From: an uncultured Bifidobacterium sp. | GTDB lineage: Bacteria > Actinomycetota > Thermoleophilia > Gaiellales > F1-60-MAGs149 | Direction of reading: 5' to 3' | Assembly: GCA_964588635.1 (NCBI GenBank) | Contig: CAZPQP010000002.1 | Span: 1-33,479, forward strand | DNA: 33,479 nt | In this document: positions 1 through 33,479 of the stretch, one piece after another | Numbering within the stretch: the stretch's first letter is position 1 | Layout of the letters: each line of letters opens with the position of its first letter | Made by a program: the position numbers and the translations under genes | Notes under the pieces: model-generated | Databases searched by the model: none | Seen by the model: only the letters and a program-made list of their open reading frames with translations | Told to the model about the DNA's origin: nothing

Positions 1-55
1 GGACCCGCGTCAGCGCAGCCTCTTCGATCTGCTCGCGGAGGGCAATCAATCATGA
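1..55. repeat. Terminal overlap. Bases 1-55 are identical to 33425-33479 and to 32513-32567, consistent with a circular or terminally redundant genome.
   Basis: Direct base-by-base comparison: ggacccgcgtcagcgcagcctcttcgatctgctcgcggagggcaatcaatcatga occurs at all three places. Confidence 0.9.
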
Positions 56-68
56 TCGAGGTGCCCCG

Positions 69-2165
69 GTGACCGCCGTGGCGCCGAAGCTCTCGCGCCT
101 CGGGCGCGCCGCGCTTATCTATGCGGCCGAGCACGGGTGGAGGGTGTTCCCGTTGCACTCGATCGTCGACGGGCGGTGCTCGTGCGGCGCCGAGACGTGC
201 ACCGGGACCAAGCCCGGCAAGCACCCGCGCACGACGCGCGGCTGCCTCGACGCCACGACCGATCTGTCGCAGATCAGGATCTGGTGGTCGCAGTGGCCTG
301 ACGCCAACGTCGGGATCGCCACGGGCGCAGGCCTGATCGTGATCGACATCGACCCTCGCCACGGCGGCGACGACGGTTTCGACGATCTCAAGACACGCCT
401 TGGCCCGTTGCCCGAGACCGTCGAGGCGCTCACGGGGTCCGGCGGGCGGCACGTCTATCTCTCGGTCCCCGAGGGCGTCACCGTGCGCAACAGCGCGTCG
501 CAGCTGGCGCCCGGCGTCGACGTGCGAGGCGAGGGAGGCTACGTGGTCGCGGCGCCGAGCACGCACGTCTCGGGACGCGGTTATGGCTGGGAGCTGTCGT
601 CGCGACCGGGAGAGGTCGACGTCGCACCGGCGCCGCAAGCCTGGCTCGACGCACTGACCCGCAAGCCCAAGCTCCGGGTCCTCGCCGGCGGCGCGGGCGG
701 CGACATCGTCGAAGGATCGCGCAACGAAACCCTGTTCAAGCGCGGCTGCAGCATGCGCGCGGCTGGGTTCGACGAGCCTGCCATCACGGCTGCGCTGCTC
801 TCCGAAAACGATTCGCGCTGCAACCCCCCGCTCGACCCCGCCGAGGTCAAGAGCATCGCAGCGTCGGCCGCGCGCTATCAGCCCGGCCTGTCGCCCGAAT
901 ATGCGGCCAAGCAGCGCAAGCCCGTGGCGCTCCCCGAGGCTCCAGCCGAGGAGGCCACGCCCGTCGTCGAGGACGATGGAGAGTGGATGCAGCGGCTGGC
1001 GCAGACCAAGGACGGCAAGCTTCGCGCGACTTTCGCCAACGTCTGCGCGGTGCTCCGTCACGATGCTCGCTATCGCACGCTGGCGCAGAACGCGATGACC
1101 CGCGCGCCCGAGCTCGACGGCCAGCGGGTCACCGACGCTCGCCTCGCCCGCATTCGCGAGGAGATCGAGATCGAATACGCGTTCACGCCGAGCGCCGATC
1201 AGGTCGCCAGCGCGGTGCTGCTCGTCGGCACCGAGCGGGAGCGTCACCCGGTGCGCGAATACCTCCGGTCCCTCACCTGGGACGGGGTCGAGCGCCTCGA
1301 TCACGTCGCCTCGACGATCCTCGGCGCCGAGCCGACACCGATCAATCAGGTCATGCTTCGAAGCTGGTTCGTCTCGGCCGTCGCGCGGGCGATCGAGCCC
1401 GGGTGCAAGGTCGACACGTCGCTGGTGCTCGTCGGCGGGCAAGGCGCCGGGAAGTCGAGTTTCTTTCGCGTGCTCGGCGGGCAGTGGTTTAGCGACAGCG
1501 GCGTCGATATCGAGTCCAAAGACGCCATGCTCCAGATCAACTCGGCATGGATCTACGAGTTGGGGGAGCTCGATCATGTGACATCGCGGGCGCACGCAGG
1601 GCGCATCAAAGCGTTCATCACGTCGCAGCGGGACTCGTTCCGCCCGCCTTATGGGCGGGTCATTGAAACGGTGCCCCGGCACAACGTGATCGTCGGCAGC
1701 ACAAACGAGACGCAATTTCTACAGGATTCAACGGGTGACCGACGATTCTGGGTTGTGCGCGTCGGGCAGATCGACCTCGACGCGCTGCACCGAGACCGGG
1801 ATCAGCTCTGGGCCGAGGCACTGGCGGCGCACCAGCGACGCGAGGGATGGTGGTTGGAACAGGCGGCCGAGACCGCACGCACCGAGGCGACCGAAGAGCA
1901 CCGGGTGGCCGACGTCTGGGAGGACGCCGTGGCGGCGTGGATCGCCACGCTCCCGGCGCACGAGTCGCGCGATATCACCACGCAGCGCGTCCTGCAGGCC
2001 GCCTGCCGCGTCGAACTGGAGCGCTGCGACCACCGGGCCTCGGCCCGCGTCGGGGCGATCCTGCGGCGCCTCGGGTGGACGCAGCGCGTCGTGCGCGTCG
2101 ACGGACGAAACACCCGCGTATGGGACGTGCAGGAGCCCGACGGGGCGTGGCGGCACCGCCCGTGA
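69..2165 (+). CDS. Bifunctional primase-polymerase / P-loop helicase-like replication protein: N-terminal prim-pol domain, PriCT-like middle region, VirE/D5-type NTPase C-terminal region.
   Basis: 698-aa ORF with a GTG start. The N-terminus (FPLHS...CSCG...GKHP...GIATG..LIVIDID...GGYVVAPPS-like) resembles bifunctional prim-pol proteins. SRNETLFKRGCSMRAAGF resembles the primase C-terminal domain. Walker A is VGGQGAGKSSF, followed by DSTGDRRFW as in the VirE/D5 family. Confidence 0.85.
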   Translation: MTAVAPKLSRLGRAALIYAAEHGWRVFPLHSIVDGRCSCGAETCTGTKPGKHPRTTRGCLDATTDLSQIRIWWSQWPDANVGIATGAGLIVIDIDPRHGGDDGFDDLKTRLGPLPETVEALTGSGGRHVYLSVPEGVTVRNSASQLAPGVDVRGEGGYVVAAPSTHVSGRGYGWELSSRPGEVDVAPAPQAWLDALTRKPKLRVLAGGAGGDIVEGSRNETLFKRGCSMRAAGFDEPAITAALLSENDSRCNPPLDPAEVKSIAASAARYQPGLSPEYAAKQRKPVALPEAPAEEATPVVEDDGEWMQRLAQTKDGKLRATFANVCAVLRHDARYRTLAQNAMTRAPELDGQRVTDARLARIREEIEIEYAFTPSADQVASAVLLVGTERERHPVREYLRSLTWDGVERLDHVASTILGAEPTPINQVMLRSWFVSAVARAIEPGCKVDTSLVLVGGQGAGKSSFFRVLGGQWFSDSGVDIESKDAMLQINSAWIYELGELDHVTSRAHAGRIKAFITSQRDSFRPPYGRVIETVPRHNVIVGSTNETQFLQDSTGDRRFWVVRVGQIDLDALHRDRDQLWAEALAAHQRREGWWLEQAAETARTEATEEHRVADVWEDAVAAWIATLPAHESRDITTQRVLQAACRVELERCDHRASARVGAILRRLGWTQRVVRVDGRNTRVWDVQEPDGAWRHRP

Positions 2166-2364
2166 TGCTACGCGCTACGGACGCTACGGGTGCTTCGGGC
2201 AGTTCCCATAACGGCATAGGAGCGGTAGCTACCTATATATATATAATCTATCTATCTATAAGAGGTATTACTTGTAGCAGCGTAGCACTCGGTAAACGTA
2301 GCGGTTTCGCACGTAGCACGGACGTAGCAGAGACCCGTAGCAGCGTAGCGGCGGGGGCGTAGCG
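2166..2364. promoter_or_regulatory. Iteron array plus AT-rich island. Candidate replication origin and/or operator array.
   Basis: GCTACG at 2167, 2174 and 2183. Palindrome GGTAGCTACC at 2224-2233. (TA)6 and (ATCT)3 tract at 2234-2270, including TATAAT at 2242-2247. (C/T)GTAGC at 2273, 2281, 2297, 2312, 2323, 2336, 2344 and 2358. Confidence 0.6.
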
Positions 2365-2592
2365 GTGCCCTACACCACCGCTCGGACCTCTCCCGGCGCC
2401 CGAGCCGTGCGCTGCCTGCGGATCCTCGAGGCGTGCGGCTCGGCGGGCGCCACCGTGGCCGAGCTGGCCCTCGCGTGCGGGGTCGCACCCGAGACGATCC
2501 GGGTCGACCTCGCTGCGATCCGGGCGGCCGACGAGCCCCTCGAGGCCGACGGACCGCTCCGATCTCGCGAGACGCGCGTGCGGCTGCTATAG
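2365..2592 (+). CDS. Small winged-helix (HTH_11/DeoR-N-like) DNA-binding protein.
   Basis: 75-aa ORF with a GTG start directly after the last iteron. LRILEACGSAGATVAELALACGVAPETIRVDLAAI fits the HTH_11 pattern. Confidence 0.5.
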   Translation: MPYTTARTSPGARAVRCLRILEACGSAGATVAELALACGVAPETIRVDLAAIRAADEPLEADGPLRSRETRVRLL

Positions 2593-2599
2593 TCGGCAC

Positions 2600-2809
2600 G
2601 TGCTCCGACTCCGATGCACCAACGACCATCCAGACGAGCCCGATCTGCATATCGCGATCGACGTGCGCCTCCCTGCGCCCCCCGGCCTCGTCGGATCGCT
2701 TCCGCTGCGGTGTTTGTGCGGCGCGATGCTGGTCGCCCCACTGTCGAGTGCCTGGTCGATCTGGGATCCGGTCCCGCGCGACGCCGATGGGCGAGAAGTC
2801 GAGGACTGA
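2600..2809 (+). CDS. Hypothetical small protein.
   Basis: 69-aa ORF with a GTG start. Its composition is more protein-like than the overlapping frame. It ends 1 nt before the GTG of the next gene. Confidence 0.4.
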   Translation: MLRLRCTNDHPDEPDLHIAIDVRLPAPPGLVGSLPLRCLCGAMLVAPLSSAWSIWDPVPRDADGREVED

Positions 2810-2810
2810 C

Positions 2811-3221
2811 GTGCCCCGCGGAGTGCCGCTGACGCCCGAGCAGCTGGCCGAGGCGACGAGGGTCTACCTCGAGACGGGCAACTACTCCGAGGCCGCGCGA
2901 GCGATCGGCAGCGACCGGAGCAACGTGCGACGGCAGCTGCGCGCAGCCGAGGAGCCACAAAGGGCCGCACTCCACGCGTGCGCGCTCGCGCGAGCAGAGC
3001 GGGACGCCCGACGCGCACTGGTCAAAGCCCGCCGCAAGCTGGTCGAGGCCCTCGACGGCGCCGCCGACGAGAAGGCTCTCGCGACCGTCGCTGCGCAGAT
3101 CCACGACAACGCTCGCGCCACGACGCAGATGCGCGTCGCGCACGCGAAGCTGACGGGGGCGCACGCGCCTGACCGGATCGAAGGGCCCGCGATCACGGTG
3201 CTGCTGCCCGAGGAAAAGTGA
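2811..3221 (+). CDS. terS: Terminase small subunit (HTH-containing).
   Basis: GAGGA at 2800-2804 followed by GTG at 2811; an alternative in-frame ATG lies at 2787. The N-terminal HTH is YLETGNYSEAARAIGSDRSNVRRQL, followed by a helical C-terminus. The stop overlaps the terL start (GTGA). Confidence 0.6.
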   Translation: MPRGVPLTPEQLAEATRVYLETGNYSEAARAIGSDRSNVRRQLRAAEEPQRAALHACALARAERDARRALVKARRKLVEALDGAADEKALATVAAQIHDNARATTQMRVAHAKLTGAHAPDRIEGPAITVLLPEEK

Positions 3222-4543
3222 CGGCCCGCGCCGCTGATCAGTGGCGCCCGACTGCGGCGCAGCGCGCGGCGCTAGGCTGCGGGGCGTTTGAGGTGCTTTA
3301 CGGCGGCGCCGCGGGTGGCGGTAAAAGCGACTATCTGCTGGCCGCACCCCTGCGCTGGGCACACCACAAAGCGTTCCGCGCACTGCTGTTGCGAAGGTCG
3401 TTCCCAGAGCTAGAGCGCACGCTGATCGCTCGATCTCGCATCCTCTACGGAGCGCTCGGCGCCAGCTATCATGAGCAGCGCCACGAATGGACGTTCCGTA
3501 GCGGCGCTCGGATCGCCTTCGGTTATCTGGAGCGCGCGGCCGATGCGCTTAGGTATCAGGGCGCAGAGTTCGCGTTCGTGGGGTTCGACGAGCTGACGCA
3601 CTTCGACGAGCAGAGCTATCGCTATCTTTCGTCGCGCGTTCGATCTGCCGACGGGCTCCCCCTGCGGATCCGTGCGACCACGAATCCCGGGGGACCGGGC
3701 CACGATTGGGTGCGCGCGCGCTGGGGTGCGTGGATTGGCCCGTCACCGACAGCAGGGCCCGGCGAGCGATTGTGGTTTGACCCCGAGGGGCGCCAGGTCG
3801 AGGGCCCGCGCGAGCACGCGCTAGAGCGCGCATTCTTCCCGGCGCGTCTAGAGGACAATCCTTATCTCGGCGCCGAATACCGGGCGCAGCTGCTGGCCCT
3901 CGACCCCGTCACCCGAGCGCAGCTACTCGACGGCGATTGGGATGCGTGCGTTGGCGAGGGCAGGCTATTCCACCGAACTTGGTGGACGATCCTCGACGCT
4001 CCGCCGACCGTCTCTCGGCGCGTGCGCGCATGGGACCTCGGCGCCGGTGGCGATGCCACCGAAGGCGTGCTGCTGGGCGACGCGGGTGCCTCGGCCACGC
4101 CTCGGTGGATCGTGCTCGACGCGATCACGCACCGAGGACCGCCCCACGAGGTGCACGCGCTAATCCGCGCGACAGCAGACGCCGACGGCCGTGACTGCGT
4201 CGTCGTGATCCCGCAGGACCCCGGGCAGGCTGGCGTGGATCAGGTGCACTCGCTCACCAGAGAGCTAGCGGGGTTCACCGTACGGCCTCGGCGCCCGAGC
4301 GCTTCGAAGGTCGTGCGCGCAGGCCCGTGGTCGGCACAGGTCGGTGCGCGCAACGCCGCGCTGGTGCGAGGCCCGTGGGTGGCGGGCTTTGTGGCGCAAC
4401 ACCACGCGTTTCCCGACGGCGCGCACGACGATAAGGTCGACGCCGCGGCCGATGCCTTCGCAGAACTGGTCTCGGCGCCGAAAGCGCTTGACTACGGTCG
4501 CGCGGCGGCTGGGGCCCGTGGTATCCTCCGCCCGTCGTGGTAG
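3218..4543 (+). CDS. terL: Terminase large subunit.
   Basis: 441 aa. Walker A-like GGAAGGGKSDYLL and Walker B-like FVGFDELTHF. The C-terminal nuclease-like region has acidic motifs (AWDLG, PQDPGQAG, HDDKVDA). Confidence 0.9.
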   Translation: MTARAADQWRPTAAQRAALGCGAFEVLYGGAAGGGKSDYLLAAPLRWAHHKAFRALLLRRSFPELERTLIARSRILYGALGASYHEQRHEWTFRSGARIAFGYLERAADALRYQGAEFAFVGFDELTHFDEQSYRYLSSRVRSADGLPLRIRATTNPGGPGHDWVRARWGAWIGPSPTAGPGERLWFDPEGRQVEGPREHALERAFFPARLEDNPYLGAEYRAQLLALDPVTRAQLLDGDWDACVGEGRLFHRTWWTILDAPPTVSRRVRAWDLGAGGDATEGVLLGDAGASATPRWIVLDAITHRGPPHEVHALIRATADADGRDCVVVIPQDPGQAGVDQVHSLTRELAGFTVRPRRPSASKVVRAGPWSAQVGARNAALVRGPWVAGFVAQHHAFPDGAHDDKVDAAADAFAELVSAPKALDYGRAAAGARGILRPSW

Positions 4544-6417
4544 CCAAGCTCGTCCCGATCCCGCGCCCCGAGGACCGTCGGCCGCCTGCTGCGCCGCGTG
4601 CGTGGGCCGACGTCGTGGACGATCGCTGGTCGGTGGCCAAGGTCCGCGCGGCGTTGACCGACCACATCAACGGGCAGTGGACGTCGAGCGCGCTGCTGGC
4701 CGACGCGCTCATGCAGGACGATCGCGTCTCGGCCGATCTGCGCACGCGTGTGCTGGCGGTGTCGGGGCTGCCGTTCCGCCTCGAGGCGAGCGTCTTCGGC
4801 GATCAGCGCCGGGCGCGCCTCGTCGCGCGAGAGGCAGAGCTGGCGTGGCCGCAGATCGCGCCTGCCTCGCTGATCCACGATCTGCTGCGCTGGTCGATCC
4901 TGCTCGGCTTCGCGCCTGCGGTCTGCACGTGGTCGACGAGCGCGCGGCGCTGGACGCCGTCGACGCAGCTGTTCCATCCCGAGCATCTCTATCTCGACAC
5001 TGGCGCCGAAGTGATTCGCGCTGCGACGCGCGACGGGATCGTCGAGGTCACGCCCGGCGACGGCGCGTGGGTGCTTCACGCTCCCGACGGGTCCCGCCCG
5101 TGGATGAGCGCCGCCGTGCGCGGTCTCGCAATTCCGTGGCTCGCGCGGAGTTACGCCCGCCGGGATTGGTCAAGGTTCAGCGAGAAACACGGCCTTCCGA
5201 TCGTCGGCGCGATCGTGCCGCAGGAGGCCGACGCGCCCGAGAAAGACGGGTTTTATAGCGACTTGCGACGCCTCGGTGCCGAGGGCCTCGTGGTCCTGCC
5301 GCGCGACCAGAACGACCGGGGCTTCGACTTGAAGTACCTCGAGCCGGGCAACGTGCAGGCATCGGGGAGCTTCCGCGACCTGATCTCACACTGCGATCAG
5401 GCGATCGCCGTCGCACTGCTCGGGCAGGCGTCGAATGCGACCGAGGGTGGGTCATTCGCGAAGGCTCAGGCCCTCGACGCAATCCGCTTGGACCTCCTCG
5501 AGAGTGACGCCAAAGCCCTCGGAGAGACGATCTATTCGCAGATCCTGCGGCCGTGGTCCTGGTACAACTTCGGCGATCCCGACCTGGCCCCGCGGCCGAT
5601 CTGGGATCCGACCCCGCCGAGCGACACCGCGACGCTGGCCGCGACGCATAAGACCGCTGGCGAGGCGATCACCGCCTGGAATGCGGCCGCAGCGGCGGCA
5701 GGCCTGACCGTCGACGTCGCGGCCCTCGCTGAGCGTTATGGCGTCCCGCTGCGCCGGGCGGCCGTCGAGGCCCCTGCGGCCCCGCCAGAGCCCGCCGCGC
5801 CCGAGGGGGAGGCTCTGATCGCGGGCGTCTCCCTGCGCCCGCCCGAGGGCGTGCGAGACGCCCTGCGGCGCGGGCTGGAGCTGGTCGACGAGGGTTATGG
5901 CGGTGACGGCCTGCAGCCCGAGACGATCACGTGGGCCCGGCGCCTCGCGCGGGGCGAGGATGTGTCGCCAGCGAAGGCCGTGAAAATGCGCGCATGGTTC
6001 GCGCGTCACGAGAGCTCCCCCGGCGAGGCCGAGGCGCGGCGCACCGACAAGAAAAGCCCTGCGTGGGTGGCGTGGCTCCTCTGGGGTGGCGACGCCGGGC
6101 AAGCCTGGGCCGAGCGCATCGTGCGTCAGCTCGAGCAGCGCGGCGTGCTCTCGGCAGAGCCCGCGGCACTGACCGTCGGGCAGAGCTACGTCGACACGGT
6201 CGTCGAGCGTGGCACCGCCAGCGGGACGCGAGCGATGCGCTCGACCCTCTCGGCCCTCGCGTCCGCGATCGAGACCGCGTCGAGCCCCGAGGACCTGCGC
6301 GCGCGGCTGCTGGCGATCCTCGGGAGCGACGATCCCTCGGCCCTCGCCTCGGCCCTGACGCGTGCGCAGGCCCTCGCGTCGCTGGCGGGGCGATACGACG
6401 TGATCGAGGATCTGTGA
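4537..6417 (+). CDS. Portal protein (Mu gp29 / DUF935-like) with a C-terminal extension of about 200 aa.
   Basis: 626 aa, positioned after terL. The N-terminal two thirds resemble Mu gp29-type portals (GQWTSSALLADALMQDDRVSADL..., LVVLPRD...DLKYLE). The extension starts around aa 430. Confidence 0.8.
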   Translation: MVAKLVPIPRPEDRRPPAAPRAWADVVDDRWSVAKVRAALTDHINGQWTSSALLADALMQDDRVSADLRTRVLAVSGLPFRLEASVFGDQRRARLVAREAELAWPQIAPASLIHDLLRWSILLGFAPAVCTWSTSARRWTPSTQLFHPEHLYLDTGAEVIRAATRDGIVEVTPGDGAWVLHAPDGSRPWMSAAVRGLAIPWLARSYARRDWSRFSEKHGLPIVGAIVPQEADAPEKDGFYSDLRRLGAEGLVVLPRDQNDRGFDLKYLEPGNVQASGSFRDLISHCDQAIAVALLGQASNATEGGSFAKAQALDAIRLDLLESDAKALGETIYSQILRPWSWYNFGDPDLAPRPIWDPTPPSDTATLAATHKTAGEAITAWNAAAAAAGLTVDVAALAERYGVPLRRAAVEAPAAPPEPAAPEGEALIAGVSLRPPEGVRDALRRGLELVDEGYGGDGLQPETITWARRLARGEDVSPAKAVKMRAWFARHESSPGEAEARRTDKKSPAWVAWLLWGGDAGQAWAERIVRQLEQRGVLSAEPAALTVGQSYVDTVVERGTASGTRAMRSTLSALASAIETASSPEDLRARLLAILGSDDPSALASALTRAQALASLAGRYDVIEDL

Positions 6418-7127
6418 CGCTGCAGACGCTCGACGCGAGCGCAGCCCCGCCGCCCGTCTTCGACGAGGCCGTGCGCTGGTTTCTCGGCAGGGTGCCGGTC
6501 ACTGATGCGATGTACGCAGCGCTGTCGGCCGAGGCTCAGCGACGCGCGCTGTGGTTCGCGGGCGGCGCCTCGCTGGCGGTCGTCACCGACGTCTGGCGCG
6601 CGCTCGACCAGACGCTCACCACGGGCGGGACGCTGGCCGATTTCAAGGCCACCGTGGGCCCCGCGATCCTGTCGCAGTGGCAGGGCTCGGTCGCGAATCC
6701 CGCGTGGCGCATGGAGTTGATCTTCCGCAACGCGACGCAGCGCGCGTATTCGTTTGGCCGCGTCGAGCAGCTGCGTGACCCGGCCGTCGCACGCGTGCGG
6801 CCGATCTGGTTTTTCGACGCGGTGGGCGACGCGCGCACCAGCGAGATCTGCCGAGCGCTCGACGGCACGACGCTCCCCGCGGGCGACCCGTGGTGGGCCT
6901 CGCACACACCACCGTGTCACCACGGCTGCAGGTCGATCGTTCGCGGGCTCAGGGCCAGCGACCCTCGGGCGGCGCGGGCAGGAAATCCGCCACCGATGGT
7001 TGCGGCCCAGCAGCATTTCGGCACACTCCCCGGGGAGGACGACTGGCGGCCTAGGCAGGCCGATTATCCTCCCGAGGTCTGGGATAGCTACATCAACAAT
7101 CCGAGACTGAGGCCACAACCGCAATGA
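6414..7127 (+). CDS. Head morphogenesis protein (Mu gpF / SPP1 gp7-like).
   Basis: GTG at 6414 overlaps the portal stop (GTGA), with GAGGA 5 nt upstream. WRMELIFRNATQRAYSFGR...DARTSEICRALDGTTLP...PPCHHGCRS matches the MuF-domain signature. Confidence 0.8.
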   Translation: MTLQTLDASAAPPPVFDEAVRWFLGRVPVTDAMYAALSAEAQRRALWFAGGASLAVVTDVWRALDQTLTTGGTLADFKATVGPAILSQWQGSVANPAWRMELIFRNATQRAYSFGRVEQLRDPAVARVRPIWFFDAVGDARTSEICRALDGTTLPAGDPWWASHTPPCHHGCRSIVRGLRASDPRAARAGNPPPMVAAQQHFGTLPGEDDWRPRQADYPPEVWDSYINNPRLRPQPQ

Positions 7128-8422
7128 CTCGACGCAAGCGCAAGCCCGCATCCCAGCACGCGACCCTCGACGCGCTCCCTCTCGGCGCGGGCTTTCCGCC
7201 GCGCGAGATCCGGCTGTTCGCGCGTGGTCTCACGAAGACCACCAAGGGCGAATATCTCTTCGACGACGCGGCTGCCGAGGCGATCCTGCGCGCTTTCGAA
7301 GAGCACGGCATCGACCTCGCAATGGACTTCGACCACGGCGCCCTCGCATCGCCGGACGGCCGCAAGCGCGACGTGCCCGGGTATTACCGCCCCGAGGTGC
7401 GCGCCGATGGGCTCTACGCGATCCCCTCGTGGACTGCCGCGGGCCTCGCTGCGATCAAGCCCGGCGACAACGGCGAGATGCCGGAATATCGCTACACGTC
7501 GCCCTCTTTCGAATTCGATCCCGAGACGCGACGCGTGCTCAAGCTCGGCCCGCTGGCGCTCACCAGCTATCCGGCGACGCACGGGGCCAAGCCGCTGGTG
7601 CTCTCGGCGCGTGACCGTCGCACCGACGTGCAGCGCGCGGCGCTCAGCATGTCTTTCGAGGACATCGCGGAGCACATCATGCGCGCGGTGTCCGGCCTCG
7701 TCGGGGCCGTCGAGATCGACGAGGTCTATGCCGACCACGCGATCGTCGAGCAGCTGCTACCCGGTGGCGACGAGCGGTGCTTCCGAGCGATCTATCGCGT
7801 CGTCGAGGACGGCGTCGTGATCGACGAGCTCGTCGAGGTCGAAGAGATTTATCAGCCTGTCGAGGGTGGGATCGTGATCCGCCCGACACCCGCTGCGCCG
7901 ATGGTCGACGCAGCATCACCAGCGGCAGCGCCGCAGGAGCCTCCCATGCCGAGTCCCGTCACCGAGGACACTGGCGCGGCCGCCGTCGCGAGCCTCGCCG
8001 CGTCCCTCACCACCACCACCGGTGCCAAGACCGCCGCCGAAGCCCTTGCGGTCGTCGAGGCGTGGCGCCGTGACAGCGCCGACCTCGCGGCCCTTCGCGC
8101 GCAGATCGCCGCCGAGCGCGCGGCCGCGGAGAAGGCCGAGCGCGCGGCGCAGCTCGACGCCTGCGTCGCCGAGGGCAAGCTGTCGCCCGCCGAGCGCGCG
8201 GCCGACGGCCAGGCTGACTGCTGGCTGACCGGGCTCGACGCCCGGGGCGTGGCTCGCTTCCGCGCGGCTCGCTCGCCGGTCGTGGCCGTCGCAGCCCCGC
8301 AGGCGCCTGCCTCGAGCAGCGTGACGCTCAGCGCCGAGGACACTGAGACGGTCAACGTCTTCGCCCGCGCCTTCGGCCTCGACACCACCGCACTCACCAC
8401 CGCACTCGCAAAGGATCACTGA
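7124..8422 (+). CDS. Prohead protease / scaffold (Mu gpI-like, with a C-terminal coiled-coil scaffold region).
   Basis: 432 aa with an ATGA overlap to the upstream gene. The N-terminus (IRLFARG...GEYLFDDAAAEAILRAFEEHGIDLAMDFDHG) resembles Mu gpI. The Ala/Glu-rich helical C-terminus is typical of a scaffold. Confidence 0.75.
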   Translation: MTRRKRKPASQHATLDALPLGAGFPPREIRLFARGLTKTTKGEYLFDDAAAEAILRAFEEHGIDLAMDFDHGALASPDGRKRDVPGYYRPEVRADGLYAIPSWTAAGLAAIKPGDNGEMPEYRYTSPSFEFDPETRRVLKLGPLALTSYPATHGAKPLVLSARDRRTDVQRAALSMSFEDIAEHIMRAVSGLVGAVEIDEVYADHAIVEQLLPGGDERCFRAIYRVVEDGVVIDELVEVEEIYQPVEGGIVIRPTPAAPMVDAASPAAAPQEPPMPSPVTEDTGAAAVASLAASLTTTTGAKTAAEALAVVEAWRRDSADLAALRAQIAAERAAAEKAERAAQLDACVAEGKLSPAERAADGQADCWLTGLDARGVARFRAARSPVVAVAAPQAPASSSVTLSAEDTETVNVFARAFGLDTTALTTALAKDH

Positions 8423-8423
8423 C

Positions 8424-9296
8424 ATGCCCGCTGCAACTTCCAATGTCGACACGGCGCGCTTCGGCGAACAGGCCGTCGTGCGCAAGCTCCGCGAACTTCC
8501 CGTCGCGGCGTCGACGCACATCTATCAGGGCTCGATCGTGGCCCTCAACAGCGCGGGCTATCTCGTGCCCGCGTCTGCCGACGCCTCGCTGCACATCGTG
8601 GGCGTGGCACAGGTCGAGGCCGACAACAGCCCCGGCGCCGCTGGCGCGATCGAATGCAGCGTCGAGCGTGGCGCGTTCTACTTCGCGAACGGCAGCAGCA
8701 CGGCCGCCATCGTCGAAGCGGACATCGGGCGCGTGGTCTACGCGGCCGACGACCAGACGCTGTCGCGCATCAACACCTCGGGCACGCTCCCGGCGGTCGG
8801 CAAGGTCCTCGGCGTCGACGACAGCAAGGTGATCGTCGAGGTCGGGCTCCTCTCTCGCGCGGAGGCCAATGGCGGCTCGTCGCACGACGTGCTCTTTCCG
8901 GCTGGCGCCGACCTCTCCACCACGGGGCAAAACCTGTTCGTGAAGCTCAACGGCTCGTCGCAGATCGTGCTTGCGTCGGCCGCTGGCGAACAGGCCCTCG
9001 GCGTGCTGCTGAATGCGCCGGGCTCCGGCGCGATCGGAATCGTGCGCGTGCTCGGCGCGTGCTCGGTGATCGCTTCGACCGGAATCGCGGACGGTGCGCT
9101 GATCGCCACGACCGTGACCTCTGCCCGCGCGAAGCCCGCCGTGGCAGCCACGGTCAACACCTCGGACGCTGGCGCCAGCAGCGACCCGGTGATCGGGTCG
9201 TTCGTGATGGGCATGGCCCTCGCTGACGGCACCACTGGCAACCTGATGCCGATCTTCGTCAACCCCATGGGCGCGATCCCGACCACGGCCGCCTGA
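8424..9296 (+). CDS. Head decoration / capsid cement-like protein, apparently two tandem beta-rich domains.
   Basis: 290 aa, lying between the protease/scaffold and major capsid genes. Two halves of similar character resemble DUF2190-type decoration domains. The call rests on position and composition only. Confidence 0.45.
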   Translation: MPAATSNVDTARFGEQAVVRKLRELPVAASTHIYQGSIVALNSAGYLVPASADASLHIVGVAQVEADNSPGAAGAIECSVERGAFYFANGSSTAAIVEADIGRVVYAADDQTLSRINTSGTLPAVGKVLGVDDSKVIVEVGLLSRAEANGGSSHDVLFPAGADLSTTGQNLFVKLNGSSQIVLASAAGEQALGVLLNAPGSGAIGIVRVLGACSVIASTGIADGALIATTVTSARAKPAVAATVNTSDAGASSDPVIGSFVMGMALADGTTGNLMPIFVNPMGAIPTTAA

Positions 9297-9318
9297 TAAC
9301 CGACAAGGAACGCGAACC

Positions 9319-10230
9319 ATGCTCATCACTCCCGCCACACTCAAGGCACTGCAGGTCACGCTCGATCTGCGCTTCAAGCAGGCTTATGCGGCTGCGCAGC
9401 CGATCTCGCCTCGCTTCGCGTCGACGATCCCCTCGGGCGCGCGCGCGAACGTCTATCCGATGCACGCGAAGATCGCGAAGCTTCGTCCATGGGACGGGGA
9501 GCGCAAGATCACCAACGCGAAGTCCTACAAGTACCAGCTCGACAACGAGTCCTATGAACTCACGATCGAAGTCGACCGCGACGACATCGAAGACGATTCG
9601 ATCGGCGTCTATTCGGGCCTCGTCGACGAGATGGGGATGCAGGCTCGCCTCTGGCCTGACGACCTCGTCTTCACGGCGCTGCTCGAGGGTGAGAACCTGA
9701 ACGCCTATGACGACGTCCCCTTCTTCTCCAATAGCCACAACCTCGGTGGCAACACGATCGACAACCTCTTCGCGTCGACCGCGCTGACGGCGTCGAATTT
9801 CGCCAGCGTCCGCGCGAGCATGATGGAGTATGTCGGCGAGGACGGTGAATCTCTGCACGTCCGCCCCGACGTGCTGCTGGTGCCCCCGGCCCTCGAGGTG
9901 ACGGCTCGAAAGATCGTGCAGGCCTCGACGATCGTCGACAGCGGCACCATCGGCGCCGTCGACAACGTGCTTCGCGGTCTCAGCGATGTGATCGTGGCGC
10001 CGCAGCTGGCGGCCAGCGCGGGCGGCTCGGACACCGAGTGGTATCTGCTCGACACCACGCGCGCGATCCGCCCGCTGATCTTTCAGCAGCGTCAGGCGCC
10101 CGAGATGGTCGCGCTGACCAACCCCTCGGACGAGCACGTCATGATGCGCAACAAGTTCATCTATGGCGTGAAGGCGCGCGGCGCCGCGGGCTATGGCCCG
10201 TTCTGGCTCGCCGCCAAGTGCAAGGCGTGA
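9319..10230 (+). CDS. Major capsid protein (Mu gpT-like).
   Basis: 303 aa. The N-terminus (ITPATLKALQVTLDLRFKQAY...PMHAKIAKLRPWDGER...YELTIEVDRDDIEDD) matches my recollection of the Mu-like gpT family. The position is canonical. Confidence 0.85.
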   Translation: MLITPATLKALQVTLDLRFKQAYAAAQPISPRFASTIPSGARANVYPMHAKIAKLRPWDGERKITNAKSYKYQLDNESYELTIEVDRDDIEDDSIGVYSGLVDEMGMQARLWPDDLVFTALLEGENLNAYDDVPFFSNSHNLGGNTIDNLFASTALTASNFASVRASMMEYVGEDGESLHVRPDVLLVPPALEVTARKIVQASTIVDSGTIGAVDNVLRGLSDVIVAPQLAASAGGSDTEWYLLDTTRAIRPLIFQQRQAPEMVALTNPSDEHVMMRNKFIYGVKARGAAGYGPFWLAAKCKA

Positions 10231-10261
10231 CCTGACCTGATCTGACCCGAGAGGTGCTGCT

Positions 10262-10669
10262 GTGGCTTATGCGACGACGACAGACTTGGCGCGATTCGGT
10301 CTGCCCGCAGCAGCCCTCTCGGGTGTCTCTGCCTCTGTGCAGAGTGAGTGTCTTGAGGCGGCCAGCGACGTGGCCGATAGCTATCTCCGATCACGATATG
10401 CGACTCCGCTGCAGAGCTATGGCAGCGACCTCACGCAGTGCGTGTGCGCGCTCGCGGCCGAGCTCATCCTGACGACGCGCGGCCTCGACCCGACGCGTGC
10501 GAACGGGGATGTGATCATCGTGCGCGCAGACCGAATGCGGGCGTGGCTCAGGGACGTGTCGGCTGGCAAGGCTGCTGTCACGGGCGGCGTCACGGTGCCG
10601 GGGCCGCAGCGATTCGCGACGGCCACGACAGCGCCGACCACGACGAGCTCGTCGCAGCGAGGCTGGTGA
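10262..10669 (+). CDS. Head-tail connector protein (DUF1320 / Mu gp36-like).
   Basis: 135 aa with a GTG start after GAGAGG. YATTTDLARFGLPAAAL...ASDVADSYLRSRY is typical of DUF1320. Confidence 0.65.
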   Translation: MAYATTTDLARFGLPAAALSGVSASVQSECLEAASDVADSYLRSRYATPLQSYGSDLTQCVCALAAELILTTRGLDPTRANGDVIIVRADRMRAWLRDVSAGKAAVTGGVTVPGPQRFATATTAPTTTSSSQRGW

Positions 10670-10673
10670 CGCG

Positions 10674-11129
10674 GTGGGCGTGCGCGGCGACTTCGCAGCA
10701 GCCACGCGACTCGCGCGGCGTCTTTCGAGGCTCGGTGATCAGGCCGTGACCGACGTCGTCAAGGCGATCGCGGCCGAAGCGCAGGACCTTGTGGCCGAGG
10801 GATTCCGCAGGTCGACGGCGCCGAGCGGCGTGCCGTGGCGACCGCTGGCGCAGGCCCGTGCGCGCAACCGTCGCCGGGGCGACCGAGGCAAGCCCTTGGT
10901 GGACACCGGGCGCCTGCGTGCGTCGGTGACGACGAGGCCGAGGATCGAGGGCACGAGCTTCTCGATCACCGCCGACCCGGTCTACGCGGCCACGCATCAA
11001 TATGGTCGCGGCGCCATCCCCGCGCGGCCCTTTCTGCCGATCCCGACGGCGCTGAGCCCAGGGCTGCCCGCAGCGTGGCGACGAGCCTTCAACCGCGCGG
11101 CCGACGAGGCGATCGAGGCGCTGCTGTGA
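10674..11129 (+). CDS. Virion morphogenesis / tail completion protein (Mu gpG-like).
   Basis: 151 aa. PWRPL...LVDTGRLRASV...YAATHQYGRGAIPARPFL is the signature of the gpG / HK97 gp10-like family. Confidence 0.7.
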   Translation: MGVRGDFAAATRLARRLSRLGDQAVTDVVKAIAAEAQDLVAEGFRRSTAPSGVPWRPLAQARARNRRRGDRGKPLVDTGRLRASVTTRPRIEGTSFSITADPVYAATHQYGRGAIPARPFLPIPTALSPGLPAAWRRAFNRAADEAIEALL

Positions 11130-11623
11130 CCCTCTCGACGACCATCGCAGCGGTCAATGCCGCCGTGGCCCTCGAGGTGGCAGGGCTCTCGACGAGCGTC
11201 GGTGCGCGGCTCGCTGACGACCACGTCGCCCCGCCGTGCCTTCGATGGATCCCGACCAGCGACGAGGCTGGTGCGGCGCCGAAGCGCAGCCCGATTGCCT
11301 CGGGCCTGCAGCGTGCGCTCGTCGGCCTCGACACCCTCTTCGATGTGGAGTGCTGGGCTGCCGATTTCGAGACCACGATCACCCTGCGGGACGCACTCGT
11401 GCGCGCTCTGCACAGCGTCGTCGGCCCCACCGCATTCGCACTCGGCACAGGCACGTGGGCGCGCGGGGACGCGCTTACGCTGGGCGAGAGTGTTACCATG
11501 CGCGTCACGATCCGAGGCTATGTCCCTGAGACGGCGCCGACGGTCGCGACCGTGGCGACCGTCGCATTCGACAGCACCGGGGCCGTCGCTGGAGACGGCC
11601 AGATCCTGATCCCCTCCGACTGA
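11126..11623 (+). CDS. Neck / tail terminator-like structural protein.
   Basis: GTG at 11126 overlaps the upstream stop. 165 aa, lying between the connector genes and the sheath gene. No motif recognised. Confidence 0.35.
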   Translation: MTLSTTIAAVNAAVALEVAGLSTSVGARLADDHVAPPCLRWIPTSDEAGAAPKRSPIASGLQRALVGLDTLFDVECWAADFETTITLRDALVRALHSVVGPTAFALGTGTWARGDALTLGESVTMRVTIRGYVPETAPTVATVATVAFDSTGAVAGDGQILIPSD

Positions 11624-11644
11624 CCGATCACCCACGAGGACCCA

Positions 11645-13087
11645 ATGCCGATCGCTTCGACCACACTCGCAATCGCTGACGGAGGCCTCGGGGTCTCTCG
11701 GCAGCTCTCCCGTCCGCCCGCGATCGTCGGGTGTGCGCAGTCCGGCACCGTCGACACCGTGGTGCTCTGCAGCACGGTCGAAGATGCGATCGCGACCTTC
11801 GGTTATGGCAAGCTGACGGCCCTCGCGGCAGAATATTTCCTGCGCGCGGGCGGCCCGATCCTCTGCGTGCGCGCGGCCTCGACCAGCGCGGGGAGCTGCT
11901 CGGCGGTCACCCCCGGCGCAACGAACACCTCGACCGCGGTGCTCTCGGTGACCGTGGCGACGGCGGCCGATGACTTCCGGGTCGTCTACCGCGTGACTCG
12001 CGCGGCTGCGAACCTTGCGGCGCTGACGGCCGCCGTGCGCATCTCCCTCGACAACGGCGAGAGCTTCTCCTCCGAGTTCGCGGTGCCCGCCAACGGCGAG
12101 ATCACGATCCCGAACACCGGCATCACTACGGACTTCGCGGACGGAACGTTCGTGGTGGGCGACACGTTCTCATTCACCTCGACGGCCCCGATCTGGGATG
12201 CGTCGGCCCTCGGCACCGCGCTCGACGCGCTGGAAGTCACCACGATCGACCACGAGTTCGTGCACGTCGCTGAGCAGGTGACCGGCGCCACCGTCGGCAC
12301 GCTCGACACCTCGGTCGGCGGGCTCGAGGCGTCGAACATCTATCGTTGGTTCCTCGCGTCGAGCCGCAATCAGAGCGGCGGCGAGAGCGTCTCGACGTGG
12401 CAGGGCGTGCTGCTCGGCACGTCCCCCGGCTTCAGCGCGTTCACATCGCGCCACGGCGCCGTGGCAGCGGGCTATGCCACGCGCCTCGACGCGCTCTGGG
12501 ATGCGAACCTCATTCGCTCGGTCGCGTGGGCGATCGGCCCGCGCCTCGCCCTCATTCGCAGCGTCGGCGTGAATGGTCTCGCCGACCATCCCGGTCGCGT
12601 GCTCTCGGGCCCGCTGGGCGGGATCGACGACGGCGATCTGATCCACGACCTCAGGATTCTGACGGGCCTCGACACCGGGCGGTTCCTCGGCGCGCAGAGC
12701 CTCCCGGGGCGCGGCGGCTTTTATTCGACTGCGACGACGCGCGCGGCCGCGGGCAGCGACTTCGTCAGCATCATGAACATCCGCGTCGTGAAGGAAGCCG
12801 CGCGTTTGAGCGTCTCGATCCTGCAGGACTACCTGAATTCCTCGGTGCGCACGATCGCTGGCGGGAAGATCGACCCGCGCGACGCTGACGCAATCGACGG
12901 TCGCGTGACCGCAGCGCTGGCGCAGGACCTCGTCGCGACGGGCCTCGCGTCGGCCGTGAGCGCTCAGGTCGACCGCAACAACAACGTGCTCGCTTCGTCG
13001 CAGCTGAATTTCAAGGTCCGCGTGCAGCCTCTCGGGTATGCCACGCTCATCGATATCGACCTCTCCCTCTCGGCACAGGTGGCGTGA
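11645..13087 (+). CDS. Contractile tail sheath protein.
   Basis: 480 aa, with GAGGA upstream of the ATG. It is immediately followed by a tube-sized gene and a chaperone. The call rests on size and position, plus a resemblance to the DUF2586-type sheath of Mu-like phages. Confidence 0.65.
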   Translation: MPIASTTLAIADGGLGVSRQLSRPPAIVGCAQSGTVDTVVLCSTVEDAIATFGYGKLTALAAEYFLRAGGPILCVRAASTSAGSCSAVTPGATNTSTAVLSVTVATAADDFRVVYRVTRAAANLAALTAAVRISLDNGESFSSEFAVPANGEITIPNTGITTDFADGTFVVGDTFSFTSTAPIWDASALGTALDALEVTTIDHEFVHVAEQVTGATVGTLDTSVGGLEASNIYRWFLASSRNQSGGESVSTWQGVLLGTSPGFSAFTSRHGAVAAGYATRLDALWDANLIRSVAWAIGPRLALIRSVGVNGLADHPGRVLSGPLGGIDDGDLIHDLRILTGLDTGRFLGAQSLPGRGGFYSTATTRAAAGSDFVSIMNIRVVKEAARLSVSILQDYLNSSVRTIAGGKIDPRDADAIDGRVTAALAQDLVATGLASAVSAQVDRNNNVLASSQLNFKVRVQPLGYATLIDIDLSLSAQVA

Positions 13088-13088
13088 C

Positions 13089-13541
13089 ATGGCGACGATT
13101 AACAATCGCGAATATGACTGGTCCTCGATCGAGGTGCGCACCGACGGCGACGAGCCGCTCGTGGCGATCACCGCGATCGCGTTCTCGTGGACCGTCGAGC
13201 GCACGCTCGTGCAGGGCGCCGGGCGCAGGCCGCTCGGAATGACCCGCGGGCGCTTCGTTCCGGGCGACGCGAGCATTACGTTTCACCGCAGCGCTTATGA
13301 CTCGCTGGCGGCGTCGCCGGGCTGGTGCGACCGCGATCGCGTGATCGTGATTCAGTACACTGACTCGGTGCTCGGCACTCGTCGCGAGGTTTTGTCCGGC
13401 GTGCGCTTCTCCGGCGCTCAGGGCGGTGGCGAGCAGGGCACCGACGCGCTCACGGTTCAGGTGAATTTTCAGTTCCGCGGTCTCACGATCAACGGCGCGT
13501 CGCCGATCGAGGACACCAGCGTCTCGCGACAGGTGGTGTGA
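13089..13541 (+). CDS. Tail tube protein.
   Basis: 150 aa starting at ATG 13089, 2 nt after the sheath stop. Beta-rich. Position is sheath, tube, chaperone. Confidence 0.6.
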   Translation: MATINNREYDWSSIEVRTDGDEPLVAITAIAFSWTVERTLVQGAGRRPLGMTRGRFVPGDASITFHRSAYDSLAASPGWCDRDRVIVIQYTDSVLGTRREVLSGVRFSGAQGGGEQGTDALTVQVNFQFRGLTINGASPIEDTSVSRQVV

Positions 13542-13885
13542 TGGCCCTCGACCCCGAGGCAATCAAAGCGCTCGAAGCGCAGCACGGTCCGCTGCTGGTG
13601 ATCAACGTCGCCAGCGAGGCCGACGGTCGCGAACTGACGCTCGCGTTTCGCGCTGCGACGAGCGCGCACTGGCGGCGCCTGAGCGCGGCCGACAAGCGCC
13701 TGATCGCTGGCGACGATAGCGCGGCCTCGGCGCCCGAGCTGATCGCGCGAGAGCTGCTCGTGCACCCCGATCGCACGGCCTTCGACGCGCTGCGGGACGA
13801 TGCCCCGTGGATCGCCGAGCAGGCGGGCAGGGAGCTTGTCGGGCGCTTTAGCCGGAGGTATCGCGCGGCCGTGGGGGAATCTTGA
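13541..13885 (+). CDS. Tail assembly chaperone (G-like, short form).
   Basis: ATG overlaps the tube stop (TGATG). 114 aa, acidic and helical, directly upstream of the tape measure gene. Confidence 0.6.
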   Translation: MALDPEAIKALEAQHGPLLVINVASEADGRELTLAFRAATSAHWRRLSAADKRLIAGDDSAASAPELIARELLVHPDRTAFDALRDDAPWIAEQAGRELVGRFSRRYRAAVGES

Positions 13886-14046
13886 CCCTGCGGGACGAGA
13901 CACGCACCGATCTGTGGACTGCAGCGTCGTGCGTGCTCGCTCTTGCAGGGCACGACCCTGACGACCTCGACCCGCACCGACGCGCGGGCGCACTGCTCGT
14001 GGCCGAGGCGCTCCACATCCACCGCGTCGCGAATACGAAGGGCTAG
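13852..14046 (+). CDS. -1 frame extension of the tail assembly chaperone (GT-like long form made by programmed frameshift).
   Basis: The -1 frame is open from 13852 to the TAG at 14044-14046. It reads ...ILTLRDETRTDLWTAASCVLALAGHDPDDLDPHRRAGALLVAEALHIHRVANTKG. A G-run, gtgGGGGGaat at 13873-13879, sits two codons before the 0-frame stop. Without this extension, 166 nt would be non-coding. Confidence 0.5.
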   Translation, partial: PEVSRGRGGILTLRDETRTDLWTAASCVLALAGHDPDDLDPHRRAGALLVAEALHIHRVANTKG

Positions 14047-14051
14047 CAGCC

Positions 14052-15821
14052 GTGGCCGAGACACTCACCTGGCGGTTTCAAGCGGTCGATGCCATGTCCG
14101 GGCCGCTCGGCCGCGCCGAGGCCTCGGTCAACTCGCTGCACCGCAGTCTCTCGCAAGGCGAGGGATCGGTGCGGGGGCTCGACGCCTCGTCGCAGCGCCT
14201 TGGCGGCACACTTGGACAGGTGGCGGGCGTGCTCGGTCAGGTGGGATCGCTCGCGGCTGGGATCACGGCGGCTGCGGCCGGGATGGCCGTGGCTTTCGCA
14301 GCGGTCAGCGCGAACATCATCCGCAGCGTCGCGGAGATGGTCCGCTTTCGCGAGTCGGCCGTGACGACGCTCGGCGTGCTCATGGGCGGTCAGGGGCGCG
14401 CCGGGATCAGCGCGCTCGGTGGCGCAGCCTTCCGCCAGACACAGGCAATCGCGAGGATTGCACCCGGTCGCGCGAGCGACATCATCGCAGCGAGGCAGCA
14501 GGCGATCACGGCGGGATTCCGCGGCGCCGAGGAGCAGCGCGTCCTCGCAGCGGGCCTCGACATCGGCGCGCTGCAGGCTGGCGACACCACCGCGCAGAGT
14601 CGATTCGTGCGAGCCCTCGGCCAGATCCGAGGCCGTGGGGCGCTGCAGGCCGAAGAGCTCAACCAGTTGAGCGAGGTCGGCGTGTCCCGCGCCGAGGTGT
14701 TTCGAGCGATCGCACGCCAGCGTGGCATCGGTGGCACCGAGGCCGAGCAGACTCGCCAGATCCAAGGGCTGATGCAGCGCGGGCAGATCACCGGCACCGA
14801 GGGCGTCAACGCGGTGCTGGCGGCCGTGCAGGCCACGACGCGCACGCAGCTCGGGGGCTTCGCGGTCGCGCAAGGCACGGGCCTCGCGGGCTCGATCAGC
14901 AATGCCGAGGAGGCGCTCCAGAATCTGGTCACCGGAATCAACGGTCTCGAGCAGCTGCCCGGCGTGCAGGCCTTCGCACGCACGGTCGCTGCGATCGGTG
15001 ACGCATTCGGTGGCGCCTCGGCAGCAGGCCTGCGGCTGCAGGCCGTCGTGGCGGGGCTGATCAATCGCGCTGGCGCCGCGATCGGTGGGCTGTTCACTCC
15101 AGAGCGCGTCGAGGGGTTTGTGAACACCCTCGCGACCGTGCTCCCCCCGCTGATCGACACGCTCGTGCGGATGGGCGGCGCTTTCGTCGAGGGTCTCGGT
15201 CAGGTCCTCGGCCCGCTGGTCGCTGACTTGCGGGGCACGAGTCAGGCAGACCTAACCCGATGGACGGAATGGGCCGTGACCTTCGCGCGAAACCTCGGCG
15301 TGATCGTCGGCTTCGCAGCGCAGTTGACGACCGCGCTCGTCGCGCTCGGCGTGGTCCTGACGAACGTCGCGGGCTATGCGGCGCAGGCTTATAACGCTTT
15401 CCAAAGCATCGGCACGTCGATCGTCGACGGGATCGTCGCTGGGATCACGGGTGCTGCTGGACGCGTCGCCGGGGCCGTCACCGGCCTCGCCTCGTCGGCC
15501 GTCAGTGTGGCGCGTGGCGCCCTCGGCATCCGATCGCCTTCGACCGTGTTCGCAGAGATCGGTGACCAGACGGCCGCGGGATTCGCGGTCGGCGTCGAGC
15601 GTGGCACTGGCGACGCTCAGGGCGCCGTGCAGAGCCTCGTGGCGCCACCGACCCTCGGCGCTACCGGAGCGGGCACGGGCGCGCCTCTGGCGGGGCGCGG
15701 CGGGGTATTTCAGATCTTTGTGGACGGCGCGGGCCGAGAGGCTGCCGCAATCGTCGACGAGATCGAGCAGCGCGTCGGCGTGACCTTCGATCGGCTGGCC
15801 CTCTCGGGCGGGAGCGTGTGA
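14052..15821 (+). CDS. Tail tape measure protein.
   Basis: 589 aa, Ala/Gly/Leu-rich and helical, with hydrophobic central segments. Positioned after the chaperone pair. Confidence 0.8.
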   Translation: MAETLTWRFQAVDAMSGPLGRAEASVNSLHRSLSQGEGSVRGLDASSQRLGGTLGQVAGVLGQVGSLAAGITAAAAGMAVAFAAVSANIIRSVAEMVRFRESAVTTLGVLMGGQGRAGISALGGAAFRQTQAIARIAPGRASDIIAARQQAITAGFRGAEEQRVLAAGLDIGALQAGDTTAQSRFVRALGQIRGRGALQAEELNQLSEVGVSRAEVFRAIARQRGIGGTEAEQTRQIQGLMQRGQITGTEGVNAVLAAVQATTRTQLGGFAVAQGTGLAGSISNAEEALQNLVTGINGLEQLPGVQAFARTVAAIGDAFGGASAAGLRLQAVVAGLINRAGAAIGGLFTPERVEGFVNTLATVLPPLIDTLVRMGGAFVEGLGQVLGPLVADLRGTSQADLTRWTEWAVTFARNLGVIVGFAAQLTTALVALGVVLTNVAGYAAQAYNAFQSIGTSIVDGIVAGITGAAGRVAGAVTGLASSAVSVARGALGIRSPSTVFAEIGDQTAAGFAVGVERGTGDAQGAVQSLVAPPTLGATGAGTGAPLAGRGGVFQIFVDGAGREAAAIVDEIEQRVGVTFDRLALSGGSV

Positions 15822-16396
15822 TGGCGTTGGAGATCCCCGAGCACGCGGGCACCGCATGGGATGAGATCACGCTCGGTGGCGTGCATTTCGGCGGTCTCGC
15901 GGCCGTGTCTGGCGATGCCTTTAAGCGCAAGGTGGACGCGCGCAGGGCCGCCGGGCAGGACGGGGCTCGCATCGTCGACAAGGGCTATGACCTCGTGGAT
16001 CTCACGATCACGCTGACTGCGTGGGAGCCCGAGCACGCCGATCAGCTGCAGCGCCTCGTGGCCCTGCTGGCGCCTCGTGGCGTGCGCGGCCGAGGGCTCG
16101 CGGTCGACGTGCATCATCCTGCGCTGGCCTTCGCCGGGATCAGCAGGATCTATGTGACCGGCGCGTCGCTGCCGACGCCGTCGAATGGCACGCTCACCTG
16201 GACGATCAAGGCCAGCGAATTTCGCGATCCACCGCCAGCGCGGCAGCAGCGCAACGCCACGCGCTCGGCGCAGGCAGCGCCGCAGACCTCGACGGCCACA
16301 GACCTCGACCCGAGGCTGCAGCAGGTGATCGCGCAGAATCCAATCCCGGCACCGTCGCAGGCTGGCGCAGCAGCGCCTCCCGCGCGAGGTGGGTGA
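15818..16396 (+). CDS. Tail/baseplate assembly protein (hub-associated), function unassigned.
   Basis: 192 aa, coupled to the tape measure stop (GTGATG). Position only. Confidence 0.4.
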   Translation: MMALEIPEHAGTAWDEITLGGVHFGGLAAVSGDAFKRKVDARRAAGQDGARIVDKGYDLVDLTITLTAWEPEHADQLQRLVALLAPRGVRGRGLAVDVHHPALAFAGISRIYVTGASLPTPSNGTLTWTIKASEFRDPPPARQQRNATRSAQAAPQTSTATDLDPRLQQVIAQNPIPAPSQAGAAAPPARGG

Positions 16397-16399
16397 CCC

Positions 16400-17518
16400 G
16401 TGGCCGAGGTCACGGTCGGCGGTCTGCGCTGCGTGCTCTGCGCCCTCACGGTGCCGCGCGTCGGTGCGTGGGTGGCCGACGTCGACCTCGACTCGGACAC
16501 GGCGCCTGCGGGGCGCGTGGTGCTCTCGATCGACGGCGTCGAGCGCGTCGGTGCCGTCGTGCGAGGCGCTGTCGCCTCGGGCTCGTGGCGCGGTCGCCTC
16601 GTCGGTGGCGCGGGCGGTCTCGCGCGAGTCCTCGACGCCGTGGCCCTGCGGGGCTCGACGCTGGCCGACGTGCTCGCCGACGCACTGCGCGCGGCGGGTG
16701 AGACACCCTCGACGACGAGCTCGGGGCTGGAGCGCGTCGCACCCTTGTGGGCGAGGATCGCAGGACCGGCGTCGACGGCCGTGGCCGACGTCGCGCGAGC
16801 GGCTGGCGTCTCGTGGCGCGTGCTCTCCGACGGCAGCGTGCGCGTCGGTGCCGAGACGTGGGCCGAGCAGCGCCCATCGGGTGCCGTCGACGTGCTCGAG
16901 GACCTCCCCGAGTCCGGCCGTCTGGTGCTCGCTGGCGACGTGCTGGGGATCGACGTCGGGCGCACGCTGATCCTGCCGGGGCGCGCGCCCTTCCGCGTCG
17001 AGCAGATCGAGATCCGTGCGACGCCCCGGGAGCTCCGCGCGACCGTGACGGCCGAGGGCACCACGGGCCTCGGTCCCGTGGTTGACGCAGTGATCCGACG
17101 AGCCCTGCGTCGCGTGGACTATCTGGCGCTCTATCCGGCGAGAGTGGTGAGCCAGAGCGGGCAGCTGCTCGACCTGATCCCCGACGACCCGAGGGTGCCC
17201 TCGATCAGCGGGGTGCCGATGCGCCACGGCCTGCCCGGCGCGTCGGTGACCGTGCCGGTCGGCACACGGGTGCTGCTCGCCTTCGACGCGGGTGACCCCG
17301 CGCGGCCGTTCGCATCGCTCTGGGAGGCTGGCGGCACCGCGACGCAGATCGCGATCAATGGCTCGTCGACGAGGGCCGCACGTGAGGGTGACGACGTCAC
17401 ACGCACGGTCGCAATGGCCTCGTGGATGTCTAGCGTATCGGCAGCGCTCGGCATCCCGTCGACGCCGACGGTGCTCGGCACGATCTCGGAGGGCAGCGAC
17501 GTGGTGAGGATCCCGTGA
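16400..17518 (+). CDS. Baseplate central hub / spike protein (gpD-like N-terminal region fused to a gpV-type OB-fold spike).
   Basis: 372 aa. VPMRHGLPGASVTVPVGTRVLLAFDAGDPARPFA resembles the phage_base_V / gp5 OB-fold motif. Confidence 0.6.
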   Translation: MAEVTVGGLRCVLCALTVPRVGAWVADVDLDSDTAPAGRVVLSIDGVERVGAVVRGAVASGSWRGRLVGGAGGLARVLDAVALRGSTLADVLADALRAAGETPSTTSSGLERVAPLWARIAGPASTAVADVARAAGVSWRVLSDGSVRVGAETWAEQRPSGAVDVLEDLPESGRLVLAGDVLGIDVGRTLILPGRAPFRVEQIEIRATPRELRATVTAEGTTGLGPVVDAVIRRALRRVDYLALYPARVVSQSGQLLDLIPDDPRVPSISGVPMRHGLPGASVTVPVGTRVLLAFDAGDPARPFASLWEAGGTATQIAINGSSTRAAREGDDVTRTVAMASWMSSVSAALGIPSTPTVLGTISEGSDVVRIP

Positions 17519-17919
17519 CGACACCAGACTTCGGCACCGACATCGCGACGCCCGACGCGGCAGACCTCGACCCTTATTTCTCGCCTGTGTCCGGCGTACG
17601 CGGGCTCGGTCAGGCGCTCGGGCGGCGCCTGATCACGCCCCGCGGGACGCTGATCGACGACCCGAGCTTCGGCTTTGACGTGCGCAGTGCGATCAATAGC
17701 TCCCTGACGCCGACGCAGATCGCGGCGCTGGAGCTGTCGATCGCGACCGAGCTCGTGGCCGACGAGCGCGTCGAGACGGCCGACGTGTCGGTGACCTTCG
17801 CGCCGGGGTCGTCGCGGCTGACGATCCGTGCGATAGTCCAGACCGCCGACGGGCCGTTCCGGCTCGTGCTCGCTGTCGGCAGCGTGACGACCGAGATCCT
17901 CGCCGCGGAGCCACTGTGA
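17515..17919 (+). CDS. Baseplate wedge protein (gp25 / GPW-like).
   Basis: 134 aa. LGQALGRRLITPRGTLIDDPSFGFDV...ELVADERV is typical of the gp25-like family. Confidence 0.7.
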   Translation: MTTPDFGTDIATPDAADLDPYFSPVSGVRGLGQALGRRLITPRGTLIDDPSFGFDVRSAINSSLTPTQIAALELSIATELVADERVETADVSVTFAPGSSRLTIRAIVQTADGPFRLVLAVGSVTTEILAAEPL

Positions 17920-19028
17920 CGACCACCTACGCCACGCTGCAGACCGAGACCACGAGCGATCAATACCTCTCGACGATCCTCGCGAGCCTCGCGGCGCAGG
18001 GGTTCCCCGTCACCGCGTGGCAGCCGGGCAACGCCGGTCGCAGCCTCGCGCGGGCCGACGCCGAGGCGCTGGCGGACCTTCGCAGCGTGATCGCGGAGAT
18101 CGCCCGCGGAGGCTATCTCGACACCGCGACGGGCGACTGGCTCGACCTCGTGGCCGGGGGCCTCTTCGACCTCCCCCGCGTCGCTGCCACCTTCTCGGTG
18201 GGCAACGTCACGCTGACCTGTAGCGCAGCTGCGGGGCCTTACGCGATCGGCGCCGGAGCGCTCGTCGTCACCGACGGGACGCGGCGCTGGCGGTCGACGA
18301 ACACAGCCACGCTGACCCTCGCGACGGGCGGCACGCTGAGCGTAGAGGTCCGCGCCGAAGCGCCGGGCACCGCGTCGAATATCTCGGGCACGCTCTTGTC
18401 CTCGGCACCGCTGGCGCCTGCGCTGGCGGGCGTGACCGTGAGTGCGATTCCGTCGTGGATCACGACGGCTGCCGTCGACGCCGAGACCGACGCGGCGCTG
18501 CGTGCGCGCTGTCGACTGCGCTGGTCGACGCTCGGGCGCGGTGCGAACCTTGCCGCCTATCAATACAACACGCTCTCGGCAAACGTCGCTGGGATCACGC
18601 GCGTGCAGGTCCTCTCGGGGCCTGGCAATGGCGAGGTCACGATCTATGTGGCGCAAGCCTCGGGCACTGCGACGGCGGGACAGGTCGCGGCCGTGCAGAG
18701 CGCGCTCGACGTAGTCAAGCCCGTCACCGACACCGCGCTAGTGACCGCTGCGACGCCTGTCGTGATCGCCGTGACGGCCACGGTCTACGTCTCGGCGGCC
18801 AGCGACTCGACGGTGAATCGCTTGACCGCGACCGATGCGATCAGCGCTTATATCAACGGCCTGCCGATGGGCTCTGCCACCGTCGACACCGCGCGCATCG
18901 GCGCGGCGATCTATGCGGCTGCGGGGATCCGAGACGTCGACCTCGTGGCCCCTGCGGCCGACGTGGTGATCGCTGCGGGACAGGTCGCGACCGTGGGCAC
19001 TGTGACCCTCACGTGGGTGACGGTGTGA
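17916..19028 (+). CDS. Baseplate J-like protein.
   Basis: 370 aa. ARGGYLDTATGDWLDLVAGGLFDLPR and the overall layout resemble the baseplate J / gp47 family. It follows the gp25-like gene. Confidence 0.75.
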   Translation: MTTTYATLQTETTSDQYLSTILASLAAQGFPVTAWQPGNAGRSLARADAEALADLRSVIAEIARGGYLDTATGDWLDLVAGGLFDLPRVAATFSVGNVTLTCSAAAGPYAIGAGALVVTDGTRRWRSTNTATLTLATGGTLSVEVRAEAPGTASNISGTLLSSAPLAPALAGVTVSAIPSWITTAAVDAETDAALRARCRLRWSTLGRGANLAAYQYNTLSANVAGITRVQVLSGPGNGEVTIYVAQASGTATAGQVAAVQSALDVVKPVTDTALVTAATPVVIAVTATVYVSAASDSTVNRLTATDAISAYINGLPMGSATVDTARIGAAIYAAAGIRDVDLVAPAADVVIAAGQVATVGTVTLTWVTV

Positions 19029-19729
19029 GCACTTATCTCGCCTGGCAGCCGACGCTGCAGCCCGCTGGCCTGCGCGGGCAGTGGGGCGAGCGCTGGGGCG
19101 CGGTGCTCGGCGCCGAAAAGGATATCCTCGTCGGCCTCGCGAAAGACGCCGTCACCGCGCGCTTCCTGCCGACCGCACCGAGCGATGCGCTTAGTCTGCT
19201 CGGCGCAGAGCGCCAGATCGGACGCGAGTCTCCCGACACCGAGGCTACCTATCGCGCTCGTCTCGCTGGCGCATGGGAGTCGTGGTCGTGGGTGGGCACG
19301 CGATACGGCATCGCGCTCGGCGTCGGCCTGCTCGGCGAGGGATATCCGGCCGTGATTGCCTATCGGGAACTCCCCTGGGATTCGGCTTCCGACCGCTGGG
19401 CACGCATGCGAATCCTGTTCACGGGCTTCGCGGGGTGGACGGGCGAGCCCTTTGGCGGCTTGTGGTCGTGGGGATCGCGCCTTGAGCAGCCGATCGAATT
19501 TGAGACGCCCGCGACGATTCGACCCGTGCTGCGTCGAGTCCTGCGGCAATGGATCAATGCGCGCGATCGGGTCTTCTCGGTCACCATCGCGCGAGGCGAA
19601 GCGGTCTGGGGCCTTTTCTCGTGGGGCTCCAGCACGTGGGCCGTGAAACCCGTCGATGAATGGTCAGCGCCCCTCTTCGGAGAGGCCGACACGATCTGGG
19701 GCGCCGTCGCTTTCGGCGTCTTCTGCTGA
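19025..19729 (+). CDS. Baseplate/tail protein I-like (P2 gpI family).
   Basis: GTG at 19025 overlaps the J stop. LSLLGAERQIGRESPDTEATYRARL resembles the tail protein I motif. Confidence 0.6.
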   Translation: MSTYLAWQPTLQPAGLRGQWGERWGAVLGAEKDILVGLAKDAVTARFLPTAPSDALSLLGAERQIGRESPDTEATYRARLAGAWESWSWVGTRYGIALGVGLLGEGYPAVIAYRELPWDSASDRWARMRILFTGFAGWTGEPFGGLWSWGSRLEQPIEFETPATIRPVLRRVLRQWINARDRVFSVTIARGEAVWGLFSWGSSTWAVKPVDEWSAPLFGEADTIWGAVAFGVFC

Positions 19730-19744
19730 TAAGAGAGAGGACAC

Positions 19745-20659
19745 ATGACCGCGACGATCACACCGACTGCGAAGCACACGGGCGCGAACATTACGCGCCC
19801 TGTCGATGGCGAGGGCGCCTATATGGACGGCGGCACGGCGCCGCTTGCGCCGATCCTGCAGACGCTCGCTGACCGTGCGCAATACGCTCGCGGGAGCACC
19901 TGGGGGACGCTGATCGGAGGCGATGAATTCAGCATCGATAGCGGCGGCACGAGCACCGTGTTCACAGCGCGTGTCAACGCATTCGAAGCGATCACGATTC
20001 GCGACAGCAGCGGCGTCTTCTGGCCGATCTACACGTCGGCGGACACGACGTGGTCGCTGGCCGATGTCGAGGGCTCGCCCGCGAACCTGTCGAACTCTAC
20101 GTGGTATTATTGCTATCTCGGCGTCACCACGGCTGGCGTGTTGACCAAGCAGATCAGCACGACGGCGCCGGGAGCGTCGCGCAAGTGGAAGAGCACGGCG
20201 GTCGACCAGCAGCGATATATCGGCTGCTTTCGGGCAAACGGCTCTGGCGCGCCGATTCCGGTGCGCGCAGTGCGCGGTCGATATCTCTATCGCTTCTCGG
20301 CAGCGGGGGGCCACGGGACTGCAGCGGCGTCTTATCTGACGACGCAGGCCTTCACGGACCTTGATCTCAGCGCATATCTCCCGCCGCACGCGCGAATCGT
20401 GCACATGCACTATCAGCTGATCAACGAAGACACGACGAGCGGTGACGAGGTTGCCAGTGCGATTCGCACCAATGGCGAGACGACGTCGTCGATCACCGTG
20501 CAAGTGCCGCACGCTCAGGCTGCTGGGCTCGATAACGCGTCGCGAGAGCATCTGTTTTTCGAGATCGAGACTGACTCTTCGCAGCGCGTCGAGGTCGAGG
20601 TTACGGGCTCCTCGACGAGCTTTCTGGTCAACCTCTTCGTCCGCGGCTTTTCGGAGTGA
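19745..20659 (+). CDS. Tail fibre / baseplate-attached fibre protein.
   Basis: 304 aa, the first gene after the baseplate. Thr/Ser/Gly-rich and beta-rich. Position-based call. Confidence 0.45.
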   Translation: MTATITPTAKHTGANITRPVDGEGAYMDGGTAPLAPILQTLADRAQYARGSTWGTLIGGDEFSIDSGGTSTVFTARVNAFEAITIRDSSGVFWPIYTSADTTWSLADVEGSPANLSNSTWYYCYLGVTTAGVLTKQISTTAPGASRKWKSTAVDQQRYIGCFRANGSGAPIPVRAVRGRYLYRFSAAGGHGTAAASYLTTQAFTDLDLSAYLPPHARIVHMHYQLINEDTTSGDEVASAIRTNGETTSSITVQVPHAQAAGLDNASREHLFFEIETDSSQRVEVEVTGSSTSFLVNLFVRGFSE

Positions 20660-20661
20660 CC

Positions 20662-20994
20662 ATGGCGACGATCCCGACTTTTGAAGCTCTCCGGTCAAGC
20701 TCCGTCACTGCCCTCGCGGCGGGTGTCGCGACCGATGTGGATATCGCCACAGGCGGCGCTAAGGCGCTGACCGTGTCGATCCTCAACAGCGGTGCAAACC
20801 CCATCACAGCGCTGAGCGTCGCGACGATCCCGGTGACGCTCGCTGGCAACGCCCGCGCGATCACGACGGGCATCCCGCTGGCGGCTGCCGGGCGTCTCAC
20901 GATCACGATCGTCGACGAGCCCTGCACGACGCTCAGGCTGACGCTGACCAGCGCGGTGGGGTCGAGCGCCACGATCGAAGCGGTGGGCCAGTGA
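20662..20994 (+). CDS. Hypothetical beta-rich protein in the fibre module.
   Basis: 110 aa, with GGAG 5 nt upstream of the ATG. Ala/Thr/Ile-rich. Ends in IEAVGQ. Confidence 0.45.
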   Translation: MATIPTFEALRSSSVTALAAGVATDVDIATGGAKALTVSILNSGANPITALSVATIPVTLAGNARAITTGIPLAAAGRLTITIVDEPCTTLRLTLTSAVGSSATIEAVGQ

Positions 20995-21407
20995 CGATCT
21001 TCGTCAACGGCCAGCAGGTCGGTGCCTCGGGGGGCGGCGCCTCGACGAGCGCGATCGACCTGTCGAGCGAAGCGCAGAGCACGACGTCGACCGTCGACGT
21101 GGTGATCGGAGGCCGTTACTTCGCGCCGAGCTCGTGGGAGATCTCAGGCCGCACGACGACGCTCACCCTCGAGGCCGTCGGCCAGGTCCTCTCGGGCGTC
21201 ACCGGCACGCTGACGCTGCACAACGCCACGGACGCGTCGACGGCGGCAACGCTGACGTGGACCGAGACTAGCGCCACGCGAAAGACCGCGTCGGTGTCGC
21301 TTCCCGCGGCAGCGAAGATCTACGAGCTGCGCATCAAAAAAAGCGGCGGCGGCGCATCGGATTATGCGCTCGTCTATGGCGTCAACCTTCTAGTCTCGTG
21401 GAGCTGA
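20991..21407 (+). CDS. Hypothetical beta-rich protein in the fibre module.
   Basis: 138 aa with a GTGA overlap to the upstream gene. Contains LEAVGQ, echoing the C-terminus of the preceding protein. Confidence 0.45.
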   Translation: MTIFVNGQQVGASGGGASTSAIDLSSEAQSTTSTVDVVIGGRYFAPSSWEISGRTTTLTLEAVGQVLSGVTGTLTLHNATDASTAATLTWTETSATRKTASVSLPAAAKIYELRIKKSGGGASDYALVYGVNLLVSWS

Positions 21408-21411
21408 TCCA

Positions 21412-22392
21412 ATGGCAGTCGTCGCAAGCGTCTCGTCTCCCGCCAACGGCACCGTCGCAGTCAACGCGCTGCTCACGGCGCTCGTCGCCAACGGCTATAT
21501 CGTCAAGCGATGGTCCGATGCGACCACGCTGTCTGCCGACAACGTCAATCTGACTAGCAACCCGTATGTCGGCAACGTCGGCAATGGCAACAACCCCTCC
21601 GGCTCTGGAGCCAACAGTCTCGGCAACTCCAACGCGTGGTTCCGCGTCGCCGCTAGTGACGGATCGCGCGAGTGGCTCTTCCAACGCGGCGCTGCCGATC
21701 AGACGTGGACGATCTCCCGCAGCAACAGCGCTTTCACGGGCGGCACTCCGAACGCCACGACGGCGGGCACGTCGACGGCAGCAAGCGCGCTTTTCAGCGC
21801 GGCGCAGGCGTTTCCGAGCACTGGCACGTGGCGGCAGTTTATCTCTGTAGAGAACGCCGCGCCCTACGGTTTCACGGTCTTCGGCATCACGCTCGGTGGT
21901 GGCAACGTCCTGCAATTCCTCGTCGACGAGCCGCTTGCCTCGGGGACTACCGACACCTCGGACACCGATCCGTATATCTGGTGGGGCTACTACAACGCCA
22001 CGGGGCTCGCGGGTGCGACGGGCGGGATTAACGCTCTGATCAGCTCAAACATCTTCAAACGCTTCACGGGCGCTGGCTCAAACCAAACGCCAAGCCTCCC
22101 CGGATACAACACCACGGCCAACGGCACGATGGCCCCGGCGCAGACCAGCTCAATCTCTCAAATGGGATTGACGCCAAACACCTTGCGCGAGGTGATCCTG
22201 CCGATCTTCGCGTGTCGTCCCGGCGCATCGAGCAGCACCACGGGATGGATCGGCACCTGCAATCGCCTTCGCTGGGGCACTGTCGGCGGACGCGCGAATG
22301 GGCAGACGCTCGGCCCCGTGAGCGGGTCTTATTGGATCTTTATGGCGGGCGCGTGGGTGCCGTGGGACTCGACTGAGCCCGCGCTCTCGTGA
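21412..22392 (+). CDS. Putative receptor-binding / distal fibre protein.
   Basis: 326 aa, rich in Asn, Gly, Ser, Thr and Trp. Local base composition is visibly less GC-rich than the flanking regions. It is the last gene before the lysis cassette. Confidence 0.4.
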   Translation: MAVVASVSSPANGTVAVNALLTALVANGYIVKRWSDATTLSADNVNLTSNPYVGNVGNGNNPSGSGANSLGNSNAWFRVAASDGSREWLFQRGAADQTWTISRSNSAFTGGTPNATTAGTSTAASALFSAAQAFPSTGTWRQFISVENAAPYGFTVFGITLGGGNVLQFLVDEPLASGTTDTSDTDPYIWWGYYNATGLAGATGGINALISSNIFKRFTGAGSNQTPSLPGYNTTANGTMAPAQTSSISQMGLTPNTLREVILPIFACRPGASSSTTGWIGTCNRLRWGTVGGRANGQTLGPVSGSYWIFMAGAWVPWDSTEPALS

Positions 22393-22400
22393 GGTGACCT

Positions 22401-22589
22401 GTGGCGACTTATCAAGGACAAGTCCCGACAGAGCAGCCTTTTCGCGCACTCCGTGACTCGCTCCGCGCGAGCGTTGTCGTCGGCGTCGTGATCTATTTTT
22501 TTCGCCGCACCGATGGCACACGCGGCTCAACCGCTGACCTCACGGCAATCCCAGCGGGGGCCGTTATCGAGAGACAGGTGACCTCGTGA
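22401..22589 (+). CDS. Hypothetical small protein with a short hydrophobic segment.
   Basis: 62 aa, with GAGG 5 nt before the GTG and the stop overlapping the next start (GTGA). Codon usage is atypical. Confidence 0.4.
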   Translation: MATYQGQVPTEQPFRALRDSLRASVVVGVVIYFFRRTDGTRGSTADLTAIPAGAVIERQVTS

Positions 22590-22894
22590 GCGGCGCAAGC
22601 ATCGTCGGTGTTGTCGTCGGATTGATCGGCGCGTGCGGGTCAATCGCAGCGGTGCTGGTCTCTCTCGGTCGCATCCTCGCCGGGCTCGACAGCCTGCGCG
22701 AAGAGTCGCGCGAGCGTGGCAAAACGCACGATGCGAAGATCGAGGCGCTTCGCACGGACGTGTCGTCAATCACCACAACGGTGACTGTCGACAAGGGTCG
22801 CATCGACGCTCTCAACACAGAGGTCGTCAATCTGCGAAAGACCTCGCACGAACACGGCAATCACATCCAAGTCCTTCTCGCGAAGGTGTCGTGA
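22586..22894 (+). CDS. Membrane-anchored coiled-coil protein (holin or i-spanin-like).
   Basis: 102 aa. The N-terminal TM segment is ASIVGVVVGLIGACGSIAAVLVSLG, followed by a heptad-like helical region. Confidence 0.5.
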   Translation: MSGASIVGVVVGLIGACGSIAAVLVSLGRILAGLDSLREESRERGKTHDAKIEALRTDVSSITTTVTVDKGRIDALNTEVVNLRKTSHEHGNHIQVLLAKVS

Positions 22895-23178
22895 TGCGCG
22901 ATCTTTTGAGAGACCTCTCGCCTGTGCTCTGGCCTGTCGCCAGCGCGATCCTCGTGCTGCTGCTGCGTGCGCGCACCCCGGAGGCGTGGGTGGCCCTCGG
23001 GGAGCGCAGCCCTCGGGTGCAGGGCGCGATCCGTCTGCTCCGCGCCCTCGGCGTGGACCCGGTCAAGGCCGTCGCCGCCGTCGTGCAGATCGTGTCGGGG
23101 CGTGCGCCCGCGCGCGCCGTCGCGGTTGCCGATGCGGTGCGCGAGACTCTGGCGCCGCCGCCTCCGGAGGCTCGGTGA
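22894..23178 (+). CDS. Small membrane protein (holin/antiholin candidate).
   Basis: ATG at 22894 overlaps the upstream TGA. 94 aa. TM segment VLWPVASAILVLLL. Confidence 0.45.
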   Translation: MRDLLRDLSPVLWPVASAILVLLLRARTPEAWVALGERSPRVQGAIRLLRALGVDPVKAVAAVVQIVSGRAPARAVAVADAVRETLAPPPPEAR

Positions 23179-23477
23179 TGGGCCTCGGTGCTGGGGTCGA
23201 CCCGGGTGCCGAGCTGACCCGCTGGGGCCTGCGCCTGGCGCTGGCCGTCGTGGTCCTCGGGATCGTCGGCGCTGCGGCGTGCGGGTGTCCGAGACCGCGC
23301 GACTGCACGCCGCGCGAGCAGCGCTGCGAGGGAGACACGCCTGTGGTCTGCAACGCCGAGGGGCGCAGCTGGCGCGCCTCGGGAGACCCGGTGGTGACGT
23401 GCGCTGAGATCGGCGGCGTGTGCGTCGTGCGCGACGGGATCGCGCACTGCGCGCGGCGCGATGGCGGTGCACCGTGA
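23178..23477 (+). CDS. Cys-rich secreted lipoprotein (o-spanin-like position).
   Basis: 99 aa. The signal-like sequence LRLALAVVVLGIVGAAAC has a relaxed lipobox. The mature part carries seven further Cys residues. Confidence 0.5.
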   Translation: MGLGAGVDPGAELTRWGLRLALAVVVLGIVGAAACGCPRPRDCTPREQRCEGDTPVVCNAEGRSWRASGDPVVTCAEIGGVCVVRDGIAHCARRDGGAP

Positions 23478-24187
23478 GCGTCACCATCCGTCACGAGCAC
23501 GCCCACGCACTGCGCCGCGCGATCGAGGCAACCGGCGTGCGGGTCGTCACGCCCGACGATCCGGCGCGCGCCCTGGTGCTCGACGTCGTGGCCCTCGCCC
23601 AGATCGCGGGGCACGGCTGGTCGCGCGACCACGCCGAGCGATATGTGTCCGTGAGTCTGCCCGCGCTCCCGCAGCCGATCCCTGCGCTGCTGGAGCTCGG
23701 GGGGCTGGCCCTGCGCCCCTTCTCAGCGCTCGGGGCCGAGGGCCTCGAGGCGCTGGCCTCGCTGACCTCGCGACCGCTGATCTCGCTGTCGCCCGCGGCC
23801 CTCGAGGACCCCGTGAGCACCGTCGGGACGCTGCTGCACGAATGGCAGCACGTCCTGCAGGGCGATAGCGGTGGCGTGCTGCACCCGCTGGTCTATCTCG
23901 CCCGCGTCGACGAGCGCGTGCTGGCGTGCGAGGCGCCCGCTTATGCGTGCGACCTCGCTGTCGAGACGTGGTGCCGAGGCCTCGACCCGCTGGTCGGCGC
24001 GGCGCAGCGGGCCGAGGGCCTGCGCGCTTATGGGGCCGACGACGAGCTCGTCGTCGACGCGCGGGCGCTGCTGCTGTCGCACGCTCAGACTCTGCTGGCG
24101 GGGCTCTGCCCGCCGGTTGCGGCGCTGCGGCGCGGTCTGCCTGTGCTCGTCGCTGCTGGCGTCGAGGGCCTCCCGGTGATCCCGTGA
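23474..24187 (+). CDS. HExxH-motif protein, a putative zinc metallopeptidase.
   Basis: 237 aa with a GTGA overlap. LLHEWQHVLQGD fits HExxHxxQ, as in DUF4157-type metallopeptidase domains. No other recognisable domain. Confidence 0.45.
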   Translation: MSVTIRHEHAHALRRAIEATGVRVVTPDDPARALVLDVVALAQIAGHGWSRDHAERYVSVSLPALPQPIPALLELGGLALRPFSALGAEGLEALASLTSRPLISLSPAALEDPVSTVGTLLHEWQHVLQGDSGGVLHPLVYLARVDERVLACEAPAYACDLAVETWCRGLDPLVGAAQRAEGLRAYGADDELVVDARALLLSHAQTLLAGLCPPVAALRRGLPVLVAAGVEGLPVIP

Positions 24188-24963
24188 GCGGCCGCCTGAC
24201 GACACCCGAGCGCGCTGCGGCGGGCCTCGCCCCGTCGGGCCTCGTCGTCGACGGACGTCGCGTGGCGGTGCCGGGCGTGCGAATCGCGACATGGCTCGAC
24301 GATCCGGCGCGCGCCCCGCGCGTGACCGACGGTGGACCGAGGCAGGCCGACGACGTGCTCGCGTTCGTGTGGCACACGTCGAAGGGCCGCCTCGCGACTC
24401 GCGCGAGGCAGGGCTCGATCGCGTCGACGCACGCCGAGACCCTTGCGCGATATCAGGCGAGGACCGCGCGAGAGGTCAGCTGGCACCTGACGGCGGACAC
24501 CGATGGCGACGTGCTGCAGCAGGCCGACCTCGCGACGTGGACGGCGTGGCACGCAGGCTCGGCCAACGGGTGGACGGTCGGCGCCGAGCTCGTGCAGCGA
24601 GAGGATGCGCCGGACGTGCTGACCTCGACGCAGATCGAGGCCGCCGTCGCGCTGACGATCGCAGCGTGCGACGCCCTCGCGATCCCGCGCCGCGTGCTGG
24701 TGACCGGCGGCGGATATCCGCAACTCGGCCCCGTGCTCGATCTCGTCTCGCCTCGGGCCAAGCACGGCAAAACCGGGCGACCTCTCGGCGGTCGCGGCAG
24801 GACGTGGGCGGGTGTCCTCGGGCACTGTCACCTCGCCCACCGCGACGCCTCGGGCGGTCGCGGCCCCGGCGACCCGGGCCCGCTGGTGTTTGAGGCGCTG
24901 ATCGCGGCGGGTTTCGAGCGTCACCTCGTCGGGGTCGACGGCTCAATCCTCGGGCCCGTGTGA
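24184..24963 (+). CDS. N-acetylmuramoyl-L-alanine amidase (Amidase_2/PGRP type endolysin).
   Basis: 259 aa. AFVWHTS, SWHLTADTDGDVLQQ, AWHAGSANGWTVGAEL and GHCH match the Zn-amidase_2 pattern. Confidence 0.8.
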   Translation: MSGRLTTPERAAAGLAPSGLVVDGRRVAVPGVRIATWLDDPARAPRVTDGGPRQADDVLAFVWHTSKGRLATRARQGSIASTHAETLARYQARTAREVSWHLTADTDGDVLQQADLATWTAWHAGSANGWTVGAELVQREDAPDVLTSTQIEAAVALTIAACDALAIPRRVLVTGGGYPQLGPVLDLVSPRAKHGKTGRPLGGRGRTWAGVLGHCHLAHRDASGGRGPGDPGPLVFEALIAAGFERHLVGVDGSILGPV

Positions 24964-25115
24964 GACGCGGCGCCGTCGCGATCGTGGTCGGCGTGGCCCT
25001 CGGGCTCGGCCTCGGGCGTGCGCTCGAGCAGTGCGCGGCGCACGTCGACCTCGGCCCTGTCGTGCGCGTCGATCCCGCGATCCGGTCTATGGACGCGGGG
25101 CGCAAGGATCGCTAA
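24960..25115 (+). CDS. Small membrane protein (51 aa), last gene of the lysis cassette.
   Basis: Read by hand; it falls below the ORF-track size cutoff. GTG at 24960 overlaps the amidase stop (GTGA). The product is VRRGAVAIVVGVALGLGLGRALEQ..., ending at TAA 25113-25115. Confidence 0.35.
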   Translation: MRRGAVAIVVGVALGLGLGRALEQCAAHVDLGPVVRVDPAIRSMDAGRKDR

Positions 25116-25153
25116 GATCCGCGTCGCAGTCGTCTCCCCCTTCGGCCGCCGTG

Positions 25154-25196
25154 ATCGCCCCCGACGCTCCCTCCGGTGTCGGGGGCGATTGCGTTT
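25154..25196 (+). terminator. Intrinsic terminator candidate at the end of the late/lysis operon.
   Basis: Perfect 12-bp stem: ATCGCCCCCGAC (25154-25165) pairs with GTCGGGGGCGAT (25178-25189). The loop is 12 nt. It is followed by TGCGTTTC. Confidence 0.6.
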
Positions 25197-25251
25197 CAGG
25201 CCGGATATCCAAGCGTTTCGCGCGCCCACGTCGATTTCTGACGAAAGGGTG

Positions 25252-25280
25252 TTGACCGCCCGAATAATCGGGCGCATAAC
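25252..25280 (+). promoter_or_regulatory. Sigma70-like promoter with a palindromic operator in the spacer.
   Basis: TTGACC (25252-25257), a 17-nt spacer, then CATAAC (25275-25280). The spacer holds the palindrome GCCCGA-ATAA-TCGGGC (25258-25273). A leader hairpin at 25285-25315 ends just before the SD. Confidence 0.45.
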
Positions 25281-25329
25281 TCTCTTCGTCGACGGCGCAG
25301 TGCCGCACCGACGAAAGGGAGACGACACC

Positions 25330-25674
25330 ATGGCTATCCGCATCATCCCCCCGCACTCTGTCGATGCCGAGACCGAGCATTACGCCGCAGTGACCGAGCA
25401 CATGATCCAGCACGGGGCGCCCACGATCCGGGCGTGGTGGGACGAGTGCGAACGCGCCTGGGTGGCCGTCGAGGGCTCGCACCGCATCGCGATTGCGCTC
25501 GACCTCGGGCTCACGCCGGAGATCGAGGACGTGGGCGAGAGCGTTGAGGCGCGGGCGCAGGCGCTCCGCGATGCCGACATTGACCTGTCGGGTCGCACTG
25601 ACGACGAGGACGAGGAGCTGGTGTGGTGGTGGGGCGACCGTCCCGGTCGCACCGCTGTTCGCTTCGACGACTGA
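25330..25674 (+). CDS. ParB-like nuclease / sulfiredoxin-fold domain protein (N-terminal domain only) with an acidic tail.
   Basis: 114 aa, with SD GGGAGACGAC upstream. IRIIPPHSVD...HGAPTIRAWWDE..AWVAVEGSHRIAIALDLGL fits the ParBc pattern (xDGxHR). Confidence 0.55.
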   Translation: MAIRIIPPHSVDAETEHYAAVTEHMIQHGAPTIRAWWDECERAWVAVEGSHRIAIALDLGLTPEIEDVGESVEARAQALRDADIDLSGRTDDEDEELVWWWGDRPGRTAVRFDD

Positions 25675-25758
25675 CCACAGGCCGAAACACCCTCCGGGGT
25701 GTCGCGCCGTCATGCGGCGCCTGACGATGGCCGTCAGAACACAAGGGAGACGACGACA

Positions 25759-26007
25759 ATGGCTCTGTACACCGTCACGATTCGCACCCTCGGCAGCAAC
25801 GGCACCGCCCGCACGACCCGCATGCGATCCCCGGCCACTGAGACGGAGGCCGAGCTTTATGATCGCGCGGTCGCGAAGCTCTACCCGGGCTGCCACTTCC
25901 ACGGCGATCTGCCCGGTCACAGCAACGTCGGCCGGATTGCGTCGCCGGGGCGATTCGGAGGCACTGACCTCCACGCTCGCATCCGGATCGACACCGAGCG
26001 TTGCTGA
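25759..26007 (+). CDS. Hypothetical protein.
   Basis: 82 aa. The ATG is preceded by the same GGGAGACGAC motif. No domain recognised. Confidence 0.5.
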   Translation: MALYTVTIRTLGSNGTARTTRMRSPATETEAELYDRAVAKLYPGCHFHGDLPGHSNVGRIASPGRFGGTDLHARIRIDTERC

Positions 26008-26246
26008 CCGTGGCGAGGACCCTCCCGACGATCTCGGGCTGCCTGGCTGTCCTCGCGGCGGCCAGCGAGCCCGAGGGCTCTCCCCTGCAGCCTGCGACCC
26101 TGCGGGCGGTGCAGCGGGCCCTCGACCTAGCCCGCAGGGATCTCTCTCACGCCGTCGACCTCGACGGCGTTACAGCGACCGCCGAGGCTCTCGGCGTGTC
26201 GCGATCGACCCTCCAGCTCTGGCGCGCCACGGGCTGGCTCGCCTGA
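26001..26246 (+). CDS. HTH DNA-binding protein (excisionase/MerR-like HTH at the C-terminus).
   Basis: 81 aa from TTG 26001, with an alternative GTG at 26010. TATAEALGVSRSTLQLWRATGWL is an HTH_17-like motif. Confidence 0.5.
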   Translation: MLTVARTLPTISGCLAVLAAASEPEGSPLQPATLRAVQRALDLARRDLSHAVDLDGVTATAEALGVSRSTLQLWRATGWLA

Positions 26247-26249
26247 CGA

Positions 26250-26681
26250 TCACCACACCACAGCAGCGCGGATCTCGACGGCCAACCCTCGGTGGCGAGC
26301 CGTCGGGGTCGTGTTGCAGCGCGCGGCGGCCGCGACGAGGGCCCTGTCGAAGTCCACGGCGATGCGCGTCGGTGCGTCGTCGAGGAGGTCCCTGAGCAGC
26401 GCCACGACGACCGGCGCGCGGTCAGCCTCGGGGAGCTCTGCGGCACGGTCCCGCAGGGCGATCGCCAGTGTGATCGCCTCGTCGCACCGAGGGTCGTCGC
26501 CGTCCTCGACGAGCAGCGCCAGCAGCTGCGCCGAGGACTCGTGCACCGCTCGGCACAGGTCGTCCCCCTGCAGAGCCCTCGCCAGAAACGTCGCGATCAT
26601 CCACGGCGCGGGGCGCACGCGCACGAGCGGACGCTGGCGACGAGGGGCGACGAGCGCCCCGAGCACGGTCGCGAGGGTCAT
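26250..26681 (-). CDS. Hypothetical protein, last gene of the leftward operon.
   Basis: ATG at 26681 overlaps the upstream stop (ATGA). 143 aa, helical. No motif recognised. Confidence 0.5.
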   Translation of the reverse strand: MTLATVLGALVAPRRQRPLVRVRPAPWMIATFLARALQGDDLCRAVHESSAQLLALLVEDGDDPRCDEAITLAIALRDRAAELPEADRAPVVVALLRDLLDDAPTRIAVDFDRALVAAAARCNTTPTARHRGLAVEIRAAVVW

Positions 26682-26902
26682 CTGCGCGTCCTCGCGTTGC
26701 GCGCCTCGCACGCGGCGCACCGAGCCCGCAGGCTCGGCGCGGCGCACTCAACGCAGAGCCCTGCGGCGCGACGGCGTCGATAAACGGCGTCGACCGCGGA
26801 GGCGTTGCGCACCTTGCACTCGGGGCACCGGGCGGCGTCGGACTCGACACGCCCGCAGTCACCGCAGAGCCCCCGCGAGCGCTTGACCTGATAACGCGTC
26901 AC
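26678..26902 (-). CDS. Double zinc-ribbon protein (four CxxC pairs).
   Basis: GTG at 26902 overlaps the upstream stop. 74 aa and basic. The pairs are CGDC..CPEC and CVEC..CAAC. Confidence 0.55.
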   Translation of the reverse strand: MTRYQVKRSRGLCGDCGRVESDAARCPECKVRNASAVDAVYRRRRAAGLCVECAAPSLRARCAACEARNARTRR

Positions 26903-27300
26903 CGCCGCGCCTCGATCCTGCGCCAGAGCCCGACGACGCGGGCGGGATACGTCCCCCTGCAGACGCACGCCCCGCAGCGGAAGTGCGCGACTGCGCCCGG
27001 CCACGTCGCGCATCGTCGGTGCCCGAGAGCGAGGGCCGACGCGGCGTGGTCGGCCCGGCCTGCGCTGCGTCGGTGCTCTCGGTCGCGCGGAGCTCCCCAG
27101 CAGCCGCCCGACGCAGGGGCGCATCCCAGGTGGGACTCGGCGAACCCCACGGCGATCAGGAGCGCCACGGGCACGTGGTGGTCGCGCGAGGCCTCGTCGG
27201 CGTCCGCGACGATCTGGTCGCGACGCGCGTCGAGGCAGGGGCGATGCAGGACGTGCGCGAAGAGCGCCAGCAGCGCGGCCAGCGCCTCGGCGGCGCTCAC
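26899..27300 (-). CDS. Lytic transglycosylase (SLT)-like protein.
   Basis: GTG at 27300, with GGAGG upstream. 133 aa. LLIAVGFAESHLG...SGGCWGA...AHFRCGA loosely follows the SLT ES / GLMQ / AYNAG layout. Confidence 0.4.
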   Translation of the reverse strand: MSAAEALAALLALFAHVLHRPCLDARRDQIVADADEASRDHHVPVALLIAVGFAESHLGCAPASGGCWGAPRDREHRRSAGRADHAASALALGHRRCATWPGAVAHFRCGACVCRGTYPARVVGLWRRIEARR

Positions 27301-27443
27301 TGCTCGACCTCCGGGGCGAGGGCCACGACGGCCCCAGCGACGCAGATCGCCCACGCACCGAGCGTCGAGGCGCCCTGCAGCGACAGGCCCGCGGCCGAGA
27401 CCGCGCCGACGATCGCGAGGGCCCATCCGAAGAGGCGGATCAC
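27297..27443 (-). CDS. 48-aa two-TM membrane peptide.
   Basis: Read by hand. GTG at 27443 overlaps the recT stop, and the stop overlaps the next start. The product is VIRLFGWALAIVGAVSAAGLSLQGASTLGAWAICVAGAVVALAPEVEQ. Confidence 0.45.
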   Translation of the reverse strand: MIRLFGWALAIVGAVSAAGLSLQGASTLGAWAICVAGAVVALAPEVEQ

Positions 27444-28279
27444 TCTGCCACCCCCTGCGCTGCGATCGCTGCCTTGAGAGAGGTGATCGTCTCACCGAGG
27501 GCCTTCGCACGGCCGACGAGCACCCGCCAGCAGCGCTCCTGCGCCGGACGCTCGTCGAGCGCGGCCACGTCGGTGCGTGCGGCCTGCCACAGCGACGCGA
27601 GGCCCGCGACGCTGGTGCACGCCTCGGCGCTGTCGCGGAGGTCACGGATCAGCGCCTCGGCGGGGTCGTCGGCCTCGGGATCCGGCGACGCGAGACCGCG
27701 CGCCTCGAGGGCTGCTGTCGCGACCCGCTGGGCGTCGTCAGGGAGCTCGACGAGCACCGCGCGCGGCGCCTCGACCGGACCCTCGACCTCGGGCTCCCCG
27801 CCGAGCTCCTCCGGGTCATAAAGGCCCAGCAGGACGTCGGGGTAAACCTCCCTCGCGAGGTCCGCAGCGACGCGGTGGCGGAGCATCGTCGCGGGATAGC
27901 TCTGCCAGATGCCCTTGCCAGACACGCCCGCGCGCTTTGCGTCGGCAGCCGTCCACGTCCTCGTGGCGTCGGTGGATTCGCCCTTGCGGCGGGTGGTGAT
28001 CGTGCAGCGCTCGGCCGTCGATTCGACGGTGCGCCACGACTCGCACAACCCGCTGCGCCTCACCACGGCCACCATGAGATCGGCGCTCAGCACCGGGCGG
28101 CCGTTGACCACATAGATCCCCCGGAGGCTCTGCGCGGGCGACAGCCCGAGCTCATGCCCGGTGATGATCAGCATGGCGGCCTCCTCGGGCCGCTTGCACG
28201 CCGTATAGCCGCTCGCCACCGCGATCTTCGCGAGGCGTTCCACGTCGTCGAGGCTACGGATTGCAATTCCATTCATCAT
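27440..28279 (-). CDS. recT: RecT-family single-strand annealing recombinase.
   Basis: 279 aa from ATG 28279, preceded by GGGAGACGAC. AKIAVASGY...ITGHELGLSPAQSLRGIYVVNGRPVLSADLM...WQSYPATMLRHRV matches the RecT family. Confidence 0.8.
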   Translation of the reverse strand: MMNGIAIRSLDDVERLAKIAVASGYTACKRPEEAAMLIITGHELGLSPAQSLRGIYVVNGRPVLSADLMVAVVRRSGLCESWRTVESTAERCTITTRRKGESTDATRTWTAADAKRAGVSGKGIWQSYPATMLRHRVAADLAREVYPDVLLGLYDPEELGGEPEVEGPVEAPRAVLVELPDDAQRVATAALEARGLASPDPEADDPAEALIRDLRDSAEACTSVAGLASLWQAARTDVAALDERPAQERCWRVLVGRAKALGETITSLKAAIAAQGVAE

Positions 28280-28401
28280 CGTCGTCTCCCTTGCGGAATC
28301 CCGTCTCGGGACTCCGGTGGCGGCTCGGGCTGGGCAGCGAGGGGATCGGAGGGGATCGTCTGCGCCCGAGCGGCCACCGGAGGGCCGAGGCCCTCGGGGC
28401 T

Positions 28402-28722
28402 TTATGCCAGTGTCGCCTCGGCGTCGAGCACGTCGGCGCCAACGCGCACGATCGCGGCCCACTGCTCGGCGGTCTCGGCCTCGATGGCCGCAATCCACCC
28501 GTCGCGACGCGCATCGCACACGGTCACGAAATCGGGGTCGCTGGCGAGAGTCAGGTCCTCGTCAGCCTGATCGAGAGCGCGCTCGGCGCGGTCCTCGCAC
28601 CAGCGACAGACGAGGGCGCCGTCGCGCACCTCGAGCACCGCAGCGACGTCACCATGGACGTCGCGGAGGTCGAGTTCGGCGGTCGGTGATCCACAGGCGC
28701 GGCATAGGTCGGTGTAGTGCAT
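28402..28722 (-). CDS. Strongly acidic protein with a CxxC...CxxC zinc knuckle, first gene of the leftward operon.
   Basis: 106 aa. CRAC at aa 7-10 and CRWC at aa 39-42. About 24 Asp/Glu against about 9 Arg, and no Lys. The SD motif GGGAGACGAC lies upstream. Confidence 0.6.
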   Translation of the reverse strand: MHYTDLCRACGSPTAELDLRDVHGDVAAVLEVRDGALVCRWCEDRAERALDQADEDLTLASDPDFVTVCDARRDGWIAAIEAETAEQWAAIVRVGADVLDAEATLA

Positions 28723-28745
28723 GTGTCGTCGTCTCCCTGTGGAGC

Positions 28746-28818
28746 AGCCTAGGTCGGGCCCGATACCGTGTCAACACTTTCGGTGAAGATTGACACGGTA
28801 TTGCAGAGCACCTATGAT
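28746..28818. promoter_or_regulatory. Divergent early promoters embedded in a 12-bp inverted-repeat operator.
   Basis: ATACCGTGTCAA (28763-28774) and TTGACACGGTAT (28790-28801) are perfect inverted repeats. Rightward promoter: TTGACA, 17 nt, TATGAT (28813-28818). Leftward promoter: TTGACA on the minus strand (28774-28769), 17 nt, TAGGCT (28751-28746). Confidence 0.6.
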
Positions 28819-28826
28819 GCGCGACC

Positions 28827-29066
28827 ATGAGAGTCAGACCGACCGAATCGTCGTCGCGCGGCGCCGTCCTGCTGTGGCAGTGGCTCGTCGCGCACTCCCT
28901 CACCCTCCCCGAACTGGCTGAGCGCACCGGGATCTCTCGCCAGCAGCTGGCCGACCTGATCCGAGGGGATCAGCGTCGGATCAGTGCCGAGCACGCCGTG
29001 CTGCTCGAGCGCGAGACAAAGCGTTATGTCCGCGTGGAGGCGTGGCTGCCGGAGGGCACGCTGTGA
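28827..29066 (+). CDS. XRE/Cro-type HTH regulator.
   Basis: 79 aa. SLTLPELAERTGISRQQLADLIRGDQR is a classic HTH_3-like motif. It is the first rightward gene at the switch. Confidence 0.7.
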   Translation: MRVRPTESSSRGAVLLWQWLVAHSLTLPELAERTGISRQQLADLIRGDQRRISAEHAVLLERETKRYVRVEAWLPEGTL

Positions 29067-29830
29067 ACGCGCCGCAAGGGGGACACCTGCCTAGATGCCG
29101 CCGTCGCCACCGGCAACGGTGGACTCCCGCGGAGGACGCGCTCCTGCTGCGGGAGTGGGGGGAGCTCTCGTCGCGCGTCCTGCGGGAGCGCCTCGGTCGA
29201 ACCGGCATGGCGATCCTCGCGCGAGCGAAGGACCTCGGCCTCCCGCCAGCAAGCGCGCGGGCGGCGCCGCTGTCCGAGGCCGGTCGACGCCTCGGGATCA
29301 GCGGGATCACTGCGCAGCGCTTCGCCGAGTCCTGCGGGATCCGGCTCGACCGGCGCGCCTGCTGCGTCGTGCGGGAGACGTGCTCGGTCCTGCGTCTGGG
29401 CTGCGACGTCGACCAGCTCGAGGCGCTTTATGCGCAGCGCGTCCGGCGTGTGCTCTCCGTCGGCGAATGGTGCCGGTCGCGAGGTCGAGACCAGTCGACG
29501 CAGGGACGTCGACTGCGCGCAGCAGGGATCGCGTCTCAGCGCGGCGCACGGCTGCGGGCGCTCTATCCCGAGGCGCTGCTCGACGAGGTCTCTCACCACG
29601 GTCGACGCGGCCGATGGGTCACGCTGTGGCGTGCGATCCAAGGACTCGACCGCCTGCCGTGCGAGCCGTGGCTGCTGGCTCTCGCGGCCGTCGATATCGC
29701 TGCGGCCGGACGCGCGCCCGAGGGGGCTGCTGGCGACGCCGCGCGCGCGGCGGCTGAGTGGACCGAGCATCTCCCGCAGGGCCCGCTGACCCTCGCGACG
29801 CGTCTCGCTGTGGAGTCGGTGATCCCGTGA
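29063..29830 (+). CDS. Multi-HTH DNA-binding protein (Myb/SANT-like first repeat). Candidate replication-organiser or regulator.
   Basis: GTG at 29063 overlaps the upstream stop. RWTPAEDALLLREWG...ILARAKDLGL is Myb-like. Two further HTH-like segments follow: LSEAGRRLGISGITAQRF and LSVGEWCRSRG. Confidence 0.45.
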   Translation: MNAPQGGHLPRCRRRHRQRWTPAEDALLLREWGELSSRVLRERLGRTGMAILARAKDLGLPPASARAAPLSEAGRRLGISGITAQRFAESCGIRLDRRACCVVRETCSVLRLGCDVDQLEALYAQRVRRVLSVGEWCRSRGRDQSTQGRRLRAAGIASQRGARLRALYPEALLDEVSHHGRRGRWVTLWRAIQGLDRLPCEPWLLALAAVDIAAAGRAPEGAAGDAARAAAEWTEHLPQGPLTLATRLAVESVIP

Positions 29831-31122
29831 TCCTGCGGGACTACCAGCTCCGCGCGATCGACCTCGTGCGCGCGGCTTATCGGCGCGGGCGCAAGGCCGT
29901 CCTGCTGGTCTTGCCGACCGGCGCTGGGAAAACTGCCACAGCGAGTCAACTGATCGCGTGGGCCGTCGCGAGAGGGCGTCGCTGCCTGTTCTTGGTCCAC
30001 AGGCGCGAGATTGTCTTGGACACGCACCGACGATTGCTGGCGGCCGGCGTGCCCTGCGGCGTCGTGATGGCCGACGAAGTGCGCGTCGACGCGCCCGTGC
30101 AGGTCTGCTCGGTGCAGACGCTCGTCGCGAGGCAGCAGCATCCGGCGGCTGACCTCCTGTTTTGGGACGAGGCCCACCATTGCGCCGCAGAGACGTATCG
30201 CGAGATCCGCGCGCAATATCCGGCTGCCTGGCACCTTGGGCTGACGGCGACGCCCGAGCGCTCGGACGGCGCGCCGCTGGGAGACGCTTTCGAGCAGTTA
30301 ATCGCGCCGATCAGCGTGGCCGAGCTCGTCGCGGCTGGACACCTCGCACCGATCGACGTGATCGCGCCCGCAGGGCGCCTGCAGAGCGCGATCGGAGCGT
30401 CGCCCGCCGAGGCGTGGCTGCAGCACGGAGGCGGGCGCCCGGCGGTGATCTTCACGTCGACGATCGCGGAGTCGCGCGAAGCCGTTGCTGCTCTCGGCGA
30501 GCGCGCGGCGCACATTGACGGCTCGACACCGAAGGCGCAGCGCGACGAGATTCTGCGGCGTTTCGAGGCCGGGGAGCTCGACGTGGTGTCGAACTGCGCG
30601 GTGCTCACCGAGGGCTGGGACAGCGCGCGCGCCGAGGTATGCGTGCTCGCGAGAGGCTGCGGCAGCCTGCCCGTCTATCTGCAGACGATCGGCAGGGTGC
30701 GCAGGACCGGCGGCCGCACCGACAAGCGCTGTCTTTTGCTCGACCTCGCTGGCGCGGCGCACGAGCACGGCCTGCCCGACGAGGATCGTCAGTGGGAGCT
30801 CTCGCGCGGGCAGAGGGAGGTCAAGCCGAAGAGCGATCGAGAGTCGCTGTCGACGTGCGACCGCTGCGGGGCCGTCTTCGAATACGTGCGGCGCGGGCCC
30901 GTGTGCCGTCGCTGCGGCGCGCCGTGGCCACCGCCAGAGCGCGTGGCGATCCTCAGGCAGGAGCTCCGCGCAGTGCTTCCGACCTCGACGCCGTCGCAGC
31001 GCGACGCCGAGCTGCGGCGCCTCGAGCAGATCGCGCGACAGAAGGGCTATAAGCCCGGGTGGGTCGGCGTGAGGTTCAAAGAGCGGTTTGGTTTCTGGCC
31101 GAAGACACGGAGGGCGTCGTGA
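29827..31122 (+). CDS. SF2 DEAD/DEAH-box helicase with a C-terminal zinc ribbon.
   Basis: 431 aa. Motif I is LPTGAGKT, motif II WDEAHH, motif III LTATP, motif VI QTIGRVRR. The zinc ribbon is CDRCG...CRRCG. The C-terminal GYKPGWVGVRFKERFGFWP is common in phage helicases. Confidence 0.85.
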   Translation: MILRDYQLRAIDLVRAAYRRGRKAVLLVLPTGAGKTATASQLIAWAVARGRRCLFLVHRREIVLDTHRRLLAAGVPCGVVMADEVRVDAPVQVCSVQTLVARQQHPAADLLFWDEAHHCAAETYREIRAQYPAAWHLGLTATPERSDGAPLGDAFEQLIAPISVAELVAAGHLAPIDVIAPAGRLQSAIGASPAEAWLQHGGGRPAVIFTSTIAESREAVAALGERAAHIDGSTPKAQRDEILRRFEAGELDVVSNCAVLTEGWDSARAEVCVLARGCGSLPVYLQTIGRVRRTGGRTDKRCLLLDLAGAAHEHGLPDEDRQWELSRGQREVKPKSDRESLSTCDRCGAVFEYVRRGPVCRRCGAPWPPPERVAILRQELRAVLPTSTPSQRDAELRRLEQIARQKGYKPGWVGVRFKERFGFWPKTRRAS

Positions 31123-32567
31123 CACCAGCAGACGTGATCGAGGGCAAGGCGCGATGGTGCGTCGTCGAGGGCGATGCGCTTGACGTCGTCCGCGCCCTCC
31201 CTGCGGCGTGTATCGACGCGCTTGTGACGGACCCGCCCTCGGGCATCGCGTTCATGGGCGCGGAGTGGGACCGCGACAAAGGCGGGCGCGCGCAGTGGGT
31301 CGCGTGGCTCGCGGAGGTGCTCGGGCACGCTCGCGCCGCGACGCGCGACGGCGGTCGCGCGCTGGTGTGGTCGCTTCCGCGGACGTCGCACTGGACGGGC
31401 TGCGCCGTCGAGGATGCGGGGTGGTCGATCGAAAACACGGTGACGCACCTTTTCGGCACCGGCTGGCCCAAGGGAGCGTCGCAGTTGAAGCCCGCCGCAG
31501 AGACGTGGTGGATCGCGCGCAACGGGCGCAGCACGGCGTTGAACATCGACGCGTGCAGGGTGGGCGTGAGCAATCGCGTGCCGGGGTCGTTGTCGACGGC
31601 GCAGGGCTACAGCCTTCTCAGTCGCGAAACCGGCGCCGAGGACGGCCACAACCCCAACGTCGGCCGCTATCCGCCCAACGTCGTGTTCTCCCACGCGCCG
31701 GGGTGCGTCTGCGTCGGAGAGCGGCGGGTGCAGACGGCGTGGAGCGCCAACGGCACTCGCAAGGCCCCACTCGGATACGGCAGCGGATCCTCGGACGGAT
31801 CTGCCTGCGTCAAGCATTGCGACCCCGACGGCACCGAGACCGTCGAGGCGTGGGAGTGCGTCGAGGGGTGCCCCGTGCGCGAACTCGACGCGCAGAGCCG
31901 GGAGCTCACCAGCGGCGGCAAGCGCGGCCGGGAGGTTCGGGTCGACGCGATGCCCTCCGGCTGGACGGGGACCGTCATGCGGGAGCACGAGACCCTCGGC
32001 GACCGCGGCACCGCCTCGCGCTTCTTCCCCTGCTTCCCAGCCGACGAGGGCGCGCTGTTCGGGTACCACGCGAAGCCGAGCCGCGCGGAGCGGGACGCCG
32101 GGGTAAGCCTCGACGCCGTGCCGCGCGAGACGCCCAGCGGCAACAACCGCACTCGCTACTGCGCCGCCTGCGGCCTGACTGACAACGGCACAAACGACCA
32201 CTCTCAGTGTGGCGACCGCATCGTCAACGCGATAGCGGGGCCGCAGGCCAACAACCACCCGACGGTCAAGAGCATTGCGCTCATGCGGTGGTTGGTCCGC
32301 CTTGTGACGCGCCCCGGAGACGTCGTGCTCGACCCATTCGGCGGCTCCGGCACCACGGGCGTCGCGGCTCTCGCGGAGGGCCGTCGCGTCATCCTCGTCG
32401 AGCGTGATGCGCGCTTCGCGGAGATCGCCCGTCAACGGCTCACGCACGCTACGCCTGACCTCACCGCGCCCGTGCGAGTCCGCGCCCGTGCGGCGACGCC
32501 TGCGCCCGCCGCGGACCCGCGTCAGCGCAGCCTCTTCGATCTGCTCGCGGAGGGCAATCAATCATGA
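31119..32567 (+). CDS. DNA methyltransferase (beta-class N4/N6 type), with an atypical motif IV and a Cys-rich central region.
   Basis: 482 aa. Motif IV is TDPPSG, motif I LDPFGGSGTTGVAA, and NHPTVKS corresponds to the HPTxKP motif. The motif order IV...I indicates the beta class. Confidence 0.8.
   Translation: MTPADVIEGKARWCVVEGDALDVVRALPAACIDALVTDPPSGIAFMGAEWDRDKGGRAQWVAWLAEVLGHARAATRDGGRALVWSLPRTSHWTGCAVEDAGWSIENTVTHLFGTGWPKGASQLKPAAETWWIARNGRSTALNIDACRVGVSNRVPGSLSTAQGYSLLSRETGAEDGHNPNVGRYPPNVVFSHAPGCVCVGERRVQTAWSANGTRKAPLGYGSGSSDGSACVKHCDPDGTETVEAWECVEGCPVRELDAQSRELTSGGKRGREVRVDAMPSGWTGTVMREHETLGDRGTASRFFPCFPADEGALFGYHAKPSRAERDAGVSLDAVPRETPSGNNRTRYCAACGLTDNGTNDHSQCGDRIVNAIAGPQANNHPTVKSIALMRWLVRLVTRPGDVVLDPFGGSGTTGVAALAEGRRVILVERDARFAEIARQRLTHATPDLTAPVRVRARAATPAPAADPRQRSLFDLLAEGNQS
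32458..32567 (+). repeat. 110-bp direct repeat, copy 1 (3' end of the methyltransferase gene).
   Basis: Identical base for base to 33370-33479. The flanks diverge at 32457 versus 33369 and at 32568 versus the base following 33479 (base 56 after circular wrap). Confidence 0.95.
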
Positions 32568-32893
32568 GTGAGGGAGCACTGCAGGACGCCATCCGCGTCG
32601 CACTCTCCGCCGAGCCCGATCTGGTGCTCTGGCGCAACAACGTCGGCGTTGCGCTGCACGAGCGCGGCGCACGCGTGCGTTATGGTCTCGCGCCGGGGAG
32701 CGCCGACCTGATCGGCTGCCTCGCCGGTCGCTTCGTCGCGTTGGAGGTCAAGACCCCCACGGGACGCCTCTCGCCCGAGCAGCGGTCGTGGGCGCTCGTC
32801 GTGCGGCGCTTCGGCGGTTTCTGTGCTGTGGTCCGCAGCGTCGACGAGGCCCGCGCTGCAATCGCCCGCGCGAGAGAGGGAGCGCTGGAGTGA
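32564..32893 (+). CDS. VRR-NUC domain nuclease (PD-(D/E)XK, Holliday-junction-resolvase-like).
   Basis: 109 aa. GSADLIG...RFVALEVKTPTGRLSPEQRSW matches VRR-NUC. Its ATG lies inside the repeat (ATGA overlap). Confidence 0.75.
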   Translation: MSEGALQDAIRVALSAEPDLVLWRNNVGVALHERGARVRYGLAPGSADLIGCLAGRFVALEVKTPTGRLSPEQRSWALVVRRFGGFCAVVRSVDEARAAIARAREGALE

Positions 32894-33207
32894 CGCCTTA
32901 TGTGATCGGCGTCGGCGTGGTCCTCACGGCCGAGGGAGCGATCGTCGCGCTCTGCGTCGAGCGCCTCGGCCAGCGCAAGCTCTTGCGGTGGGCCTCGACG
33001 GCCTCGACGGCGCACGCTGCGGCCCTCGAGGGCGTCGAGCGCGCGCTGGCCCTGCAGACCGCCACCGAGGCACCGAGGGAGATCCTGCTGCGCCAGCAGA
33101 GCGTGGTGTCGCAGCTGCGCTCCCCCGCCGTGCGCTGGTCGTCAGAGCGCGCGCCCGAGGGGGAGCACCCGGCCGTCGCGGCTGCGTGCCGTCACGCTCA
33201 GGCCTAG
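32890..33207 (+). CDS. Hypothetical protein, possibly a degenerate RNase H-like fold.
   Basis: GTG at 32890 overlaps the upstream stop. 105 aa. Its layout loosely parallels an RNase HI core, but acidic catalytic positions appear to be replaced. Confidence 0.4.
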   Translation: MTPYVIGVGVVLTAEGAIVALCVERLGQRKLLRWASTASTAHAAALEGVERALALQTATEAPREILLRQQSVVSQLRSPAVRWSSERAPEGEHPAVAAACRHAQA

Positions 33208-33213
33208 ACAGAC

Positions 33214-33232
33214 CGATATCACTGTGATATCG
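33214..33232. promoter_or_regulatory. 19-bp perfect palindrome, a candidate operator 8 nt upstream of the RHH gene.
   Basis: CGATATCAC-T-GTGATATCG. It contains a TGTGATATC extended -10-like element. No SD lies before ATG 33240. Confidence 0.5.
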
Positions 33233-33239
33233 CTTTCGC

Positions 33240-33479
33240 ATGGGAGCACCACGAAAGCAGCCTCTTCTGATCCGCCTGTCTGACAATGACAAGGCGTTTC
33301 TCCAACGCCTCGCCGACGCGCACTCTGTCTCGCTGGCCGCCGCGCTGCGGATGATCCTGCGCGGGCAGAACCTCACCGCGCCCGTGCGAGTCCGCGCCCG
33401 TGCGGCGACGCCTGCGCCCGCCGCGGACCCGCGTCAGCGCAGCCTCTTCGATCTGCTCGCGGAGGGCAATCAATCATGA
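33240..33479 (+). CDS. Ribbon-helix-helix (CopG/MobC-like) DNA-binding protein carrying the duplicated 35-aa tail.
   Basis: 79 aa. KQPLLIRLSDNDKAFLQRLADAHSVSLAAALRMILRG follows the RHH pattern. The C-terminal sequence LTAPVRVRARAATPAPAADPRQRSLFDLLAEGNQS is identical to the methyltransferase C-terminus. Confidence 0.65.
   Translation: MGAPRKQPLLIRLSDNDKAFLQRLADAHSVSLAAALRMILRGQNLTAPVRVRARAATPAPAADPRQRSLFDLLAEGNQS
33370..33479 (+). repeat. 110-bp direct repeat, copy 2 (3' end of the RHH gene). Its last 55 bp equal bases 1-55.
   Basis: Base-for-base identity with 32458-32567, at an offset of 912 bp. Confidence 0.95.

Follow-up and report, generated by a model that had tools for sequence, protein, structure and literature searches.

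How a phage with a Mu-type head and a contractile tail replicates and persists without recognisable genes for transposition, integration or partition is the question raised by the window analysed here, the whole 33,479 nucleotides of contig CAZPQP010000002.1, viral DNA that sits in the genome bin of a bacterium. The original prediction had offered either a virulent phage or an episomal phage-plasmid, and these are still the right pair of options. We favour, with a probability of roughly 60%, the reading that the contig is the complete genome (a 33,424-bp unit) of a non-transposing, non-integrating, lytic, headful-packaging mosaic myovirus in which a Mu-type head and tail are joined to an unrelated early region, an obligately lytic lifestyle being the most likely one.

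Gene content and closure of the contig

The 48 genes account for 95.7% of the contig. All 65 unselected ORFs of at least 150 aa overlap called genes, and the codon model scored 61 of them negative and four weakly positive (top score +18.7). The packaging, structural and lysis genes are as follows:

2365..3221, plus strand: two small genes upstream of the large terminase gene, one with a weak HTH match (2365-2592), the other a candidate small terminase by position only (2787-3221)
3218..4543, plus strand: large terminase, TerL (Pfam Terminase_6N/6C)
4537..11129, plus strand: Mu-type head module with portal, MuF, gpI protease/scaffold, a structural/scaffold-like protein, gpT capsid, Gp36 and gpG-type morphogenesis protein (Pfam/PHROGs)
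4537-6417, plus strand: Portal_Mu/DUF935 (Pfam, E 6e-53)
6414-7127, plus strand: Phage_Mu_F (Pfam)
7124-8422, plus strand: Mu-like_Pro gpI (Pfam)
9319-10230, plus strand: Mu-like_gpT capsid (Pfam, E 1e-73)
10262-10669, plus strand: Phage_Mu_Gp36 (Pfam)
10674-11129, plus strand: Phage_tail_S, gpG type (Pfam)
11126..22392, plus strand: contractile tail with sheath, tube candidate, chaperones, tape measure, baseplate and fibre region (Pfam/PHROGs; collinear with Meiothermus phage MMP7)
11645-13087, plus strand: tail sheath (DUF2586; phrog_907 'tail sheath', E 1.5e-22)
22401..25115, plus strand: lysis cassette, with overlapping genes for small membrane proteins and an Amidase_2 endolysin (24184-24963)

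Pfam and PHROGs profiles thus recovered the full Mu-type head set claimed earlier (DUF935 portal, MuF, gpI, gpT and gpG-type protein); the portal gp29, gp30/MuF, gpI and gpT of Mu are all represented and the MuA transposase is not. The baseplate is marked by Baseplate_J and a weak gp25-like match (E 0.004), and a homologue from the small-gene region upstream of TerL occupies the same place in the relative L005. The closest cultured relatives of TerL are psiM2/psiM100 and Methanoculleus viruses rather than Mu, and this distant similarity (37% identity to the psiM2/psiM100 type) suggests a headful mode of packaging.

Positions 1..55 are identical to 33425-33479, which gives the unit length of 33,424 bp, and a third, internal copy of this 55-base sequence sits within a longer exact repeat:

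32458..32567 (copy 1) and 33370-33479 (copy 2), plus strand: exact 110-nt repeat (sequence identity)

The repeat encodes an identical 36-residue C-terminal tail on the DNA methylase and the RHH protein. At least 10 related metagenome contigs carry the SF2 helicase, VRR-NUC, (g47/RHH) and primase-helicase genes as one contiguous series, an order that crosses the end-to-start join of the present contig, so closure does not depend on the assembler's overlap alone, and the closed genome claimed from the overlap is upheld by synteny at the join.

Replication, early regulation and missing gene families

The early and replication region comprises the following features:

69..2165, plus strand: replication initiator with PrimPol, PriCT_1 and VapE/D5-like helicase domains (VapE 8e-79, Prim-Pol 4e-46, PriCT_1 2e-14; phrog_256/1313 DNA helicase)
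2166..2364, no strand: candidate origin, about 13 GTAGC-core iterons around a 37-bp A/T-only tract (sequence)
25252..26246, plus strand: module of three genes under its own promoter (114 aa, 82 aa and an 81-aa weak HTH protein) with a near-palindromic candidate operator at 25257-25274
26250..28722, minus strand: leftward early operon including RecT
27440-28279, minus strand: RecT (phrog_561, 5e-35)
28723..28826, no strand: predicted back-to-back early promoters
28827..29066, plus strand: Cro-like HTH_3 protein, 79 aa (Pfam, E 2e-7)
29063..29830, plus strand: Myb/GcrA-like multi-HTH DNA-binding protein, no recombinase (profile and homologue comparison)
29827..31122, plus strand: SF2 helicase (ResIII 1e-24, Helicase_C 1e-12)
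31119..32567, plus strand: N6/N4 DNA methyltransferase, 482 aa, absent at this position from most relatives
32564..33479, plus strand: VRR-NUC nuclease (32564-32893; VRR_NUC profile), a 105-aa ORFan and a 79-aa RHH-like protein whose gene ends at the join

The candidate origin holds nine GTAGC and four GCTAC words, and its layout of iterons and A/T tract downstream of the primase gene is kept in relatives, with the repeated word changing in the more diverged ones. The contig therefore carries the initiator and iterons of the plasmid-type replicon found in phage-plasmids; an iteron origin with its cognate initiator is a plasmid-style replicon, an observation that speaks against a lytic reading. 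P4 alpha and ORF904 each combine a primase and a D5/VapE-type helicase in a single polypeptide adjoining an iteron origin. The contig's initiator has this P4 alpha and pRN1 ORF904 type of layout, whereas its primase domain is an AEP PrimPol with PriCT_1, and to our knowledge that of P4 alpha is not of this kind; the label 'P4-alpha-like' consequently holds for the fusion and the adjacent iterons and probably not for the primase domain. Pfam, PHROGs and the sequence recovered every other replication feature named earlier, namely the SF2 helicase, RecT, VRR-NUC and the iterons beside the primase-helicase, and the 482-aa methylase (31119-32567) has to be added to that gene list.

A perfect 12-bp inverted repeat, ATACCGTGTCAA/TTGACACGGTAT (28763-28801), holds both predicted -35 hexamers and divides the two early operons, with RecT transcribed leftward and the Cro-like HTH and replication genes rightward. 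The symmetric operator and divergent promoters that had been taken to hint at a temperate phage are real as sequence, but they are not evidence for lysogeny, because the gene calls place no CI-type repressor gene between the two operons. The ORF at 29063-29830 had been flagged as a possible divergent integrase or transposase and is instead a Myb/GcrA-type HTH protein: its N-terminal unit is repeated up to nine times in long Myb-annotated proteins, and its four homologues share no invariant Tyr or Ser. A ParB-likeness of the first, 114-aa protein of the module at 25252-26246 was unsupported by searches. The RHH and HTH proteins of the contig weakly resemble antitoxin families (DUF6290; phrog_1381). 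Several unassigned small early proteins and the module at 25252-26246 could serve immunity or maintenance, a further observation against a lytic reading.

To evaluate the missing functions, we ran six-frame profile searches over the whole assembly at E ≤ 1. Phage_integrase had no match on the contig and three in the assembly, all on other contigs, and rve, Resolvase, CbiA/ParA, AAA_31 and ParB_N likewise had none on the contig. DDE_2 was also without a match there, a weak result given that this model was silent in every control genome, so the absence of a MuA core is carried by the rve result. Among the predicted proteins no rve/DDE_2-type match was found, the ORFans had no family match in Pfam, PHROGs or NCBIfam, and the unassigned ORFs are all too short for a protelomerase. 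The six-frame and protein searches (rve, Phage_integrase, Resolvase, ParA) thus agree with the original prediction that MuA-like transposase, tyrosine or serine integrase and partition genes are missing, bearing in mind that absence of known families does not equal absence of function.

Cultured and environmental relatives

The implied oddity of a Mu-type head without transposition does not hold, because cultured phages have such heads and lack transposition genes. The Meiothermus phages MMP7 (MK071653) and MMP17 (MH939157) have, like the contig, circular maps of about 33 kb, that of MMP17, isolated on Meiothermus, being 33,172 bp (PMC7448439). Both share with the contig the order DUF935 portal, MuF, gpI, Gp36, gpG-type protein, DUF2586 sheath, tape measure and Baseplate_J, together with an SF2 helicase, a D5/P4-type helicase-domain gene and a DNA methylase, and both lack integrase and rve, as the contig does. 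By tblastn, 12 contig proteins are collinear in MMP7 at 24-50% identity, whereas the capsid has no detectable similarity at E ≤ 1e-3, the rest of the early genes are unrelated, and an M23 peptidase stands in place of the amidase; the host phylum (Deinococcota) and the hot spring habitat of the two phages also differ. Collinear modules and a circular map of about 33 kb without integrase or transposase place the contig with these non-transposing myoviruses with Mu-type heads. Salinibacter phage M8CRM-1 also combines a gpT-type capsid with a non-transposing genome and genes for an SF2 helicase and a single-strand annealing protein, but it is 53 kb long, encodes a family-B polymerase and an annotated tyrosine integrase, and its capsid is just 28% identical. 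The transposable Mu-like phages (Mu, D3112, B3 and Faecalibacterium Mushu) share the head module and provide the best cultured capsid matches (36-37% identity); in contrast to them, the contig has no MuA/MuB, would replicate from an origin rather than by transposition, has a TerL nearer the psiM2 type, and closes, with a join syntenic in relatives, rather than ending in variable host DNA. A Mu-type head with replication from a plasmid-like origin is a combination known in cultured phages, so this is an ordinary, well documented mosaic phage. For metagenome annotation, the case shows that Mu-type head genes are an unreliable sign of a transposable phage.

Judged by protein identity, the phage is part of an environmental lineage that is common: dozens of assemblies have head and tail genes whose proteins are 87-96% identical to its own. 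Public assemblies carry the lineage's sheath protein in 70 indexed blocks; the longest sheath-bearing contigs are all 20-50 kb, with none above 50 kb and maxima of 33,498-34,438 bp. Examples of this uncultured lineage are ENA k141_815357 (33,678 bp), JGI Ga0453746_0000549 (33,867 bp) and a 34,438-bp JGI/NCBI contig. They agree with the present contig in overall layout, including the divergent early region and the operon that holds RecT, and have head and tail proteins 87-96% identical to its own, whereas TerL, the replication helicase (45% identity, VapE only), lysis and small early genes are swapped; the 34,438-bp contig keeps the early gene order but without the methylase. For the 33,678-bp relative, no integrase appears in the precomputed Pfam lists. 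Relatives have exchanged early modules, and the parts of them that were analysed yielded no integrase: nine IMG/VR relatives had no integrase (0/9), and the four also searched for resolvase and rve had neither (0/4). Most relatives are fragments, so missing integrases there are only incomplete evidence. With this contig, an abundant uncultured phage lineage whose early modules are freely exchanged has a complete genome on record.

Lifestyle and competing explanations

In the lytic cycle that we propose, the DNA would circularise after injection and both back-to-back early promoters would fire, until the 79-aa Cro-like HTH protein, probably by binding the 12-bp inverted repeat over both -35 boxes, turned them off. 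The PrimPol-helicase would recognise the iterons just downstream of its own gene, open the A/T tract and prime, and the host polymerase would take over synthesis, because the phage has no polymerase gene of its own. RecT and the SF2 helicase may then drive recombination-dependent replication into concatemers, with VRR-NUC trimming branches, and a pac-type terminase would fill Mu-type proheads by the headful, which would leave virion DNA circularly permuted and so explain why the assembly closes. The amidase cassette would finally lyse the cell.

GC content nearly matches between the contig and the host genome of its bin (69.9% vs 70.5%), and such GC-matched binning also fits a resident episome, again an observation against a lytic reading. 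The other 341 contigs of the assembly share no DNA with it above chance 20-26-mers, no att-like identity and no phage-protein paralogues, and no CRISPR array was found in the assembly. The 36 genomes searched from the host bin's family contain no relative of the phage, the GTDB species representatives no close one, and these two sets and the public-assembly index no host-flanked one. PLSDB holds no related plasmid: capsid matches there are Mu-like prophages within large plasmids, and the L. plantarum PrimPol-VapE 'plasmid' examined is in fact a temperate phage, circular and integrase-bearing.

The alternative that survives best, which we consider unlikely, is an episomal prophage (phage-plasmid or carrier state), a circle kept from the iteron origin by the PrimPol-helicase, with the early promoters held by a small HTH/RHH protein and segregation by copy number or an unrecognised system. 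The plasmid-like replicon (initiator, iterons, A/T tract), the self-promoted three-gene module with its operator outside the late operon, the antitoxin-like RHH/HTH proteins, the binning with a host of matching GC and the lack of an integrated copy in any collection searched are consistent with it, whereas the absence of ParA/ParB, of any unassigned ORF of protelomerase length and of a CI-type repressor between the divergent promoters, the lack of a related PLSDB plasmid (the L. plantarum case being an integrase-bearing temperate phage) and the absence of the phage from 36 related genomes argue against it. If true, it would supply a useful minimal model for partition-free phage-plasmids. Still more doubtful is the specific proposal that this common lineage of ~33-kb phages persists in its planktonic high-GC host as an unintegrated circle, through the iteron origin and small RHH/HTH proteins and without recognisable partition or integration genes, which would amount to a phage-plasmid lifestyle in minimal form, in a host that has not been cultured.

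An integrating temperate phage with an unrecognisable or host-supplied (e.g. Xer-dependent) recombinase is highly improbable: several ORFans are left and the host bin encodes three XerC/D-like recombinases, all on contigs other than the phage's, but each ORF of at least 150 aa is assigned or without a recombinase match, the only ORF that might plausibly have qualified encodes an HTH protein, the sole A/T-rich tract is the origin, and neither att-like identity with host contigs nor a host-flanked relative was found in the collections searched. Least probable of all is an assembly artefact, in which co-occurring strains were wrongly joined, either in the circle or in the 912-bp unit that separates the two 110-nt copies; the contig does start and stop inside an exact repeat longer than its 55-bp overlap, the methylase is absent from most relatives and their RHH proteins lack the shared tail, but the only other path through the repeat, reasoned from its four junctions, would give a 32.5-kb circle lacking VRR-NUC and a separate 912-bp circle, which is implausible, at least 10 independent contigs repeat the join-spanning gene order, and the relatives' unit lengths of 33.5-34.4 kb agree with that of the contig.

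Gene content and cultured relatives

The window fits a complete mosaic myovirus that is lytic or at least non-integrating; such a phage would replicate from its own origin and package its DNA by a headful mechanism, and we put the probability of an obligately lytic lifestyle at roughly 0.6. The window is an entire contig (C2) of a 2.21-Mb host bin (342 contigs, 85.8% complete), with a GC content of 69.9% vs 70.5% for the bin. A codon-usage model trained on long ORFs yielded 48 genes covering 95.7% of the window, 43 on the + strand and the others in one five-gene leftward operon at 26250-28722. The long ORFs left unassigned had been read as antisense shadows, and all 65 ORFs of ≥150 aa outside the gene set indeed overlapped called genes, 61 with negative codon-model scores and 4 with weakly positive ones (highest +18.7). 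Pfam confirmed the predicted Mu-type head set (Portal_Mu, Phage_Mu_F, Mu-like_Pro, Mu-like_gpT, Phage_Mu_Gp36 and Phage_tail_S), and the contractile tail comprised a sheath (DUF2586; phrog_907 'tail sheath'), a tape measure, a weak gp25-like match and Baseplate_J. An Amidase_2 endolysin lay within a cassette of overlapping small membrane proteins, and tRNA and Rfam scans found no tRNA or Rfam family in the window. The early and replication set consisted of the primase-helicase, an SF2 helicase, the methylase, VRR-NUC, RecT and a 79-aa HTH_3 protein. Coordinates of these and other features discussed below are as follows.

69-2165, + strand, PrimPol + PriCT_1 + VapE protein (primase-helicase)
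2166-2364, candidate replication origin
25154-26246, + strand, three-gene module (25330-26246) with the hairpin ahead of it and its own promoter (TTGACC-17-CATAAC)
26250-28722, - strand, RecT operon
28763-28801, early-promoter inverted repeat
29063-29830, + strand, ORF suspected of encoding a recombinase
31119-32567, + strand, 482-aa N6/N4 methylase, missing from the original gene list
32564-32893, + strand, VRR-NUC protein

All cultured capsid matches were below 40% identity and mostly came from transposable Mu-like phages, while the closest portals were those of Myxococcus Mx4, Meiothermus MMP7/MMP17 and Thermus Riverbug, and the closest TerL proteins those of psiM2/psiM100, Methanoculleus viruses and Rhizobium phages, not Mu. 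MMP7 (32,864 bp, circular record) shares the structural layout of the window, with 12 window proteins matching collinearly, carries two helicase-type genes and a Dam methylase, and like the window gave no six-frame match to integrase or rve; MMP17, isolated on Meiothermus sp. TG17, has a 33,172-bp circular map (PMC7448439). Salinibacter phage M8CRM-1 likewise has a gpT capsid without a Mu transposase. The association of a Mu-type head with transposition is common, not obligatory, and a complete phage with this head and no transposase is an ordinary finding, not a new kind. The 36-39-kb PrimPol-VapE 'plasmids' of Lactiplantibacillus/Apilactobacillus were also considered as integrase-less phage-plasmid analogues and set aside, as an integrase gene and an ImmA/repressor pair are present in the one examined.

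Candidate origin, early promoters and the three-gene module

The 199 bp 3' of the primase-helicase gene, a candidate replication origin, contain a 37-bp A/T-only tract between GTAGC-core repeats. This architecture downstream of the primase gene was conserved at loci L043, L026-L029, L045 and L049 of related metagenome contigs; several relatives had an equal layout at the equal place, with the GTAGC word retained and a CTCTCT/TATAAGAG A/T tract, and more diverged relatives had another over-represented word (CATCAC, ten copies in L045; GGTGGA, nine copies in L049). A cognate initiator-iteron pair predicts that the repeat word changes with the initiator, which is the pattern seen here and suggests that the two specificities may co-evolve.

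A perfect 12-bp inverted repeat (ATACCGTGTCAA ... TTGACACGGTAT), unique within the genome, lies in the 104 bp that separate the leftward operon with RecT from the rightward one; it provides each strand with a TTGACA -35 box, and the rightward early promoter matches the consensus at 11 of 12 positions. The symmetric operator with divergent promoters in the original prediction therefore stands as sequence, with the repeat and both -35 boxes in place. The functions encoded on either side are early lytic ones, and the gap contains no gene for a repressor. Most simply, the repeat would serve a Cro-type shut-off of early transcription and not a lysis-lysogeny switch.

The alternative that survives best, although we consider it unlikely, is that the phage persists as an episome or in a carrier state. 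Of the candidates left for a role in immunity or maintenance, the best is the three-gene module, which lies behind a strong insulating hairpin that follows the lysis genes and whose promoter spacer is a near-palindromic candidate operator, CGCCCGAATAATCGGGCG. ParB-likeness of 25330-25674, within the module, had no support from Pfam, a PDB profile or the six-frame ParB_N search, and its structure model (pLDDT 40) was unusable; PLSDB contained no relative of the phage. Module homologues with 89-90% identity were present on other short contigs, and a 63% homologue in a different 34.4-kb phage was inverted relative to that phage's lysis genes, an orientation by which the module appears to behave like a mobile moron.

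Integration genes, host and uncultured lineage

Six-frame profile searches of the entire bin at E ≤ 1 with Phage_integrase, rve, DDE_2, Resolvase, CbiA, AAA_31 and ParB_N gave no match on C2 for any of the seven models, in agreement with the predicted lack of integrase, transposase and partition genes. The integrase, CbiA and AAA_31 models matched other contigs and control genomes and thus served as working controls; ParB_N had no match in any contig of the bin, and the DDE_2 model was silent in every control genome, so its negative is weak. The ORFans of the window had no family match in Pfam, PHROGs or NCBIfam.

The product of 29063-29830, where a divergent recombinase had been suspected, shows no invariant Tyr or Ser across its homologues, and its repeat-bearing relatives are Myb/GcrA-type HTH proteins, so this suspicion was rejected. 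The protein had only 3 close homologues and no PDB match, and its structure model was all-helical with low confidence (pLDDT 49); a library-wide profile search retrieved 2,164 relatives at E ≤ 0.001, making it a member of a large uncharacterised family. Phage proteins of ~250 aa carry a single copy of its 45-residue N-terminal unit, and proteins of 400-800 aa up to 9 copies; those repeat-bearing relatives that were scanned against Pfam matched Myb_DNA-binding or GcrA-type HTH, which identifies the product as a predicted DNA-binding protein.

Integration by an unrecognised route was judged very improbable. Between C2 and the other 341 contigs only chance-level 20-26-mers were shared, with no att site; the bin contained no CRISPR array and no paralogue of a phage protein except one weak helicase match. 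The 36 genomes searched from the family of the bin contained no relative or prophage copy, and GTDB species representatives gave only three distant capsid matches (36-43% identity) and no prophage copy. Phage_integrase was absent from all nine IMG/VR relatives, Resolvase and rve from the four of these searched for them, and the precomputed Pfam lists of the lineage contigs contained no integrase, transposase or ParA. In six-frame searches of the 86%-complete bin, the Actinobacteria-typical markers WhiB and Pup had no match, nor did LpxC and Omp85, from which the host looks monoderm; the two Actinobacteria-typical markers do not confirm an actinobacterial label for it.

Proteins with ≥90% identity to the sheath, capsid, terminase, RecT and amidase were found on many contigs in JGI, ENA, NCBI and Logan. 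One sheath variant was indexed in 70 blocks, whose longest contigs were all ≤50 kb, with maxima clustering at 33.5-34.4 kb. The 33,678-bp ENA contig k141_815357, rebuilt from three overlapping loci (L081/L085/L090), had no terminal overlap and broke in the tail-fibre region; its head and tail proteins were 87-96% identical to those of the window. The contig differed from the window in TerL, the replication helicase (VapE only, 45%), the lysis genes and the small early genes. Its TerL shared just a 38-residue match with that of the window beside a portal of 91% identity, which places a recombination break exactly at the terminase-portal boundary.

Closure and the 110-nt repeat

Closure of the genome, predicted from the identity of bases 1-55 with 33425-33479, held with a 33,424-bp unit and a join syntenic in at least 10 related contigs. 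Both contig ends fall within an exact 110-nt repeat (32458-32567 = 33370-33479), so the overlap could in principle reflect a repeat-induced mis-join; this doubt was settled because the order SF2 helicase, VRR-NUC, 1-2 small genes (often RHH), primase-helicase in at least 10 related IMG/VR and JGI/ENA contigs crosses exactly the end-to-start join, and an assembly problem behind the closed contig is highly improbable. One relative, of 34,438 bp, shares the early gene order of the window and is broken at another point, immediately after the primase gene, as would be the case if a single circular map had been linearised at different places. From the four junctions we reasoned that the sole alternative route through the repeat would leave a 32.5-kb circle without VRR-NUC and a free 912-bp circle.

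Through the repeat, methylase and RHH protein share an identical 36-residue tail (…QRSLFDLLAEGNQS). The RHH protein encoded ahead of the primase in relatives does not have it, and in most relatives no methylase separates helicase from VRR-NUC, so the repeat looks like a scar, probably recent, of methylase insertion. Recombination between its two copies would remove the 912-bp VRR-NUC/ORFan/RHH unit.

Follow-up and report, generated by a model that had tools for sequence, protein, structure and literature searches.

The 199-bp interval at positions 2166-2364 of the DNA studied here (33,479 nucleotides in all, hereafter the window) is in all likelihood the replication origin of a circularly assembled phage of ~33.4 kb, and its organization is that of the Rep-ori type found in the SaPI/PICI elements. 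The interval combines two opposed sets of short repeats (iterons) built on the pentamer GTAGC, an AT-rich core between them, and an immediate upstream neighbor coding for a fused primase-helicase. Its interpretation as a candidate origin had been put forward in the original prediction, and we infer the same from three independent lines of evidence, namely the homology of the putative initiator, the conserved placement of the array next to the gene for that protein, and the co-variation of the iterons with the C-terminal winged helix of the same protein.

The window is a circular assembly with ~70% GC, in which bases 1-55 are repeated at 33425-33479, and it codes for a gene complement characteristic of tailed phages. 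This includes the terminase large subunit (terL, 3218-4543), portal, protease, scaffold and major head genes, and a set of tail and baseplate genes, with the head genes being Mu-like and the tail genes myovirus-like. Further genes code for a RecT-like protein, a SNF2-type helicase, a DNA methyltransferase and a VRR-NUC nuclease; given the RecT-like protein, recombination-dependent replication could also contribute to the replication of this phage. Pfam and PHROG searches, which covered a subset of all ORFs, recovered neither an integrase nor any partition protein of the ParA, ParM or ParB type, and the scanned ORFs likewise included no DNA polymerase. The same searches left the candidate terminase small subunit (terS) and the genes between 19 and 30 kb mostly without a match. 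A nucleotide search of deposited phage genomes recovered no close relative of the window, with short primase fragments being the only matches, and the nearest genome matches are small contigs that had been sorted into MAGs of Myxococcota and Planctomycetales.

Exact counting recovered 13 copies of GTAGC/GCTAC in the 199 bp of the interval, whereas the other 33,280 bp of the window contain 16. Base composition would predict 0.39 copies in the interval and the frequency elsewhere in the genome 0.096; relative to the latter, the excess has a Poisson P of 8e-24. This is by far the most enriched 5-mer cluster within the window. The counts bear out the original assertion that fewer than one copy should occur here by chance, and show the motif to be enriched relative to the rest of the genome; the coordinates given earlier for the iterons, the palindrome and the (TA)6(ATCT)3 tract were also reproduced throughout. 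The 16 other copies are scattered, and a count over the whole window revealed no second cluster. The iterons are split asymmetrically, with 3+1 copies on the left and 1+8 on the right of the core (4 versus 9), and two doublets with 8-bp spacing, GTAGCAGCGTAGC, occur in the right set at 2274 and 2337 (Table 1). The array is tightly delimited by coding sequence on both sides: its last iteron (2358-2364) abuts the GTG start codon at 2365, as had been noted, and its first iteron lies 1-2 nt past the stop codon of the primase-helicase gene (2163-2165), which refines the earlier figure of 2 nt.

The central core begins with (TA)6 at 2234-2245, which is directly followed by (ATCT)3, such that 31 of the 37 positions across 2234-2270 are A or T. 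No other 37-bp stretch of the window contains 26 or more A/T positions. The core is also the least stable 40-bp duplex of the genome, with a nearest-neighbor dG of -37.4 kcal/mol, as against a genome mean of -64.9 +/- 3.7 kcal/mol for 40-bp windows and -51.5 kcal/mol for the next weakest window. The (CT)n-TATAAGAG block may serve as a promoter, a priming site or a site for a host factor. The cumulative GC skew does not change course at 2.2 kb, and its extremes instead lie at ~12.5 kb and ~32 kb; since nearly all the genes are on one strand, and the genome is thus transcribed almost entirely in one direction, GC skew is a poor guide in this case. A consensus scan of positions 1900-3300 recovered no sigma-70-type promoter, and no terminator was found near the array. 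We also considered the possibility that the repeats function as an RNA element upon transcription, but dropped it, as an Rfam search of positions 1900-2700 returned only a chance miRNA match far below the threshold.

Table 1. Coordinates of the putative origin and its flanking genes in the window
Feature	Position	Strand	Basis or description
Putative initiator gene: fused primase-helicase, 698 aa	69..2165	+	Pfam and PHROG matches
Coding region of the predicted C-terminal winged helix	1920..2132	+	AF2 model: three helices and a beta-hairpin wing
Left iteron set: 3 x GCTACG in the plus-strand sequence (2167, 2174, 2183)	2166..2189	-	CGTAGC on the minus strand
Palindrome GGTAGCTACC	2224..2233	.	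One iteron core per orientation, bordering the AT-rich core on its left
AT-rich core: (TA)6, (ATCT)3, TATAAGAGGTATTACTT	2234..2272	.	Presumed DNA-unwinding element, 39 bp
Right iteron set: 8 x (C/T)GTAGC(A/G), direct (2273, 2281, 2297, 2312, 2323, 2336, 2344, 2358)	2273..2364	+	
Adjacent winged-helix/HTH (wHTH) gene, 75 aa	2365..2592	+	Weak DeoR-type HTH match, below the Pfam cut-off

The 698-aa product of the gene upstream of the array unites a Prim-Pol domain (aa 16-190), a PriCT_1 domain (211-272), a VapE/SF3-type helicase domain (399-612) and a C-terminal winged helix (~618-688). In Pfam searches, the first of these is recovered as Prim-Pol/AEP (PF09250, E = 4e-46) and the helicase as VapE-like_dom (E = 8e-79), with PriCT_1 in the same polypeptide, and a fold search found the Prim-Pol domain to be structurally similar to 1RNI; Pfam detected no Rep_3 domain. 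The closest solved structure by sequence is chain A of 7PDS, which is matched by residues 374-564 in a phmmer search (E = 7e-35) and represents SaPI1 Rep1 with DNA (PMC9371898). Structural comparisons greatly extend this relationship. A full-length AF2 model of the primase-helicase (pLDDT 91) recovers 7PDS in a Foldseek search with E = 1e-24, with ~447 of 451 target columns aligned and a TM score of 0.66 on the target; hence, the helicase together with the C-terminal part matches the whole SaPI1 Rep1 chain. The match of the same model to SaPI5 PriRep5 (7OLA) is far weaker (E = 5e-5).

In the AF2 model, the predicted C-terminal winged helix consists of three helices (618-627, 638-645 and 655-667) and a beta-hairpin (670-677 and 680-688), with a local pLDDT above 90. 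Going by this model, residues 655-667 form the putative recognition helix and residues 670-688 the putative wing. When the isolated C-terminal model was used in a fold search, the matches were mostly winged-helix proteins, all of them non-significant (E > 0.06), and the origin-binding domain of P4 alpha was not among the 50 matches listed.

We then compared the neighborhoods of relatives of both the primase-helicase and the terminase, which were taken from viral contigs, together with additional loci that exact protein look-ups located in metagenome assemblies; homologues number more than 2000. In ~30 related loci, the helicase gene is directly followed by an AT-rich core flanked by opposed iteron sets, irrespective of the gene found downstream. 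An array with an AT-rich core occurs right after the helicase stop codon in every full-length locus examined (L001-L011, L061-L076, L082 and L084-L091); in the loci with full-length primase-helicases, the stop codon is followed by a non-coding gap of ~200-550 bp with short repeats on one side of a core that is A/T-rich or unusual in some other way, and the same repeats inverted on the other side. Where primase and helicase are split into separate genes (L078, L080 and L081), the array lies 3' of the ORF that codes for the helicase and winged helix. Two cultured phages are among the carriers: GGGGTGACC repeats immediately follow the stop codon in Marinobacter phage PS3, and CTGTCCCAC repeats lie ~370 nt downstream in Pseudomonas phage LPPA36, past one small ORF.

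The genes downstream of the array vary from locus to locus, and only the window and L010 have a terminase gene close by. As the placement of the array is retained while the downstream genes vary, and neither the wHTH nor the terminase gene is retained with it, the comparison of these loci indicates that the array belongs with the helicase gene rather than with a small regulator or the packaging genes. The 75-aa wHTH protein had been proposed as an alternative binder of the repeats, which would make the interval an operator array. In this reading, the protein would control its own gene and the downstream packaging and late genes, with the promoter inside the AT-rich core. The array does end at the start codon of this gene and lies where the replication module gives way to the packaging module, and the core contains the hexamers TATAAT and TATAAG; yet tblastn recovered no counterpart of the wHTH protein in any of the related loci, not even in those that retain the GTAGC array (L001-L004 and L010), and a PDB sequence search with this protein gave nothing meaningful. 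Because this gene is not conserved with the array, we regard such an operator as quite improbable, and the constant association with the helicase gene, the co-variation of the iterons with the helicase winged helix (see below) and the above-noted absence of a sigma-70-type promoter in the scanned region also speak against it. From these comparisons, the wHTH gene appears to be a mere neighbor outside the conserved module. Nevertheless, since it extends up to the wHTH start codon, the array may have a second role in transcription.

Repeats are also known to mark packaging sites; for instance, hexamer repeats form the recognition site of P1 pac. The array might alternatively be a pac or cos-type site bound by a small terminase encoded just downstream. 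It lies ~350-550 bp upstream of the candidate terS gene (~2709-3221) and ~850 bp upstream of terL, and headful packaging would agree with the circular assembly. In the relatives, however, it is the helicase gene that the array accompanies, and 6 kb of neighboring sequence usually contain no terL (L001-L004), whereas the candidate terS is conserved with terL and not with the array. Likewise, in the 15 loci anchored on terL (L012-L026), neither a primase gene upstream nor a comparable repeat cluster containing A/T was found, which is weak evidence in that the sequence upstream of terL is limited to ~0.5-1.2 kb in several of them. A generic scan of all loci for 6-mer clusters was swamped by GC-rich hexamers, and was informative only for A/T-containing arrays in the terL-only loci, where none was recovered. 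Since synteny with the terminase is not conserved, a packaging site is very unlikely. Yet another type of locus with short repeats around a promoter-like AT region beside a small wHTH gene is the partition centromere of a phage-plasmid, in which the repeats would be bound by a small DNA-binding adaptor. The lack of an integrase among the scanned ORFs would agree with such a lifestyle, but the same ORFs include no ParA, ParM or ParB-type protein, which makes this reading scarcely credible; moreover, the wHTH gene does not go with the array and the array co-varies with the helicase.

Returning to the origin, its layout accommodates at least eight types of iterons across the related loci, namely GTAGC, GTAAC, GTAAG, GTGATG, GGAGCAG, GAGAGACC, GGTCC and GGT(A/G)TGGCA. 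The origins of the closest relatives can be aligned column by column, with the three left iterons and 6 of the 8 right iterons in register; the positions of the left set are kept in L001-L004 and L085. The (CT)n-TATAAGAG block is likewise kept in the closest relatives, and a GTTTCG block in most of them, whereas the palindrome GGTAGCTACC is specific to this genome, its place being taken by a (CG)n block in the relatives. Within this alignment, all nine aligned iterons of L085 read GTAAC where those of L004 read GTAGC, with the (CT)n-TATAAG scaffold left unchanged. The difference between these two loci is a concerted change of every iteron copy.

In an alignment of 20 of the proteins, residue 681 is the only column with no overlap in residues between the loci with GTAGC and those with GTAAC iterons. 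This residue, an asparagine in the window, is placed by the AF2 model at the tip of the beta-hairpin wing. We therefore chose eight further proteins by their wing sequence and then fetched their loci, having predicted the iteron beforehand for four of them. All four predictions were correct: GTAGC was expected for L084 (wing DGRN on a backbone like that of L007) and L089 (wing DGRN), which have GGTGTAGC and CGTAGCG, respectively, and GTAAC for L085 (wing AGRC, L004-like) and L086 (wing GGHP), which have GTAAC, in the latter locus for the most part. The other four, for which no prior prediction was made, have GTAGC in L087 (wing NGQN) and L088 (AGHN), GGAGC in L091 (KGQN), and GTAAC in L090 (DGRS).

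Across these loci, asparagine at position 681 goes with ..AGC iterons in 11 of 11 cases, and cysteine, proline, valine, leucine, isoleucine or threonine with GTAA(C/G) in all loci that have one of them. Serine is ambiguous, occurring with GTAGC in L004 and with GTAAC in L090. A simpler rule, whereby either asparagine or serine at this position would mean GTAGC, was thus rejected on account of L090, and only its asparagine half survives. Three contrasts between sister lineages agree with the association (L004 versus L085, L084 versus L007 and L086, and L068 and L089 versus L074). In the first of these, other positions of the winged helix differ too, such as 664 and 684, so S681C is not isolated as the cause of the change in the iterons. 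Taken together, the co-variation makes a strong circumstantial case for the iterons being read by the helicase winged helix, to be weighed with the shared ancestry of the loci and the further winged-helix differences within the pairs. It also singles out residue 681 as a candidate specificity residue, with the one-residue rule being incomplete.

Binding of the helicase winged helix to the array would also fit with a cis element that is not itself the origin, with the true origin lying elsewhere in the genome; such an element might act in copy control or handcuffing, as a crr-like enhancer, or as an autoregulatory or termination site. P4 indeed has a second iteron site besides its ori. On the other hand, the genome has no iteron cluster and no strongly unstable duplex other than those of the interval, and the same layout has been described as the origin in the homologous SaPI/PICI systems (PMC9371898), with its function in E. 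coli PICIs having been tested on a plasmid (PMC6092414). We accordingly consider a non-origin element of this kind unlikely, and favor the interval being the origin itself.

Among the known systems, the Pri-Rep-ori modules of the SaPI/PICI elements (SaPI1 Rep1, SaPIbov1 Rep, SaPI5 PriRep5 and EcCICFT073) offer the best match. SaPI Rep recognizes penta- or hexanucleotide iterons via its C-terminal winged-helix domain and loads itself without a loader, and the SaPI ori comprises 6-12 iterons immediately 3' of rep, with an AT-rich center and at least two opposed iterons per side (PMC9371898). In SaPI5, pri and rep are fused in one polypeptide (PMC9371898), and the E. coli PICIs have the same layout, with pri, rep and ori assayed together (PMC6092414). 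The window shares with these elements a homologous helicase, a C-terminal winged helix (predicted in our case), an ori (putative in our case) immediately 3' of the rep ORF, pentanucleotide iterons, an AT-rich center, opposed sides, and a specificity that differs from element to element; with SaPI5, it additionally shares the fusion of primase to helicase. Every structural feature of a SaPI/PICI Rep-ori replicon that can be sought in silico was found here. A replicon of this type would also have a Rep that is specific for its cognate iterons and melts the origin in the absence of ATP, for which the co-variation of iteron base 4 (G or A) with wing residue 681 in independent lineages provides indirect evidence. 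The differences lie in the carrier, which, unlike a satellite island, is a complete tailed phage that codes for head, tail and terminase proteins itself, and in the iterons, which number 13, as opposed to the 6-12 quoted for SaPIs, and are asymmetrically split in a genome of 70% GC.

The original prediction had instead taken iteron plasmids and the satellite phage P4 as the model, but the SaPI/PICI elements prove to be the better fit. According to Ziegelin and Lanka in 1995 and Yeo and colleagues in 2002, P4 alpha reportedly combines a primase, an SF3-type helicase and a winged-helix origin binder. P4 also requires a second cis site, crr, and its iterons are octamers. The protein from the window resembles P4 alpha in having a primase, an SF3-type helicase and a C-terminal winged helix in one polypeptide, but its primase is of the Prim-Pol/AEP and not the Toprim type, and the window has no crr-like second cluster. 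The Toprim affinity of the P4 primase, and the union of primase, helicase and C-terminal origin binder in P4 alpha, which binds short repeats at the origin, are documented (PMC4234260), and the P4 cognate site is mentioned in the study of PICIs (PMC6092414). A comparable protein architecture, with Prim-Pol, SF3 helicase and C-terminal winged helix, is seen in ORF904 of the archaeal plasmid pRN1, whose essential origin lies directly downstream of the gene and is a 100-nt stem-loop without iterons (PMC4234260). Hence, pRN1 parallels the window in the architecture of the protein, in the structure of the Prim-Pol domain (1RNI) and in the origin being just 3' of its gene, but differs in having an iteron-free stem-loop in place of iterons around an AT-rich core.

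More distant parallels are offered by SV40 and the classical iteron plasmids. In the SV40 core origin, opposed pentanucleotides beside an AT tract direct two SF3 hexamers of the large T antigen. The likeness is by analogy only: the DNA-binding domain of large T is an origin-binding domain of another fold and not a winged helix, and the protein has no primase domain and no detectable sequence relationship to the primase-helicase. The classical iteron plasmids (RepA, pi and TrfA) have direct repeats of ~17-22 bp, and their Rep_3-type initiators with tandem winged helices recruit the host DnaB. They resemble the window in having initiator sites beside an AT-rich unwinding element, with the initiator gene adjacent, but differ in that the repeats in the window are 5-mers in opposed sets and the putative initiator is the helicase itself; as noted above, no Rep_3 domain was detected.

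Drawing on the work on SaPIs for binding, melting, the double-hexamer geometry, priming and origin firing, we propose the following course of initiation. The 698-aa primase-helicase would bind the GTAGC pentamers via its C-terminal winged helix. Given the opposed orientation of the left and right sets, two helicase rings would be assembled facing each other across the 39-bp core (2234-2272). These rings would then open the core and self-load, with no separate loader needed, the fused Prim-Pol domain would make the first primers, and the host replisome would take over synthesis.

The kind of origin described here is already known; what is new is its probable presence in an uncharacterized lineage of complete high-GC tailed phages. 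Beyond annotation, the novelty is confined to the many iteron specificities and the candidate specificity residue. Two broader readings may be drawn from these, which we advance tentatively and which, as a pair, are rather doubtful: first, that SaPI-type origins with self-loading helicases are standard in this clade of high-GC tailed phages; second, that an Asn681-type wing residue sets the fourth base of the iteron. The former may cover a large uncharacterized clade of complete tailed phages, as well as the cultured Marinobacter and Pseudomonas phages, in which the feature is unannotated. Under the latter, asparagine may specify ..AGC, and cysteine, proline, valine, leucine, isoleucine or threonine ..AAC/AAG.

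Thus, our analysis names a probable origin and the likely protein that binds it for a phage lineage without a close deposited relative, which should aid annotation, replicon engineering and work on host range. The ~30 loci, with at least eight iteron types and three sister pairs that are one iteron base apart, constitute a natural experiment on the co-evolution of winged-helix initiators and their sites. From this, residue 681 emerges as a single candidate specificity residue that is testable in the tractable SaPI or PICI systems. If true, the residue-681 code would render the specificity between initiator and origin both readable and re-programmable.

We found the layout of the candidate origin, with opposed sets of iterons placed downstream of a related VapE-winged-helix (WH) helicase gene, in two cultured phages, namely the Marinobacter phage PS3 and the Pseudomonas phage LPPA36, whose database records carry no annotated feature over the respective iteron stretches. 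Three loci with more distant relatives (L078, L080 and L081) show 35-41% identity in two pieces: a stop ends the primase portion of the match, and the helicase-WH portion resumes as a separate ORF, 3' of which lies an array of GGT[A/G]TGGCA iterons.

Coordinates of features in and next to the candidate origin and of the iteron stretches in cultured phages
Feature	Sequence	Position	Strand	Remarks
Non-iteron blocks in the origin	Window	2234-2272 and 2304-2309		Columns ~85-125 and 160-170 of the origin-region alignment (A3)
75-aa winged-helix/HTH gene	Window	2365-2592	+	Adjoins the last iteron
Candidate small terminase subunit	Window	~2709-3221	+	Within ORF 2433-3221
Iterons of Marinobacter phage PS3 (L093)	MF959999.1	2122-2400		GGGGTGACC repeats
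Iterons of Pseudomonas phage LPPA36 (L092)	OR188719.1	2500-2690		CTGTCCCAC repeats

The first 55 nt of the window are identical to the last (1-55 and 33425-33479), and this overlap of its ends suggests a circular assembly of ~33,424 bp. The window also has a perfect direct repeat of 110 nt (32458-32567 and 33370-33479), by which the 3' end of a methyltransferase gene is duplicated just upstream of the primase gene; a VRR-NUC gene and ~480 nt of small minus-strand ORFs lie between the two copies. As the genes for the SNF2 helicase, VRR-NUC and primase are contiguous in relatives, the methyltransferase gene (31059-32567) looks, from gene order, like an insertion. Elsewhere in the window, positions 19500-23000 have a GC content of 63-65% as against ~70%, and a patch rich in CAAAC/TCAAA (22040-22190, inside ORF 21412-22392) forms the second most enriched 5-mer cluster, behind the origin only.

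Immediately downstream of the origin, the 75-aa winged-helix/HTH protein is an orphan, with no homologue in any related locus and no meaningful match in the PDB; its sole family match, to the DeoR-type HTH, is sub-threshold. For the candidate small terminase subunit, the C-terminal 170 aa of the reading frame matched no Pfam or PHROG family and share 40-62% identity with homologues positioned directly upstream of terL in three terL-anchored loci (L012, L020 and L025).

Within the origin itself, the alignment with the closest relatives revealed conserved elements other than iterons: a (CT)n-TATAAGAG block is kept among them, and a GTTTCG block, situated between the aligned right iterons 2 and 3, is present in most. 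The (TA)6 and palindrome of the window genome are replaced in relatives by a (CG)n run, both being alternating purine-pyrimidine tracts. These non-iteron blocks could possibly serve as a promoter, a priming site or a site for a host factor.

Follow-up and report, generated by a model that had tools for sequence, protein, structure and literature searches.

A 110-bp direct repeat as a probable recent copy of a methyltransferase tail at the end of an RHH gene in a phage genome

Results and Discussion

Repeat geometry and surrounding genes

The perfect 110-bp direct repeat at the right end of the 33,479-nt stretch of phage DNA analysed here (the window) is a recent duplication scar and not a mobile gene cassette. 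We consider it probable that its second copy (R2, 33370–33479, + strand) is a recent, lineage-specific ectopic copy of a methyltransferase tail module, placed 17 nt before the stop codon of an RHH gene, and that the event left behind both a chimeric protein and a substrate prone to RecT deletion. R2 is the derived copy, and the source copy (R1, 32458–32567, + strand) is the 3′ end of an N6_N4 DNA methyltransferase gene, where it appears to be native.

R1 and R2 match at 110 of 110 positions and the repeat is maximal at this length, with mismatched bordering bases at both ends (G/A before and G/T after). With the terminal overlap set aside, the other direct-repeat families in the window reach at most 43 nt at no more than about 76% identity, so a 110-bp repeat is far beyond chance. 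The terminal overlap (1–55 = 33425–33479) is of the k=55 circular type and falls wholly within R2, the last 55 nt of which reappear as window positions 1–55. Each copy closes an open reading frame, R1 that of the methyltransferase and R2 that of a 79-aa RHH protein, and the two proteins share their last 35 aa and terminate in LTAPVRVRARAATPAPAADPRQRSLFDLLAEGNQS. R1 contains an Ala/Pro-rich linker, a QRSLF motif and a stop codon set within an ATGA that overlaps the start of the VRR-NUC gene.

Upstream of the repeat, an SF2 helicase gene (ResIII/Helicase_C, 29758–31122, + strand), assigned from its domains and synteny, forms the left border of a variable methyltransferase slot, and its stop is joined to the methyltransferase start by a GTGA overlap. 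The N6_N4-class methyltransferase (31119–32567, + strand; PF01555, E = 1.1e-25) has 482 aa when read from its likely start, GTG 31119, with the longest ORF spanning 31059–32567 (502 aa); the Pfam domain extends to about aa 458 of the 502 and the final 35 aa form the tail. It is followed by a VRR-NUC nuclease of 109 aa (32564–32893, + strand; PF08774, E = 8.7e-10), whose ATG at 32564 is supplied by the end of R1, and by a lineage-specific ORF of 105 aa (32890–33207, + strand) that begins with a GTG inside a GTGA overlap and whose N-terminus is hydrophobic. This ORF is without a match in Pfam or PHROG and shows 88–98% identity in contigs L001–L006. A perfect 19-nt palindrome, CGATATCAC-T-GTGATATCG (33214–33232), lies 8 nt upstream of the RHH start and is presumed to be the RHH operator; it is the same in L001 and L002 and imperfect in L003 and L006. 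At the other end of the window, the mini-ORF MIEVPR* (ATGATCGAGGTGCCCCGGTGA, 52–72, + strand) has a stop that overlaps GTG 69, the start of a PrimPol/PriCT/VapE-like primase-helicase gene (69–2165, + strand, 698 aa; PF09250, E = 3.6e-46, and PF05272, E = 8.1e-79). A RecT-family single-strand annealing protein is encoded at 27440–28519 on the − strand (PF03837, E = 1e-9, 38.7 bits against a cutoff of 24). The first-pass annotation had described the repeat, the identical tails, the borrowed VRR-NUC start codon, the mini-ORF, the palindrome and the phage-encoded RecT, and all of these were recovered. Its proposal that recombination between R1 and R2 would leave methyltransferase, repeat and primase in a row is also formally true.

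Several identities for R were rejected. A mobile element (IS, MITE or integron cassette) does not fit, as no inverted repeats were found at the ends of R, no recombinase was detected by domain search in the 912-bp unit, and a 2-nt GA at one joint is the most that could count as a target duplication. A structured RNA was dismissed on a fold z-score of −0.33 and the absence of an Rfam match at E ≤ 1, and regulatory DNA on the absence of promoter-like or terminator-like sites from 31000–33479. Searches of three public collections (viral, metagenome and genome) turned up no further occurrence of R.

Copy 1 and the methyltransferase tail

The methyltransferase–R–VRR-NUC junction recurs in the related contigs L007 and L008, where R is 97–98% identical, suggesting that the context of R1 is ancestral. 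The methyltransferase gene itself is mosaic, with a central region that has diverged from those of the same two contigs. About 115 of 120 N6_N4 homologs keep the same type of tail, in which an Ala/Pro-rich linker leads into Qxx[L][F/L] or D[FY]GPLF; the pattern Qxx[LMIF][FLP] is present in the last 20 aa of 67 of the 120, compared with a background of 0.6% per 20-aa window, and D[FY]GPLF is found in about 47 further homologs. These data point to a tail that is native to the methyltransferase family, with copy 1 as the native copy. The tail had earlier been treated as a feature common to two proteins, a description that does not survive this comparison, as it is foreign to the RHH protein, whose relatives have 47–60 aa. 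A widespread domain carried by unrelated proteins was also rejected, since a phmmer search of 1.84 billion representatives with the 35-aa tail as query gave a single match, an internally deleted methyltransferase remnant.

As described in PMC9690074, the consensus for β-clamp-binding is QL(S/D)LF at C-termini, and the QRSLF of the window tail resembles the penta-/hexapeptide consensus QL[SD]LF of this motif. The likeness to β-clamp-binding proteins (PMC9690074) includes the Ala/Pro-rich linker and the placement of Q-R-S-L-F 10 residues from the C-terminus, and homologs show QLSLL, QLDLF, QLGLF, QPSLF and GPLF; the window differs from the consensus in having R and not L at position 2. The motif is located in a flexible terminus beyond the folded domain, being past the end of the methyltransferase Pfam match and, in the AF2 model of the chimera, within a tail with a pLDDT of 46–56. 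From this we infer that the tail may act as a tether to the host β-clamp that functionally belongs to the methyltransferases, allowing replication-coupled methylation in a manner similar to DNMT1–PCNA. In the account of DNMT1 cited within PMC9690074, a methyltransferase is likewise brought to newly replicated DNA by a short clamp-binding peptide, and the parallel we suggest spans a different clamp, motif (PIP box), enzyme class and domain of life. Our literature search returned no bacterial or phage DNA methyltransferase reported with such a clamp-binding motif. If the peptide does bind DnaN, it would bring phage methyltransferases to newly made DNA, which would be an easy way of keeping ahead of host restriction and a bacterial counterpart of DNMT1–PCNA.

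Copy 2 and the chimeric RHH gene

The site occupied by R2 is empty in five related contigs that are 87–98% identical (L001–L004 and L006, representing three groups of run accessions), and this absence indicates that copy 2 is derived. In all five the native RHH protein has 48–49 aa (forms that include P0002, P0003 and P0006) and ends RGQIEVPR* or RGQISVEVTR*, with its stop overlapping the primase start. Where L001 and L002 read ...CGCGGGCAGATCGAGGTGCCCCGATGACC, encoding ...RGQIEVPR*, the window has R2 inserted between ...CTGCGCGGGCAGA and TCGAGGTGCCCCGGTGA, 17 nt ahead of the native RHH stop, and excising 33370–33479 gives back exactly the native RHH ORF. Zero target bases were lost at the joints, the left of which is blunt and the right of which has a 2-nt GA microhomology. 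On this comparison, copy 2 appears to be a derived insertion into the 3′ end of a pre-existing RHH gene, and the MIEVPR* mini-ORF appears to be the last five native RHH codons and their stop, orphaned and then opened by the ATG of R2.

The resulting chimeric gene (33240–33479, + strand) encodes 79 aa, with the RHH domain at aa 1–43 and the methyltransferase tail at aa 44–79. An AF2 model of the protein predicts a strand at 10–12 and helices at 15–27 and 32–40, a β-α-α arrangement with a pLDDT of 78–84, after which comes a tail modelled at low confidence, with a short helix spanning SLFDLL. The best Foldseek matches were all RHH proteins, though with E values of ~1; the Pfam model RHH_1 matched 6 of 9 members with a best E of 3.6e-4, under the gathering score, and the PDB matches for RHH, VapB26 and MazE7 (E ~0.007), were below threshold. 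RHH relatives are all 47–60 aa and terminate a few residues past LLRGQ, and no tail was seen in the more distant homologs from L013, L015, L016, L023 and L024. Among the 5.8 billion proteins searched, RHH and tail were found together in the window protein only. No match elsewhere came from exact look-ups of the RHH-tail and VRR-NUC sequences, cluster look-ups placed the exact window proteins in one NCBI record only, and no close relatives were found through the 105-aa ORF and the methyltransferase (IMG/VR and JGI) or through the RHH protein (IMG/VR).

One might suppose that this fusion was selected, with the motif holding the operator-binding RHH protein, as regulator of the primase operon, on the sliding clamp and providing replication-coupled regulation, comparable to MuC/Mor of phage Mu. 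The modelled RHH fold would be intact, the tail is in the methyltransferase frame with its motif near a free C-terminus, the mini-ORF probably retains the coupling to primase, and clamp-binding motifs are functional on Mu transcription factors (bioRxiv 10.1101/2025.01.04.631326; PMC12867686). We find adaptive capture of this kind improbable, however, given that the fusion is present in one genome only, that such a tail occurs in 0 of ~10 RHH relatives and that an in-frame outcome is a 1-in-3 chance. The neat joints are explained by survivorship, as insertions that break RHH or primase would go unseen. What the two systems have in common is a small phage DNA-binding regulator with a clamp-binding motif (putative here); in Mu the motif is N-terminal, family-conserved and experimentally required (bioRxiv 10.1101/2025.01.04.631326; PMC12867686), whereas the window regulator is RHH and not of the Mor/C family, and its motif is C-terminal, present in one genome alone and gained through duplication. 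We regard the RHH-tail fusion as most likely a side effect that is tolerated.

Conserved core and variable methyltransferase slot

We compared the window with 61 IMG/VR relatives retrieved through VRR-NUC. The core order in these relatives is helicase, VRR-NUC, variable genes, RHH and PrimPol, with VRR-NUC directly after the helicase in many of the 61, and close relatives keep the 105-aa ORF as well as RHH. Members of the VRR-NUC cluster are on contigs of 4.7–5.4 kb.

These results bear on the proposal of the first-pass annotation that VRR-NUC, the ORF and RHH form a three-gene cassette inserted, exchanged, gained or lost at boundary R by R × R recombination. The repeat does bracket genes and equalise two C-termini, as in Island3 (PMC3029335), RecT is present, and the deletion product would retain an intact methyltransferase and the primase coupling. 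However, the core order is kept across the 61 relatives, and none of those retrieved lacks the VRR-NUC-to-RHH genes or has them flanked by a repeat. Furthermore, the nearest relatives join VRR-NUC through RHH to PrimPol without R, and R2 splits the 3′ end of a pre-existing RHH gene whose remnant persists. The bracketed genes thus appear to be helicase-adjoining conserved core and not a cassette, and we judge the cassette model very improbable. Losing the bracketed unit would take conserved core genes with it and could not count as the neutral loss of a cassette.

The element that varies appears to be the methyltransferase. Between helicase and VRR-NUC, the window, L007 and L008 have an N6_N4 enzyme, L006 a D12 enzyme and L013 a C5 enzyme, and at least 15 loci have none. 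The D12 enzyme is unrelated, yet 47 of its 120 homologs bear the same motif in their last 20 aa (background 0.1%), and one, P0180, terminates in RQRSLFDLLAGGAR. At the DNA level, L074 (N6_N4) and L076 (D12) have ~100 bp of DNA in common from the tail onward, at 84–86% identity. Two unrelated folds sharing both peptide and DNA suggests that the tail marks the swap boundary, or right-hand breakpoint, of methyltransferase modules, and the tail looks like a portable sliding-clamp-binding peptide of unrelated phage methylases. The earlier idea of a conserved boundary sequence is correct to this extent, as the tail DNA of L074 and L076 provides one, but it bounds the methyltransferase slot and not the three-gene unit. 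A broader reading, in which the tail is a self-contained portable clamp tether exchanged as DNA among phage methyltransferases of at least two unrelated folds (N6_N4 and D12), coupling methylation to the fork and now spreading to RHH, which would become a clamp-tethered regulator of the primase operon, is doubtful in our view.

Origin of the repeat

We propose that the ancestral order was helicase, methyltransferase-R, VRR-NUC, ORF, RHH (48 aa) and PrimPol, as pieced together from overlapping relative contigs, none of which alone runs from methyltransferase-R to PrimPol, with the neighbours linked by 4-nt stop/start overlaps. A tail module running from the linker through the clamp-binding-like peptide and the stop codon to the overlapping ATG would then have been copied into RHH, swapping the last five residues of that protein for the 35-aa tail in the methyltransferase's own frame. 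R2 supplies its own stop codon, and its terminal ATGA reopens the orphaned RHH codons as MIEVPR*, the stop of which still overlaps the primase GTG. Translational coupling into primase was probably retained. Judging from the two joints, one blunt and one in a 2-nt GA microhomology, the origin was likely copy-paste illegitimate recombination or template switching. A homology-driven origin of R2, whether through RecT or a boundary sequence, was rejected since the target site and the flanks of R share only GA. Two other routes, one in which R-N was first duplicated in tandem and a deletion came after, and one in which a methyltransferase had inserted earlier between RHH and primase and then decayed, require extra coincident breakpoints and are less parsimonious. 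R1 and R2 are fully identical while relatives differ by 2–3% in this region (0.97^110 = 0.035), suggesting that the event is recent, though graph simplification could partly impose this identity. As 110-bp direct repeats, the two copies would be a substrate for RecT-mediated deletion, and such deletions would lose the conserved VRR-NUC and RHH and hence be selected against.

A rival explanation is an assembly artefact or a mixed population. The contig would then be a single path across a figure-eight de Bruijn graph, whose big loop and 802-bp loop have the R edge in common, and the real molecules could differ from it. Variants of this explanation are a 32,512-bp circle (methyltransferase-R-PrimPol) with a separate or tandemly amplified R-N unit, and one novel junction from chimeric reads. 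R is exactly 2 × 55 nt (2k), the 55-nt terminal overlap is entirely within R, and the contig starts at R[56], a branch vertex, and ends at R[110], which makes the assembly graph ambiguous without proving an error in the sequence. Both the chimera and the exact strain are confined to a single NCBI record, and the two copies are 100% identical. Nevertheless, the novel junctions GGGCAGA|ACCTC and CATGA|TCGAGG are present in the contig at one ancestral point with no base lost or gained, and the 55 junction-spanning k-mers on each side are likely beyond what a k-mer assembler could invent. Shared sequence long enough to produce a false join (10 nt or more) is absent from both joints, and the ancestral RHH|PrimPol junction is missing from the contig. 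A two-molecule resolution needs both junctions anyway and would simply be what recombination makes of the single-molecule form. We hold an artefact to be unlikely and favour a recent duplication within one genome.

Comparison with known systems

The closest parallel is the ~50 bp direct repeat at gp67/gp68 of the Cluster I mycobacteriophage Island3, interpreted as the mark that recombination left at a mosaic junction (PMC3029335). As with the 110 bp here, a short direct repeat ends two unrelated neighbouring genes alike and brackets DNA. The gene bracketed in Island3 is missing from its sister phage Brujita and is a true insertion/deletion, whereas in the window phage the bracketed genes are kept in every relative and the second repeat copy is what relatives lack; the window repeat also encodes a recognisable functional peptide module. 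Mosaic phage genomes are known for conserved boundary or linker sequences and for illegitimate recombination at gene boundaries (PMC3029335), and the tail-coding DNA common to the unrelated methyltransferase genes of L074 and L076 resembles such a sequence. It differs in lying within coding sequence and encoding a conserved peptide, and so its retention may reflect function and not a role as a recombination target.

The repeat is best seen as an ordinary if remarkably tidy trace of illegitimate recombination in a mosaic phage, in which a short functional peptide together with a stop/start overlap would have been copied onto another gene with the operon unbroken, creating an unstable direct repeat near a RecT gene. 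The more useful by-product of the analysis may be the conserved clamp-motif-like C-terminal peptide itself, given its presence in most of the methyltransferase homologs and a large share of the D12 family.

A search of GTDB genomes with PrimPol gave no match, and no prophage relative was found in these genomes. The nearest cultured phages have just 27–37% identity in capsid and primase, and nucleotide similarity to cultured phages is confined to ~100–180 nt of the methyltransferase catalytic core. The window phage carries Mu-like head genes.

Gene Order around the Repeat

The 110 bp direct repeat and the gene layout described in the first-pass annotation were borne out in full when the sequence was read again. 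Positions 32458-32567 (R1) and 33370-33479 (R2) are identical over 110 nt, the bases flanking each copy differ, and the other direct-repeat families of the window are no longer than 43 nt and at most ~76% identical. The contig is 33,479 nt long and its first 55 nt equal its last 55 nt, giving a circle of 33,424 bp. On this circle, an SF2 helicase identified by domain match (29758-31122) is followed by an N6_N4 DNA methyltransferase (31119 or 31059 to 32567; PF01555), a VRR-NUC nuclease (32564-32893; PF08774), a 105-aa ORF without homologs (32890-33207), a perfect 19-nt palindrome (33214-33232), a 79-aa ORF that joins a putative RHH domain to the methyltransferase tail (33240-33479), and, after the circular wrap, a PrimPol/VapE primase (69-2165). 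RecT is encoded on the minus strand at 27440-28519. Neighbouring genes share 4-nt stop/start overlaps (GTGA at 31119, ATGA at 32564 and GTGA at 32890), and the remaining genome belongs to a tailed phage: its head genes are Mu-like, and it encodes a terminase and baseplate J.

The RHH gene starts 8 nt downstream of the palindrome, CGATATCAC-T-GTGATATCG. The related contigs L001 and L002 carry the same 19 nt, L003 and L006 an imperfect version (GCGATATC.C.GTGGTATCGC), and the palindrome is likely an autoregulatory operator of the RHH-primase operon. Within the repeat, a search for RNA structure signal, Rfam matches and promoter or terminator consensus found none. A 13-mer, CCGCGCCCGTGCG, occurs twice inside it, 16 nt apart (32464-32476 and 32480-32492, and the same places in R2), and encodes the linker stretch VRVRARA.

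Probable Insertion of the Second Copy into an RHH Gene

Relatives of the 79-aa ORF in a collection of 5.8 billion proteins are 48-50 aa long, the sole exception being the window's own protein. The contigs carrying the short RHH gene (L001 and L002, L003 and L004, and L006, from three run-accession groups) are 87-98% identical to the window and read ...CTGCGCGGGCAGATCGAGGTGCCCCG[A/G]TGACC, encoding a protein that ends ...LRGQIEVPR* (or ...ISVEVTR*) with a stop codon that overlaps the start of the primase gene. In IMG/VR, the more distant RHH homologs likewise end a few residues past LLRGQ or LLRGA and have the stop/start overlap. The window has the same RHH 3′ end with 110 nt inserted after CAGA and no target bases lost, the ancestral RHH-PrimPol joint being GGGCAGATCGAGG. 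As judged from these sequences, R2 is the derived copy. Since the short proteins end in RGQIEVPR and the insertion follows CAGA, the MIEVPR mini-ORF (52-72), opened by the ATG at the 3′ end of the repeat, corresponds to the orphaned native RHH C-terminus.

The repeat is exactly 2 × 55 nt, the terminal overlap (1-55) lies inside it, and the contig starts at its 56th base, the repeat midpoint. Such a layout is what a shared edge in an assembly graph with k = 55 typically gives. The assembler graph is therefore a figure-eight, in which the repeat edge joins two others, of 32.4 kb and 802 nt, and the single circle is only one of its resolutions. An assembly artefact or a mixed population could then lie behind the repeat structure, and the coincidence of its length with 2k is uncomfortable; this strain occurs in one record only. 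However, both novel junctions are written in the contig at one ancestral point with zero bases lost, k-mer assemblers would hardly invent novel junctions of this kind, and the alternative resolution of the graph would itself arise from this structure by recombination; we consider this explanation unlikely and favour a genuine duplication. In L009, an unrelated ENA scaffold with a homologous methyltransferase, 55 bp are also repeated exactly and in direct orientation at 12055-12109 and 12210-12264, the two copies being 155 bp apart; since 55 is a common assembler k, this repeat may be an assembly artefact.

The left joint of R2 is blunt, and at the right joint the repeat and its target each end in GA, a 2-nt microhomology. 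Homology-driven exchange as the origin of R2 was rejected because the target site lacks homology beyond this GA; the joints suggest that R2 was made by copy-paste, through illegitimate recombination or template switching. Not one base separates the two copies, although the same stretch in relatives is 2-3% diverged from the window (by our own calculation, 0.97^110 = 0.035). Unless the copies have been homogenised, the event therefore postdates the split from L001 and L002. Direct repeats are expected to delete in the presence of a single-strand annealing protein such as RecT, and here the copies are 802 bp apart in a phage that encodes one. Recombination between R1 and R2 would, as first proposed, leave the methyltransferase followed by the repeat and PrimPol, but it would also remove the conserved nuclease and a putative regulator; this deletion is expected, and would be counter-selected.

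The N-terminal 43 residues of the chimeric protein are intact. Its AlphaFold model has a strand (10-12) and two helices (15-27 and 32-40) at pLDDT 78-84, with the tail at low confidence and forming a short helix over SLFDLL. The top structural matches are all RHH proteins (AmrZ, CopG, MazE and Arc), with non-significant E-values for what is a very short domain, and the RHH-family sequence matches are consistent and below threshold. The tail is read in the methyltransferase frame, for which the chance is 1 in 3. The neat outcome of an intact domain, its own stop codon and an ATG restoring the coupling to primase depends on no more than the phase in which the left joint falls and the position of the right joint at ATGA/CAGA, and survivorship is enough to explain it.

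The Native Copy and the Methyltransferase Slot

R1 is evidently the native copy. The junction from methyltransferase through the repeat to VRR-NUC is identical in the related loci L007 and L008, where the repeat is 97-98% identical. Among the best 120 homologs of the N6_N4 methyltransferase (P0007-P0126; 44-73% identical, from several different phage backbones), nearly all have an Ala/Pro-rich linker and a short motif after the catalytic domain. Qxx[LMIF][FLP] is found in the last 20 residues of 67 of them, against 0.6% of internal 20-aa windows, with endings that include RQRSLFDLL, RQLSLLGG, RQLDLFGG, SQLELF and QPSLF, and ~47 more end in D[FY]GPLF. Compared with L007 and L008, the methyltransferase gene is a mosaic: the 5′ 400 nt and 3′ 300 nt are 88-99% identical, but identity falls to 42-75% per 100 nt in the centre (31500-32260). 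The centre is presumably the target-recognition region, and the mosaic suggests a swapped specificity.

The first-pass annotation had proposed that the repeat brackets a three-gene cassette that might be missing from related genomes. Across 61 IMG/VR relatives, fetched through VRR-NUC and compared with the window proteins, the order helicase, VRR-NUC, variable genes, RHH and PrimPol is kept and the nuclease is conserved in every one; VRR-NUC and RHH belong to a conserved core rather than to a cassette, and it is the methyltransferase that varies. Further VRR-NUC cluster members (P0249, P0250 and P0252) are carried by Logan contigs of 4.7-5.4 kb. The position between helicase and VRR-NUC holds the N6_N4 enzyme in the window (31119-32567), L007 and L008, an unrelated D12 enzyme in L006 (379-1263), a C5-type enzyme in L013 (971-1798), and nothing in at least 15 loci, where VRR-NUC directly follows the helicase. 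This gap is a hot spot for DNA methyltransferase genes. Homology between L006 and the window ends at 31102 and restarts exactly at 32565. In a self-comparison of 76 loci, no further dispersed repeat of ≥40 bp and ≥90% identity bracketed the region.

Among documented cases, mycobacteriophage Island3 comes nearest: gp68 there ends in the same 18 residues (~50 bp) as gp67 upstream of it, and the repeat encloses a gene that Brujita lacks (PMC3029335). The window shows the same kind of recombination footprint, but its bracketed genes are core and what is repeated can be recognised as a peptide module.

A Clamp-Binding-Like Tail

The window's tail peptide, ADPRQRSLFDLLAEGNQS, contains a motif matching the bacterial beta-clamp-binding consensus QL(S/D)LF, which is typically C-terminal (PMC9690074). 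The methyltransferase and the chimera are its only carriers among the window proteins. In 120 D12 homologs (P0127-P0246), Qxx[LMIF][FL] falls in the last 20 aa of 47 (background 0.1%), with endings that include RQPSLFDLGGGAK and, in P0180, RQRSLFDLLAGGAR. The ending QPSLFDRRPEAP is present in both the N6_N4 and D12 families, which are structurally unrelated. Furthermore, an N6_N4 locus (L074, 2562-2659) and a D12 locus (L076, 2958-3052) share DNA that is 84-86% identical over ~100 bp, starting shortly before the motif and reaching into the intergenic region that follows. Their catalytic parts are unrelated. This sharing, together with the motif in D12 enzymes, points to the tail as a portable module and the right-hand breakpoint of methyltransferase swaps, and implies that catalytic modules are swapped with the tail left in place. 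The earlier idea of a conserved boundary sequence thus holds for these swaps, but not for the bracketed genes.

It had also been raised that the tail might simply be a widespread domain at unrelated loci. When the 35 aa of the tail alone were searched with phmmer in 1.84 billion representatives, the only match was an internally deleted methyltransferase remnant, and we reject a general domain at this sensitivity. Such a remnant is the 82-aa P0247 of the representative library, in which only ~16 residues of the N-terminus and the final 66 residues are left, the complete tail RQRSLFDLLAGVR among them.

On the strength of the motif, we infer that the tail could bind the beta-clamp, and it is likely a clamp tether common to unrelated phage methyltransferases. 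This is the part worth pursuing, the structural finding being modest. In the literature library searched, no paper was found that reports such a motif in a DNA methyltransferase of bacteria or phages; in phage Mu, transcription factors are known to carry functional clamp-binding motifs. Among cultured actinophages, the methyltransferase of Arthrobacter phage DrYang (gp79, L079) ends ...EVALFQV* and that of Chickaboom (gp46, L078) ends ...PVFDFEGLL*. The methyltransferase of Mycobacterium phage Bernal13 (gp60, L077) ends ...DSAQPVLL*, which fits Qxx[L][L] and could suit as a tractable clamp-binding system.
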